This document shows positions 1 to 64,000 of a DNA stretch of 64,000 bases, one piece after another; position 1 is the stretch's first letter; each line of letters starts with the position of its first letter. A model generated the notes under the pieces. The model did no database searches. It saw only the letters and a program-made list of their open reading frames with translations, and was not told the DNA's origin. Source of the DNA: Stegostoma tigrinum (Eukaryota); contig NC_081369.1 of NCBI RefSeq assembly GCF_030684315.1, forward strand, positions 10,082,035 to 10,146,034. Direction: 5' to 3'. The position numbers were made by a program, and so were the translations under genes.

Positions 1-763
1 GATGACTAGTTTATTTTGCTGATATGTAAACTATGGGCTGAATAGATCTTTCGGTGCTGCAATGTTTATCTAGTTCTATCCATAAGGGCATAGATCCAAC
101 CAAATTTTAATTTACATTTTCCATTTACAGAGTCACAGAGTTCCACTGAGCTGGATTTTGGATATCTAACCTTGATTAATGGGTGGTCAAGTAGAAGTGG
201 GACAAAAAGGAGCCAACAGTGAGAAGTCACACAACACCAGGTTATAGTCCAACAGGTTTATCTGAAATCACAAGATCTTGAAGTGCTCCTTCATCAGGTG
301 AAGTGAGAAGGGAAAGCATGCTTTCTACTTCAGGGCACGTTTCCCCAGATGAGAACTGCAACATGTCTTGAATGGGTAAAAACATTCAAGGGGACAATTA
401 ACCGCTGACACACTTAACTGGTGCAACATTTGGTATAACTTTATTCTAGATGTCTATGGACCCAGAATGCATGTAGTCAGTCCAACACAATCACTGCATG
501 CAAAGAATGTGCTTCTGCCGACTGCTCCATTAACTCCCTGACATTCCTTTATCCCCATTCTTCTCACTTAAAGGAATTCACATTGGGAAACCCACTTTCA
601 TAACATTACAGGCACTCAAGAAGTATTCCAAAATGAAAACACTTTGTAGAAACATCCTTCAATGTAACTGTACACAAGAAACAAATAGTCTCCATATTAT
701 GATGGACAACATGACCACAAATTGTCATCACACAGATTATCATAAATATTGTTAGACCCATAC

Positions 764-855
764 CTGATGGTGAGATAGAGGGGAAACCTCAAAGAAAACT
801 AATGTGTTCCATGAAGGAGTTAGAGATTTGACAATCTGTTGAGGCTGATAATGAT
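764..855 (-). CDS. OGFOD1: OGFOD1 coding exon 6
   Basis: 92-nt exon, acceptor cttttacag, donor gtatgg, phase 1-0. Translates (D)[30 protein letters not shown], matching my recollection of human OGFOD1 [31 protein letters not shown] and including the distal Fe-binding His. Confidence 0.95.
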
Positions 856-2790
856 CTGTAAAAGACAATTAATTCAGTTGCTTGATCATAAGGCTAATAC
901 TCAGACTCATAAACACAGGGTAAATTTATTTCGATGCTATTTATAAAATGTAAAGCAATTTTATGTCCATCTCACAATAGAGTCATGAGACAAAAATTTC
1001 TGCCCTCCACCACCACCAATTCTGCACTAACCTTGAATTTGACACTGCAAGAGAAATAAAGACAAATCGATCTATGCATCATCTATATCTGCAATAGGTG
1101 CTGGAAATGTTCAACCTTAATGTAGAATTGAGATTTTAGTTGGATTTCAGGCGATTTGACAGAATTCTATTCTAGTTTTTCAATCATAAATCGCCCCTCA
1201 GTTAGTGGCAGAAGGCCAGAACTACAGACAAAAAAAGTTTCTGACAGAATCTCTTGTGCACAGACAGTGGCATTCTGGGCACATTGCATGTGATTCCCCT
1301 GTTTATGTAATGCAAACATTTTGCATTGTCTAAATCTAATTCTTTCTATCATAAAAGTCATACTGGCCCAGGTATTCTCCACATGGTCAGAAAATTTACT
1401 TCTACTCCTGGTTGGATTTGACCTCATTAAGATATGTTTAGATGGTTTCCAAGCTGGAAATTCCTGGACAGGACCTCCAGTCTAATCAGAAATCCATGAC
1501 TCAATGAACAAAGTAAAACTTTATAAAAGCCATGTCCCACTTGCAATAATTAGTGCATAGTATTCTGTCCAGCCACTGAGACAACTGCCGTTAAAGACAG
1601 AGAATGTAAAGCAAACGTGGGGTTAAAGGGGCAGTCGGCTCATGGTAGGATACCATGCAGACAATGGAATGCTTAGGTTAGGTTGGTGTTAGTGGTTGTG
1701 GTGTCAGAAACAAGGGGTGGGGGGGGGGGGGGAGATGGTAGAAAAAAGAATAGTGAGGTCCAGTGGCAGGAGGATGGGTTAGATCAGAGAGTGAGCAAGT
1801 GTTTGGTCCAGTAGCAGGGGAGCACAGAGTGACATCTGAAGGCAGGGAAGGAGGGTCAGATCCTAGCAGTCATCAGAGGCAGATGCTGGGTGTCAGGTCC
1901 TGAAGGGTTCTGACCACCATAGGGAAGGGCTATTGGGTCTGGGGTATCAGTCAGGAGTGGGTGTCGGGTCCAAGAGCTTCAGATCAGGTCCTAGAGGTGC
2001 AGCCCAGCCAGGAGGTTGAGGGAGAGTCAGGCTGGTAACACAGTATGTCAGGTCTGGGGCTTCAAGCCAATTGAGGGTGAGATTCTGGGCTTTCAGGCCA
2101 GAGGTGCTTGCCAGAATGGTGTAAGGAAGTGATGTTGACAGGGATTGGGGTGGTGGACAGAGGTTGTTGAGTATTGAATCAGGCAATCAATTTAGTACTT
2201 ACCCAGGAGTTAGAGTTGGTCTTTCATCCTCTAAATTTCATAGGTAATTATTATAACTAATTTTGAATCCCCTAACTCTCCGATGTCAATACTCTTTCAG
2301 GGATTTCCAGATGTAGGGAAATTGCCAATCAGAGTCTTCAGTCTGCTAGATAATTCGCATGGATTCTTCTGCGACTGGAATTCTCTAAGATCCTAATGCG
2401 CATCTCAATCCACTTTGCTTCCAGCAACTCTCTGGTCATGAGAATATCTGAGCCTCCAATTTTTAATTCCATTAGAAGCTCACCCAAGTCCCATGAGATA
2501 CATTTATCCTAATGTAACCTCACTGTCCATGAAAACCCCAAATGCTACCATAAGTATCAATTCACATTCCTTGCATTTTCACAGGTGCATTGTGGTAACA
2601 GAATGGTTACCCCGAGCATTCAGCCCCAGGATATCCACAAACTTACCAATCTCAACAACCGCCTTTAAGTCAAACGTAAAACTGAAAGCCAGAGTTCTGA
2701 TGGCAGTCAGATAAACATTTCTGGGATGGAGGCATTGATGGGTCAGGGTTAAAGTGGAACATGCAATTATATTCAGTTAATCCTACTCAC

Positions 2791-2907
2791 CATCGGCACC
2801 ATAGAGGTCCAAGATTCCACCATCCCTTGTTCCCCATTCAGGAACAAGATATAGGATGAATGCTATCCTCCGCCCTTCTAATTCATCATCGTGACAGAGC
2901 AACACAT
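2791..2907 (-). CDS. OGFOD1: OGFOD1 coding exon 5 (HxD iron-binding motif)
   Basis: 117-nt exon, acceptor gttgcag, donor gtgagt, phase 1-1. Translates (D)[38 protein letters not shown]. Confidence 0.96.
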
Positions 2908-2974
2908 CTGCAACAGCATCGGTTTAAATTTCAGCACAGCTTAAGTGTTTACTTTTCAGTTTTACCAGAGTGAC

Positions 2975-3142
2975 ACAATCAGCGTGGGTTCAAATTTCCA
3001 CACCAATTAAGGTTACCACAAATAACCCTCCTTCTCAACTTTCCTGTCACCTGAAGCATAACAACCCTCAGGTTAAATCACCACTAGTTATCTCCCTTTG
3101 AGACAGCAGTCAATGATCAGAGGGCTATGGTGACTTAACTTT
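2975..3142 (+). mobile_element. Old SINE fragment
   Basis: B-box-like gggttcaaat followed by a body ending ctatggtgact. Related sequence lies in reverse at about 22505-22545 and 55044-55080. Confidence 0.45.
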
Positions 3143-3289
3143 CATCTCGCATCCTGTTTCATGTGAGAAAGAACATTTATGCAAAACATAGGTCAGCATC
3201 CAAAGCTGGCAGATGCATAAGCCTTAGCATGAAATCTGAGCTTTCCTGTGGAAATTTCAACAAAAAACAACATCAGTTCAGCCTATGGA

Positions 3290-5712
3290 GATAGTAGAAA
3301 CTGCCGATGCTGGAGAATCTGAGATAACACGGTGTGAAGCTGTGTGAACACAGCAGGCCAAGCAGCAGAGGAGCAGGAAAGCTTGACGTTTCGGGTTGGG
3401 ACCCTTTTTCAGAAATGGGGGAGGGGAAGGGGATTCTGAAGTAAATAGGGAGAGGAGGCGGATAGAAGATGGATAAAGGAGATGATAGTGTGAGAGGAGA
3501 CAGACAGGTCAAAGAGGCGGGGTTAGAGCCAGTGAAGGCGAATGTAGGTGGGGAGTTGGGGGGGTAGGTCAGTACAGGGAGGACGGACAGGTCGGGGGGA
3601 CGAGATGAGGTTAGTGGGTAGGGGATGGGGTGAGGCTGGAGGTGGGAAGAATGGTTAGGGAGGCGGGGACTAGCTGGGCTGGTTTTGGCTTGTGTTCGGG
3701 GGAGGGGAGATTTTGAAGCTTGTGAAGCACACATTGATACCGTTGGGCTGCAGAGTTCCCAAGCAAAACATGAGATGCCGTTGCTGCATCTTTCAGGTGG
3801 CATCATTGTGGCACTGCAGGAGGCCAGGATGAACATATCATCTGAGGAGTAGGGGTGGAATTGAAATGGTTTGCGACTGTGTTGTTGTTTGTTGCGAGCA
3901 GAGCATAGGTGTTCCGCAAAGTGGTCCCCAAGACTCCATTTGGTTTCCCCGATGTACAGGAGGCCACAACGGGAACAGCAGTATATAACACTGGCAGGGC
4001 AGTCAGGTTTGCGGATTTGGTCGACCCATTGTCTCCGCCTGCTCCTGCCCCACCAAACTCATCGCCACCGATCTGGATTCCATTTTCTCCCCCTTGGTCC
4101 AGGAACTCCCTACCTACGTTCGTGACACCAACCACGCTCTCCAACTCCTCCAGAACTTCCAATTCCCTGGTCCCCAACACCTCATTTTCACTCTGGACAT
4201 CCAGTCCCGATATACCTGCATTCCTCATGCAGATGGCCTAAAAACTCAGCTTCTTCCAGTCCCACAGACCCGACTAGTCCCCCTCCACTGACACCCTCAT
4301 CCGCTTAGCCGAATTCGTCCTCACCCTCAACAACTTCTCCTTTATTTCTTCCCACTTCCTACAGACAAAGGGGGTGGCCATGGGTACCTGTATGGGCCCA
4401 AGCTATGCCTGCCTTTTTGTAGGCTACGTGGAACAATCCCTCTTCCAAAGCTACACTATCCCCCATCATCCACTATCATCCTATATCCCCCGTCTCTTCC
4501 TCCTTTACATTGAGACCGTTTCAGCGCCACCTTGAGCTCCCATGAGGAGCTCAAACAGTTCAGCCACTTCACTAACACCTTACACTCCAACCTTAAGTTT
4601 ACCTGGACCATCTCTGACACTTCTCTCTCCTTCCTGGACACCTCTGTCTCCATCTCTGGCATTCACCTGGAAACTGATATCCATTTTAAACCTACCAACT
4701 CCCACAACTACCTGGAATGTTCCTCCTGTCACCCAACTTCCTGTAAAAATGCCATCGCCTATTCCCAATTCCTTCACCTCCGCCACATCTGCTCCCAAGA
4801 TGAGACATTCCACTCCCAAACATCCCAGATGTCCTCTTTTTCTCAAAGCCGCAACTTCCCCTCCACAGTGATCAAAAACGCCCTCAACCACATCTCCCGC
4901 ATTTCCCGCGACTCATCCCAAACACCCCTATTCGCAATATTAACCAAAACAGAATCCCCCTCGTCCTCACGTACCACCCGACTAACCTCCAAATCCAACG
5001 CATCATCCTCCGACATTTCTGCTATCTGCAATCCGACCCCACCACCAAAGGCACTTTTCTCTCCCCACCCTTATGTACTTTCCGGAGGGACCACTCTCTC
5101 TGTGACTCCCTTGTCCACTCCACACTCCCTTCCAGCCCCACCATCCCTGGCACTTTTCCCTGCAACCGAAACAAGTGCTACACCTGCCCCTATACCTCCT
5201 CCCTCACCCCGATCCCAGGAAGACTTTTCACATCAAACAGATGTTCACCTGCACATCTGTCAATGTTATATACTGCATCCGCCGTTCCCGTTGTGGGCTT
5301 CTCTACATCGGGGAAACCAAATGGAGGCTTGGGGACCGCTTTGTGGAACACCTACACTCTGTTCGCAGCAAACAACTACACCTCCCAGTCACGAACCATT
5401 TCAATCCCCCCCCACTCCTCAGATGACACATCCATCCTGGACCTCCTGCATTGCCACAATGATGCCACCCAAAAGATGCAGGAACAGCATTTCATATTTC
5501 GCTTGGGAAGTCTGCAGCCCAAGGCTATCAATGTGAGCTTCACAAGCTTCAAAATCTCCCCTCCCCCGACCACAAGCCAAAACCAGCCCAGCTAGTCCCC
5601 GCCTCCCTAACCATTCCTCCCACCTCAAGCCTCACCCCATCCCCTACCCACTAACCTCATCCCGTCCCCCGACCTGTCCGTCCTCCCTGGACTGACCTAT
5701 CTGCCCCTAACT
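3290..5712. mobile_element. Penelope-like element with inverted 5' part: minus-strand 3' end (3290-~3995) joined to plus-strand RT plus GIY-YIG region (~4012-5712); frameshifted
   Basis: ORFs 4094 (LIFTLDIQSRYTCIPH), 4532 (thumb: FTNTLHSNLKFT, YSQFLHLRHICS) and 5175 (NVIYCIRRSRCGLLYIGET, GIY-YIG). The left part is the reverse complement of the element's 3' end. Confidence 0.9.
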
Positions 5713-6430
5713 TGACAAGGAAGGAGAGGGCAAGATGTGTTTACTAACAGCATCCTACTGGAGAAGAATGATCATTTGAATGTAAAAGCTAGCAGGGTGG
5801 AACGTGAGGACAAAGGGAATTGTTAGCATTGTTCAAGGAGGGAGTGCAAGGGATAAGGTAAAAACTGTAGGAAATGGGTCAGGTGTGGCTGAAGGATCCC
5901 AACAACCAAAGTGACAGGAAATCCTTAGTTAAAGAAAAAGGAGGATACATCAGGCACATCCCTGTAGAATGTGGTATCAGCAGTACAGATCCAAAAGAGA
6001 TGGAGAAACTGAGTGAATGGAATGCGGTCCTTAGAGAAAGCAATGTGAGAGGGAAATGTAGTCATTAACTGTGGGAATCAGGCAGTTCATGCTGAATATT
6101 GGTGACCAGCCTATCCTGAGAAATGGAATTAGAGAAATCAAGGATGGGAGGGAAAGAGTTACAAAGAACAGAAAAGGATGGAAATTGTAAGAAAATTTGA
6201 TTAACTTGTCCAATTCCAGATGCCAGAAGGAAGCACCACTGACTTGAGAGGGGGAACTGGAGCAAGGAATGTTCCACATATGCCAAAGGTATAGACATAA
6301 CTGTGACCATGCAGGGATCAACAGCCACACCTTTGACTTGGAGAAGTGAGACAAGTTAAAGGAGAAATTGTTCAAAGTGACAATGACTTCAGCCAGGTGA
6401 AGGATGTTGGTAGTTGTTGTAGGGTGGAAA
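5713..6430 (-). mobile_element. Older, degraded Penelope-like RT fragment
   Basis: Minus-strand ORFs 6031 and 6065 contain LHLAEVIVTLNNFSFN and YVEHSL, typical Penelope RT segments. Confidence 0.75.
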
Positions 6431-7524
6431 CTGTTGAGGCCTCCTTTGAAGGAAGAAGCAAAGAGCCTTCCAAAAATTCTAATGTAGAGCAGACGCGCAG
6501 AGAAATTGCACATATCTCCAACCTCACACCACTTATGTCATGTTCCCTGTTCCTACTACAGTATAAATGAAATGTCACATCTGTAATGGCACAGTGCAAT
6601 AAAACAATGCCTTTGTGACATCGCATGCACAACAATGCAAGCATACACACTGTTAGAACTCTCACCGAGTTTTCATTACCTTATTTTTATTCTTTTAGAA
6701 GTTTTGGTTTGGAGCTGGAAACTATAAGATGACTTTCGACTGTGGAATTACAGCTTGGGTTAAAAGGAAAACAGACCAAACAAGATTTTGTTTATTCATG
6801 AGGCCATGCCTGGAAGTTAACTGCAATGTTGTTCCTGAGGAAAAGGTTCTGCAGATACATTGTCACCGGGGAACAGCATTATATTTAAAGAGGGAGCAGA
6901 AATTTGCTATTAACAAGATCAGTACCTGGCAATTGGTTCCTGCAATCAGGAAAAGACCTTATCTTCAAGCAGAAGGCAGGTATTGAATCTGGGACCGGAT
7001 GGAAAAGTCAGTCAGGCAGGGAGTGATCAGACTCTGAATTGCATTCTGGACTTTTGGTTTTTCTGTGAAAAGGAATCTGGCTGTTGATAATACAGCACCA
7101 AGATTTAAAAGCTCACTGCCTAATCTCCTATGGACAGTTCATAGTTTTCTGTCCTCTGAGCTTCTAAGTTTAAAGTATTACCAACTTTACCTGAGTGAAC
7201 TGAAAAACTGAACCTGATCAGTATCTTCAGAAAATCAAACAAGAAAATATCATATATGCTTATGGAACCATTATCGTAACCATTTATATAATCTGGCCAG
7301 TTGTCTGATTTGGTTTTATTTGTCCCATAACAGTGTTTGCCACTTTGCAATGAATGGGGCTGGAAACAAATGATCTTTGGCTCATAGAATAGACAAATTA
7401 GATTACTCTATTGCTTAATTTTGCTCGACTAAAGTCACTATGTTGTTAATAAATTGTGAAGCCTTTTGTTGAAGGTACGTCCGTGTCTGAAATTGATCAT
7501 TTGTTAACATGGGATTGGTTCCTC

Positions 7525-7865
7525 GAAATTATAAAATCATGATGAGCATTGATCAGATGAATAACCATTGTCTCTTTCCCAGGGTAGGGGAGTCCAAAAC
7601 GAGGGGGCAAAGGTTTAGGCTGAGAGGGGAAGGTTTAAAAGGGACCTCTAGGAACTTTTTCAAGCAGAGGGTGGTGCGTGTTTAGAATGAGGTGTCAGAG
7701 GAAATGGTGGAGACTGGTACAATAACAACATTTAAAAGGCTGGGTGGACACATGAAAAGAAGATATGGGCCAAATGCTGCTAAATGGAGCAGTTTGGGAT
7801 ATCTGGTCTGCATCGATGAGTTGGTTGAAGGGTCCATTTCTGTGCTGCACAATTCTGTGACTCTA
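7525..7865 (+). mobile_element. CR1-type LINE 3' end
   Basis: tataaaatcatga...agggtggtgcgtg...ataacaacatttaaaagg, followed by a 3' UTR stem with gaagggtc...tgtgctg. Confidence 0.8.
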
Positions 7866-8058
7866 AAACTCGAGGAACTACTGGGCTCAATTTTGAGGAT
7901 CTTTGAAGGTTTCAATTTGACACTGTTATAAATGGAGAGATGGAAAGGCAGATTTGGTTTGGCTATCTGTCTCCATGTCATAGAAATGAAAACACCCAGT
8001 AAAATAATATATATCAAATACACTCAGTGTAAAACACTATTTACTGAATTTTGTATAC

Positions 8059-8159
8059 CTGTGTATTCATATTTAGCACAGGACAAATCGACTGTGCTTT
8101 CTAGTTTTATACCAATAACATCTGATAACCATGTCCGAAAATCTTCAAACAGAACCTTC
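8059..8159 (-). CDS. OGFOD1: OGFOD1 coding exon 4
   Basis: 101-nt exon, acceptor ctttgtag, donor gtatac, phase 2-1. Translates (R)[33 protein letters not shown] (inside ORF 8024-8227). Confidence 0.95.
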
Positions 8160-8975
8160 CTACAAAGAGAAAAATAGACACATTTTGAAGTTCTTGTATT
8201 GTGTAAAGCAATGGCAATGAGATACAAACTCTGTAGTCATTCAAAATATTTCTGGAGTAAGTCCAAAGGAATTTCTCTTTATAATTACACATTATGGACA
8301 GTTTTCTCACTGACATTGTTGGAGGAAGCATAATGTAATCAGGCATTGAAAGGACCAGTGAATGCCTCAAAAAGCCAAGTTAATCGAGGGTCTGAGAGAA
8401 AGCATTTTGTGGAGATCAAAGTAGTGACTGTGGCTGGAACACTTACTAACAGCATGGAGTGTAAGGTTAATATAAATAAATATGAAAATTAAGGATTATA
8501 TTATTCAATCTGAGCCACAGTAAGCGCCTGGTGCATAAGGCTAAAGGAGAAAACATTTTTGGAAAAAGGCAGAAAACATATTTGCAAGTGATTGAAAGAG
8601 TTTGCACTGAAGAAACAGCTGCTTGCAAAAATCAAAACCAAATAAAAGCAACAATAACTAGGTTTCTGTACATTAACATGGCTGAAACCAATTTGATTCT
8701 TAAAATTTTATCAAAAATAGTTTACTTTCTGCCATTACCTCTTCCAACTCGGTTATTTCATATGACATTTCAGCCAATTGTGCAGCGGCAGCCCATTTTC
8801 AGTGGCGTCAACTTCACTTCCACACTAGCTCCCACAACATATACAAAGCATACCCATGACCCTTCAACTTAAAATCTATGCTGCAACAAGGAAAACTTGT
8901 TTGAAAACACACTGCATTTCAGTCCAAAAACCTGGTTCAAACTGTGCCCTGAGCAAGCTTGGAAAAGTGACTCAC

Positions 8976-9022
8976 CTTAATGCTGCAAGGTGATATTCTT
9001 TCTTCTTCCGAAGGTCATCAGA
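8976..9022 (-). CDS. OGFOD1: OGFOD1 coding exon 3
   Basis: 47-nt exon, acceptor ctctgacag, donor gtgagt, phase 0-2. Translates SDDLRKKKEYHLAAL(R). Confidence 0.93.
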
Positions 9023-9559
9023 CTGTCAGAGGAATGGAACATTTTATATTTATGTCTAAAACCTCAACATATTTTTTCAGGCTGAAAATTTGTATCTTGT
9101 ACCTCTCCTTATTATCTATATCTGGAACGCAATTAGTTATGAATGTTCACATGTACAATCTCACTCTGTCAACACCGAAGGAAAATTTATGCTCAGAATC
9201 ACACCTCACCAATGTTTACAGATAGCCATTTCAGACATCACGATTTGGAGATTCATTGTGGATTTTTCTGCCCAGTTTCTGCGAAATATACTGACACATA
9301 TGCAAATATTAAAAAATCCCACAATCTACGATCTGCCCTAGATTATATATGTCCACTGTTGCTGTAGATGTATAGATTAACAGGTAATTTGTTTGTTGTA
9401 CATCATTATGGAAAGGCTGTTTTAACATCCAATCACTTCATTCTATGCTATTCCTGCATGTCTACTGAACAAAAATCACCATAACTAATGCTATGCCAGG
9501 GTTTGCACTCTACTGTGATAACCTCATCTACATCACCGCAAGAATATTGCTGCACAAAA

Positions 9560-9662
9560 ACCTCCCGATATTACAACAGTGACTGCGCTTCAACAGTTTT
9601 AGTGGCTATAAAAGGCTTTAAGGTCTTCAGTGATTGTGAAAAGACATTACATGAATGCAAAT
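9560..9662 (+). mobile_element. Deu-type (SacSINE/AmnSINE-like) SINE 3' tail
   Basis: attacaacagtgact...ggctataaaaggcttt...tgtgaaaagacattacatgaatgcaa resembles the DeuSINE tail as I recall it. Confidence 0.55.
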
Positions 9663-9950
9663 TAATCAATTCTCTCCTTCATCTCACTTTATTACTTCAA
9701 TGTGCCAACTCCACTTGAGTCCTTCATTATACCACAGTATCTGATCCTTCTGCCATACAGAAAATCTCTGAGCTTTCATTATTTCTAAATAATCATAGAA
9801 TCATGTGGTCCTTTCACTCAATACAGTCAGCAAATAATGAAACCATTAACTCCATGGCCCAGTCTGATTGTTGTGCAAATTATCAAAATTTCCTGCCCAT
9901 TTGCGATCTCTCTCCTCCCAAACATTTGCTTCACACAATCTCCTTCTTAC

Positions 9951-10099
9951 CTGCTTGAATTTATAGAGATCGTTTGATTTTTCATAGAAGTTCAGCTGTA
10001 GAAGCTCTTTGTGAAGACCCTCCAGGAATCTTTGACTCTGGATAAAATTTGATATCACACAATGTGCAAATGGCTGTGTGCCTACTACGAGACCTTTCT
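9951..10099 (-). CDS. OGFOD1: OGFOD1 coding exon 2
   Basis: 149-nt exon, acceptor cttcacag, donor gtaaga, phase 1-0. Translates (E)[49 protein letters not shown]. Confidence 0.96.
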
Positions 10100-12333
10100 C
10101 TGTGAAGCGAGGAACAAAGATTGCAGTTAGTACCTTGGCAAGGAGCAGTTTTGCTACAATAAATTATAGAAAAGTAGTATATCATTAGCATTAGGCATCC
10201 GCAAAAATAAAATATAAATTAAATTTCCAGACCTTTAAAGACTTTGAAGAAGAAATATTTGTACACCATTACACTGGTATTCTCTCATTTATACTGCCTG
10301 GTTTGACGGGAATTTTCCAGGCTAGATATGCTGAGTTCTCTTTCTGACCATTAGTGTTTGAATGCACAAATTGTGGCAGTTAGTTCATTTACACTCCCTT
10401 TGCCTTTACATGAAATATAAAATATGCTCAAGAAGTCCAATAGGCTTCCTGTGCACTTTATGTCATAGCTTTGACAGAAGGGTTGCACCAAATTATTTAA
10501 CCCAGCCCCTGATGAGGCTGCAACCTCTGAAAATTTCATACCACTTCTCTCCAAAGGCAGTTGAAAACCAGATGCCAGATCCATACTGGAATCTTTGTGA
10601 CAAGATTATAGCAGAGCTTGCTTCTCAGCAATTCTACTATCAATACAGAAATCAACCATAAATGAACACAAATCCATCCCTGAATTGTATGCCTAAAACT
10701 TTGTTTCCTTGGGGCATGAAGAAACCACTAACCTGCAAAAGTACATATTGATAGGTAATATCTATATTCTCTAACTTCTGTCTTTCTGTCTACCCACTAA
10801 ACTTTTTGCCCATGTTGCTAGATTTTGAAGCTCAATTACATTTCCTCATGAAATACTTGATGTTTTCTGGTAAGCCATTTTGTAAGACAACTTATCAAAT
10901 GCCTTTTGAAAAATCCAGACACGGATCATAACATATTCCTTTCTCCATCCTGCTATCTCTGCAAACTAAAATCCTGTTAAATTTGTAAAATATGACATTC
11001 TTTTGACCACTCCAACCTGATTGGCCTTCATTAACCCACACATTTGAGTATTCACCAATTATATCTTGAATTGTTGCCATTCAAAACTTTGTTTCTTTTT
11101 TATTAAAAAACTTTCACAGTATTGTCACTATTGTTATGTAGTCACAGACAGCATTTCCCACAACAAGCTCTCAAACATACCACAGACACAAATGGCCAAT
11201 GTATTCATTTTCAGTGGAGTGGTTATGGGATAAATGTTGTATGGAACAGTAGTGGACCCCCCTGCTCTACCCCAACCAATGCAGTCAGCTCTAACTTTCA
11301 CTGAACACAGGGTTGGATTTCATGGTTATCAGTGAAACAATAACACTCACTACTAATCTCAGCAAGCTGCCCACAAAGAAATAGTAATTTATGTGGCATG
11401 GCTTTCCACCTTCTCAACATTACTCTGAATCTGGTGCCAAATCCAAAATCCAACAGTGATATCATTGAGAATGGTAATCAGAGAGTAGTATTTTCATCCA
11501 CAGCAAAGTAGCATGCAAAATCAAATCAAATTTTCACTTTTGATCAAAACTTTGTTGACAGCAAAATAAATTACCACAAAATATAGATGGGATGTAACTG
11601 TAAAGTGCAAAGTTTTTAAACTTTTTTCAGCATAAAATGTTTCAAACGTAAAGAAATTTGGCAATCTACAATATAAAATTAATTTTCCACCGACACTGAA
11701 CTGTTCAGCAATTTCAGCGTGGGAGATCAGATTAAGCCCAGTTACATCTGAATCAACAACGTGTAATCTTGTCAAAGACATTTACAGCGACATTCAGTAA
11801 AAATTTGTCAGTCCAGTAACTCATTGATTTCAAAACAGGGAACTTCAACAACATGCCGTGCAGGGAAATGAAATCACGAACAGAAACTTGTGTATTTCAT
11901 CATTTAACTGCACACATACGACCTTCAGATATTCCTGTTAAAATCAGAAGCACGACAATGAATAAACTGTCGCAATTTGCGATCACAAAATCACGGCGAA
12001 TGTGCCAGCTAAAGCCAAGACACCGCCAATAAACCACTCTATCAATACTGCATCATATACTTTAAACACGAAAACAAAAAAAAAGTCAAAGGACCCGAAC
12101 TGTTAATTCTGTTTTCTCTGCACAGAAGCTGCCAGACCTGCTGAGTTTTTTCCAGCAATTTCTGACTGTGTTTCTGCATTGTGCTTCATCGTGTTCTAGC
12201 CAACGCAGAAGAATATCCAATGAACTAACACAGCATTTGCATTGTTTCGCCGGGCTCGGTTAGTCTGAGCTCCCCTTTTTTCCAGCCTACTGCCCTCCCT
12301 TGGCTGTTATGCAAACCCCTCGCTTCCTCTCAC

Positions 12334-12487
12334 CATGTGAGTACTCGAGTCCCCGGCTCCAGGCCTCGCTCACACGCTCCTTCGTTTCCAACAGCAATGG
12401 GTTCAGCTCTGCAACCTCCCTATCCTTTAGCTGTCTCTTCCCTCCGACCCCACTTCCCAGGTCACTCCGCACCCTCTTGGAGCTCAT
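12334..12487 (-). CDS. OGFOD1: OGFOD1 coding exon 1 (prolyl 3-hydroxylase OGFOD1, uS12/RPS23 hydroxylase)
   Basis: ATG at 12487, 154 coding nt, donor gtgaga, phase 1. Translates MSSKRVRSDLGSGVGGKRQLKDREVAELNPLLLETKERVSEAWSRGLEYSH: a basic NLS-like N-terminus plus the V-x-EAWSR motif of OGFOD1. All six exons join in frame. Confidence 0.92.
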
Positions 12488-12489
12488 TC

Positions 12490-12720
12490 CAAGCCCGGAC
12501 CAGATGTTCCAAACTCAGGGCATCACCTGCAGTCGCTGTCTCGCCTCCGACTACATTTCCCGGCAACACTCACCTCGTCGATTGAAACAATTCTTTCCTG
12601 TAACAGCGCCACCTGCAGACTGCAGCGGTGTTGTATTCTCCAGAGAGTGGCGCCATTTCAGTCCGACAGTGGAGTTGTGAGACAGTGCATTCCCAGTGGT
12701 AGCAGGCGGGATTGCAGTCA
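12490..12720. promoter_or_regulatory. CpG-rich housekeeping-type promoter of OGFOD1
   Basis: Immediately upstream of the ATG. Contains ACTACATTTCCCGGCAA (12550-12566, ZNF143/THAP11-type), CAGCGCCACCTGCAG (12604-12618, CTCF-like) and CGCCATTT (12651-12658, YY1 core). Locally CpG-rich. Confidence 0.75.
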
Positions 12721-13004
12721 CTGTGATTTTAGTTCGTCTTTTGCTGCCGATATTTTTAGTCAATTTGAAGCCATACCTCCAATATCAAGGAAAAAACAGA
12801 AGTTGCTGGAAGCTCAGCAGGTCTGGCAGCATCTGTTAAGAAAAATCAGAGTTAACGTTTGGTAGCTGGTGACCCTTCTTCAGAACAGGGAAGGAGATAT
12901 CAGAGGGAGGGACATACCACTTCACCAATTGCTATTGAAGATGCTGCTGAGGTGATACGCAGCATCTTAGATAATACATCACACAGCCACTGTGCGTGGT
13001 TGTA

Positions 13005-13695
13005 GATTAGATTCCCTACAGTGTGGAAACAGGCCCTTCGGCCCAACAAGTCCACAACCAGCCCTTGAAGCATCCCACCCAGACCCACCCCCATCTAACC
13101 CACACCCACCCCCATCTAACCCACACACCCCTGAACACTACGGGCAATTTAGCATGGCTAATCCTCCTGGGCTGCACATCTTTGGACTGTGGGAGGAAAC
13201 CCATGCAGACACAGGGAAAATGTGCAAACTCCACACAGACAGTTGCCCAAGGCTGGAATTGAACCTGTGCCCCTGGTGCTGTGAGCCTGCAGTGCTAACC
13301 ACTGAGCCACCAAGCCGCCCACTTAAAAACAGTTCTCTGGTTAATTGGGTCTTAATCAATCTTTTAGATTACATTCCATTCCCTACAGCATGGAAACAGG
13401 CCCTTCGGCCCAACAAGTCCACACCGCCTCTTGGAGCATCCCATCCAGATCCAATCCCAGACCCAGACCCATCCCCATCCCCCTCCCTCTCTAACCCACA
13501 CAACCCTGAACACTACAGGCAATTTAGCATGACCAATCCACCTAGCCTGCACATTTTTGGACTGTGGGGGGAAACCCACACAGACACAGGGAGAATGTGC
13601 AAACTCCACACAGACAGTCGCCCAAGGTTGGAATCAAACCTAGGTCCCTGGTGCTGTGAGGCTGCAGCGCTAACCACTGAGCCACTGTGCCGCCC
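13005..13695 (-). mobile_element. Two tandem tRNA-derived SINEs (HE1-like): 13005-13320 and 13365-13695
   Basis: On the minus strand each starts GGGCGGC..GTGGCTCAGTGGTTAGC (A box), then GGTTCAATTCC or GGTTTGATTCC (B box), a shared core (tgtgtggagtttgcacattctccc) and a CR1-like tail ending in AATCT repeats. Confidence 0.9.
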
Positions 13696-14307
13696 TTATA
13701 AGGGGGACGGAATGTTCAAACTAGTAGTTAGGGTGCCAATCAAGCAGGCTAGTTTTTCCCAGATGTTTTCAAACTTCTTGAATGACTTTGGAGCTGCATT
13801 CATCCAGGCAGGTGAAGAATAATCCATCACACATCTGATTTGTGCCTTGTTGACGGTGGACAGGCTTTGGGGAGACAAGAGATGAATAAATTGGCACAGG
13901 ATTCCAAGCCTCTGATTCTTTGCAGCATTTATATCGCTAGTCCAGTTCAGATGCTGGTTAATTAGTGTACATTGGAAATTTCAGATTACAACTTTGACTC
14001 AAATTCATGTATACATATTCAAATACTACCAAATAAATGAGTGGGCAAAGAGTAGAAGAAATGGAATGTCTGGTCTCATTCCAACATCTGTGCTGTCTTA
14101 ATTTCTGAAAGAACAGCAGGATCTACTAACCTCAGTTTCAAATTTGCTGTGCACTTTAGTCATCCCTGAGTACTCCTGTTTATTGACAATTTCAAAACCA
14201 TAACCCACTACATTATCAGTGTTGTAATGAGGGAAGACTTAATGTTAATTTTCTCAAAAAGTATGGGATCAATTTGCAATTAATCCTTGAGGGGAATGGG
14301 TATTGAC

Positions 14308-14831
14308 TGCTGCTGGCCTGCTGTGCTCCTTCTGCTCCTCACTGTGTTATTGCTGACTCCACATTGGCAATTCTTACTATCTTGTCATAAAATATCACAT
14401 TATCTTAGGAAGGAGTCACATAACTACAAAAACTGATCAGAATTAACAGAGATGGTCTAAGGAAGGGTCACTGAACCAGAAGTGATAGTCATCTTTACTC
14501 ATCTTTTAACTGTTTTACTTACTGAAACGTCAATCCTGTTAATTCTAGACAAAAACCAATAGAAATGTGGATGCTGTAAATGAGAAGCAAAAACAGAAAT
14601 TGATGGAAATGCTCAGCAGGTCTGGCATCATCTGTAGAGAGAAATCAGAACTAACACTTCTGGTTCAGTGACCCTTTCTTAGACCCTCACTGTTAATTCT
14701 GATCAGTTTTTGTATTTATGTGACTCCTTCCTAAGATAATGTGATATTTTACGACAAGATAGTAAGAATTGCCAATGTGGAGTCAGCAATAACACAGTGA
14801 GGAGTAGAAGGAGCACAGCGGGCCAGCAGCA
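14308..14831. repeat. Long inverted repeat: 181-bp arms (14308-14488 and 14651-14831), 162-bp spacer
   Basis: Arm 2 is the reverse complement of arm 1 apart from a few mismatches, e.g. tatcacattatcttaggaaggagtcacataa versus ttatgtgactccttcctaagataatgtgata. Confidence 0.93.
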
Positions 14832-15733
14832 CCAGTTGAGCTGGACATTGGTGCTAATGAGTGAAGAAATTCAGTTTAATTATTATTAGTAAAGGGAAAG
14901 TACTGGAGAACTTCATGAGAAAAAAAGGCTAAGTGGACTGGTCCTGCTTATAGTGTTAGCTATAGATTTTTAATAGAGTTTACTGCAGACATAGTGGACA
15001 TATTGGATTTAATATTGGAGAATTCCCTACAGCTCTGAATTGGATAATACCATATATAATTTAACTGTTGCAAAAAAGACAAATAAAGAATATGTGGAAT
15101 TGAAGGTAAGTTAGCCTAACTTTCAATCTGTTATAAGGCACGGAGTAACAAGATGCTTAAAATCAGATGTGAACTTATGAAAACTTATTTGTTTTCTCCA
15201 GTTTGACGCTGAGTGCATTTTTAGTTCTATAAGAACTAAAAGTTGGAACATTATCTCAGTATAAAGGGACAGGAATATAGACTGAGAAGAGGAATAATTT
15301 ATATGCTCAGAGTGACAGGAATCTCTAGAATTCTCAATCCCAGAGGGAGATGAATGTCAGTCATTGATAATGTTTAAGACTAAGGTTGATAGACTTGTGA
15401 GCCCTGGGAAATCAAAAAATAATAGTGATCAGGAAAGAAACTGGTACTAAGGTTGCAGGTCAGCCATCACATAATTGAATAGAACAGCAGACTTGAGTAG
15501 TCTGTAAAGCCTCTTTATATTCTGATAGCTAGTGATGTTTTATTGAACGAGAGTACAATATAAAAGTATGCTATTATTCATGTGCATCGCAACTATACCC
15601 AAATTTCTGGTAAGTATTCACCAGTGAGAAGGATCTTGAGGACAGTGTGAAACAGGCTGATATGCTCAAACAGGTTGATGTTAGGAATGACAATAGGCTA
15701 CAAATTTTGAAAAACATGCAGATAGATAAGTCA

Positions 15734-16910
15734 AGGACCGCAACTTTCCCCTCACCGTGGTCGAGAACGCCCTTGACCGCGTCTCCCGCATTTCCTGCAA
15801 CACATCCCTCACACCCCGCCCCCGCCACAACCGCCCAAAGAGGATCCCCCTCATTCTCACACATCACTGCACCAACCTCCGGATACAACGCATCATCCTC
15901 TGACACTTCCGCCATCTACAATCCGAGCCCACCACCCAAGACATGTTTCCATCCCCACCCTTGTCTGCTTTCCGGAGAGACCACTCTCTCCATGACTGCC
16001 TTGTTCGCTCCACACTGCCCTCCAACCCACCACACCCGGCACCTTCCCCTTTAACCGCAGGAAGTGCTACACTTGCCCCCACACCTCCTCCCTCACCCCT
16101 ATCCCAGGCCCCAAGATGACTTTCCATATTAAGCAGAGGTTCACCTGCACATCTGCCAATGTGGTATAATGTACCCACCGTACCCGGTGTGGCTTCCTCT
16201 ACATTGGGGAAACCAAGCAGAGGCTTGGGGACCACTTTGCAGAACACCTCCGCTCGGTTTGCAATAAACAACTGCACCTCCCAGTCGTGAACCATTTCAA
16301 CTCCCCTTCCCATTCTTTAGGTGACATGTCCATCCTGGGCCTCCTGCAGTGCCACAATGATGCCACCCAAAGGTTGCAGGAACAGCAACTCATATTCCGC
16401 TTGGGAACCCTGCAGCCCAATGGTATCAATGTGGACTTCACCAGCTTCAAAATCTCCCCTTCCCCCACTGCATCCCAAACCAGTCCAGTTCGTCCCCTCC
16501 CCCCACTGCATCACACAACCAGCCCAGCTCATCCCCTCCCCCCACTGCATCCCAAAACCAGCCCAGCCTGCCTCTGCCTCCCTAACCTGTTCTTCCTCTC
16601 ACCCATCCCTTCCTCCCACCCCAAGCTGTACCTCCATTTACTACCTACTAACCTCATCCCACCTCCTTGACCTGTCCATCTTCCCTGGACTGACCTATCC
16701 CCTCCCTACCTCCCCACCTATACTCTCCTCTCCACCTATCTTCTTTTCTCTCCATCTTCGGTCCGTCTCCCCCTCTCTCCCTATTTATTCCAGAACCCTC
16801 ACCCCATCCCCCTCTCTGATGAAGGGTCTAGGCCCAAAACGTCAGCTTTTGTGCTCCTGAGATGCTGCTTGGCCTGCTGTGTTCATCCAGCTCCACACTT
16901 TATTATCTTC
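15734..16910 (+). mobile_element. 5'-truncated Penelope-like element inserted into a CR1 RT; 13-bp TSD
   Basis: GIY-YIG region and 3' UTR are nearly identical to the copy at 60.4-61.57 kb. TSD gatagataagtca (15721-15733) / gatagatcagtca (16911-16923). The empty site is in copy B at 43951. Confidence 0.92.
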
Positions 16911-18050
16911 GATAGATCAGTCACTTGGGCCAAATGGGATATACCCAATGTTTTTGCAGGAAGTGAGGGAAGAGATTGCCGTGCCTTTGGCAATGATCTT
17001 TGCATTCTCACTGCCCACTGGAGTAGTACTAGATGATTGGAGGGTGGCAAATATTATTCCATTGTTCAAGAAGGGGAACAGGGATAATACTGGGAATTAC
17101 AGACCAGTCAGTGTTACTTCTGTGGTGGGCAAATTATTGGACAAGATTCTGAGAGATAGTATTTATGATTATTTAGAAAAGCACAGTTTGATTATAAATA
17201 GTCAGCATGGCATTGTGAGGGACAGGTTAGCCTCACAAGCCTTACTGAATTCTTTGAGGATGCCACAAAACACATTCAAGAAGGTTGAGCAGTGGATGTG
17301 GCATATATGGATTTTAGCAAGGCATTTGATAAGGTTCCTCCTGGTAGGCTCATTCAGAACGTTAGGAGGCATAGGATTCAGGGAAATTTAGCTGTCTGGA
17401 TACAGAATTGGCTGTCCATTAGAGGACAGAGGGTGGTATTGGATGGAAAGTATTCAGCCTGGAGCTCTGTGACAAGTGGTGTTCTGCACGGATCTGTTCT
17501 GGGACCTCTGCACTTTGTGATATTTATAAATGACTGGAATGAGTAAGTGGAAGGATGAGTTAGTTAATTTGCTGATGGCCTGAAAGTTGGTGGATTTGTG
17601 GATATTGTGTACAGCTGTTGTAGTTGCAACAGAACATTGACAGGAGGCAGAGCTGGGCAAAGAAGTGGCAGATGGAATTCAACCTGGTAAAATGTGAACT
17701 GATTCATTTTGGAAGGTTGAATTTGAATGCAGAATACAGGGTTAATGGCAGAATTCTTGGCAGTGTGGAGGAACAGAGGGAGCTGGGGGTCGACGTCCAT
17801 AGATCCCTCAAAATTGTTATCCAGGTTGATAGGGTTTTTAAGAAGGTATGCTGCAGTTCTACAAAACACCAGTTAGACCACACTTGGAATACGCTGTTCG
17901 GTTCTGGTCACCTTATTAGAGGAAGGATGTGGAAGCTTTAGAGAGGTTGCAGATGAGATTTACGAGGACACTGCATGGACTGGATGGCAGGTCTTATGAG
18001 GAAAGGTTGAGGGAGCTGGGGCTTTTCTCACTGGAGCGAAGAAGGATGCC
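16911..18050 (+). mobile_element. CR1-type LINE ORF2 (RT) fragment, decayed
   Basis: DDWRVANIIPLFKKG, NYRPVSVTSVVGK, YMDFSKAFDKVP, SGVLHGSVLGPL, WQMEFN..KC. Confidence 0.92.
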
Positions 18051-20369
18051 CATTTGACTTCCTAAGTGTTTATTTCCATGCTGTATAACTATTCAGCGCA
18101 TTGATCGTGCAACAAACAAAGATGTTAAAGTGATATCAGTTAATGAATGACATGGAAAAGCGCTGAAAGTCAACTTGAAATCAAACACCATGGCTCAATG
18201 TGTATTTGTTGGGTGAGAATGTTGAAATCTTTCAGTTGTCAAAACCTAATTTAGCCTTTTCAATTTTAGTTTGTAGTTTGCATTAATCTGAACTCTGCAG
18301 TTTAAATTCTCCATTTACGTAACCTAAACCCCTTAAACCCTTTTTTTTTCATAAGCATTGAAATGAAAATGCAGTTTAATTAAGAAACAGCTGAAACTGG
18401 ATCCTTATTACATGCTATTTATGTTGTGAGCATGTAGAAGTAGACAGCTTAGTGCAATTTATTTGAAAGTTTCAGAGTTAGGTGTCTCAATGAGTTTAGT
18501 AGAAGAAGAAGAGACACATGGTTTCTTATTTGCCAAAAATGAGCAGTCAAGCAGTGAGTATAATTCATCAGAATTTAAGTGAAATACTTAGTTCATTTTA
18601 GTTTGTATTTGGGACTCCAGACAATTTTCTCTTTTTTAAAATCTATTCAAGTAGAAGATTGATAATGATATATATATACACTTACAGTAAGGTTTAATGA
18701 GCACAATTGCTTAATAAGATAAATTAAACTATGTATGACAGATGTGACAGGTCAGGTTACTGCTTCAGGATGTGGGAGCTGATGAAGACCAATGTGATCC
18801 ACAGTGAACTCATTTGTAGCAAATTTGGATAAGAGTGGAGGAGATGGAGCCCAAGCTGCAGGTAATGATTCATGACCTGGTCATTGGCTCTCATCAAAGG
18901 TCAAAATCAATGAACAATGAACATACTGCCCGTCTTCCTCAATTTAACAGCTTTACCAAAGTTAACTGTTTGGACGTGGGACTGTAAATCCACCTCCTCA
19001 TGCATGCACAACATCCCATTCCAGATTGGAACCTTCACCCCAAGGACATCAGCAGGATTGTTTTGGAGTAGGCCTCTGCACAATACTCAGAATGAAACAA
19101 ACGTACCAGATTCTACCAACTATCTGACAAAGTTGTCCAAAGCGCATTCGCACTTCAATTAACCAAAGCTTTTTGACATTAGAGATAAACTGAATCAACT
19201 GGACCTCAAGTCTAAAATGTTGCAGAAAATATATTTGTTTACAAGCCTGCTGACAAAGAGCACTGCCAGAGTTTACATTGTAGTTTATATAATAGGATCA
19301 ATCCCCTCATTGAGTATTGGTCAAGTTAAATTGACCACTGTATTTCACTGCAGCATTCATCCAAATTTCTGTAGTTACTGTGACAAATAGTTGTTGATTA
19401 TACTGGAGAATCAGGATGATTAGCTAGTTATGGCATTTTTCCATGGATTCACAGATTTACCACGTGATTTTACAGTTTTTCTTAACTTTGTAACGTTAAT
19501 GCTTATAGAGTAGTATGTATCTACAATTGTTTCTTCAGCGGAGCTATACAATCGGTAATACAGTACACCATTCAGCCTATGAATTCTGAATCTGGACACC
19601 GTTCAGCTGCATGGCTCCCGATACCTGAATACTATGAATGACCACAAATCTACTTTCACAATCTTAAGTGTTGACATATTCAGCCTCTTGGACAGCAAGG
19701 TCCAGATTCCTCTGAATGTTTGTGTGAAAAGGAAATGTTTCCTCTTTTCATTCATGAATGTTTGGAGTAAATTTTAAAGATATTCTCCTGTTTTGGATTT
19801 TAAATAATGTAAGTTCAGCAATGGATATGGGGTCCAAAAAGGAGAATTTATTTTTGAACAGTGAATTAGGTAGACCTGAAACGGGATCCAGGTTACAGGC
19901 ATTATTGCAAGCTAAGTCGTGCACGAGCATTAACATTTCAAGGAATAACAGTCATAAGGAAAAAAGTAATGTTAAAGTTGTATCAGACTTGGACAGGCGG
20001 CACGGGGATTTGTTTTTGCACTAAATCCGCTCGAGGAGAGCACATCAAAACAACTTATCAAAACATGCCGGGAAAGTCTTCTCTCTAGAAAATTGACGGC
20101 TGAGGCTGACTTGATCAACACTTGTCAAATCATGAAAGAAACTCAGCACGTCTGGCAGCATGTGTGGACAGAGATATATAGTGTTAATGTCATGAGTCCA
20201 CTAGGACTCTTCAGAATTAAAGGAGGTTGCAAAGTTGTTTTTATGCTGATGACCTAGGGTTATGTTCCGGGGGCGTGGGGAGATGGGTGGTGTTCCCGGG
20301 GAATGGGGGCAATTAGAAAGCAACATGTACGCATTGTGAGGGTGCCCAGAGTAAAATATACAAACCATC

Positions 20370-22070
20370 AGACTATAACACATTGGAGCAGAAGTGGACA
20401 TTCAGTTCAGCAAGTCAGCTCCACCTTCAGTGAGGTAATGGCTGATCTAATAATCTCATTTCCTACCTTTTCACTATAACCCTTGATTCCATTACCTATT
20501 TAAAAACCTATCTAGCTCAGATTTGAATATCATTAAAGATTCAGTTTTTACAGTTCTCCGTGGGAAGGAATTCTTCAGATTCACTGCCGTCAGATAGAAG
20601 AAATTCCTTTGCATCTTTGTCTTGAATGTACAGACCCTGATTCTGAGATTATGTCTTCTAAACTAAACTTTTCCATGAGGGGATACAACCTTTCAGCACC
20701 TAACCTATCAGGTTCCATAAGAACCGTCTACATTTTAATAAGATTGCTTTTCACTCTAAATTCCATTGATTAGCCTGCTCCGCCTGTTTTTATAAGACGC
20801 TCCCTCTTTGTCTGGTATCAGCTGAGTGAAACCTTCCTGGTCGGCTTCCAATGCCAGTATGTCTTTCGTTAGAAAACGGTAATGAAGCCGTTCATGGTTT
20901 AAAAGCTACAGTCTGATTTGGGCCTTGCATACGTTTAACAAGTTTTCCCTACTGTATACTCCATTCCCTTTGACATAAAGGGCAATGTTCTATTTGCCTT
21001 CTATATTAACTTTGAAGTTTGGATTCTAGCATTTTTGTGATTCATGGACAAGGATTCAAAAATCGTTCTGTTCCATAGCTTTCTTCAGCCTTTATTATTC
21101 CTGGCAAAGTGTACTCCCTCACATTCTTCAAACTATTGCCCAATCATTATAACATGTTTATATTCCTCTGCAAAACCTGTGCCACCCTCACCAATTGGCT
21201 TCCCAACTGCTTTTGTGCCATCTGCAATGCTGGTTGTAGAACATTCACTTTCCTCATTCAAGTAATTAGTACATATTGTGAACAGTTGTGTCCACAACAC
21301 TGAAACCCATCAAGCTCCATTAGTGTCATAGAGATGTAGGGCATGAAACAGACCCTTTGGTCCAACTAGTCCATGCCGACAAGTGTGCCAAATTAATCTA
21401 GTCCCATTTGCCAGCATTTGGCCCATATGCTACTAAGCAATTTATTTTCACAAACCCATCCAGATTCCTTTTAAATGTTGTGATTGTACCGGCCTCCACC
21501 ACTGCTTCTGTCACCACCCTCTGTATGAAAACATTACCCCTTAGGCCTCTTTTAAATCATTCCCATGTCATCTGAAACCTATGCCCTCTAGTTTTCGACT
21601 CTTACATCCTGGGAAACGAGCTTGGCTGTACACTCTATCCATGACCTTCAAGACTTTATAAACCTCGATAAGGTTACCTCTCAGCCTCCAGTGCTCCAGA
21701 GAAAGTAACCCCAGTCTTTTAAGCTGTTCCCTATGGCTGAAACACTCCAACCCTGGCAACATCCTTGTAAATCTTTTCTGAATCCTTTCAAGTTTCACAA
21801 CATCTTTCCTATAGCTGGGAGACCAGAATTGAATGCAGCATTCCAAAACTGCCCCAACTAGCGTCCTGCAAAGTGACCTCTCAAATCCAATCCTCAGAGC
21901 AATGACCAAGAAAGGCAAGTGTACCAAACACCTTCTTCACTAAACTGTCAACCTGCGATTCTACTTTCAAGGAACTATGAACCTGCACTCCAAGGTCTCT
22001 TAGTTCAGCAACACTGCCCAGGACATTGCCATTAAATGTATTTGTAGGTTTCCATCCTGAACTGTGGAAG
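20370..22070 (-). mobile_element. Two adjacent CR1-type LINE 3' fragments
   Basis: ORF 21568 carries CIQFWSPSYRKDVVKLERIQKRFTRMLPG and RLRGNLIEVYK. A second CR1 subfamily 3' end lies at 20.37-21.3 kb. Confidence 0.8.
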
Positions 22071-23611
22071 GAAGATCTCTATAAAAGATTAGGTTAGAAA
22101 CCATCCAAAAAATAGCAGCTTGAATTTCTGTGGGACCATAGTTGCTTAACTTATAACAAGTAGAAGACAACAGCACCATCCTGACCAGCAAATCTTTTAA
22201 TAAATTCAAAGTTAGAACTGTGAGAATGGAATGCAGCAAATTCAGATAGACGCAGGTTACAGTACGTAAACGCAGCACTGCAAATAAGGCAGTTCATGTC
22301 AAATTGACAAGTCTCAAGCTAAAAGACTAAGGGAGGGTTCCAGTGGAGGGGCTGCTTGGAAGTGGATGAAAGAGTCCATGAAGCTGCATTGGAACTTCTG
22401 CCCCAGAGTTCAACATCATGAATTCATTGAGGTGGGTGCATAATGGGAGAAATTAAATTATTTGTTGAGTATTGATTACCAGCGTCTGAAAATAAAAAGA
22501 AAATTCACCATAGTCTTCCCATGCCAGAGGGCTGCTCTCTAAATTAGGTGGAAAATGAGAAGGAATATTTTATATTGACATCAGCCAGGACAAGAATTAA
22601 ACTCACACATTTGGTGTCGCTCTGCATTACAAAACAGACAATCAAATTAACTAATCTTCATTGGAATAGTGTATACCTTGAGGCTATTGTGAATCAAGGG
22701 CAAATTATGGGATTAGAAGAAAGGATGAAGTCAGAGTAAAGGAGAGACAGGGAAGAATCCAGAAGGGCACCAGTATTTGTGAATGTTTGGAGTTTGTGCT
22801 CCTTAACAACTAAAAGGAAGAAATAATGATTCTTGTTAAAGCTGTGTATGAAACAAAGTATAAAATGGAACTGGCAACTGAGACAGTCTGAGGTAGTTTT
22901 GATGGAGTGAGTGGTTTAAGAGGGTGCATGCAGTGGCTCATGGTACCGGTTATGGGTTTGGGATGAGGTGGGATCAGTTGAGCATTATTGCTGATAAATT
23001 CCTAGCACTTCTGCTGCATCTAGGGAGGATTAAATAATTATGGCAATACCCCATCATGTCCGCCCTCACTCGCTTTTGCAGTCCAGGAAGCAAGCCATCT
23101 AAACCAAACATGTAGCTGCTCTTAGGACAAACGGCATTTCCAGTGCATCCTGGCCAGACTTTTAATACAATTTATTCATTCTACTCTCTCTACTTCGACA
23201 TGTTGTTGGTTTGCCTCTTCTCCTTCGGTCAACATCAGTCAAAATATTCATTAAATTCTCTAATTTTGCATATGGCCTCTCAGTATCATTAACTGTTTTG
23301 TATCAATAGCTACCACAAAACGTTTTGCCACCTTTTTACTAACTAAAGGTTGTAGAAGACATTTCAGCTCCATTTTATTACAGCAGCCATTCAATTCTTT
23401 GACTCTTTACCAAATATTTTCACCTTGAATTCCACTATCAATTTACTGTGTTTGATCTGCTTGCACATGTGGATATTTCTGACTGTGTGTATTTGGATAT
23501 TTGTGTACTAGTGCCCATATATGAACGTGTGTTAGACTGCCTATGCATGCTTATATCTTTTTTGTATGTCTGTGTACATGTGCCAGAAAATTCTATAAAG
23601 TCCTATTCTGA

Positions 23612-24535
23612 CGTCATCTTCAGCTGCTTCACCAATGACATTCCCTCCATCATAAGGTCAGATGGGGATGTTTGCCAACAATTTCATAATGTTCAGCACC
23701 ATTCAATACTCCTCAGACACTGAAGCAGTCGATGTTCAAATGCAACAAGGTCTGGATAATATGCAGGCTTGAGCTGACAAGTGGCAAGTGACATTCGCAG
23801 CACACAAATGCCAGACTATGACCAGCACCAATAAAAGTCATTCTAACCACCACCCTTTGACATTTAATTATGTCACCATCACTGAATTCCCCACTAGCAA
23901 CATTCTGGGGGTTAATATCGACCACATAAACACAGCGGCTACAAGAGCAGGCCAGAAGCTAGGAATACTGTGGCCCGTAACTCATCTCCTGGCCACTGAA
24001 AGCCTGCCCACCTTTGACAAGGCATAAGTCAGGAGGGTGATGGAGTACTCCCCACTTGGCTGGATGAGTGCAGCCCCAACAATACCCAAGAAACCATTCA
24101 GGACAAAGCAGCCTGCTTGCTTGGCATTACATCCACAAACATCCACTCCATCCATCACCAATGCTCAGTTGCAGAAGTGTGTACTATCTACAAGAGGCGC
24201 TGCAGAAATTCACCAAAGATCTTCAGACAGCACTATCCAAACCCATGCCCACTTGCATCTAGAAGATGAGGGCAGCAGATATACGGAAGATCACCACCTC
24301 CAAGCTCCCCTTCAAGCCGCTCACCATCACGACTTGAAAATATATCACTGCTCCTTCACTGTCGCTGGGCCAAAATCCTGGAATTCCATCTTTAATGGCA
24401 TTGTGTGCCAACCTACAGCAGCTGAAATAACAGCGATTCAAGAGGGTGGCTTACCACCACCTTCTCAAGGGCAACTAGGGCTGGGCAAGAAATGCTGGGC
24501 AGTCAGCGATGCCTACATCCCACAAATGAACAGAA
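23612..24535 (+). mobile_element. Second CR1/L2-group LINE family, 3' portion
   Basis: IFSCFTNDIPS, DKWQVTFAAHKCQ and MEYSPLGWMSAAP, with a 3' tail gggcaactagggctgggcaagaaatgctgg. Confidence 0.8.
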
Positions 24536-25384
24536 AAACATGCTTTTCCTTGTTGGTTTATCTACAGTGGCTGCTGATACAGCGACCGCTTTATTTTAAA
24601 AATCTCGTCTCTGGTTTCAAATCACTTTAACAACTTGTACTTGCTGTAATTCTGACCTCTTCATCATCTTTAATTTTCATTAATAGTGGATATGCCCTGG
24701 GGTGCAACATTCCAAATTCAATTCAATTCACAGACAAACCTCTGCCTACCTCTCTTTTAAAGCCTGCTGTTTGATCAAGCACCAGTACTTGATGTTACTT
24801 AGTCGTAATCAAAATTTGGTAACGCTGTGAAGCGTCTGATGAACTTTATACATACGCTATACAATTGTCTTATTGTCACATGCTTTTCTGGCATGTGTAC
24901 AAAGACATACATAAATATATATAAGCTGTATATAGCTCTTGGTACGAAACAGTGAATTATACATGCTTGAGCGTGCGACTGTATAACTGTTTTTCTTTAG
25001 TTCTGTTTTTCTCGTCTCAATTCGTCCTTTTTTTAAATTCTTCTCATATGTCATTAACTCAATTCTGCTTAAAAGCTTCCACCGCAAAGAAGTCTGTTTT
25101 TGACAGTTTTTGTTTTCTAATACACGATTGTTGACACTCAAATGTGAACTGTTACAACTTATCTACTAAAATAGGTCACGACTTCTCGCTCGTTTTTATT
25201 GGATCTCAGCAAGTACCGTTAACATCATCGGAGTTCCGTTTTCTCTGTTAGAGCAGCTGACAGATAATCAGTTAGTTTTTCTTTCGAAGCAATCACATAT
25301 CCAGAGAACTAAGTCGTTCTTTATTGTGTTACTTCAAGCCAGGAAATGTTTCGAAAAAATGACAGTTGTGTCCAGTTATAATGC

Positions 25385-26930
25385 TCACACCTCACCATGA
25401 ATACAGATTTTGACTATGTTTGGACAGAGGCTGTAATGTGGCCATGATTTGTGCGGCCCTGGCAAAGTCCAAACTGAGCTTCATTTAGCACGTTATTGTG
25501 AGAAGATGATACCGTTTAGCACTGTCGATGACAACTTCCATCACTGTAATTATGATTGAGAGTCAACTGATGGGACAGTAATTGGCTGGCTGTATTTGTT
25601 CTGCTTTTTGTGTTCATGGCATACCTGGGAATTGTTCCACATTATCAGGTTGATGTCAGCATTGTAGATGCACAGGAAAATCATGGCTAGGGGAGCAGAA
25701 AGTTGCAGAGCACGAATCTTCAGTATTATAGCTGGAATGTTGTCTGGTGTTGCAGACTTTGCAGTATCCAGCGGCTCAAACAATTATCTTGATATCACTT
25801 GGGGTGGATCGAATTAGCTGAAGACCGGTGTTTGTGATGTTGGGGACCGGGGTGGATCGAATTGGCTGAAGACTGGTGGTTGTGATGTTGGGGACCATAG
25901 CAGGAGACTGAGACGGGCCATCTACTCGGCACTTCTAGCTAAAGTTTACTATGCATGTTTCAGTCTGATACTTTTCACGGGTGTGTTAGCATTTCCAATA
26001 TTAAGGATGATGATATTTGTGAAGCCTCTTCCTCCTCCCGTAAATTGTTAAATTGCCCACCACCATTCACGCCTGGAAGCGGCAGGACATCAGAACTTAG
26101 ATATTATCCATTGATTGTGGGATTGCTTAATCTATCTATCACTTGCAGCTCATCCTATTTGGCAAGCAAATATTTCTGTTTCGTGGCTTCACCAGGTTGA
26201 TGTCTCAGTTTTAGGTATGTCTGGTGTTGCTTCTAGTGTGCCCTTCTGCAGTCTCCACGATCAGGTATCAACCCCCGGCTTGATGTTAATGGGGGGGTGG
26301 GTGGGGAAAATGCCATGACGTTGCAAATTGTACTGCAGTACAATTCTGCTGCTGTTGATGCCCCGCTGCACCTCATGCTTGCCCAGCTATCAATTGCAAG
26401 ATGTGTATTAAGTTTTTCCCATTTAGCACAAAACACAATGGACGGTTTCTCAATATGTAGGCGGGGAAATGACTCCACAAGGCCTGTGTAGTGGTCACTC
26501 CTACCAATACTGTAATGGACAGATACATCTGCTATGGGCAGATTGGTACGTATGAGGTTGAATATATCTTTCCGCCTCTTACTTGTTCCCTCACCATCTG
26601 CCTAAGCCCTAGTCAAGCAGCTATGTCCTTTCAGGTCTGATCAGCACAATCAATAGTGCTACTGGAGAACCACTCTTGGCCACTCTTGCAACATTGAAAT
26701 CCACCACCCAGTGCTCGGTTTGTGCCCTTTCCACTCTCAGTATTACCACCAGGTACTGTTCAACATGGAGGAGCACTGACTCATCAGTCCAGGGAGGATG
26801 GCATGTGATAATCAGGAGGAGGTCCTTGTCCATGTTAAACCTGATGTGATGATACTTCATGGGATCTGGAGTCAATTTGGAGGACTCCCAGGGCACTTCC
26901 ATCCTGGCTGCATACCACGGCGCCCCAATT
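25385..26930 (-). mobile_element. Second-family LINE, endonuclease to RT region, decayed
   Basis: LDTAKSATPDNIPAIILK..A.QLSAPLA (25550-25783) and APE-type segments LLLIITCHPP...DFNV (26621-26902). Confidence 0.78.
25801..25896 (+). repeat. 48-bp tandem duplication (2 copies)
   Basis: ggggtggatcgaatt(a/g)gctgaagac...gttggggacc occurs twice. The paralogous site (~63309) has a single copy. Confidence 0.85.
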
Positions 26931-29379
26931 CTTTTGAGTGTATCCTGCCAGAATATTTTTCAATTGTTGGCGCTATTGTCACAAGCTGTTGACAATTTGT
27001 GCGCGATTCGAACCTTAAATTAATATAGAAAATTTCCAGATTTTTTAAGCAGTATTGCTGAAGTAATAATAATGAGTTCAGAAAACGAGAAAACCTTCCT
27101 CCTTTTCCTCCAGTTGATGGGTGGCATGTCTTTAACCATGATTTACTGATTGAATCTATTCCCTGGACAAAGCAGGTGCTGTTTTACATTCCTTAACATT
27201 TAATCTTGAGATTTTTTAGTATAGGAAATACGATACAACTCTAGAAAACAAAGTCGAATATTTTATTCTGAACTCGATAATTCGAACAAACACAACTAAT
27301 GTGAGTGTTCTAATATTTGTAAGCATGATACCCAGCCACCAGTAGCTATCATTTCAGTCCTCAATTTGAACTTCATAGTGACCTCTCGGTGCGGTGTGTC
27401 GCTGTGTTCGCTCGTCGATAGCTACGGGAACAGCATCTTGTTGTCCTATTTGGGACTTTATATTCTTACGGACTTAACATGGATTTTAACAATTCTAGAT
27501 AGCAACTTTGCGTTTTGTTGCTCATACTACAGCACCATACCTGCCTAAGGGAACATATTCTGTTTCATTGTTTCTTTTCGCCCATTATCAACTTCTTTGG
27601 TTCTGTACGAGTAACTCTCCAAACTTTCGGTCTCTTCTGTGTTCCCGCTATCAGAGACCTCCTTTTTCACGATTTTCCACTCTGTCTTAAAGTTTTAAAA
27701 TGTGCTAAGTTCTAATGAAACATTGCAGTCCTTGGAAAGCTACTCGGATTCTTTTCCCACCTGTGCTGCCTGATCTACTGAGCGTTTTCAGCTCTGATAC
27801 ATTGCATGCTGCAGGGAAATGCCACTCGATCAGGCAAGCGCAAGCTATAAGATTCCAGATTTGTGATGCCTTCCTTAAATAGAGGAAAAACTGGAAGTGT
27901 TAAACAGAGTACTCTTGTTCCTGTGTGACAAAGCATAATCAAATCTCGAATCATTAATTCATAATGTGGTTCATACAGAAAATTATCAACAGATGCTGAA
28001 AAATCATGAATGCATTTCAAATATTTAATATTTAATGTCATATCTCCATATTCGGGATTTTCATTCCCCCAGTCCAGATGTACCTTTGTATGAGATGTTA
28101 TTGATATCTGACCTTTGCTACTTTGATCGCCCTTTTCTACTTAGTAACAATTACCTGTTGGAAATTCTTGTGTGGCTTTGTTCTTCACCCTGGAAATTTC
28201 TGCAGCAATTGCGGGAAGCACCACAAATACTTGAGACACCAAATTGGGCCTACGTGTGGCGATTCATCTCTGCTCCATTGGTAACTATCCGTAGCTCTTT
28301 TGGAATTTATTTATTGTAAGTCGGCATAGGGATAACAGTGTCATTCTTAGACGTCACCAGAACCCGCCAATTGCTGGGATATAATTTGGGGGGAAAATAA
28401 AGCGACCAATCATTCTTCAACAATAAAATTGCAAGCCGAAATTCGCTGCTTAAGCAAGTTATATTAAACTGGTCTCAGATTTGAGACGTATGCTCAACCA
28501 TGAGGGACGCCTAGGCCTTAACGCGATGTGAGGGAAGTGGTGTTATTCTTGATAGATATGTAGCGGCATTCAAGCTAATGAAAAGTTTTGATGGCATGAA
28601 CTAACATAATGGTTTTGATGGCATTAACTAATTAGGATCATACGATTTCTGTCAGAGAATCCAGTAACTAGGGAGCAGATTGTTAACAGATCCAGACAGT
28701 TTTGAATTTCATAGTGGCAATGAGTTCCAGCCTAGCTCTTCCTGCTGAGGACCAAATGTTCGTGCAGATCCGCTGATGGCGGTCACCACTGGCATTATTG
28801 AATGATATTCGTTTACTTATTCAGGTCAAATAATTCTAATCAGAAAACTGCCACTTGCAACAAGCTGAATGTCTACAAAACAAGTCTAGAATAAGTTCCC
28901 ATGCTCCTTGAAAATCGCCCAAGCTTGTTTCCTCTCGCCGATCCATCTCCAGGTATCGCCAAACGCAATATTCCGATTATTTGTTGTGGCAATAATAGCT
29001 CCAAAAGAAAACGATTTGGAAATAAGTCTTTTTTTTTAAATATCCGGCTAAAATGAAGTTCAAACGGCCCTCGTCAGCTCTGAAATAGTAAAATGGAGAT
29101 GAATATAATAACCAATCTAAAGTTTCCTACTGGAAACTGGAGTGATCGGAAGATATTAAAATAACGGTGGTATGAAACTCAGAGGCCTCAGGATAAATAG
29201 CTGCTTATGTGAAGAGGAATCGCTTAGATGAAGGAGCTGGAGTACTGCGGCCTGAAATGATATTTTCGGTACTAAACTACCGATAAAAGGTGAGTGTTGA
29301 CAAAGGAGGTTTTTCGAACGCCGTGTTCCTGTGATGACTGAAAACAAAACAAAATTGTTGAACTTGTCGTGGAAACTTA

Positions 29380-29596
29380 ACAGCAGGAAGTTAGAAAGGG
29401 ACTTCAGACCTAACAAACTCCCGTAAGGAAGTGCAACCATACTCAGTACGCCACATTAGTCATATGATAACTGATGTCATAGTCTCGGTTTTGACATATT
29501 TATCTATGAGACGCTTTGGTCTCACCCGACCCAACACCACTCAGAATACTGCCCGCGCTTACAACAAAGCGCTCACTTTTTTTTCTCGGTTGCAAT
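29380..29596 (+). promoter_or_regulatory. Putative leukocyte-type promoter of the IgSF gene (ETS/PU.1-like GGAAGT sites)
   Basis: CAGGAAGT (29384-29391) and AGGAAGTG (29426-29433) lie about 165-215 bp upstream of the leader ATG. No clear TATA box. Confidence 0.35.
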
Positions 29597-29651
29597 ATGT
29601 CGGCGAGAGCAGCGTTTCTCTTCATGGCTCTTCTGGTTATGCCTTGGCCCG
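29597..29651 (+). CDS. IgSF receptor exon 1: signal peptide
   Basis: MSARAAFLFMALLVMPWP plus 1 nt, donor gtactc. Hydrophobic leader in phase 1, which matches the V exon. Confidence 0.7.
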
Positions 29652-29862
29652 GTACTCTTTAATGTTACCATGTGCCCTCTTCGAGTAACTTAGACTGTCT
29701 TTTATATTTACAGATACTGCATTACAAATTTAGGTGCCCTGTTTCTCCAATCCGTTGCGCGTGGGTTGTTCTTAATTTTTTCTTGTATTTTACTCCTCTA
29801 TTGTTTTTCTTACCCTGCTCTCGACAACTAATTTTTCTTTATTTTACTTATTTTTTTAATAG

Positions 29863-30168
29863 TCACTAAAGTAATTTCGAGCAAAGTAGATCAGTTTCCC
29901 AAACTTCTGAAGGCGTCCAGAGGTGACAATGTTTCCATCTTCTGCACATTTCCCATATTTGAAGACGTTCCTGAAGTATTTTGGTGGAGACGCAATGAGG
30001 AATCTTTTCTGGGAAGCGACAACAGAAAGCGATTTCATGTCCAGAAAGGAAGGGGCTCACTTCATGTTCTCAATGTCACTGTTGCAGACTCCGGAATGTA
30101 TTATTGCAAAATAAAACACCAGCAAACTATCATTGCAGCTGGAAGTGGATCGTTGCTGACAGTGTGCG
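29863..30168 (+). CDS. IgSF receptor exon 2: V-set domain with germline-encoded J-like G strand (VJ type)
   Basis: Strong polypyrimidine tract then taatag, donor gtaagt, 306 nt, phase 1-1. Translates (V)TKVISSKVDQFPKLLKASRGDNVSIFCTFPIFEDVPEVFWWRRNEESFLGSDNRKRFHVQKGRGSLHVLNVTVADSGMYYCKIKHQQTIIAAGSGSLLTVC. Has the B-strand Cys, C-strand Trp, DSGxYYC and GxGxxLTV. Confidence 0.95.
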
Positions 30169-30504
30169 GTAAGTGATACTGTACAAGGGACAAAAAACGT
30201 CTTCAGCTGTTTTGTGTAATTTATATGGCCTGAGGTTTTATAATTCGAGGAAAATCCAGTGATAGGAATTCGCTCCATACAGTCAGGGGGTTCTCTTCCC
30301 CTTTGATTTTGCTGTTCAACGGGCGTTGATTCACTATCGCCTGTTATGCGCCATTTCTAAAGATCAATTCCACCACTCATTGTCTATGACATTGCACTGT
30401 GCCATTAATCTAATGAGTGCAGAAACGGTCGAAACCGCGTCAATACAGTGAAACAGCATAACTGTTTAAATTCTTGGGTGAAATTAATTTTTTGGCTCGA
30501 AACC

Positions 30505-30970
30505 TGTAACAAGAGTAGATATTACTGGAGAAATTCAGAAGGTCTGGCAGCATCTGTGTGAGCGAATGTTTAAAGTCCAGTGATCCTTCTTCAGAACGGT
30601 TCTGACGAACGTCTCTGGACTCAAAATGTTAACTGTCTTTTCGCTTCACAGACAGCCTCAAAATAAGGGGGAATTTCTTCATTCAAAGAGTTGTGAATCC
30701 ATAAAATTGCCTGCCATTGAAGCAGTTAGGGCTACATCTTTGAATGTTTTCTTAAGTCGATTTTTGAACAGTAAATGAATTAAGAGCGATGGTGAGTGGG
30801 CGCTAAGTTGAGCTCAATCCACCAAAAGTTCAGCCACGATGTTATTCAATGGTGTTCGAGGCTCAAAGGGCCAGATGACCTCTTGCTGCTCCTATTTCTT
30901 CTGCTGTTACGTTCTGATGCTGCCAGACCTACCGAATTTCTCCAGTAATTCTCCAGTAATTTATATTTTT
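30505..30970. mobile_element. Fold-back Penelope-end element interrupted by a CR1 3' fragment (~30650-30916)
   Basis: Left arm ttactggagaaattcagaaggtctggcagcat; right arm atgctgccagacctaccgaatttctccagtaa resumes after the CR1 tail. Confidence 0.7.
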
Positions 30971-31010
30971 GTGTCGTGTGGTAAAATGCTTGGTTTACCT
31001 CTTACCAAAG

Positions 31011-31150
31011 TAACAGTGCTAAAACGCGACAATAGAAACAATGTTGACACAAAGACAAAAATGCTGCGGATTTTGGAAAGTAACAGTGCTAAAATGCGAC
31101 ATTAGAAACAATGTTGACACAAAGACAAAAATGCTGCGGATTTTGGAAAG
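31011..31150 (+). repeat. 70-bp tandem duplication (2 copies, 2 mismatches)
   Basis: taacagtgctaaaa(c/t)gcgaca(a/t)tagaaacaatgttgacacaaagacaaaaatgctgcggattttggaaag at 31011-31080 and 31081-31150. Confidence 0.95.
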
Positions 31151-32712
31151 TTTGAAGCACGAATACAATTTACTTGAAACGTGTGTGAACATCTACAGAG
31201 GTAGTACGAACATAAGAATTAGAAGCAAGAGTAAACTATTCGTCCCTCAACTCTACTCAGGCACGCAATCAAGTTATGGCTGATCTGACTGCGGTCTCAA
31301 CGGCACTTTCTCGTCGACCGCGGTGCTATTGGATATCGCTGTAAATCCAAAACAGTTAACGTTTCAGGTCATAAACTTTCATAGGAACAATTATAACAGC
31401 TTATACATCGTTTTTATAGAAGATTACAAAGACCACCTGATAGGCATCTGCAATATGCATTGATTGTAAATTCGGGTGAATTATAGAATGCCACAGCCAC
31501 TATTATACAACCAACACAGGGTAACTTTTCGACGTGCAAATTGCTGATCGTAACGTTCTGTAACAAACTGTTCAAACGTGGAGATGGATTTGGGGGGAAA
31601 TTAATCCTGGGGATCAAGGGAATAGAATAAAATCGGGCAAACGGAGTTGAGATACAGTCCAACCGTAACCTAAGTGAATGGCAGAGTAAGCTGTGCTGGT
31701 GTGGATTCGATGGCTCAAGTGTCCTACTTCAACATTGAAGGGGTTCTAAATTTCTATTAACGAGAGAAATTCAAAGGCAAATTCGCCAAGAGTGTTGACT
31801 GCTCATTTTCCAATACTGACAATCGCTAAACGCCATTTCTTACACAAATGAATCGCATGATCCAGTGAGAAGACAAGCGTTGATCTTGCCCTAAACGCTG
31901 GATTCTATTCGACGTCCTGAAGCTTCCAGGACTTTCTGTAATACACGCACAACAGGCATCGTGAATGAAGGACGGCACCAAACATAACTAAAAAAACTCT
32001 GCACTCCTGAGTATGTCGTGTATTATTTCGATGCAATGGCACTCACGACAGGGGACCAAGATAACACGCATATTTTTGTTCTCCGTGAGAGTTCTGTGAT
32101 ATCTAAAGCAGGCCTGTGGGGAAAATGGAAGAGTTCTCAGCCTTTGCGGGTAATAAAAGTCCGCAAAAATCTGGAAATGAATGAAATATCTACCTTAATA
32201 ATTCCGATGTATTAAAATAAAAAAACATGCGCAGAATAGATGTTAAGAATATTGACTGTAATAAACATCAAAACAATGCAAACCCCGCAAAATTATATCC
32301 AGCTGAAAACGGATTGAAGATTGAGGGGCCACACGTTCGCTTTAGTAAATGGTTAATGTAGAATTGATTTTGAGAAGGGGTTTTCAGGCGAAAACGGGAA
32401 TACGAATCGATTGTTGTTTCAGGCTCAAAGGGTCGAATAGCTTTCTGAATGGAGCGGTTTGCTACACCTAATTCGTATGTTTCCTCCAGGTAGAATCTCC
32501 TTCAGGGAAAAGAAAAACTATGTCCAACAAACTGAAAGCGCTTTCAGAAGGGCAAAACCCTCGGGATTATATTAAGACACACACTTCATCAAAAATTTTC
32601 CTTCCGGGCCCATCCTCACTGCGCATTGTTTAAAAACATCCTAACATTATGCGGTGTAATTTTACAAACAAATGCAAAGATCAAGGTTAAAATACGACAA
32701 CAAAGAAAACTA

Positions 32713-32820
32713 AGATAACAAAGTGTGGAGCTGGATGAACACAGCAGGCCAAGCAGCATCTTAGGAGCACAAAAGCTGACGTTTCGGGCCTAGACCCTTC
32801 TTCAGAAAAGGGGGATGGGG
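32713..32820 (-). mobile_element. Short Penelope 3'-end insertion with 9-bp TSD and hammerhead-like core
   Basis: TSD agaaaacta at 32704-32712 and 32821-32829. Minus strand CTGAAGAAGGGTCTAGGCCCGAAACGTC at 32778-32805. Confidence 0.82.
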
Positions 32821-32925
32821 AGAAAACTATTGTCGCATTAGGAATAACGTGCGATACGATTACGGTGTGGAGGGGAGGAAACGGGAGAGAATGTAATTTT
32901 TTTAATGTTTTACTTTCTGTTGTAG

Positions 32926-33222
32926 TTCCACCAACCCACCTGACAATCGTCCCCGTGGAAGGAATTTCGGGAAATTACTTGAAATTCGAGTGTGAAACAT
33001 CTGCCTTTTATCCGGAGGATTTAGGCATCACCTGGTTAAGAGATGGTGTCAAACTTCAGGCTGGAATAGAGACTGTGAAAAACATGACCGTGGATGGGCT
33101 GTATGAGGTTTCCAGTTCATTGGAAGAAGCACAGCTTGTGCGAAGCGGTGTAATTTATACCTGTCTGGTGTCTCATGTTTGTCTTCAGGTGCCCGCTAGC
33201 GTCAGCTACACCGTTTATCGCG
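32926..33222 (+). CDS. IgSF receptor exon 3: C1-set Ig domain
   Basis: Acceptor ctttctgttgtag, donor gtaagg, 297 nt, phase 1-1. Translates (V)PPTHLTIVPVEGISGNYLKFECETSAFYPEDLGITWLRDG...DGLYEVSSSL...YTCLVSHVCLQVPASVSYTVYR. C1 hallmarks: C-x4-FYP, W, YTCxVxH. Confidence 0.96.
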
Positions 33223-34413
33223 GTAAGGTGGAAAATGTTCCCACTTGGGAGTTGGGATTTCTTATGGAGCCGGATTGTGATTCTGGAAGACCTTAAATGT
33301 GTATTTTTTATGGTATTGAAGTAGCTGTAACTCGTGGATATCTTGTATGTGACCGGTGTTTATTCTCAATTGAACCTATTCAAGCTGTGCATGTATATTG
33401 TTTATCCTGTTCAGCTAATCTCCGCCCAAAACGTCTGATGTTGCTCTAACCCTACAATTTAGAAACTTCTGGCCTTTTAATGTCTCCCTACGTCTTTCAG
33501 TGTTTAAGACACTTCATCCTTATTTCTCTCTGTTCTAAGACTACTTTATGTTTGGCCGATAATGCTCTGTGAAATGTCGTAGAATTATTTGTAGCATAGT
33601 TCAAGGTGCAGCACAATTGCAAATTTACGTTATATACGCTAAAATTTGCAGTCGGTGTTGTCCGAGAAGACTGGAAAAGGATGTCATAAAGCATACAAAA
33701 TCCTTTCGGGTCTTGAAAAGGTAAATGAGGGAAGGATATTTCCCCTGGCTGATTTTCGAGAATCAGAAAACACAGTTTCAAAGTAAGGGGCAGGTGTTTT
33801 AGAAATGAAGAGGAATTCCTTCAACCAGAAACTTGGGAATTCTACACCACCCTCCCATTCTTCCCACCCCGACACTCTGCCGGAATGCCGGAAAAGTTTG
33901 AAATACTAGATCGACAGAGTTCCAGACGTCAAATGATATGTAATTAGCGTGAGAAAATAACTCTTATTAAGTTCAGTGGAGCGTGCCCGAACATCCCAGA
34001 GTCTACCCCGTTCCTGTTGTTACGTTCCTTGCAACTGCGGTTAGGAAGGAACAAAATTGCCAGGTCTTGCAATTGTTGTGCGCCTGTCTGGTTTCAGACA
34101 TTCAGTAAATAAATGCAAATTCCTTTACACATAGCAAACAACCCTCCTGTGCAGCGAGAATTTTCCCGCGCCTTTCAGTCATGAAATGCGTTTTCTCCAT
34201 GAAATGCATTGCTGAACGGCAATCAATGTCCTGTGATGCACATTAAGGGTCTTTTGTAGCTGTTCCCACCGAAATTAAAACGCTCCAACTTGGCTAACAG
34301 TGGGGTTATCCTGGGAGACTTCTTTGCAATTTATCATCCTGTGCATGCTGCTTTGCGCGTGTAACTCGCTGTGTTCCACAATTGTTCAGTTCCATCAACT
34401 GTTCATCCTGTAG

Positions 34414-34518
34414 GTGAAGTTATCAATCTTCCCATGATCGTTGGATGTGCAGGAGGTGCATTGGCAATGTTACTATTCGCAATATATTTGGTGACACTGA
34501 AATTGAAGGCATCGGCTG
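34414..34518 (+). CDS. IgSF receptor exon 4: transmembrane
   Basis: Acceptor catcctgtag, donor gtaaga, 105 nt, phase 1-1. Translates (G)EVINLPMIVGCAGGALAMLLFAIYLVTLKLKASA: hydrophobic helix with no charged residue, followed by KLK stop-transfer. Confidence 0.92.
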
Positions 34519-34810
34519 GTAAGAGTTTTTCTTATTTCGCTGGGTACTTTTTATTTCCTCAGATCCAACGTAAAAGCATGATGGCGGGTGACGAATCAAG
34601 GACTGTGACTTCACATTGTAGCGATGAGAATCTAACGTAGATGTGAAATGCAAGTATTTCATTTTTTTGTCGAACTACACATGTTGCTACAATCGAAATT
34701 ATTGCTCGGTTAGAGTCCAGTTCCTAATCACGAAACTTTGTTTCGTAGATTTTGACTCTCGGCATTAAAACGGATGTTTTCGAACTGACGACTAGACATC
34801 CTCAGATTTT

Positions 34811-35020
34811 GTATCAGTGATAATGGCAGCTGCAGATGCTGGAGAATCCAAGATAACAAAGTGTGGAGCTGGATGAACACAGCAGGCCCAGCAGCATCTC
34901 AGGAGCGCAAAAGCTGACGTTTCGGGTCTCTGATGAAGGGTCTAGACCCGAAACGTCAGCTTTTGTGCTCCTGAGATGCTGCTGGCCCTGCTGTGGTCAT
35001 CCGGCTTCACATTTTGTTAT
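34811..35020. mobile_element. Fold-back (palindromic) Penelope-end element with 14-bp TSD
   Basis: TSD catcctcagatttt at 34797-34810 and 35021-35034. Inverted arms of about 75 bp. Central CTGATGAAGGGTCTAGACCCGAAACGTC at 34930-34957. Confidence 0.9.
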
Positions 35021-35273
35021 CATCCTCAGATTTTATTTCCGTTGTAATGCTGTGGTGTCAACGGGTCGACTCACAACTGGCGCTGTCACACGGAGACAAA
35101 CCCTACATCATTGGGTATAGCGCGATGTGACCAGTAAGTAAGCAGGTGAAACCTTCGAGTGTAGATTTTCGTACTAAATAAAAAGTAAATGTTTTTAGCA
35201 GCGAATGCATGACACTAGATTTGGTGATACGCCGACTTTGTTACTGACGGTGCATTTCTGTACTTTCTATTAG

Positions 35274-35317
35274 GCAAAGGGAGAAATTCGACGGAAGCAA
35301 GTCAGAATGGCGATCCG
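35274..35317 (+). CDS. IgSF receptor exon 5: cytoplasmic 1
   Basis: Branch-point-like actgac, then acceptor ctttctattag and donor gtaatg. 44 nt, phase 1-0. Translates (G)KGRNSTEASQNGDP. Confidence 0.78.
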
Positions 35318-36269
35318 GTAATGCGACATAATTCTTTACACTCCTAACAAAAATGGTAGAGAGGGTGGCCCATAGGAAGGATAACTATGAATTTTATATT
35401 CATTCGAAATTACTTACTTTTTCATAGAACATAGAATTCTATATCACGGGATGCAAATCCCGCGCCTCTGCCGCCTGTATTTTAATTCGATTAGTTCCAC
35501 TCTCACGGTATTTATCTGTTTACCTCATTTTTCGTTTCAATCCAATTCATTTTTAAAGGTTCCTATCTAATTTCTTCCTCTCACTCTGCGCTTGTGGGCA
35601 GCTCCCTCAAATGAGCTGCAGGGGGAAAAAAAAACTCTCCCCAGATGACAGGGGACTTTCCAGTCTCGAAAACCTGGACGTCTTCCTAATGTGGTGCCTG
35701 GAGTGGTTCACTATACCTCACGTCTTTCGGTCCCGTATGCTTTTGTTGGCAGTGCTGGCGGCAATCTGTGTAGCAATTGGCCGGTACGGTGGGTTGAGGG
35801 GAGAGAGAAGTGGGGTGGAATAATGGATGTGGCAATGTTGCAGGAGAGTTTTTTCCGGATTCTAATTGTTGGTCGCCATTTAGAGGATGTAAATTTCCAA
35901 AAGTGTAAAGTGAGCAGAATAAGCCTTAGCTGTCAGAACTTCCAATCGGTTAGGCTAATTATGGAATAAAAAAAACCTGCCGTAGTCACAACAAGGTCAA
36001 ACAGAGGTCAAAATATACCAGCTAATAGTAAATATGTATTATTTGTTCGCTTGATGTTAAAATTGAGGTGAATACATTAAATGCTCTGGGATTCATGTTT
36101 AGATCATTACTCCGCACCACATTGGTGAAATATTAGATGCAAATACTTGAGAGTAGACAAAATAAAATTGCGACCATGTTTGATCGTCTACTGTCTACAC
36201 GCTTACCGTGTCAGGTTCAGTTCCAATCGGTAACGCCTGGCGTCACAATCAAACTCGCTGCTGTCATAG

Positions 36270-36740
36270 TCATAGAGTCACAAAGTCAGAAATCATACAG
36301 CACGGAAATAGAACCTTCAGTCCTACCAGTCCATACAAATTTGACTAGACCCAGCTTCCTGCTCCTGAACCAAATCCCTCTAAGTATTTCCGAATCATGT
36401 ACTTACTTAAATTTCTTTTAAAAGTAGTAGTTGCACCCACATCCACCACTTGCTCAGGAAGTTCATTCCATACTCGAAACACCGTCTAAAAAATTTGACC
36501 CCATGTATTTTTTAAATGTCTCTCCTCTCACCTTAAAAACATGCCCCCAGTCTTGAAATAACTATCCTAGGGAAAAGATAACTATACCTATACACCTCAT
36601 TATTTCATCAACTTCCATTAGGCCGCCTCTGAACTTCCTAAGCTCCAGTGGAAAAAAAATTCCAAGCCTATCCAGCCTTTCTTTATAACTCAAACCTTCC
36701 ATTCCCGGCAACATCCTGATAAATCTATTCTGAACCCTCT
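36270..36740 (-). mobile_element. CR1-type LINE 3' end
   Basis: Reverse-strand CR1 C-terminal and 3' UTR sequence, ending just upstream of the exon 6 acceptor. Confidence 0.75.
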
Positions 36741-36769
36741 TATCAATAATTCATATCTTATTTTCCTAG

Positions 36770-36839
36770 CTTAGACAAAGACTGACTGAAGAAAATGCCG
36801 CGTATGCTAATATAAACTTGAAAGCCAACAAGGTTCCAG
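36770..36839 (+). CDS. IgSF receptor exon 6: cytoplasmic 2 with ITIM-like tyrosine motif
   Basis: Acceptor ttattttcctag, donor gtaaga, 70 nt, phase 0-1. Translates LRQRLTEENAAYANINLKANKVP (motif AAYANI). Confidence 0.8.
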
Positions 36840-36974
36840 GTAAGATAGAAGAATTGTCAAGTGTAAAGTATCCAGGTCAATATTCTGATAATGGCGTCAA
36901 TTTGAAAAAAAAAGGATAGTAGACAGTACGAAGGGAAGGATGTGCTGCAATTTTGACTTCATGGAGCAGAAGAT

Positions 36975-37485
36975 ACAGTGGTAATCCAGATGTCAAGGTT
37001 AATACTATGGGGATACGGATTCAAATCCCACCAGAGCAACTAAGTGAGCTTAATTGGAATCGATAAATCTAGAATTTAAAGCTAGTCTCAGTAATGTCGA
37101 GCATATGAACTGTCATTAATTGTTATCAGAAAAGAAAAGGTTCCCTTCTTCTTTTATACAAGACACTGGTGATAATACTGGAAAACTGTGTACATTACTG
37201 GTAACCCTTTGATAGAGGAATATTAATATATTGAAAGCAACTCAGAGAACGTTCACTGGACTAATATGCGATACAAGTAGATTCAGTTACGAGACCTAAT
37301 CATGATAAGACATGGATTCAATAATGGAATTCCAGGAAGGAAATCTGCCATCCTTGAGTAGACTGCCGCACATGTGTGGACAGAGCCACAGCAATATGGT
37401 TGACTCTCAACCAACATCTGGGCAGTTAGGGATGGGCAATGAATGCTGACCCAACCAGTGATGTCTACATGTTGTAAATGAAAGA
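36975..37485 (+). mobile_element. tRNA-derived SINE split by a CR1 fragment (~37140-37310)
   Basis: B-box-like ggattcaaatcccacca, body ggaaggaaatctgccatcctt, and tail gggcagttagggatgggcaatgaatgctg, which is shared with the LINE tail at ~24470. Confidence 0.6.
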
Positions 37486-37499
37486 ACAAAAAAAATGAC

Positions 37500-39650
37500 C
37501 CATTTAGACCATCGAGTCTGCTCCACCATCTAGTGAAATGAAGATAGATCTTACAAACCTCTTCGCAACGTTCCTGCATCTTCCCTATACTACTTCATTC
37601 CTTTACGAATTGAAATCTACTTTAGACTTGAATGTTCTTAATTACCTAACTGAGTCAACCGTTCATAAGAAATAGTTCAACAAATTCACTACCCTGTCAG
37701 CAAAGAAGTTCCTCCTCACCTCTGTTTTAAATGTGCAAGCATTTCCTCTGAGATTATGCTCTCTGGTCCTGGACTCTGTGACATGGGAAACTTAATCTCC
37801 ACATCTATCCTGTCAAGTCTCTGAAGAATCTTTTATATTTCAATCACATCACCTCTCATTCTTCTAAATTTCAATGAGTACATGTTCAGCCTACTAAATC
37901 TCTCCTCATAAAAGACTTCCTTCATCCCTAGGAACAGCCCAGTGAACTTTGCCTGGACTGCCTCCAGAGCTAATACATCTTTTCTGAGATAAGGGGACGA
38001 AAACTGTTCACGGCATTCCAACTGAGGCCCTAACTATTGCTTGATATAGTGTTGGCAAATACTCCTACTTTTATATTCCATTCCCTTTGAAATGAAGGCC
38101 CTTGTGCCTGCTCTAAAACCTGCTGAAATTAGGTTCTAGCTTTTTTTTGTGATTCATATGTGAGGAATCTCAAATCGGTTTGTTCCATAGCTTTCTACTG
38201 CCTTGAATTTAAATAATTTTCAGCTCCTCTATCCTTTCTGTGACACTGCATAACCTCACATCTCCCACATTGCATTCCATCTTTGTCGCTTAATGTAACC
38301 TGTTTCTATCACTCGAAAAAAAACTTTTAAAGTCATCCTCACATCTTAGCCATCACAATTTCGTTAATGTTATCTGCAAAATTGGCCATTGCGCATGCAT
38401 TTTCTGCATACACGTCTTCAGGATATATATTTGGAAAAATTGTGGCCCTGCCCCTAATCTCAATGGCACAGAAAGGGTTCTAGATTTTCATTATAAAATG
38501 CTTTGTCCCCATTCTAATTCTCACTGCTCCAGTAGTTAGCCAATGCTCTTTGGATGTTAATGTGCTACCCAGAGAGCGTGGTCTTTTATCTTATTAAGTA
38601 AGCTAACATGTGGTATTTAAGCAAATGTTTTCTTGAAAATCCCAATATGTTACACCCACTGCTTCCCCTTTGTCTGTACCCCTTTTAAACTCCGTAAAGA
38701 ATTCCAGTAGGGTTGTCAGGCATGATTATTCCTACATGAATCCAAGCTGAATCTGCTTAACATAATGAGCTTCTAAATATTCTGCATCATTTATCACAGA
38801 CTGATGCATTTCCCCAATTATCAAAGTTCTGCTAACTGGTCTATTACTGTCTGCTTCCGTTTTAAACAAAGATGTTATTCTGGCAATATTTTTAAATATC
38901 TGGGAGGTTTATTTTCATAATCAAAGGATTTTAGGAAGATTACTGCTGGCACATCAAGTACTATGGCTACTTCCTTTGATATCCTAGGAGGCTTCCAGTC
39001 AGATCCAGGGGACTTATTTGTCATATGCCCCATTCGTTTCCCTCATCCCCTTTCTCCAGTGATAGTTATTGTACTTAATTTCACTCCTCCTTTGGCCCTT
39101 GAATATTTATTAATTTGGAATTTTCGTGCTGTTTTCCACTGTGAAAAGTATTCATTCAACTGCTCTACCATTTCCGGTTTCCCCATTATTCTATTCTTCC
39201 AACTCCTTTTGTGTTCTCTTTCCACTTTTTTTTAGGATGTAGGCTGTAGGATAGGATTCTCTGGAGTTTAGAAGAGCAAGAGATGACTTAATTTAATCAC
39301 ATAAGATTTTGACAGACTTGACCAAGTGGATATTGAATCTTTCCTTTGATTGGGAGAATCTAAAACTAGAATTCATAGTTTAAACATAAGAGATCACCTA
39401 TTTAAAACAAGTGAAGATTTTTTTTATTTTCTCTCATAGGCTTATGTGTCTTTTGAATTCCCTTCTTCAAAAGGCAGTAGATGCAGAAACTTTGTTTCTT
39501 TTTTAAGACAAGGGTGGACAGATTCTTGATTATCAACCAGATGAAAGGTGATTGGTGTGGCGGGGATTTGGGGAGCAGGGATGTAGAGCTGAGGATACAG
39601 TCAGATTATGGAATGATGGCGCGAGTTTGAAAGGCCGAGTGGCAGCTCAG
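37500..39650. mobile_element. CR1-type LINE fragments (minus ~37500-39230, plus ~39240-39650)
   Basis: ORF 37833 has QFSSPYLRKDVLALEAVQAKFTGL...RRMRGDVIE; ORF 39043 has EMVEQLNEYF. Confidence 0.75.
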
Positions 39651-40019
39651 ACACTCAATTCAAGGCACTTGGCTGTAGGCAATAAACACTGACATTGTCA
39701 TTGCCATCCTTCTGCCATGAAAAAAAAACAAAGCCATGCTACTGTTCGGGAATCGACGTCTCTTCTGCCGATTTCATCGGAAATAGAAATCAGGAGAGAT
39801 ATCATCAGTTTTGGACTGGAATACAATCAAAATTATTCGTGTTCCCTTTTATGAATTAGCAGTTATAATGATGGTCCTGAGCAACACCAACAACAAAAGC
39901 TTATCTGGTAAAAGTGGAGTGGCAAATATCCATTTTACAGACAAAGTACGAATTCAGGAAAAATCTGCCTTACGCCTAAACTGTCGAATCCAGCACCAGG
40001 ATTTTTTTTTCAACTTCAG

Positions 40020-40054
40020 GCAAACAGAGGAGCTCACTGTCGATGAGCTTTAAT
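40020..40054 (+). CDS. Possible IgSF receptor bridging exon 7
   Basis: Strong acceptor ttttttttcaacttcag but weak donor gtaata. 35 nt, phase 1-0. Translates (G)KQRSSLSMSFN and would reconcile the phases of exon 6 and the putative last exon. Confidence 0.3.
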
Positions 40055-40743
40055 GTAATACCTTCAAAGTCTTTTGGTACTGCACTAAACACTAGTGAAT
40101 TGAAAGGTCCCAAGTTTAACCTCCCAACTGTAGTGGGTCCGACCAAGTCTCACCATGTTCGTCTTGGATCCCAGGGATCGGAAGTCAACAGCGGCGGGGT
40201 AAAGGCAGTCGAGATTTGTGACTTGAGGTCTCTGCATGGAATAAGCAGATCAAATCGGCTGTCACGCCTCAGAAATTGGGCCTTGAAAGGGATATGTTGC
40301 AATATCAGCTTTCCAAACATATTTAACACGACGGTATTTGATTCATTTGCGATTTTAATCGAAGTAATAACCTGTTTTCTTAAACGGACAATACTGAAAT
40401 TCTAACTCACTTTGCGAGAAGTTCAAACCCGCACCTCTGCCCTCACATCCCCTCCTCGCAACAAAAAGCAAAGACGGTATCCCCCTCGTCGTCATCTATC
40501 ACAAAAAAACTAAACTCCGTCTTCAACGTATCGTTGTCCGCCAATTCCGCCACCTGCAAACATATTTTTTACGGCACGATTGAATACAAATCAGAGATAG
40601 AAAACAATACCAAACTCGATCACAATCTGAAGTTGGTAACTGTTGATTGTAAATTCCACTAAACCTTCTTAATAGAATCTTGACTGCCTCTGGCAATATG
40701 TCGTCGAAGGACTAACGGGAGATATTACATTTCACTTTCACAG

Positions 40744-40884
40744 ATCAAACACGGAAGCAAAGGTAACAAGCGGACTTTACGTCGTTTTCGAAATTGTCGA
40801 TTCCAAGAAAGCATCAAAACTAAACAGCAACTCAGTTCCGAAGTATATGCAGCAATGGTGGGGACAAGGAAAGCGAAACGCTGA
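40744..40884 (+). CDS. Putative terminal cytoplasmic exon of the IgSF receptor
   Basis: Acceptor ttcactttcacag with upstream actaac branch point. The phase-0 frame reads IKHGSKGNKRTLRRFRNCRFQESIKTKQQLSSEVYAAMVGTRKAKR-stop (motif EVYAAM). AATAAA at 41304-41309. The frame depends on the upstream exon: direct joining to exon 6 gives DQTRKQR-stop. Confidence 0.5.
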   Translation: MKHGSKGNKRTLRRFRNCRFQESIKTKQQLSSEVYAAMVGTRKAKR

Positions 40885-40974
40885 GACTCAAAGCATACTG
40901 GGAAGATGGGAGACATGAATGGATGCAGGTCCAGGGAATTTGGTTGTCCATCACAAAATGTGTTTCAATCAAAA

Positions 40975-41182
40975 TTATACCGCAGTGCGGAGCTGGAGGA
41001 GCACGGCAGACCAGGCTGGATCAGAGGAACAGAAAACTTGACGTTTCGGTTCGAGCACCTTCTTCAGGCCTTCAGACCCTTCTTATGAAGAAGGGTCCCG
41101 ACCCGAAATGTCAACGTTCTGGCTCCTTTGATGCTGCCTGGACTGCTGTGCTCCTCCAGCTCCAAACTGTGTTATCTCTGAT
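40975..41182. mobile_element. Degenerate fold-back Penelope-end element (in the putative 3' UTR)
   Basis: ggagctggaggagcacggcag... and ...ctgctgtgctcctccagctcc form inverted arms around tgaagaagggtcccgacccgaaatgtc. Confidence 0.75.
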
Positions 41183-43708
41183 ATTTTATCATGCCCACAT
41201 TACCTATTTATTCTGGAAAGTGGATTGTGTGCTGCCAGGCCCTCGTGATTAAAACTCTGAGCTCATTTTCACAGTTCATTTCTTAATTTGTAATGAGTCC
41301 CTCAATAAATCAAACGCCTAATAATGACTATATGTGTTCTGAGGCCCTTTGTCAGGGACTTTGTTTTTGTCTATGTGTTGGTGGTGCCCGGCATGCGGCT
41401 CCTAACTTTCACAAGAGAGGATACAGTACAAATATAAAATTGTATTAATTTAATGCAGAAGATCACAGGATACAACCAGAAATTACAAAGTAGCTGGTAA
41501 AATCATGCAAAGTATGTTTAAGTCGAAGTTTAAAATAAACAGAGTACGAAAGTGAGAAAGTGAGATAAGCTCAAATTGAGGCAATACATGGTCTTCACGA
41601 AACTAAATTCATCAAGAAAGAAAGGTTTCCTTACTAGTCCTACGATAATTCAGGAATTCAGTGATGGAAAGGCCTTTGATTATCCGTGGGAGATAGTTAG
41701 ACTCTCTTTTGTTGGAGATAATCACTTACAGACACTTGTACGGCACGAATATTACTTTTCTCGCCCCTGCCTAAACGTTGCATGTTACAAATCATCTCCG
41801 AATTGACACAGAATGCGTCACTGTCTCAAGAGTCATGAATAGGTAGATTGGTGGCTAATTCATCAAGAGTGACATGGTGGTTCAGTGGGTAGCAACGTTG
41901 CCGCACAGCGTCAGGGATCCAGATTCCAAATAAGGATGCTGTTTAGACGATGTGTATGTGTGGACTTGTTGGGCCGAATGGCCTGTCTCCACGCTGTTGG
42001 GATTGTATATGATCCTATGAATGGTGCTGAACATGATATAAAAATCTTTATTTCTAATCTAATGAACAAGGGAAGGCCATTGATGAAGCAATTGAAGTTA
42101 GTTGGTCCTAGGACACTATCCCAAAGAACTCCTGCAGAAATGTCTTCGAATTACTGGCCTCCAAAACCCAAAACCATGCTCTTTTCTGCTGGGTATGACT
42201 CCAGCCAATGGAATGTTAGGGTTCAGGGTTACGTTTAGGTTGTTTATTCTCACGAGCATATTCTGCGGAGCAAACTGAAATAAAAGAACAAGCAAAATCA
42301 TAAGGAAACTTTTAATTTTGCAGTCTAATGGGATGTGATTCACTTTCAAGCTTGACACAAATTGATCTAAGTCAAAATCATGGATTTAAATTTAAACAAG
42401 GGCAGTTATAGAAGTAAAGGTTGCCTAAAGCAGATTAAGACATACGATTAAAAGGTAAGAATCTGAAAGAGCAAAGAAAAATATTTACCATGATTCATTA
42501 TTTTCATCAAACATAAATGCACTTGAAAAATAAACTCTTCCTGGAGAAGTGGACAAACTATGAATAAATCAAAAGGATAATTGTAGCATTTGATGAAGTA
42601 ACACTGTGACAATGTTACTAACAAGGACATGGAGACTTACAGCTGGCAAAATGACAAGTGATTCATGAACACGGGGAAGTGTAGATATGAGAGTAGACTA
42701 GTTCCAAATGTAATATAAGTTAAAAGAAACAAAGCGTCTGAAGAAGTAAACATTGTTCCATTTACCAAAGTAACATAAGATGTTAAATAAAGAAACTGTA
42801 GAAGGAATAAACAAACTTTTTTATCAGTCTTCATCGCAGAAAATATAAATAACATACCAGAAATAGCAGGGAAATTGGTGTGAGTGAGTGAGGAACCGCA
42901 AATTAATTCAAATTAGTAAAGAGCAAATAATGGAGAACTTAATGGAAGTATAGGCTAAGCGGAGTGATCAGGATTATAGTGTTAGCCATAGATATTTAAT
43001 AGATTTGGCTGCAGACTTAGTGGATATATTTGATTTAATCTTGAAGAATTCCCTACAGCTCTATATAAAATCTTACTGTTGCAAAAATGGCGAAGTAAGA
43101 ATATATGGAATTGAAGGTATGTTAGCTTAGCTTTTAATTTGTTACAAGAGACATAGTAACACGATGCTTAAAATCAGAGGTGAAACTTATTTGTTTTCTC
43201 CAGTTTAATGTTGAGTGCATTTTTGGTTGTGTAGGAGATATAAATTGGGACATTATCTCAGGATACAGGGACAGGAATATAGACTGAGAAGGGAAATAAC
43301 TTACTTGCTCAGAGGTTTGGGAATCTCTAGAATTCTTAATCCCAGAGGGTTACGGATGTCAGCCATTGAGTATGTTTAAGACTAAGGCTAATAGATTTGT
43401 GAGCCCTGGGGAAACAAAAAATAATGTGATCAGGAAGAAAGCTAGTACTCAGGGAGAAGGTCAGCCATCATATAATTGAATAGCACAGCAGATTTGAGTA
43501 ATCTCTAAAGCCCCCTACTATTCTGATGGCTCGTGATGTTATATTGACCGAGAGTGCAACGTAAAAATATGCTGTTATTCATTGCACACCACAGCTACAC
43601 CCATATTTCAGGTAAATGTTTCTGTTAAGTATTCACCAGCAAGAGGGATCTTGATACTTGTGAGGACAGTGTGAAACAGGCACTCAAACAGGTTGATGTT
43701 AAGAAGGA

Positions 43709-43905
43709 TAACGAAGTGTGAAGCTGGATGAACACAACAGGCCAAGCAGCATCTCAGGAGCACAAAAGCTGATGTTTCGGGCCTAGACCCTGAAGGCCCG
43801 GAACGTCAGCTTTTGTGCTCCTGAGATGCTGCTTGGCCTGCTGTGTTCATCCAGTTTCACACTTTGTTATCTTGGATCTCCAGCATCTGCAGTTCCCAAT
43901 ATCTC
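43709..43905. mobile_element. Fold-back Penelope-end element with 15-bp TSD
   Basis: TSD tgatgttaagaagga at 43694-43708 and 43906-43920. Inverted arms. The site is empty in copy A (~15676). Confidence 0.92.
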
Positions 43906-43919
43906 TGATGTTAAGAAGG

Positions 43920-45120
43920 AGGCTGTGTTAGAAATTTTGAAAAACAGAAGGATAGATGAGGCACCTGGGCCGGATAGGGTATACCCAAGATTTGAATGGG
44001 AAGTGAGGGAATAGTTTTCTGCACCTTTGGCAATGATCTTTGCACTCTCACTATCCACTGCAGCAATACCAGAAGACTGGAGGGTAGCAAATGTTATTCC
44101 ATCGTTCAAGAAAGAGAATAAGGATAATGCTAGGAATTACAGAGCAGCCAGTCTCACTTCTGTCATGGGCAAATTATTGAAGAGTATTCTGAAAGATAGT
44201 ATTTATGATTGTTTGGACAAGCACAGTTTGATTAGAATGTGGCTTTGTGAGGGGCAGATCACACCTCACAAGCCTTATGGAATTCTTTGAGGACATGACA
44301 AAACATATTGAAGAAGGATGAGGTGTGGATGTGGTTTGTATGGATTTCATCAAGGAATTTATTATGTTTCCCGATGGTAATCTCATTCAAAAAGAAAGGA
44401 GACATGGTATTCCAGGAAATTTGGCTGCCTGGATACGGAATTGGCTGCCCAATTGAAGACAGAATGTAGTAGTCGATAGAAAGTACTCAGCTTGGAGCTT
44501 GGTGACCAGTGGTGTTCCGTAGCATCTGTTCTGGGGCCTCTGCTCAAAATAATCATTACAAATGACTTGGATGAGGAAGTGGAAAGGAGGGTTAGTAAGA
44601 TTGCTGATGGCAAAAAGGTAGGTGGAGTTGTGGATACTGTGGACATCTATTGTAGGTTGCAATGGGTCATTGACAGGAGGCAAAACTGGGCAAAGAAGAG
44701 GCAGATGGAATTGAACCGTAAAAATCTGACGATTAATTTTGGAAACTGCGATTTAGGGTTAATGGCAAGATTCTTGGCAGTGTGGAGGAACCGAGGGATT
44801 TTTGGGTCAATGTCCATAGATCCATCAAAGTTGCTATCCAAGTTGACAGGGTTATTAAGAAGGCATGCGGTGTGATGGATTTCATTGGCAGGGAAATTGG
44901 GTTTAGGAGCTCCTAGAATATGTTGCAGCTTTATAAAACCCTGGTTAGACCACTCTTGTAATAGTGTTCAGTTCTGGTCACCACATTATAGGAAGAATTA
45001 GAGAGGCTTTAGAGATGGTGCAGAGGAGATTTACCAGGATGCTGCATTGACTGGGAGGGAGGTCTTATGAGGAAAGGTTGAGGGAGCTAAGGTTTTCGCA
45101 TTGGAGCAAAGAAGGATGTC
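43920..45120 (+). mobile_element. CR1-type LINE RT fragment (paralog of 16911-18050)
   Basis: PGPDRVYPR, PEDWRVANVIPSFKK, NYRAASLTSVMGK. Confidence 0.9.
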
Positions 45121-45663
45121 CATTTGACTTCCTAAGGGTCTGTTTCCACGCTGTATTACTCCATTTGGAACATTGATCATGTTCCAAACAAAATTGTTAA
45201 AGTGAGTTTGGTTAAAGAATGGCATAGAAAAGTGCTGAACATCAAAACTTGAAATCAAACACCGTGGCTGAGTGTGAGTATTTGTTGGGTAATAATATTG
45301 AAATCTTTGAATTGTCAAAACCTAATTTGGCCTTTTCAATTTTAGTTTGTAGTGTGCATTAATCTGAAATCTGCAGTTTAAATTCTCCATTTACAAACCT
45401 TAAACCATTCTTTTTTTCCAAGGGTTGAAGAGAAAATGCAGTTTAACGAAGAAACAGCTTGAAGTGGATCCTTCTTATGGGTCATTTACGTTTGGAGCAT
45501 GTATAAGTAGCTAACTTATTGCAACTTGTTCATTGAGAGTTTCAGCGTTAGATGTCTCAATGAGTTCAGCGGAGGAAGGAAAGAGATACATGGTTTCTTA
45601 TTTGCCTAAAAAATGGCTGCAAGCAACAAGAAGAATTGGTCAGAATTTAAGTGAAATACTTTA

Positions 45664-45942
45664 TATTAGATTCCCCACAGTGTGGAAACAGGTCCTTCTG
45701 CCCAACAAGTCCATGCCGCCCCTTGGGGCATCCCACCCTGCCCCATTCCCCATAACCCACACACCCCTGAACACTACGGGGAATACACCTAGCCTTCACA
45801 TCTTTGGGCTGTGGGAGGAAATCCACGCAGACACGTAGAGGATGTTCAAACTCCACACAGACAGTTGCCCAAGGCTGGAATCAGACCCGGGTCCCTGGCA
45901 CTGTGAGGCTGCAGTGCTAACGACTGAGCCAACGTGCCGCCC
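45664..45942 (-). mobile_element. HE1-like tRNA SINE, inserted only in copy B
   Basis: Same family as 13005-13695. Short tactt duplication at the flanks. Empty site gaaatacttagttca in copy A (~18581). Confidence 0.88.
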
Positions 45943-46089
45943 CTACTTAGTTCAGTTTAGTTTCTATTTGGGACTCGAGCCGATTTCTCTCCTTACTAGC
46001 TATTCAAGTAGAAAATTGATAATGGTGTTTATACACTGATAGTGAGTTTTAACGAGCACAATTAATTAATAAACTAAATAAACAATAAA

Positions 46090-46880
46090 TGACAGATGTG
46101 ACAGATCATGTTACTGCTGCAGGATGTGGGAGCTGTTGAACACCGTGATCCACTCTAAACTTGTTTGTAGTAAATGTGTGCAGCTCAAATTTGGATCAGA
46201 CTGGAGGACCTGGAGTCCAAGCTGCAGGAAATATGCCATGTCAGGAAGGACTAGAGTTACCTGGACAGGATATCACATCCGTCGGATTAGGTCATTCAAC
46301 TTCAGGTATGGAAAACTAAGGGGTAGCTTTTTAAGGAGGCTCAGCCCCTGAAATACTGTAACAATTACAAGGGTCTTTCAAGCTATGTGAATAAGAATGG
46401 GGAATGCTGGGAGGATGATCAAGCACACCATGTTACAAATAAATTTTCAAGTTGGGGGAAGAAGAACATAGTACCGGTAGGAAGACATATCATTAGAGGG
46501 CATGAGTCCAAAGGCTGTATTCCCTGCCGAGTGCAAGGTTTAAGGTTTGGAGAGGAACTCGGAGGGGTAGAGGGAGAGGTTTTAATGGTCTATATTGGTA
46601 TCAATGACATTATGAAATCTAAGAATGGGCTTTTATGGAAAGAACTTGAATAGTTAGGAGCTAAAATAAAAACCAGAACTTTCAGGTAATAATAATCAGA
46701 ATTTTTCAACAAGCCACAATCGAATAGGCCAAATTAAGTAAAGTCATGGAGTTAAATGCACATCTGTAAGTTTAGTGTGGGCTGAACGGGTTTTAGGTGA
46801 TGGGGTATTAGCACTAGTACTGGCGTAGAAGGATGCTGTTCCAGTGGTAACTCTTTTACTTCGACAGCGCTGGGACTAAT
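46090..46880 (+). mobile_element. CR1-type LINE ORF1 remnant (zinc finger and esterase-like)
   Basis: CCRMWE...CSKC zinc-finger-like segment, and VYIGINDI of an SGNH-esterase-type ORF1. Confidence 0.65.
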
Positions 46881-47829
46881 TGAAAGCTCTGGAGAGGAGA
46901 CTTGTATTTTTCCAAATCAAAAGGATATGCTCCGGAGGGTCTTCTACTCCCGAGCAGAAGCAGGATAACTTCAAGCTCCCGCAATCTCCCACTGGTCTTT
47001 TGTCCCCAAAGCCGATAGCATGATCAAATTAATCATTATGATCTGAATGGCCTAAGCTAAGCAATTTATCGCTAAGCAGTTGAAGGGACGCATCATCAAC
47101 CTCGAAAGTGTTTCTTTTTCAAGGGTGTTGGGCATTGACTGATATCCCCTTCCAATATCTCATGATTCGTTCGTTGAGTTATCAAATACCTACAGGTCCA
47201 TCCTCTTTATTAAGTTTTGTTGCTGTGTGGCGCGTTGACCACGCGCGGCATGGGGTTTGCACGTTTATTCAGGATTAAGACAATCGCTTGCACCCAATGT
47301 TCGTGTTTCGGTGTTGCTGGCTAGTTAACGACGAACCGCGGGATAGAAACAACGATTGATAAGACTGTGGTCACCAGAAGGATCTGAATTAATGTGATGG
47401 AAAGGAATGCGCCGGTTTCTTCAAGCTACAGCTCCACATGCGTAGTCACTAATCTCTGACGCATTTCCTAGTCTCGTTTTTTCGCGTAAAGCCATGCAAT
47501 CCGAAATGTTGGACGTCCTTTGCTTAAGAGCATCCATTTGTCTGCCACGGTCCGAAACGATTCTGTCCGGTAACTCACACCCTTGGGCCTTAGTATTTCA
47601 AATATGATTAACCCTGCACTTAATTTCTACTATTAGCTTATTTTAGAGATGCTTATTGCATTGATTTTCAGGTAGCCAGTGAGCCCAATTCCTCCCTTCA
47701 AAGCTGCGACTGAAGGAACCAGTCATGCTGTGTTGCGCATTCCCACGCCATCTAGAGAAATCAAAGGTAATGTTTCTTCGATGGTCTCATAGCGAGGACG
47801 GGTTCCGGGACCATGGAGACGTGAAAAGC

Positions 47830-48150
47830 GAAGTTAGCCCCACTGGCTCACAGCACCAAGGACCCGGTTTTGATTCCAAACTCGGGCGATTGCATTTCTG
47901 AAGTTTGCACATTCTCTGAGTTCCTGCGTGGGTTTCCTTCGATTGCTCCGGTTTCCTCCCACATCCCAAAGATGCACAGTTTAGGTGGTTGGATATGCCG
48001 AATTGTTCATCATGACTAGGGTGGTGAATGTAGGGATGCGTCAGGGTGGTGAATGCAGGGTGGGGTGCGTCTGGCTGGGATGTTCTGCTCAGGGACCGCG
48101 TGGTCTCGATGGGCCAAATGGCCTGCTTCTGCGAATCTATAAGCCATGTA
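47830..48150 (+). mobile_element. HE1-like tRNA SINE, diverged
   Basis: B-box-like ggttttgattcc, core gaagtttgcacattct..tgcgtgggtttcc, and tail gatgggccaaatggcctgcttct. Confidence 0.8.
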
Positions 48151-48979
48151 GGAAATTACGAGGTTTTCAGTACTTCTCAAGAGCTCGTGCCTTCCTCCAA
48201 TGAAGCTACATTCAGCTGCTAAATGTCTCAGAATCCTGACAGAGTTAATTACATCTTTGAAAGTATCTTTAGAATTTTTCCTTCGTTTATAATTTCCGAG
48301 AAGACAAGGGCACCTCATAGCACAAATTGATCCATTTGTTGATATTTTGTTTTGACATTTTAAAACGAAATTGTACGGGCTCTGTTGATTACACCATTTC
48401 GTGTATCTTTGGGTATTCTTGCTGATTGAATTAACACTAAAACGTGGAGGCCTTATATTTCTATTACTCTTTTGCAGATGCTGCCAACGTCACTATCATT
48501 TTACAGCATCACGACATTTATTGGGAATAACAAAAATAACAGCGTTAATGGTTATTGTTGGGAAGTAGTTGAAACTAAGGTACTGTCAAAGGCAGGCCAC
48601 ACGTTTATTACAACATCGAAATAGGAAGCCAATAAACAACTCCACATTAAACCGATAAGCTGGAGAAACGAATGTTCCTTGAATGTGGACATTTAGAACA
48701 TAATGTTAACATTGGGAGTGGAAAACAAATCATCCCAGAGCAATAGTTGCTACAACATTGTTTCCATTAGATCTTCCCCACAAATGTACCTCACAAAGGA
48801 CAACAATCTCCTGTTGTCATTTAGACTTAAATGTTGTGAAGCTGATGAAAGACATTTTATTCAAAATGGAACTTGGGCATTAAGTATGAGAATTTAATTC
48901 TCGTATGATACTTTGATACTTTAACAGGGAGATGAGCAAATATTTCTTCTCAGAAAACGATACTTGTTTGACTTTTCCA

Positions 48980-51720
48980 AAGGTGACATTCTTTGTTATC
49001 TACCACACCTCCAAATTTGGTGTAATCTGCAAACTTACTAACTATACCTATTATGTTCAGACCGAAATTATTTGCATATATGGGACCAGCACTGATCTTT
49101 GTTGCACATTGCTGATCACAGGCCTTCAGCCTGCCAACCACCCTCCAGCACCACCATCTGCCTTCTACCTTCGGGCCATGTTTAGTTCTTAATCTATTTC
49201 ACGTGATCTAGCCTTGCTAGATCTAACCAGACTGTCATGAGGAACCTTGTCGAACATCTTACTAAAGTCATTATAGACAACTTCTTCAGCTCTTTCTCTC
49301 ATCAATGCTCCTCGTTACTTTTCTTCAAAAAACCCAGTTGAGGTAGTGAGAGATGATTTCCCAAACAAAAAGCCACCTTGACTATCCCTAAGCAGTCATT
49401 GTCTTTACAAATACATGTAAATCGTTTTGGTCATGATTCCCTCCAACAACTTGCCCAACACAAATGTCAGGCTTACTGGTCTGTAGATTCCTGTTTTTTT
49501 TCCTTACAACTTTTGTTAAATAGTGGCACCACGTTCGCCAACCTCCAGTCTTCCAGCACCTCACCTGTGGCTATTAATGTTAAAATATCTCAGCAAGGGA
49601 CCCAGCAATCACTTCCCTAGTTTTCCACAAAGTTCTAGGGTACATCTGATCAGGTCCCGGGGATTTATCCAGCTCTACGCGTTTTAAGATGTTCAGCAGC
49701 TCCACCTCTATAAGATGGACATTTTTCAAGATGTTGCTATTTATTTCCCCATGTTCTCTATCTTCCGTAACATTCTGCCCAGTAAACGCTGATGCAAAAT
49801 ATTCACTTAGATCTCCACCATCTCCTGCAGTTCCGTACACAGGTGGCCTTGCTGATCTTTAAAGGGCCTGTTCTCTCCCTAGTTACCCTTTATTCCTTAA
49901 TATATCTGGATGCTACTTCACCTTATTTGCCAAAGCTATGTCATGCCCTCCTGATTTACCTCTTATGTATACTCTACTGACATTATACTCTCCTTAGGGA
50001 GTCACTCCATCTTGCTGTCTGGACCTGACATATGCTTCTTATTTATTCTCTATCAAAACCTAAAGTTCTGTAGTCATCCAGTATTCCTGCACGTACCAGA
50101 CTTGCCCTTCACCCTAACAGAAAGGCACCATCTCTGGACTCTTGTTATTACATTTTTGAAGGTTTCCCATTTTCCAGCTGTCAAATTGACCTGCAAACAT
50201 CCACGCTCAATCAACTTTTGAAATTTTTTGCCTCAACCCATCGCAATTGGCCTTCCTCCAATTTAGAAGTTCAACTTTTAAATCTAGTCTATCACTTTCC
50301 ATAACTGTTTTAAATCTATTTGAATAATGTTCACTGGCTCCAAAAATGCCCCACCCCCCATAAAACCTCAGTCATTTGCTCTGCCAGTTTTACAATTAGT
50401 AGGTCAAGTTTTCTACTTTTTCTGGTAGATACATCAACATACTACCTCAAAAGATTTTCTTGTATACACTTAACAAAAACATTTCCATCGTAGCCTTTAA
50501 AATCCTGGCTGTCCGAGTCTATGTTTGGAAAGTTAAAATTGCCTATTGTTACAACCCTATTAATTTGCAAATAATTTAGTTCTACATGCAAATTTGTTTC
50601 TCAATTTCTCTCTGGTTATTTGGGCTGGGGTGGGTTCTATAGAACAATCTCAATCATGTCATCATCACTTTCTAATTTCTCAGTTCCACCCAAGTAACTT
50701 CCCTCGACATATTCCCTGGAATACTCTCCCAAAGTGCAACCACAATTTTATTCCTCACAAAATGTCACTCTTCCTCTCTTGCCCTCCTTTCTATCCTTCC
50801 TATAGCATCTACACCCTGGAACATTAAACGCCAGTCCCATTCGTAGCTGAGCCACAGCTCTGTAATTTCTATGACATCCCAATTCCATGTTATCAACCAT
50901 GCCCTTCATTCTTCGGCTTTACCTGTTAGGCTTCTTTCATGGAAATAAATGCACTTCAATTGATAAGTCCTACCTCGTTCTTTGCTTTTTTCCTGCCTGC
51001 CATGAGCATTTCACTTACTCCTTTTTTGAGCTGTACCAGTCTCAGACTGATCTCTTTCCTCACACTTTCCCTGGGCCCCCTACCCCATAAACACCACTAT
51101 TAGTTTAATTCCTCTGAACATCTCTAGCAAATCTCCCCTACTTTAAATTAGTCCCCTTAGAATGCAGGTACATTCCGTCCTCCTAATAAAAGTCCTTTCT
51201 ATCCCACAGGGGATTCCAATGGTCCAAAAATGTGAGTCCGTCTCCCCTGCACCAGCTCTTCAGCCAGACATTCATCCGCTCTATTCTCCTAATTCTACAC
51301 TTACTATTATCAAATAACTCCCCAACCGTAGATGTTAAACGCATAGGCTTGTAGTTTTTAAGTTTATCTCTAACACTGCTCTTGATAAATTATACCACAT
51401 TAGCTATCCTTCAATCTTCTGGCAGCCCCTTCGTTGCAAGAGAGAATTTAAGCACGGACATCAGAGACCCTGCAATCTCCTCGCTTGCAACCCACATATG
51501 CCTTGGGCACTTCCCACTGGGTCCCAAAAATTTGTGTACTTCCAAATATGTTAAAACTGTTAATCCCTCCTCCCTCTCAACGGTAACTTGTTGAGGTATA
51601 TTACGGTACGACTCCATGATCGACATCGTCCTTGTCTTCAGTGATCACAGACGCAAAGTACCTATTTCAGTCTTCAGCTGTGTCTTCAGGTTCCACACAG
51701 ATTGCCACTTTTGTCATTAC
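48980..51720 (-). mobile_element. CR1-type LINE ORF2 fragments (endonuclease to RT)
   Basis: SKFADYTKFGGVV, DKSPGPDQMYPRTL and HKFLGPSGKCPR..EEIA on the minus strand. Confidence 0.82.
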
Positions 51721-53264
51721 TCTTTCCTTTGCTTGTTCTATATTTCCTGTTGAAAATTAATAAAATGGTCTGGAGTGTGAGCGTTTGATTTTGTTTAGCC
51801 TGGTTACTGGCTCTCTTCTGAGGTCAAAATCAATAAGCACTGAACTTACTGCCGGTCTTCCTTATTTTAACAGCTTTGCTAGTTTCGAAATATATTTTCC
51901 CGAAGTCAACTGTTTGGATGTGGGACTGTAAAACTGCCTCCTCGTGCATACACAACATCCCAATCCAGGTTCGAACCTTCACACCGACAACATCAGCAGA
52001 ATCGCTTTGGATCCGGGTTCTGTAGAATGCAGCACTCCTATCCAAACAAACGTACCAGATTCCACCAAGTGTCTGACAAAGTTGTCCAAAGCGCATTTGC
52101 ACTTCAATTAATCAAGGCTATTTGGCATTAGAGATACACTGAATCAACTGGACATCAAGTCTGAAATGTTGTGGACAATTTAACTGTTTGCAAGCCTGCT
52201 GACTAAGAGCGCTGCAGTAGTTTACATTGTGGTTTATATAATACGATCAATGCCCCCATTTAATATTGATCTAGATAAATGGACTGTACCGTATTTCACT
52301 GCAACATTCATCCAAATTTCTGCAATTACTGTGACAAATATTGTTGAATATACTGGAGAACCAGGATAATTGGTTACTTATGGCATTTGTCCATGGATTC
52401 TCAGATTTACCACGTAATCTTATAGGATTTTTTTTTACCTTTGTAACGTTAACGCGAAAGGAGTGGTATGTATCTACAGTCGTGTCTCCAGCACAGTTTT
52501 GCAATCAAGAATACAGCACACCATTCAGCCCATGTATTCTGATCCATCATTTAGTTAGTTCACGGCTGACCTGTGTCTCAAAACTACTTAGCTGTATGGT
52601 TCCAGATCCCTGAGTACTATTAATGACCACAAATCTACTTTCCCACTGTTAAATATTAACATCGTCAGCCGTTTGAACAGCAGGTTCCTGATTCATATGA
52701 ACGTTTTCCTGAAAAAGAAATGTTTCGTCTTTTCAATTATGGATGTTTGGTGTAAATGTTTAAGGTATTCTCCTGTTTTGGATTTTGACTAGTGTAAGCT
52801 CAGCAATGGAGATCTGGTCCGGAAAAAGAAGAATTTATGTTTGAAAGTTAATTAGGTAGACCTGAAACGGGACCTAGATTACAGGCATCATTGCAAGCTA
52901 AGTCATGCACGAACATTAATATTTCAACAAATAAACGTTAGAAGCAAAAATAGTAATGTGGAACTAGTATCAGCTTTGGCTAGATCTCGTGGATTTTTGT
53001 GTAGAGAATTCACGAGAGAACAGCACATCAGAACAACTTATCAGAAAATGCTAGGACAATGCTCTCCAGAAAGTTAAAGGTTGAGGTTGACCTGATCAAC
53101 ACTTGTCTAATCATAAAAGAAACTCAGCACGTCTGGCAACATGTATGTTGAGAGGAACAATGTTAATGTTATGAGTTCAGTAGGACTCTTCTTCGGAATT
53201 GAAGGGGCTGCAAAAATTGATTTTATGCTGATGACCTAGGGGGATGCGCCAGGGTGGGGAACCT

Positions 53265-54560
53265 GCTCAGCCTACCTTCATAAGACGTTCCCTCTACATC
53301 CGGTATTAGCTTAGTGAAAATTTCCAGGTGGTCCTCCAATGCCAGGAAATCTTTCGTTAGATAATGGCAATAAAGCTGCTCATAGTTTTCGAGCTACAGT
53401 CTAATTAGTGCCTTGCATGCTTTGAACAAATTCTCCCGATTGTGTATTCCATTCACTTTGAAATAAAGGGCAATATTCTATTTCCCTTCCATATTAACTT
53501 TTAAGCTTGTATTCTAGCTTTTTTGTGATTCGTGGACAAGGACTCAAAAATCTTTCCGTTCCATAGCTTTCTTCAGTATTTATTCAAGTCGATTATTCTT
53601 CCTGGCATTCTTCAAGTCCCTCACATTCTTCAAATTATTGCCCACTCGTGTAACATGTTGATATTCCTCTGCAAAACCTGTGTCATCCTCACCAACTGAT
53701 TTCCCACATGTCTTTGTGCCATCTGCAAACCTGGCAATAGAACATTCACCTTCCTCATTAAAGACCTTAATATATATTGCGAACAGTTGTGTCCGCAGCA
53801 CAGAACCCCACCAAGCTCCACTAGAGTCATAGAGATGTAACATATGGAAACAAGCCCTTCAGTCCAGCTCGTCCATGCTGACCTGACATCCTAAATTATT
53901 CTAGCCCCATTTGCGAGCATTTAGCCCATATACCACTAAACAATTTCTTCTCATGTACTCATACAGATGCTTTTTAATTTTTTTAATTGTACCAGTCTCC
54001 ACCAGTGCTTCTGTCACCACCCTCTACATGAAACTGTTAAGCCTTAGGCCCCTTTTTAAATATTTCCACTCTCATCTGAAACCTATGCCCTCCAATTTAA
54101 ACTCCCATACCCTGGGGAAACGATCTTGGCTGTTGACTCTACCCATGCCTATCATGATTTTATAAACCCCTATCAGGCTACATCTGAGCCTTCAATGCTA
54201 CACGGAAAGTAACCTCAGTCTATTGAGCCTTTTCCTATGGCTCAAACACTCTAACCCTGGCAACATCCTTGCAAGTATTTTCTGAATCATTTCAAGTTTC
54301 ACAACATCTTTCCTTTAGCTGGGAGAACAGAATTGAATGCAGCATTCCAAAAGTGGCCTACTTAACGTCCTGCAACATGATTTCTCAAATCCGATGTTCA
54401 ATGCAATGACCAAGAAAGGCAAGCGTACCAAACACCTTCTTCACTATACTGTCAATCTGTGACTACTTTCAAGGAACTAAGAACCTGCACTCCAAGTTCT
54501 CTAACTTCAGCAACACTTTCAAGCACCTTGCCATTAAGTGTATTTGCAGGTTTCCTTCCT
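53265..54560 (-). mobile_element. CR1 fragments (paralogous to 20.77-22.07 kb)
   Basis: GSVLRTQLFAIYI...RFADGTK, colinear with copy A. Confidence 0.78.
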
Positions 54561-55724
54561 GAACTGTGGAGGGAAAATCTCTACATAAGATGAGGTTAGA
54601 AACTGTCCCAAAAATAACAGCTTGGTGTTCTGTGGGCCATGGGTCGGAAAAGTGGATGAGTCTGAAAGTTGTTGTTTAACCTATGCTAGGTAGAAGAGAA
54701 CAGCACCATCCTGACCAACAAAACTGCTAACGCATTCAGAGTGAAAACTGCGAGAATGTTGTGCAGCAAATTCAGAGGGACAAAGGTTACAATATGCAAA
54801 TAGAGCAGAGCAAATAAAACAGTCAATGTCAAACTGACAAGTCTCATGCTCAAAGACTGATGGAGTGTTCGAGTGGAGGGGTTGCTTGGAAGTGAATGAT
54901 AGAGTCCATGGAACAGTATGGGGACTCCTGCCCCAGAGTTCAACGTCATGTTCTGGCTTAAATTAATTGAGGTGGGGGCATGTGGGAGAAAGTAAATTAC
55001 TTACAGAGTATTGATTGCCAGCATCTGAATATAGAAAGAAAATTCACCATAGACTTATGGCACCATAGGCTGCTGTCTAAATTGCACATGAGAACAGAGG
55101 TTGTGAAGGAAAATATATTATGTTGACCTCAGCCAGTGCAAGAATTACACTCGGTGCCACTCTGCATCACCAACCAGCCATTCAAAATAACTAGTCCTCA
55201 TTGGAATGGTGAATACCTCGAGGCTATTGTGAGTCCAGGGCAAATTGTGGAATTGGAAGAAAGGATGAAATCAGAGTGAAGGAGAGGGAGGGAAGGGCAT
55301 CAGTATTTCTGATTCTTTTTGAGCTTGAGTTCCTTAAGAATTCAAAGGAAGAAAAGTGATTCTTACTAAAGTTGTGCATGAAATAAAGACTAAAATAGGA
55401 CTGTGAACTAGAACAGTGTGAGGTAGTGTTGATGGGGAGAAAGATTTAAGAGAGTGCATGTGGCGGCACGTGGCACCGGTTATGGATGTGGGATAAGGTG
55501 GGGTCAGTTGAGTATTATTGCTGACCAATTTTCTCACACTTCTGCTGCATCCAAGGAGGATTAAATGATTATGATAATCCCCCATCATGTCCACCCACAC
55601 TTGCATTTGCAGCCCAGAAAGCAAGCCATCTTAAGCAAGCACCCAACCACTCTTAGGACAAACTGCATTTCCAGTGCATCCCGGCCAGAATTTCAATACA
55701 ATTTATTCATTCTACTGCCCTTGT

Positions 55725-56408
55725 CCTTCTGGATGCAAGTGATAATGGGTTTAGTCAGCGCTGTCTGAGGATCCTTGGTGAATTTCTGCATTGCATCTTG
55801 TAGATAGTACACACTGCTTCTACTGAGCACTGGTGATGGGCAGAGTGGACACTTGTGGATGTAGTGCCAATCAAGTGGGCTGCTATGTCCTGGATGGTGT
55901 CAAGCTTCTTGAGTATTGTTGGGGCTGCACTCAGCCAGACTACTGGGGAGGATTCCATCACAATCCTGTTCGATGCCTTGTCGATGGTGGACAGGCTTTG
56001 AGGAGCCAAGAGGTGAGTTACTGGTCACAGTATTCCTAGCTTCTGGCCTGCTCTTGTAGCCACTGTGTTTATGTGGTGACTCCAGTTGAGTTTCTGGTCA
56101 ATGTTAACGCCCAGGATGTTGACAGCAGGGGATTCAGTGATGGTGACACCATTGAATGCCAAGGGGTGGTGATTAGAATGTCTATTTTTGGTGCTGGTCA
56201 TAGCCTGACATTTGTGTGGTGTGAATGTCACTTGCCACTTGTCAACCCAAGCCTGGGTATTATCCAGACCATGTGCATTTGAACATGGACTGCTTCAGTG
56301 TCTGAGGAATAATGAATGGTGCTGAACATTGTGCAAACATCAACGAACATTTCCATTTTGACCTTATGATGGTGGGAAGGTCATTGATAAAGCAGCTGAG
56401 ATGATGTC
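55725..56408 (-). mobile_element. Second-family LINE 3' portion (inverted relative to copy A)
   Basis: TFTPHKCQAMTS, ILGVNIDQKLNW and MESSPVVWLSAAP on the minus strand. Confidence 0.82.
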
Positions 56409-58131
56409 TAAATAGGAATTTACAGGATTTTCTGGCGCATGTACACAGACATACATAATCTTATATGAGCACATAGGCAGTTATATACACATTCATATAT
56501 GAGTACAAGTATATAACTATACAAATATTCAAAAGGACACAGACATAAATATCTACATACGCGGACCAGGCCAAATACAGTAAATTGACAGTTGATTTGA
56601 TGTCTCTCAAGTGTGAACTCTTACAACTTATCTACGAAAATAGATCACGACTTCTCGCTCGTTTTTATTATCATTTAGCTAATCATAGCGCTTGGAGAGC
56701 AGAACTTCATCACAGCTAATAGCATATCGGAAATACTTGTGGTTAGGCACTGCGTGCATTTCAGCATATGCTGGTTAACATGGCGCTCATCCTACCTTGT
56801 TTGACGTTCGGAAGAAAAATATTTTAAGAAACGTATTTGTAAGTTCGCGTCAGTCAACCAAACACTTCTACTGTCGCTCTGCAATATCTATGTTTAGCGA
56901 TATCCTCAGCGTTCTGATTCTGAAAAGCAATATGCGATTACATTACCCTGAAGTCAACTCAATCGTCGTTGTCATTCTGAGTTTGTCTTTAATTCAATAC
57001 CTGCTGTTTCTGCTGCTGCTGCTTCATTCTGGGCCGTTTAATTTGCAGGTGTTCTCAGTGGTGTGTCGCATTGCTTTACACTTTCATTTACACAGCCATT
57101 TGTAGGACCAGAAATCAGGTTCCAAGTGTACTTAAAGCAGAATGGAAATCAAATATTATGAACTGCATACATGACAAGATGGCGGCAGGGTAAGTTGCTC
57201 CAATTTGGAGTTCCATCCTGCTCGCCGGGTGGAGCTCCAAATTCGCATGACGGAATCGACCTCCTTGGTGTGTTAGCGATTGGAGCGGCGCCTGCATCGT
57301 TGTGGAGATGGGACTTGGAATCAAACCTGGACGTTTTTTTTTCCCCTTTTGGCTCTGTTAAAATATTTTAATTCTTTTTTTTGTTATCAAACGGGCGGCT
57401 GCGAATGGCGACTCTGTGCAATTCTCGCTGTACTTATGTATTTCTATACTTAGATTAGATTAGATTCCCTGCTATATATAATTAACTTTGGAGAAAAGTA
57501 GATTCTTTTTCTCTGTGAGAACATCTGACAGAGAATCAGTTGTGCTTTTCTTTCGAGGGAATCACTGCACGATTGACTACGTCCAGAGAGCAAAGTCCTT
57601 CGTTATTGTGTTACATCAAGCCAGGAAACATTCAGAAAAAAATGACAATTATATCCAGTTATAACGGAGAATAGCATTTTGGCTAAATAAAAACTTCTCA
57701 GGGAAATGAATTGTCGAATTTTTTTGGATTGCACATTCCAAAAGAATGCTCCTGTTATGGTAGAAAATGGCATAATACAAATCACCCATTGATTTTCTGC
57801 GGCGCATTTTGCGGCCACTTGAGCTACCATAGTGCTTTATAGGCAACGTGACATGTTTGAAAAGTCTACATTTGCCATGTTGTCGCTCTCATGGTGGAAA
57901 CATGGTTCTCACACTGCACAAAAAAAGAACCCTCCCAATAACTTACTTCAGTGAAGTTGGTTGAGGGATAAATATTAGCTAGGACACAATCAATACGATA
58001 AGTGATGGTACAAACCATCTTTTATCCACCGCTTTTTAAAAACAATTTCGCAGGAGTATATCCACATAGTATATCATCTATAAATGCATCACAATCTGAC
58101 TACAAAGTGACACACAAGCAACATGACACGG

Positions 58132-59327
58132 TTAGCAAAGTGTAGAGCTGGAGGAACACAGCAGGCCAAGGCAGCGTCAAAAGAGGAGGAAAGCTGACGT
58201 TTCGGGTTGGGAAAAGTCCTAATCTGGCCCTGACTGCGACAACCTCAACTGAAATAACATCCAGAGCCTCCAAAAGTGGTTTTCTCTACGAATCCTCAAG
58301 CACACGCTCTCAACAATGCGCCAACATCTTCTGGCACTACATTATCCCAGCTCAGAGTCTCCCTGTCTCAGACCGGCAAAGAACCCCTTCCGTTCTTCAT
58401 TCTACGCAGCATTAAAGAACACTTCTACTCCACCCTGTCTGACATTAAAAAAAAACATAAGTACACTAATCGTACCAGTGTCTACCATCGAACACAGACC
58501 TCTCCGACCTCCCAATTCTTCCTCCCCATTTCTGAAGCGGAGTCCCGACCCGAAACTGCTGCGTTCCTCCAGCTCCACACTTTGATATCTCTGACTCTAG
58601 CATCTACACTTCTCACTATCTCAGTTGACTACTGACCCCACTGAGAACGTTTTTCCAAGCATGCCCACTTGAAAAAGTTGTCCTCCTTCATCAGGAAAGA
58701 GCTCAGAGAGTCTCTCTCCCACTGCAACCGTCTGGTAATCTCTTTGGCCTTGAAAGTCTTTGAACACATACTCAAACAAATCAGGTACTACAGCCAGATC
58801 TCCTTTCACCGTATCAGACTACGAAATTGGGTCATCCCCAATGGACTCAAATCTACATTCAGGCCATCCTAATATAGCCCTGACCGCGACAGCTCTAAAT
58901 AAACAACAACTGAGCCTCCAAAAACTGTTTTCTGTATCGATCCTCAAGCACACACTCAACAATGTGCCGACATCTTCTAGCACTACTATCAAAATCACCA
59001 CAGCTCAGGCCCTCCTTCTCACAGACCTGCAAGGAACCTGAACTGTTCTACATTCTGTGCAGGATCCACTGTCTTAAACTGCACTTTTAATCCACACTGT
59101 CTGTCATTAAAATACGTAAGTAGACTAAACTTACCTGAGCCTTCAACCAAACACGGGTCTCTTCCATCACACCAACCCCCCACCCCCAAGCCATCCTCCT
59201 CATCTCTGAAGAAGGGTCCCAATCGCAAGCGTCCCCTTTCTTGTCCCCCTGATGCTGCCTGGCCTGCTGTGTTTCTTGTGCTCCACCTTGTTATCTCCGA
59301 CTCCGGTACCTGCAATTCTTCCCATCT
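58132..59327 (+). mobile_element. Composite non-autonomous Penelope derivative (inverted end, ORF N-term piece, end, ORF N-term, end) with 13-bp TSD
   Basis: TSD caacatgacacgg at 58119-58131 and 59328-59340. Internal repeat ~58218-58470 / ~58868-59125. ORF 58669 carries the Penelope N-terminal motif SF..IRLRNWVIPNGL. No RT. Confidence 0.8.
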
Positions 59328-59927
59328 CAACATGACACGGACTGTTATGAGGTTCTTGACTATCGTTTTCATTTACACAGTTTAGTTCTGCGAAGTGAAA
59401 TTGATGGCCACTCGTTTATAATCTACCCCAGCATACTCTTAGTTGCCAAAGATCTTGGGCTGCTGTGTCAAGAGTTGTGATGTTAGTTTGCCGGGTTATC
59501 AAGAATCAGAGGCAAAACTTCCACTCAATGTTCCGAATTCCACGAAAGTTCTGGCTCCGGATTTACATTGGAAGATGGGAGCAATGGGGAGAAAAATGTT
59601 ACAGCTTAATAGTATGACATTGCGACTACCTCTTCATAAAATGTGTTTCATGTGCATTGAGTTCTGTAAGAGTCCTCAGGAAATGCAATAACCCCATCAA
59701 CTTCACATGTCTCAGCTCTATCATCTGTATCACCAAGTGATATAAGTATATTTTATTATCGCATAAGGCATCATTAACTTACTTTTGAAATATCTCTGCT
59801 TGTGCCGGAAGCAACAGAGGAAACCGAATTGTTCATTGCACAATCTTGTTACCAATAGTAGATAAAAGAAATGACTTGCATGCAGATGCATAGCCATCCA
59901 AAGAATTCACAACTATGCGTTACTTTC

Positions 59928-61569
59928 TCACTTCCTACAGACTAAGGGGGTGGCCATGGGCACCCGCATGGGCCCCAGCTATGCCTGCCTCTTTGTAGGT
60001 TACGTGGAACAGTCCCTCTTCCGCACCTACACAGGCCCCAAACCCCACCTCTTCCTCCGGTACATTGATGACTGTATCGGCGCTGCCTCTTGCTCCCCAG
60101 AGGAGCTCGAACAGTTCATCCACTTCACCAACACCTTCCACCCCAACCTTCAGTTCACCTGGGCCATCTCCAGCACATCCCTCACCTTCCTGGACCTCTC
60201 AGTCTCCATCTCAGGCAACCAGCTTGTAACTGATGTCCATTTCAAGCCCACCGACTCCCACAGCTACCTAGAATACACCTCCTCCCACCCACCCTCCTGC
60301 AAAAATTCCATCCCCTATTCCCAATTCCTCCGCCTCCGCCGCATCTGCTCCCACGATAAGACATTCCACTCCCGCACATCCCAGATGTCCAAGTTCTTTA
60401 AGGACCGCAACTTTCCCCCCACGGTGATTGAGAACGCCCTTGACCGCGTCTCCCGCATTTCCCGCGACACATCCCTCACACCCCGCCGCCGCCACAACCG
60501 CCCCAAGAGGATCCCCCTCGTTCTCACACACCACCCTACCAACCTCCGGATACAACGCATTATCCTCCGACACTTCCGCCATTTACAATCCGACCCCACC
60601 ACCCAAGACATTTTTCCATCCCCTCCCCTGTCTGCTTTCCGGAGAGACCACTCTCTCCGTGACTCCCTTGTTCGCTCCACACTGCCCTCCAACCCCACCA
60701 CACCCGGCACCTTCCCCTGCAACCGCAGGAAATGCTACACTTGTCCCCACACCTCCTCCCTCACCCCCATCCCAGGCCCCAAGATGACATTCCACATTAA
60801 GCAGAGGTTCACCTGCACATCTGCCAATGTGGTATACTGCATCCACTGTACCCGGTGCGGCTTCCTCTACATTGGGGAAACCAAGCGGAGGCTTGGGGAC
60901 CGCTTTGCAGAACACCTCCGCTCAGTTCGCAACAAACAACTGCACCTCCCAGTGGCAAACCATTTCCACTCCCCCTCCCATTCTCTTGATGACATGTCCA
61001 TCATGGGCCTCCTGCACTGCCACAATGATGCCACCCGAAGGTTGCAGGAACAGCAACTCATATTCCGCCTGGGAACCCTGCAGCCATATGGTATCAATGT
61101 GGACTTCACCAGTTTCAAAATCTCCCCTTCCCCTACTGCATCCCTAAAGCAGCCCAGTGCATCCCCTCCCACCACTGCACCACACAACCAGCCCAGCTCT
61201 TCCCCCCCACCCACTGCATCCCAAAACCAGTCCAACCTGTCTCTGCCTCCCTAACCGGTTCTTCCTCTCACCCATCCCTTCCTCCCACCCCAAGCCGCAC
61301 CCCCAGCTACCTACTAACCTCATCCCACCTCCTTGACCTGTCCGTCTTCCCTGGACTGACCTATCCCCTCCCTACCTCCCCACCTACACCCTCTCCACCT
61401 ATCTTCTCTACTCTCCATCTTCGGTCCGCCTCCCCCTCTCTCCCTATTTATTCCAGTTCCCTCCCCCCAACCCCCTCTCTGATGAAGGGTCTAGGCCCGA
61501 AACGTCAGCTTTTGTGCTCCTGAGATGCTGCTTGGCCTGCTGTGTTCATCCAGCCTCACATTTTATTAT
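59928..61569 (+). mobile_element. Young 5'-truncated Penelope-like element with intact RT C-half, thumb and GIY-YIG ORF; 15-bp TSD
   Basis: Uninterrupted 434-aa ORF (GVAMGTRMGPSYA, RYIDD, CNRRKCYTC, NVVYCIHCTRCGFLYIGET). TSD ctatgcgttactttc (59913-59927) / ctatgcattactttc (61570-61584). Confidence 0.96.
61479..61506 (+). ncRNA. Minimal hammerhead ribozyme motif in the Penelope 3' terminal repeat
   Basis: CTGATGA-aGGGtctaggCCC-GAAA-CG-TC: conserved hammerhead core boxes, a short helix II and a palindromic ACGT in place of helix III. Confidence 0.6.
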
Positions 61570-61814
61570 CTATGCATTACTTTCGATGGTTTGACAACTG
61601 TTGTAGTGCAAAGAAACATAAAAGACAGGTAGCAAACTAATGAATGATATGCACAGCATTTAGGTAGTCTGGAAATACCATCTGTGAATTAAACTGGTCA
61701 GAACGTCAGAAGAGCTACTTGTGGTATGTGAACAATACCTATTAAATGAAGGCATCAAAGGTACCATTCAGAGAAAAATACGCTTGTAAACATGATTTTT
61801 TCCCCATTAACTTC

Positions 61815-64000
61815 AAGGAAGTGGGAAATGGGCATTGCTGGCTGGCGAGCACTTATTTCCCATTCTGAGCTGCTCTTGGGGCGGTAATGAACTGCCTTCT
61901 TGAACTGCTGCAATCCACGTGAGAAGGTGATCTGCCGCATCCTTCAGGAGGGAATTCTAAGATTTTGACCCAGTGACAGTGAGGGTTTGGTGATACTTTT
62001 CCAAGTCAGATGGTTAGCGGCTCGGAGGGTCACTTGCACGTGTTCCCATGTATTTGCTGTCTTTGTCCTTCTAGATGGCAGTATTCCAGGGTCGGGACAT
62101 GTTGTCAAAGGATTTTTCATGCATTTCTGCAGTGCACTTTGTTGTTGGTATACAGACCTGCTATTGAGCATTGGGACCGTGAAGGGAGTAAGTGCTTCTG
62201 AATGTGCTGCCATACAAGTGGAAGACATTGTCATGGATGATATCAAGATTCTTCAGAGATGTTTGAGCTGCGGCCACCCAGGCAAAGTGAGGAGTGTTCC
62301 ATTACACTCCTAATTTGTGCCTTGTAGATGGTGGGCAGAATTTGGGTGTCACAAGGTGATTTATTCACTGCAGTATTCCTAGCCTCCAAACAGCTCTTGT
62401 ATTCATTGTGTTTTTGTAGTGATTCCAGGTGATTGTGGAGATTCAGTGATGGTAACACCATCGAATACCAAGGGCAGTGGTTGGATTGTCATTTATTTAA
62501 AGTGGTCATTGCGGGCCTTTGTGTGTTATGGATGTTACCTGCCTTTTGTCAGCCCACGACTGAATATTGTCCAGATCTTGTTGCATTTGAACACAGACGG
62601 GTTCAGTAGCCAAAGATTCATAAATGTTGCTGAAGCTTTTGCAAGCATTGCCGAATATCCCCACTTCTGGCCTTATGAAGGAAGGAAGATCGTTGATGAA
62701 ACAGCCAAGGATGGTTGGATTTGGACACTACCCTGGAGAACCCCTGCAAGGATGTTCTGGAGCCGAGATAACTGTCTTCCAACAACGGTGACATCTGTGC
62801 GGGTATGTCCCCAATATACATTGAGTCCAGTTTTGCACGGAACCATTGATGTCACATTCAGCCCAATGTGGCCTTGACTTCAAGGCAATCACTCACACCT
62901 CACCATGAATACAGATCTTTTTTCCATGTTTGGACCAAAGCTGGAACGAGGTCAGGAGCTGAGTGGCCCTGGCAGAATCCAACTGGATGTCAGTCGGCAA
63001 AATATTATGAGCAGTTGATACTGGTTAGCAATGTTGGTGACAACTTCCATCACTGTAATTATGATTGAGGGTTGAATGATGGGGCAGTTATTGGCTGATT
63101 GGGCTTGGTTTGCTTTTTGAGCATAAAGCATACCTGGGTAATCTTCCACAATGCCAGCTTGATGTCAGCATTATAGCTGCCTTGGAAAGCCTTGGTTAGG
63201 GGAGGAGCAAGTTGTGGAGCACGAATCTTCACTAATACACTGGAATGCTGTCTGGGCTCATAGGCGTTGCAGTATCCAGTGATTCCAACAATTATCTTGA
63301 TATCACGTGGGGTGGATCGAATTGACTGAGGACTGGTGTTTGCGATATTGCGGACCAGAGCAGGAGACTGAGATGGATTATCCACTCAGCACTTCTAGCT
63401 GAAGTTTACTCTGAATGCTTCAGTCTGATCTTTTTCAGTAGTGTGTTGGGCATTTCGAATATTAAGGATGGGGATATTTGTGAAGCCTCCTCCTCCTTCA
63501 GAAAATTGTGTAATTATCCACCACCATTTATGCCTGGATGTGACAGGACAGCAGAGCTTAGATGTGGCCCATTGGCTGTGGGAACGCTGAGCCCTGTCTA
63601 TCACTTGCTGCTCATGCAATTTGGCGAGCAAATCGGCCTGTTTGGTGGCCAGGTTGAGCCTCAGTTTTATGTATGTCTGGTGTTGCTTCACTGAACCAGT
63701 ATCAATCCCCTGGCTTGATGCTAATAAGGAATTGGGGTGAATTGCCATGCTGCTGCAGATTGTGCTGCAGTACAAGTCTGCTGCTGTTGATGCTGCACAG
63801 CACATCATGGATGCCCGGTCATAAATCTGCAGTATCTGTTTTAAACTTGTCCCATTTAGCACAGTGATATTGCTGCACAATGCAATGGAGGATATTTTCA
63901 ATATGTAGACGGGACAGTTTCTCCACAAGGCTGTGCTCCTACCGCTCCTACCAGTATTTTCATGGGCAGATGCATCTGCTGCCGGCAGACTGGTAAGGAT
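61815..64000 (-). mobile_element. Second-family LINE ORF2, decayed
   Basis: AGVLQGSVQIQP, IYKAQIRSVMEHS and KIRAPQLAPPL. The 3' tail (gggcattgctggc, read on the plus strand) is at ~61830. Confidence 0.82.

What the first reader, a model, noticed from the sequence alone, without database searches (positions are those of the whole stretch)
14846..64000. Duplication of the receptor's upstream region predicts a tandem receptor cluster, with a paralog just past the window edge
Seen: the ~11.7 kb ending about 3 kb upstream of the receptor's leader recurs colinearly at 42.9-64 kb. The match includes shared TE junctions and non-TE sequence; identity looks like roughly 80% by eye (not computed). Homology is still running at base 64000, which corresponds to ~26550 in copy A. 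Inference: the duplicated unit is upstream region plus gene, so a second VJ-C1 gene or pseudogene should begin a few kb beyond the window. This fits birth-and-death expansion, and paired inhibitory/activating members are plausible.
Basis: partly seen in the sequence, partly recalled or inferred. Interest (0 to 1): 0.8.

Follow-up and report, generated by a model that had tools for sequence, protein, structure and literature searches.

The report
Old duplication flanking shark receptor gene
About 11.7 kb of repeat-rich DNA upstream of a shark immune-receptor gene was copied long ago to just downstream of that gene, which is ordinary for such gene families; this window cannot show whether a second gene copy follows.

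Summary
Window 14843-26553 recurs in the same order and direction at 42870-64000. Eight blocks give 8,604 aligned bases at 81.6% identity (K2P 0.21), and the match still runs at base 64000, which corresponds to 26553 in copy A, 3,044 bases before the receptor's ATG. Shuffled and reversed controls give nothing. Contigs from two samples of the same species span the new junction at 42870. A related species has contigs 90-95% like copy B, so the duplication predates that species split. Copy B is 1.8 times longer because of later mobile-element insertions.

The window holds one V-J/C1 receptor gene (29597-40884). Among 99 family proteins, none gave a V or C1 match anywhere else in the window.

The prediction of a paralogue a few kb past the edge could not be tested. 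Earlier scan notes, untested here, place the next such gene 35.5 kb beyond the edge and another 44 kb before the window. The scan also noted a similar duplication and prediction on another piece of this genome (s1-882464).

Verdict: a real but ordinary old duplication.

The parts
14843..26553 (+). Copy A of the duplicated block (11,711 bases). It ends 3,044 bases before the receptor's ATG.
42870..64000 (+). Copy B of the duplicated block (21,131 bases within the window). It begins about 2 kb after the receptor's stop codon, and homology runs to the last base of the window.
   Evidence: junction bridged by a 1,775-base contig (41963-43733) in runs X1 and X3
55711..56598 (-). Block inverted relative to copy A 23428-24279 (82.9% over aligned bases). 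It also belongs to a repeat family with copies at 13720-13962, 41653-42097 and 61821-62726.
15733..16908 (+). Insert specific to copy A: the 3' part of a Penelope-like element, 92% like 60400-61571. It is flanked by a 13-base target duplication (GATAGATMAGTCA).
   Evidence: (weak RVT_1 and GIY-YIG matches in the sister copy 59875-61251)
43711..43943 (.). Palindromic mini-element of about 240 bases, specific to copy B. It sits 33 bases away from the site of A's insert and is extremely abundant in the genome.
   Evidence: summed contig depth 7.7 million in the 43700-43899 bin of X1
45661..45944 (.). SINE-like insert specific to copy B with target duplication TACTT. It resembles the two 330-base units at 13003-13698.
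46232..51799 (-). 5.6-kb stretch present only in copy B, with an RT-like part in reverse orientation (49669-48997 is about 60% like 16915-17604). Contigs of the related species cross its left edge.
   Evidence: (records 15, 16 and 32 span 46232)
56599..62891 (.). 6.3-kb complex specific to copy B. It holds a short piece homologous to copy A (57500-57664), a Penelope-like element (59875-61571) and another copy of the inverted-block repeat (61821-62726).
20282..20773 (.). 492 bases present only in copy A.
29597..29651 (+). Receptor gene, leader exon (MSARAAFLFMALLVMPWP plus one base), followed by a GT donor.
29863..30168 (+). Receptor gene, single exon with V and J joined in the germline. It matches Pfam V-set and ends ...AGSGSLLTVC.
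32926..33222 (+). Receptor gene, C1-set exon.
34414..34518 (+). Receptor gene, membrane-spanning exon. There is no Lys or Arg in the hydrophobic core.
35274..35317 (+). Receptor gene, first cytoplasmic exon (GKGRNSTEASQNGDP).
36770..36839 (+). Receptor gene, second cytoplasmic exon (LRQRLTEENAAYANINLKANKVP).
40744..40884 (+). Receptor gene, last exon with stop codon. Compared with relatives its middle lies in another reading frame, and the exon expected before it was not found.

Best explanation
This is an old direct duplication of repeat-rich intergenic DNA next to a shark gene for a non-rearranging V-J/C1 membrane receptor.

Shown:
- The block 3-15 kb upstream of the gene is present again starting about 2 kb downstream of the same gene, on the same strand.
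- Divergence is even, about 0.21 substitutions per site.
- Both copies later took up their own mobile elements. Copy B gained about 9.4 kb more.
- The duplication, and the 5.6-kb insert in copy B, are older than the split from a related species whose contigs are 90-95% like copy B.

Inferred:
- The block is the visible left part of a tandem duplication of a unit made of upstream region, gene and about 2 kb of downstream flank (28 kb in copy A), produced by unequal crossing-over.
- A paralogue, or its remains, therefore lies downstream of copy B.
- Because copy B is already 1.8 times as long as copy A, that partner may lie tens of kb away rather than a few kb. It may be the gene that the scan noted 35.5 kb beyond the edge.

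The duplicated DNA itself shows no sign of function.
For: - Colinear same-strand chain with K2P 0.19-0.25 in all 8 blocks.
- No match in shuffled or reversed controls.
- The junction at 42870 is bridged by a 1,775-base contig with 2 mismatches in runs from two samples.
- The only other contig listed on 43063-43425 has 56 mismatches and 9 gaps. Copy A there has 58 and 9, so that contig is copy A.
- Contigs of the related species are 5-10% different from copy B where copy A is about 20% different.
- No 150-base window exceeds 88.7% identity, so there is no conserved or converted tract.
- Copy-specific inserts carry their own target duplications.
- The family clusters on single chromosomes elsewhere. 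In one search, 12 of 12 Heterodontus francisci hits, 5 of 5 Chiloscyllium plagiosum hits and 6 of 6 Scyliorhinus canicula hits each carry one and the same longest-contig length. Isoforms are included in these counts.
Against: - No V or C1 exon other than the one gene was found in the window with 99 family proteins. There is also no homology between 1-14.8 kb and the gene region. The array is therefore not a regular one.
- Earlier notes (untested here) list no VJ-C1 gene in the first 35 kb beyond the edge. About 32 kb of extra DNA would be needed between copy B and that gene.
- Summed contig depth over the gene's last exon is only 12.1 in X1, against 10.3 for the window's own contig. No second copy at 80% or more was laid there. 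This is weak evidence, because a copy of the same age would sit right at that threshold.
- The left edge in copy A abuts inserted repeats, so the original breakpoint and the mechanism are not recoverable.
Confidence: 0.55

Rival explanations
1. Only the intergenic block was duplicated, or the partner gene was later deleted. Homology ends soon after base 64000 and no gene belongs to copy B. The receptor genes noted nearby come from other, older events.
For: Earlier notes list no VJ-C1 gene within 35 kb beyond the edge (untested here). No second copy at 80% or more was laid on the gene's last exon. No gene remnant was found inside copy B.
Against: Copy B begins close behind the gene, in direct orientation, and is still running at the edge, as a tandem unit would. 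The family is multi-copy on one chromosome in every species seen.
Confidence: 0.3
2. One copy is a retro-copy: a LINE transcript that read through into several kb of downstream flank (3' transduction) and was inserted 5'-truncated at the other place.
For: Old LINE-type remnants in sense orientation lie at the left end of both copies. The left edge of homology lies in such sequence (read by eye).
Against: At least 7.7 kb of flank would have been carried along. No A-rich or simple-repeat tail lies between 26000 and 29700. The blocks contain elements in both orientations and one inverted piece. tblastx found no LINE-like match for copy B's left flank within the window.
Confidence: 0.07
3. The two blocks are two insertions of one very large composite mobile element, not a local duplication.
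For: Much of the block is made of old mobile-element remnants.
Against: In the sampled unique part, only the window's own contig and one matching copy A were listed. There are no terminal repeats or element-wide coding frame, and the blocks are a patchwork of unrelated old elements.
Confidence: 0.05
4. Assembly artefact: one locus was assembled twice.
For: None.
Against: The copies differ at 18% of aligned sites and by many copy-specific inserts. Separate contigs for both copies and for the junction occur in runs from two samples.
Confidence: 0.01

Closest known systems
Tandemly duplicated immune-receptor clusters that evolve by birth and death (for example KIR/LILR in the leukocyte receptor complex, the SIRP cluster, teleost NITR genes). 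Recalled from general knowledge, not from a call.
   Same: There is a direct duplication beside an Ig-superfamily receptor gene of a multi-copy family. The copies decay evenly and are bloated by mobile elements. Family members share one chromosome in other species.
   Different: Only the non-coding upstream part of a possible unit is visible. No second gene was seen. At 81.6% identity the event is far older than typical primate receptor duplications.
Segmental duplications as usually defined in genome surveys (at least 1 kb and at least 90% identity; the definition is recalled).
   Same: It is longer than 1 kb, intrachromosomal, direct, and rich in interspersed repeats.
   Different: Identity is 81.6%, below the usual threshold. 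It is an ancient duplication rather than a recent one.
UrIg and UrIg2, the non-rearranging shark V-J/C1 antigen-receptor-like genes (PMC12227049 and PMC10751288; passages found by term search).
   Same: The gene beside the duplication has a germline-joined V-J exon and a C1 domain. Its C1 exon's best solved relative is UrIg2 (9dmx, E 5e-14).
   Different: According to those passages, nurse shark UrIg2 has ten Ig domains. This gene has one V and one C1, followed by a membrane anchor and a short tail. The papers do not mention ITIM or SIRP (0 occurrences).
SIRP-alpha/beta/gamma
   Same: Automatic names of the closest proteins say 'tyrosine-protein phosphatase non-receptor type substrate 1-like'. 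SIRP-gamma and SIRP-alpha are among the solved C1 matches.
   Different: SIRPs have V-C1-C1 (recalled). This gene has a single C1 exon.

Membership tests
Tandem gene duplication in a birth-and-death receptor cluster | Two copies on one chromosome, adjacent, in direct orientation | tested here: met
   Met for the non-coding block only: same strand, start-to-start spacing 28,027 bases. The junction is confirmed by contigs.
Tandem gene duplication in a birth-and-death receptor cluster | Each unit holds a gene copy or its remains | not testable with these tools
   DNA beyond base 64000 could not be fetched. There is no second V or C1 exon inside the window.
Tandem gene duplication in a birth-and-death receptor cluster | Other family members nearby on the same chromosome | not tested
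   This rests only on earlier scan notes: genes 44 kb before the window and 35.5 kb beyond it. In other species, all hits from one species share one chromosome-sized contig length.
Segmental duplication (at least 1 kb, at least 90% identity; definition recalled) | Length of 1 kb or more | tested here: met
   8,604 aligned bases over 11.7 kb.
Segmental duplication (at least 1 kb, at least 90% identity; definition recalled) | Identity of 90% or more | tested here: not met
   81.6% overall; no 150-base window exceeds 88.7%.
LINE 3' transduction | Sense-oriented LINE at the 5' end of the copied block | tested here: inconclusive
   RT remnants in sense orientation lie near the left end. The edge itself was read by eye only, and one search gave no support.
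LINE 3' transduction | A 3' tail and target duplication at the ends of one copy | tested here: inconclusive
   No tail was found at 26000-29700. The end of homology lies outside the window, and A's left edge is overlaid by later inserts.
Elasmobranch V-J/C1 membrane receptor family (auto-named SIRP-like, NCR3LG1-like or tapasin-related-like) | V-set domain with the J motif in the same exon, followed by a C1-set exon | tested here: met
   Pfam V-set E 2.1e-10 and C1-set E 1.6e-9. The exon is continuous and ends GSGSLLTV. It is 82% (V) and 71% (C1) identical to the Chiloscyllium plagiosum protein P0155.
Elasmobranch V-J/C1 membrane receptor family (auto-named SIRP-like, NCR3LG1-like or tapasin-related-like) | Cytoplasmic tyrosine motifs of the ITIM/ITSM kind, as in long-tailed relatives | tested here: inconclusive
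   Relatives carry LTYAxL and xVYAxV. Here the proximal motif reads AAYANI. The distal one is lost in the frame that ends at the conserved stop codon. One expected exon was not found.
SIRP family | V-C1-C1 ectodomain (recalled) | tested here: not met
   There is one C1 exon only between the V exon and the membrane exon.

The most novel reading that the evidence does not exclude
The duplicated block marks one step of a repeat-driven expansion. Unequal crossing-over between old LINE remnants repeatedly copied 'upstream region plus gene' units of the shark non-rearranging V-J/C1 receptor family. Each paralogue would then have inherited the same upstream block, and the bloated spacing of about 60-70 kb between the noted genes would be the same unit swollen by mobile elements. 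If so, the block could be used genome-wide as a marker to order the family's duplications in time.
Probability: 0.2. Interest if true: 0.4.

Novelty: new member of a known kind. Interest (0 to 1): 0.28.

Why it matters
By itself it matters little. Old duplications next to multi-copy immune-receptor genes are expected. Its use is practical:
- It gives a dated landmark in the history of a shark receptor family that automatic pipelines mislabel. The event has K2P 0.21 and is older than the split from a related species that differs by 5-10%.
- It tells annotators where to look for a paralogue or a dead copy.
- It shows that distance estimates such as 'a few kb beyond' are unsafe in this genome, where one copy has nearly doubled in length through insertions.

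Tried and rejected
- **Reaching DNA beyond the window.** The protein searches returned no protein of this genome. (C1 frame) was blank within its length limits. One search gave mostly giant multi-Ig proteins plus family members of other sharks. Searches gave the family in other species only. A metagenome scan for the window's last 70 bases found nothing.
- **Expression.** No RNA run holds the gene, so the exon model was not checked against transcripts.
- **Extension of homology to the left.** A local alignment of 13000-14842 against 40900-42869 found only a 54-base repeat match (score 33; shuffle mean 13.9, shuffle maximum 17).
- **LINE at copy B's left edge.** By eye, and from a recalled motif, the LINE remnant seemed to continue further left in copy B than in copy A, which would suggest crossing-over between LINE copies. 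tblastx gave no support. I keep this only as a speculative reading.
- **A 'shared' Penelope-like junction.** Rejected: the two inserts lie 33 bases apart and A's has its own target duplication.
- **Conserved or converted tracts within the block.** None found.
- **Rfam families in the window.** None at gathering score.
- **The missing cytoplasmic exon.** A phase-aware scan and a relaxed local tblastn with the tails of 13 relatives found nothing convincing.
- **PRARP comparison.** The defining paper (Fu et al. 2019) is not held. I saw only its title in a reference list, so no membership test was made.
- **Supplements.** Supplementary files of papers were not consulted.
- **Spliced model.** All searches were done exon by exon.
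Full report
**The window.** It is 64,000 bases with no N. It carries many interspersed repeats and, on the + strand, one gene for an Ig-superfamily receptor.

**Check of the observation.** A self-BLAST, repeated with more permissive settings, shows that 14843-26553 (copy A) recurs in the same order and on the same strand at 42870-64000 (copy B).
- There are eight blocks. Seven are direct. One (A 23428-24279 against B 56598-55711) is inverted.
- Global alignment of the blocks gives 8,604 aligned bases, 81.6% identity, 897 transitions, 687 transversions and 87 gap events.
- K2P is 0.214 overall and 0.19-0.25 for every block.
- The last block reaches base 64000, which corresponds to 26553 in copy A. 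The leader ATG is at 29597, 3,044 bases further on.
- With copy B shuffled 20 times or reversed, no alignment passes E<1e-10. The longest hit is 34 bases, against 11,397 bases aligned for the real pair.

**History of the two copies.**
- Copy B is 21,131 bases long and copy A 11,711. The difference is mostly DNA found only in B:
  - a SINE-like piece at 45661-45944 with target duplication TACTT;
  - a 5.6-kb stretch at 46232-51799 with a reverse-oriented RT-like part;
  - a 6.3-kb complex at 56599-62891, which includes a Penelope-like element (weak RVT_1 and GIY-YIG matches in the frame 59875-61251).
- Copy A has its own 1.2-kb Penelope-like insert (15733-16908). It is 92% like the one at 60400-61571 and is flanked by a 13-base target duplication. 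Copy A also has 492 private bases at 20282-20773.
- The 240-base palindromic element in B (43711-43943) lies 33 bases from the site of A's insert. This apparent shared junction is really two independent insertions.
- Truly shared old elements do exist. RT remnants lie at colinear places in both copies.
- No 150-base window of the alignment exceeds 88.7% identity (162 windows, mean 77.0% with gaps counted). This gives no sign of selection or gene conversion. The block looks like neutrally decaying DNA from one event.

**Independent DNA.**
- Four runs of 'organism A' hold 0.88-0.89 of the sampled words of the gene region. Runs of 'organism B' hold 0.05-0.06. No RNA run was listed.
- I laid contigs of X1 and X3 (two samples of organism A) and of X5 and X11 (organism B) on 40500-46499.
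- In X1 and X3, a 1,775-base contig covers 41963-43733 with 2 mismatches. It bridges the junction at 42870.
- A second contig lies on 43063-43425 with 56 mismatches and 9 gaps. Copy A differs from copy B there by 58 mismatches and 9 gaps, so that contig is copy A.
- Both copies and the junction are therefore real, and that unique part has just these two listed copies at 80% or more.
- Organism B contigs lie on 42169-42874, 43270-43680 and 45944-46398 with 5-10% mismatches. Copy A is about 20% different over the same places. Since organism B is closer to copy B than copy A is, the duplication is older than the species split, by about two- to three-fold in divergence.
- Three organism B contigs cross position 46232, so the 5.6-kb insert is also older than the split.
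- No listed organism B contig bridges 42874-42960. The junction itself is not shown in that species.

**The gene.** I read the exons from the sequence and from relatives.
- Exons: leader 29597-29651; V-J exon 29863-30168 (Pfam V-set; ends AGSGSLLTVC); C1 exon 32926-33222 (Pfam C1-set); membrane exon 34414-34518 (no Lys or Arg in the core); cytoplasmic exons 35274-35317 and 36770-36839; last exon 40744-40884.
- Splice phases agree from the leader through 36839.
- The exon that relatives have before the last one was not found.
- In the last exon, the start and the end match relatives in one frame and the middle matches in another. The distal LTYAxL-type motif of relatives is therefore not encoded in the frame that reaches the conserved stop codon. 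The tail is unsettled.
- The exons were never joined; every search was made exon by exon.
- The closest protein is P0155 of Chiloscyllium plagiosum (V 82%, C1 71%). The family is found in sharks, rays and chimaeras under assorted automatic names.
- The C1 exon's best solved relative is UrIg2 (9dmx). SIRP-gamma, SIRP-alpha and B7-H6 follow among Ig constant domains.
- The V exon's full-length solved matches are weak: shark VNAR and TCR alpha.

**Is there a second gene?**
- Inside the window there is not. Of 99 family proteins run by tblastn, V and C1 matches fall only at 29.8-30.2 kb and 32.8-33.3 kb. The remaining hits come from non-Ig N-terminal parts of the query models: repeat-like matches at 16.3, 17.6, 44.6 and 61.0 kb, and two weak ones with E 0.003-0.009.
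- Nothing in 1-14.8 kb matches the gene region.
- Beyond base 64000 I have no sequence.
- The scan's earlier notes are leads that I could not test. They place VJ-C1 genes 43,992 letters before the window start and 35,520 letters beyond its end, and others 0.4, 0.9 and 7.1 Mb upstream. They list none in the first 35 kb beyond the edge, although a note at 16.3 kb beyond shows that stretch was read.
- If those notes hold, a cluster exists, but the nearest downstream gene is not 'a few kb' away. Either about 32 kb of extra DNA separates copy B from its gene, or the true partner has decayed or been deleted.

**Mechanism.**
- A direct repeat whose second copy starts just behind the gene, with even divergence, is what a tandem duplication by unequal crossing-over leaves. 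This is my preferred reading (0.55).
- The breakpoint gives no proof. In copy A the edge abuts inserted repeats with inverted arms at 14303-14830. My impression that a LINE remnant continues further left in copy B rests on a recalled motif and found no support.
- A read-through LINE retro-copy is unlikely. No tail lies at 26000-29700, at least 7.7 kb of flank would have been carried, and the content is of mixed orientation.
- A giant mobile element is unlikely, because only two copies were seen in the sampled part.
- An assembly artefact is excluded.

**Literature.**
- Term searches found the UrIg2 paper (PMC12227049; passages read). They also found the cartilaginous-fish MHC paper (PMC10751288; passages read), which mentions UrIg, NKp30 and PRARP as non-rearranging V-J genes.
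- Neither set of passages describes a one-V, one-C1 receptor family with a tyrosine-motif tail in sharks.
- Three searches of this library cannot show that such a description is not in print.

**Verdict.** The duplication is real, old and ordinary in kind. Its value lies in dating and mapping the receptor family.

Noticed in passing
window 43700-43943 (also 34777-35026, 40977-41189 and 16795-16919): A palindromic element of about 240 bases, built from the last 90 or so bases of the Penelope-like element. It is extraordinarily abundant: summed contig depth is 7.7 million (X1) and 13.6 million (X3) in one 200-base bin, against about 10-20 for single-copy DNA.
   Followed up: partly
window 40744-40884: The receptor's last exon matches relatives in one frame at its start and end, and in another frame in the middle. 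The distal ITIM-like motif of relatives is not encoded, although the frame stays open to the conserved stop codon. The exon expected before it was not found.
   Followed up: partly
protein P0155 (Chiloscyllium plagiosum), seen: The closest relative's gene model has two C1 domains that differ at 5 of 99 residues, and it has no membrane segment. This is either a recent C1 exon duplication with membrane-exon skipping, or a model that merges neighbouring copies.
   Followed up: no
window 23428-24279 against 55711-56598: One 0.9-kb block of the duplication is inverted between the copies, at the same divergence as its neighbours. The sequence is itself a member of a repeat family with three more copies in the window.
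   Followed up: partly
window 42874: All listed contigs of the related species (four records in two runs) stop at 42874, within 5 bases of the left edge of copy B. That species also has two or three different contigs (80-92% alike) for 42169-42874, so the flank left of the edge is multi-copy there.
   Followed up: no
window 43304 and bins 41300-41499 and 42300-42899: In both samples of the window's own species, the summed contig depth and a second variant contig at 43304 hint at a further copy (80% or more alike) of parts of this region elsewhere in the genome. It could be a third unit or just related LINE remnants.
   Followed up: no
window 13003-13698: Two tandem units of about 330 bases (83% alike) resemble the SINE-like insert at 45661-45944 (73-76%).
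   Followed up: no
window 29234-29287: The first 24 residues of the Chiloscyllium model P0155 match a stop-interrupted frame 310-360 bases upstream of the leader ATG (61% over 18 residues, E 0.19). This may be a conserved upstream piece or an alternative first exon in the relative.
   Followed up: no

What the first reader, a model, noticed from the sequence alone, without database searches (positions are those of the whole stretch)
29597..40884. Hidden non-rearranging VJ-C1-TM-ITIM receptor with antigen-receptor-like architecture
Seen: six exons splice in frame (leader, V, C1, TM, cyto1, cyto2). The V exon already contains a J-like G strand (YYC-x9-AGSGSLLTV) and is followed by one true C1-set domain. 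The TM has no charged residue and the tail has tyrosine motifs (AAYANI, probably EVYAAM). The V exon's coding frame is absent from the ORF track. Established: C1 domains are largely confined to Ig, TCR, MHC, beta2m, tapasin, SIRP and B7-H6-like proteins, and a VJ-C1 ectodomain is the layout of TCR chains and Ig light chains and of their proposed pre-RAG ancestor. Inference: this is an inhibitory SIRP-like or 'VJ-C1' leukocyte receptor of cartilaginous fish, possibly from an uncharacterised family.
Basis: partly seen in the sequence, partly recalled or inferred. Interest (0 to 1): 0.9.

Follow-up and report, generated by a model that had tools for sequence, protein, structure and literature searches.

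The report
Shark antigen-receptor-like immune receptor gene
This is a real shark gene for a cell-surface immune receptor shaped like one chain of a T-cell receptor but made without gene rearrangement; it belongs to a large, unnamed family found only in sharks, rays and chimaeras, and this copy has lost the family's main inhibitory signalling motif.

Summary
The gene is real. Leader, V(J), C1 and transmembrane exons lie on the + strand with phase-1 junctions, and Pfam calls V-set and C1-set above threshold. V and J are one exon with no recombination signal.

The six-exon model is wrong in detail. Joining the TM exon directly to 'cyto1' gives stop codons. A missed 44-nt exon (35274-35317) restores the frame, so there are at least seven exons.

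The gene is a member of a multigene family found only in cartilaginous fishes. Public annotations name its members inconsistently: SIRP-alpha-like, NCR3LG1-like, Ig-lambda-like, tapasin-related-like. The best match is a Chiloscyllium plagiosum protein (V 82%, C1 72% identity). The family has inhibitory forms (neutral TM, LTYAxL ITIM tails) and putative activating forms (Arg in the TM, short tail), sometimes with near-identical ectodomains.

In this copy the canonical ITIM segment is out of frame because of two compensating frameshifts, which short-read DNA contigs confirm. AAYANI and EVYAAM exist, but neither fits the ITIM consensus. The 3' splicing is unresolved and no RNA data were available.

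I found no paper describing the family. This scan has flagged about ten similar loci, including a V-C1x3 gene and a decayed cluster, elsewhere in this genome.

The parts
29597..29651 (+). Leader exon (start codon, 18 codons + 1 nt, phase-1 donor)
   Evidence: The leader peptide aligns with homologue leaders (MS..YMALLG..WP).
29863..30168 (+). V(J) exon, 306 nt, phase 1 in and out. V and the J-like G strand sit in one exon.
   Evidence: Pfam V-set 1.3e-10, 41.9 bits against a cut-off of 26. 82% identical to P0165. AF2 model pLDDT 91. No RSS.
30141..30164 (+). J-like motif GSGSLLTV (G-x-G-x-x-L-x-V)
   Evidence: G93 and G95 are nearly invariant across 38 family sequences. The motif was found in most family members with a V domain. 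The model shows a split G strand around it.
32926..33222 (+). C1-set exon, 297 nt, phase 1 in and out
   Evidence: Pfam C1-set 4.1e-10, 40.3 bits against a cut-off of 21. PDB hits are Ig constant, B7-H6 C, SIRP C1 and UrIg2 domains. 72% identical to P0165.
34414..34518 (+). Stalk/transmembrane exon. An alternative in-frame acceptor at 34390 would add 8 codons.
   Evidence: The neutral GCAGG-type TM matches the inhibitory family members. Homologue stalk length favours 34414.
35274..35317 (+). Cytoplasmic exon a, 44 nt (phase 1 to 0).
   Evidence: It matches the same segment of P0165 with score 54. Good AG/GT borders.
36770..36855 (+). Cytoplasmic exon b, carrying AAYANI (36797-36814). The homology-guided donor is at 36855 (phase 2, weak). 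A strong donor lies at 36839 (phase 1).
   Evidence: Read-through to ...KIEE parallels the homologues' ...RRAEE / ...RRHE.
40710..40884 (+). Last coding exon (homology-guided acceptor 40710, stop codon 40882-40884). Alternative acceptors at 40676, 40744 and 40808.
   Evidence: Both ends of the open frame match homologue tails. Short-read contigs cover it with no gaps.
40778..40819 (+). Remnant of the family's ITIM segment, readable only in the +1 frame relative to the open frame (YVVFEIVDSKKASK, against LTYAxLQxADSKKxSK in relatives)
   Evidence: 7 homologue tails match this frame here (scores 34-44), while the flanks match the other frame.
40840..40857 (+). EVYAAM, the terminal tyrosine motif (non-canonical: E at -2, M at +3)
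   Evidence: It corresponds to TLYAGI / AVYAEV of the homologues.

Best explanation
The locus is a germline-joined (non-rearranging) V(J)-C1 type I membrane receptor gene of at least seven exons. It is one member of a multigene family found so far only in cartilaginous fishes.

The family behaves like a paired-receptor family. Inhibitory members have a neutral transmembrane segment and tails with LTYAxL ITIMs. By analogy with SIRP-alpha and KIR, these would recruit SHP phosphatases (inferred). Putative activating members have an arginine at the outer end of the membrane span and a short tail, which would couple to an ITAM adaptor (inferred).

The window's gene has the inhibitory-type transmembrane exon and an intact ectodomain. 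Its distal tail has suffered two compensating frameshifts that remove the canonical ITIM. Only a membrane-proximal YxxI (AAYANI) and a degenerate terminal YAAM remain.

The most likely product is a surface receptor with weakened or lost inhibitory signalling, that is, a decoy-like or decaying inhibitory member. The ligand is unknown.
For: Gene structure and domain calls:
- Exon borders, phases and frames.
- Pfam V-set and C1-set above threshold.
- No other Ig exon in the 64-kb window.
- No RSS.

Family:
- 25 strong hits (147-461 bits) in a profile search. Every one with a species label is chondrichthyan; one (P0019) is an unlabelled ENA contig. The next hits score 68 bits or less.
- In an exhaustive HMMER scan with the V exon, every family-type hit that I looked up and that carried a species name was a shark, ray or chimaera.
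- The V tree pairs the window with P0165 at 100/99 support.

Two TM and tail types. In Scyliorhinus canicula an inhibitory and an activating form share 93% identical ectodomains. The two types are interspersed in the V tree.

Tail:
- Frame analysis against 10 homologue tails.
- Acceptor and phase enumeration.
- Short-read contigs from two samples cover exons a and b and the last exon with no indels.
Against: - No RNA run holds the locus, so no junction is proven and expression is unknown.
- The homology-guided junction 36855/40710 uses a weak donor (TT|GTCAAG) and a modest acceptor. The strong donor at 36839 would end the protein early: ES* at acceptor 40676 or DQTRKQR* at 40744.
- The activating role of the Arg-TM forms, and SHP recruitment, are inferred from other receptor families. 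They were not tested.
- P0165 may be a paralogue rather than the orthologue.
- 'Chondrichthyan-only' rests on searches with limited sensitivity for distant Ig domains.
Confidence: 0.65

Rival explanations
1. One reading: this is a fully functional inhibitory receptor whose tail tyrosines (AAYANI, EVYAAM) act as ITIM/ITSM and recruit SHP-1/SHP-2.
For: - Both motifs exist.
- A stop-free seven-exon model ending at 40884 can be drawn (models H and R).
- AAYANI sits where relatives have a conserved xYAxLN motif.
- The TM is of the inhibitory type.
Against: - Neither motif fits (I/V/L/S)xYxx(I/V/L).
- The canonical family ITIM is frameshifted out.
- The six-exon join is out of frame.
- The EVYAAM tyrosine lies at the junction of a frameshifted stretch.
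Confidence: 0.2
2. The copy is a pseudogene, or on its way to being one. It makes no stable transcript or protein, as expected in a birth-and-death multigene family.
For: - Two frameshifts in the last exon relative to more than 7 relatives.
- With the strong donor at 36839, the two best acceptors give immediate stops.
- High-copy repeats fill the introns, and one ends within about 60 nt of the exon b acceptor.
- An earlier scan note reports a decayed cluster of the same family on this chromosome piece (unchecked).
Against: - Leader, V, C1, TM and exons a and b are all open, with conserved hallmark residues and good splice sites.
- The frameshifts compensate and keep the frame open to the conserved stop.
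- V is 82% identical to the nearest homologue with no lesion.
Confidence: 0.25
3. The family is the shark counterpart of B7-H6 (NCR3LG1). It would then be a ligand for NKp30-type receptors rather than a receptor.
For: - The NCBI pipeline names several members 'NCR3LG1-like'.
- The C1 exon's best single-domain PDB hits include the B7-H6 C domain (40.5 bits, E 2.7e-9).
- In a structure search with the V-C1 model of homologue P0008, B7-H6 is tied for first (Z 15.5, 187 residues). It has the highest identity among the two-domain matches, 28%.
Against: - The V exon's 60 best PDB hits include no B7-H6. Its best full-domain matches are shark VNAR and TCR alpha V.
- The V has a J-like GxG strand and no C'' strand.
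- The family splits into ITIM and Arg-TM forms with shared ectodomains, which is a receptor trait.
- Z values for B7-H6, Rst, butyrophilins and PD-L2 are tied within 1.
Confidence: 0.1
4. The family is the chondrichthyan orthologue of SIRP, having lost one C1 domain.
For: - The commonest automatic name is 'SIRP-alpha-like' or 'SIRP-beta-1-like'.
- The family profile aligns to SIRP-alpha d1-d2 across V plus C1 (98 bits in two stretches).
- SIRP shows the same paired inhibitory/activating logic.
Against: - There is one C1 exon, not two.
- Ig light chains and UrIg2 score as well as SIRP.
- Activating forms carry Arg at the outer membrane edge, not the mid-membrane Lys of SIRP-beta (own knowledge).
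- No synteny could be examined.
Confidence: 0.1

Closest known systems
SIRP family (SIRP-alpha, -beta, -gamma)
   Same: - Non-rearranging V with a J-like strand, followed by C1-set domains.
- Paired inhibitory (ITIM) and activating (charged TM) members with similar ectodomains.
- The family profile aligns over V plus C1 of SIRP-alpha.
   Different: - One C1 domain instead of two.
- A short V without a C'' strand.
- Arg at the outer TM edge instead of a mid-membrane Lys in the activating forms (own knowledge for SIRP-beta).
- Found only in cartilaginous fishes.
- This copy lacks a canonical ITIM.
B7-H6 (NCR3LG1) and the butyrophilin/B7 ectodomains
   Same: - V plus C1-like two-domain ectodomain in an extended arrangement.
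- Best two-domain structural matches: Z 15-15.5, with B7-H6 at 28% identity.
- The C domain scores 40.5 bits.
- Same phase-1 exon-per-domain layout (own knowledge).
   Different: - The V is not B7-like by sequence and carries a J-like GxG strand.
- The family has ITIM and Arg-TM receptor forms.
Ig light chains and TCR chains
   Same: - V-J-C1 order with one C1.
- Foldseek's top 500 PDB hits are all Fab light chains.
- A kappa chain aligns end to end with the family profile (67.5 bits).
- The V exon's best full-domain hits are VNAR and TCR alpha.
   Different: - V and J are one germline exon with no RSS.
- Low TM-scores (about 0.4), because the V-C geometry is extended rather than elbowed.
- The tail signals by itself rather than through CD3 or CD79.
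UrIg and UrIg2 (PMC12227049)
   Same: - Non-rearranging single-exon VJ followed by C1-type domains.
- Restricted to cartilaginous fish.
- UrIg2 is the top PDB hit of the C1 exon by summed score.
   Different: - UrIg has three C domains and is secreted. UrIg2 has 9-11 C domains.
- Here there is one C1, a TM and a tyrosine-motif tail.
- The per-domain score to UrIg2 is only 24.6 bits.
- Many copies per genome, rather than single genes.
Other paired VJ receptors: teleost NITRs, hagfish APARs, lamprey TCR-like gene (own knowledge, not tested here)
   Same: A germline V with a J-like strand on a membrane receptor, in ITIM or charged-TM versions.
   Different: As far as I recall, those lack a true C1-set domain (V only, V-I or V-C2).

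Membership tests
Chondrichthyan V(J)-C1 paired-receptor family (database names: SIRP-alpha-like, NCR3LG1-like, Ig-lambda-like, tapasin-related-like) | V domain with the family's conserved residues (G20, C27, W40, D75, G77, Y79, C81, G93-x-G95) | tested here: met
   (invariant and near-invariant columns include the window row). 82% identity to P0165. Tree pairing at 100/99 support.
Chondrichthyan V(J)-C1 paired-receptor family | A single C1-set domain with FYPE...W...YTCxVSH | tested here: met
   Pfam C1-set 4.1e-10. Alignment. 72% identity to P0165.
Chondrichthyan V(J)-C1 paired-receptor family, inhibitory subtype | Neutral GCAGG-type transmembrane segment | tested here: met
Chondrichthyan V(J)-C1 paired-receptor family, inhibitory subtype | Distal LTYAxL ITIM in the open reading frame | tested here: not met
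   the homologous segment is readable only in another frame (40778-40819).
ITIM-bearing inhibitory receptors (functional class) | (I/V/L/S)xYxx(I/V/L) in the cytoplasmic tail | tested here: not met
   AAYANI has A at -2. EVYAAM has E at -2 and M at +3.
SIRP | V-C1-C1 ectodomain | tested here: not met
   Only one C1 exon. No further Ig exon in the window. Homologues also have one C1.
SIRP | Orthology by synteny or phylogeny; CD47 binding | not testable with these tools
No curated SIRP sequences were available.
B7-H6 / NCR3LG1 | B7-type V domain | tested here: inconclusive
   No B7-H6 among the 60 best PDB hits of the V exon. However, the two-domain model of a homologue aligns to B7-H6 at Z 15.5 and 28% identity.
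B7-H6 / NCR3LG1 | Binds NKp30 | not testable with these tools
   Needs a binding assay.
Rearranging antigen receptors (Ig, TCR) | Separate V and J segments flanked by RSS heptamer-spacer-nonamer | tested here: not met
   V and J are contiguous in one exon. The only heptamer, at 30395 in the intron, has a nonamer match of 2/9 or less at either spacing.
UrIg / UrIg2 | VJ exon followed by three or more C1-type domains | tested here: not met
   One C1 exon. UrIg and UrIg2 architecture taken from PMC12227049.
Tapasin / TAPBPR | Large N-terminal domain before the C1 domain | tested here: not met
   The N-terminal domain is a 101-residue V-set Ig domain. The tapasin architecture is from my own knowledge.

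The most novel reading that the evidence does not exclude
The family is a surviving lineage of membrane-bound, non-rearranging VJ-C1 chains that branched near the root of Ig/TCR, rather than from SIRP or B7. It would then be a living model of the pre-RAG antigen-receptor precursor, already wired for paired activating and inhibitory signalling and expanded by birth-and-death evolution in cartilaginous fishes.
Probability: 0.15. Interest if true: 0.85.

Novelty: new variant of a known kind. Interest (0 to 1): 0.55.

Why it matters
[quoted passage not shown] The only shark examples described in the papers I could read (UrIg, UrIg2) have many C domains and are single genes.

This family has exactly one V(J) and one C1. 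It comes in inhibitory and putative activating versions and in many copies per genome. It spans sharks, rays and chimaeras, so it dates to the chondrichthyan ancestor or earlier.

If it is truly undescribed, it gives three things:
- a new paired innate receptor system in the oldest jawed vertebrates;
- a further outgroup for dating the RAG invasion;
- a reason to fix four conflicting automatic names in public annotations.

This particular copy adds a small point. Tails in this family decay piecemeal. Here the distal ITIM is lost. In the nearest homologue the proximal tyrosine is lost instead.

Tried and rejected
- RNA evidence: the look-up of sequencing runs found only four DNA-type runs from one study and no RNA holder. 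No junction could be tested.
Exon borders of homologues, synteny and MHC linkage could not be examined.
Exons were searched one by one by reference. The two-domain fold used a natural homologue (P0008).
- Assembly error as the cause of the frameshifts: rejected. Short-read contigs from two samples cover 40438-41100, 36710-37410 and 35200-36464 without gaps.
- Rearranging gene: rejected, as there is no RSS.
- Second Ig exon or paralogue inside the window: none.
- Alternative activating-type TM exon in the window: no credible match.
- Named relatives through the 5.8-billion-protein index at E up to 10: nothing informative beyond the family.
- ESM Atlas: generic V/C1, CD80-like and CD200-like clusters only.
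- Foldseek against the PDB: swamped by Fab light chains at TM about 0.4. The representative-chain search was more useful.
- Literature: the UrIg papers were found and read. The papers on PRARP, shark B7H6/NKp30 and the first UrIg report are not held. I cannot exclude that one of them mentions this family.


Full report
**What is in the sequence**

On the + strand there is a clean set of immunoglobulin-superfamily exons.
- Leader exon, 29597-29651: ATG, 18 codons plus one base.
- V exon, 29863-30168: 306 nt.
- C1 exon, 32926-33222: 297 nt.
- Stalk/transmembrane exon ending at 34518. It has two in-frame acceptors, 34390 and 34414. Homologue stalk lengths favour 34414.

All junctions are phase 1 with AG/GT borders and no internal stops. 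The window has no N and no other Ig exon. The V frame is absent from the ORF list only because it has no upstream ATG, GTG or TTG.

**Domain identity**

The V exon scores Pfam V-set at 1.3e-10 (41.9 bits, cut-off 26). I-set follows close behind at 9e-8. The C1 exon scores C1-set at 4.1e-10 (40.3 bits, cut-off 21), far ahead of the CD80-like C2-set at 0.005.

An AlphaFold model of the V exon, built with a 38-sequence family alignment, reaches pLDDT 91. It shows A, A', B, C, D, E, F and G strands, a very short C' and no C'' strand. The G strand is interrupted at the G-S-G.

The nearest representative structures are tied: NCAM2 Ig1 (Z 14.7), a skate IgNAR V (Z 14.6, 25% identity), basigin, CD79b, TCR V and antibody V domains.

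By sequence, the best full-domain PDB matches of the V exon are a shark VNAR (30.1 bits) and a TCR alpha V (28.2 bits). The higher-ranked contactins and DCC only sum many weak domain hits.

So the domain is a short, VNAR-like V with a true J-like strand, GSGSLLTV (30141-30164). The two glycines are nearly invariant in the family. V and J are one exon. The only RSS-like heptamer nearby (30395, intronic) has no nonamer. The gene therefore does not rearrange.

**The family**

The C1 exon, searched inside its stop-free ORF, and a family profile recover about 25 proteins at 147-461 bits. Every one with a species label is a cartilaginous fish; one (P0019) is an unlabelled ENA contig. The next hits fall to 68 bits or less.

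An exhaustive HMMER scan of 1.84 billion representatives with the V exon gives the same picture. Every family-type hit that I looked up and that carried a species name is a shark, ray or chimaera:
- Sharks: Heterodontus, Heptranchias, Mustelus, Carcharodon, Chiloscyllium, Scyliorhinus.
- Rays: Mobula, Narcine, Hypanus, Pristis.
- Chimaera: Callorhinchus.

The automatic names conflict: SIRP-alpha-like, SIRP-beta-1-like, NCR3LG1-like, immunoglobulin lambda-1 light chain-like, tapasin-related-like, or uncharacterized. Many copies sit on one chromosome in Heterodontus.

The window's nearest relative is P0165 of Chiloscyllium plagiosum: V 82% and C1 72% identity, paired in the tree at 100/99 support.

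Notes from this scan list about ten similar loci elsewhere in this genome. Two lie about 44 kb upstream of the window and about 35 kb beyond its end. The list also includes a V-C1x3 gene and a decayed cluster (unchecked).

**Two signalling types**

Family members fall into two kinds.
- A neutral, GCAGG-type membrane span followed by a long tail with one to four LTYAxL ITIMs.
- A span that opens with a conserved Arg and ends in D/E/N-His, followed by a short tail.

In Scyliorhinus canicula one protein of each kind shares a 93% identical ectodomain. The two kinds are interspersed in the V tree. That is the signature of paired inhibitory and activating receptors. The adaptor coupling and SHP recruitment are inferred, not shown. 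The window's gene has the neutral type.

**The tail of this copy**

Joining the TM exon straight to the AAYANI exon gives three stops. A 44-nt exon at 35274-35317 has good borders and matches the same segment of P0165. It restores the frame.

The AAYANI exon starts at 36770. It has a strong phase-1 donor at 36839. A weak phase-2 donor at 36855 corresponds to the homologues' ...EE boundary.

In the last exon, ten homologue tails were aligned to all three frames.
- The open frame matches at both ends: SQIKHGSKGNK against SQTKKGSEGNN, and the last 13 residues before the conserved stop at 40882-40884.
- The middle segment, which in relatives carries the canonical ITIM (LTYAxLQxADSKKxSK), matches only the neighbouring frame (40778-40819).

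So two compensating frameshifts have replaced the ITIM with unrelated residues.

A homology-guided seven-exon model (36855 joined to 40710) is stop-free and gives 355 codons. With the strong donor at 36839 the options are different:
- the two best acceptors give early stops (40676: ES*; 40744: DQTRKQR*);
- only a poor acceptor at 40808 reaches EVYAAM.

AAYANI (A at -2) and EVYAAM (E at -2, M at +3) both miss the ITIM consensus. P0165 has the opposite pattern. Its proximal tyrosine is gone (AASAAV) and its distal LTYATL and TLYAGI are kept.

**Is the DNA right?**

Four DNA-type runs from two samples of one study hold the locus. Their contigs cover 35200-36464, 36710-37410 and 40438-41100 with no gaps and no exonic differences. 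The frameshifts are therefore real and not assembly errors. One sample may be the assembly's own source.

**Comparison with known families**

The family profile against PDB sequences aligns end to end with Ig light chains (a kappa chain at 67.5 bits in one stretch). It also aligns with SIRP-alpha d1-d2 (98 bits in two stretches), UrIg2 (110 bits over three C domains, of which 48.8 are for V-C1) and B7-H3.

The C1 exon alone scores about 40 bits against each of the B7-H6 C domain, an IgM constant domain and SIRP C1 domains.

A two-domain model of the natural homologue P0008 has pLDDT 89 and pTM 0.80.
- With Foldseek it finds only Fab light chains, at TM about 0.4.
- Against representative chains, the best two-domain fits are extended V-C ectodomains: Rst, B7-H6 (Z 15.5, 28% identity over 187 residues), butyrophilins and PD-L2, all tied.
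- Its C1 half fits MHC class II membrane-proximal domains and Ig constant domains at rmsd 1.4-2.2 A.

No named family stands out. The family sits at roughly equal distance from SIRP, B7-H6 and the antigen receptors.

**Literature**

UrIg and UrIg2 are the described non-rearranging VJ-C1 genes of elasmobranchs. They have three and 9-11 C domains respectively, and that paper does not mention SIRP, ITIMs or this family (PMC12227049). The MHC paper PMC10751288 cites NKp30, PRARP and UrIg only. The PRARP, shark B7H6/NKp30 and first UrIg papers are not held. A prior description therefore cannot be excluded.

**Limits**

- No RNA data were available.
- The joined spliced protein was deliberately not built, searched or folded. 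Frames were checked exon by exon.
- Read laying was given 5,901 letters.

**Verdict**

The gene and the architecture are real. The exon count and the 'ITIM' label need correction. The locus is one somewhat degenerate member of a large, unnamed chondrichthyan family of V(J)-C1 paired receptors. The interest lies in the family more than in this copy.

Noticed in passing
window 59875-61251 (+) and 16861-17388 (+): A long ORF with weak reverse-transcriptase and GIY-YIG endonuclease matches, the pairing typical of Penelope-like retroelements. There is a second RT fragment. The rest of the window's long ORFs gave no Pfam hit.
   Followed up: partly
window 36382-36775, 37367-37563, 37761-38154: Intronic stretches with word depth of 1,600 to 42,000, against about 10-25 elsewhere in all four DNA runs. 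These are very high-copy repeats. The first ends within about 60 nt of the acceptor of the AAYANI exon.
   Followed up: no
window 30165-30167 and 33180-33182: Two extra cysteines: one right after the J-like strand (TVC) and one in the C1 G-strand region (HVC). They occur together in the window gene, P0165 and P0001, and in no other member where both domains could be read; P0010 has only the first. This could be a clade-specific extra disulfide or an interchain bond.
   Followed up: partly
homologue P0165 (Chiloscyllium plagiosum): The public model repeats the C1 domain and has no transmembrane segment, so it is probably a mis-built gene model. Its proximal tail motif has lost the tyrosine (AASAAV), while the distal LTYATL and TLYAGI are intact. 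This is the mirror image of the window's copy.
   Followed up: no
homologues P0007 and P0003 (Scyliorhinus canicula): An ITIM-type and an Arg-TM-type protein share a 93% identical ectodomain over 217 residues. This points to recent duplication, gene conversion or alternative 3' exons.
   Followed up: partly
window 35748, 37208, 37487, 39074, 39078, 39899, 39980, 40148: Seven single-base differences and one 1-base insertion between the window and the read contigs. All are intronic, and all but one are fixed in both samples.
   Followed up: no
family alignment A3, mapped on window 29865-30167: Column variability is highest in the A-B region, the B-C loop (CDR1-like) and the F-G loop (CDR3-like). 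It is lowest in the C, D-E-F and J-like strands. The V is more variable than the C1 (mean entropy 1.81 against 1.53).
   Followed up: partly
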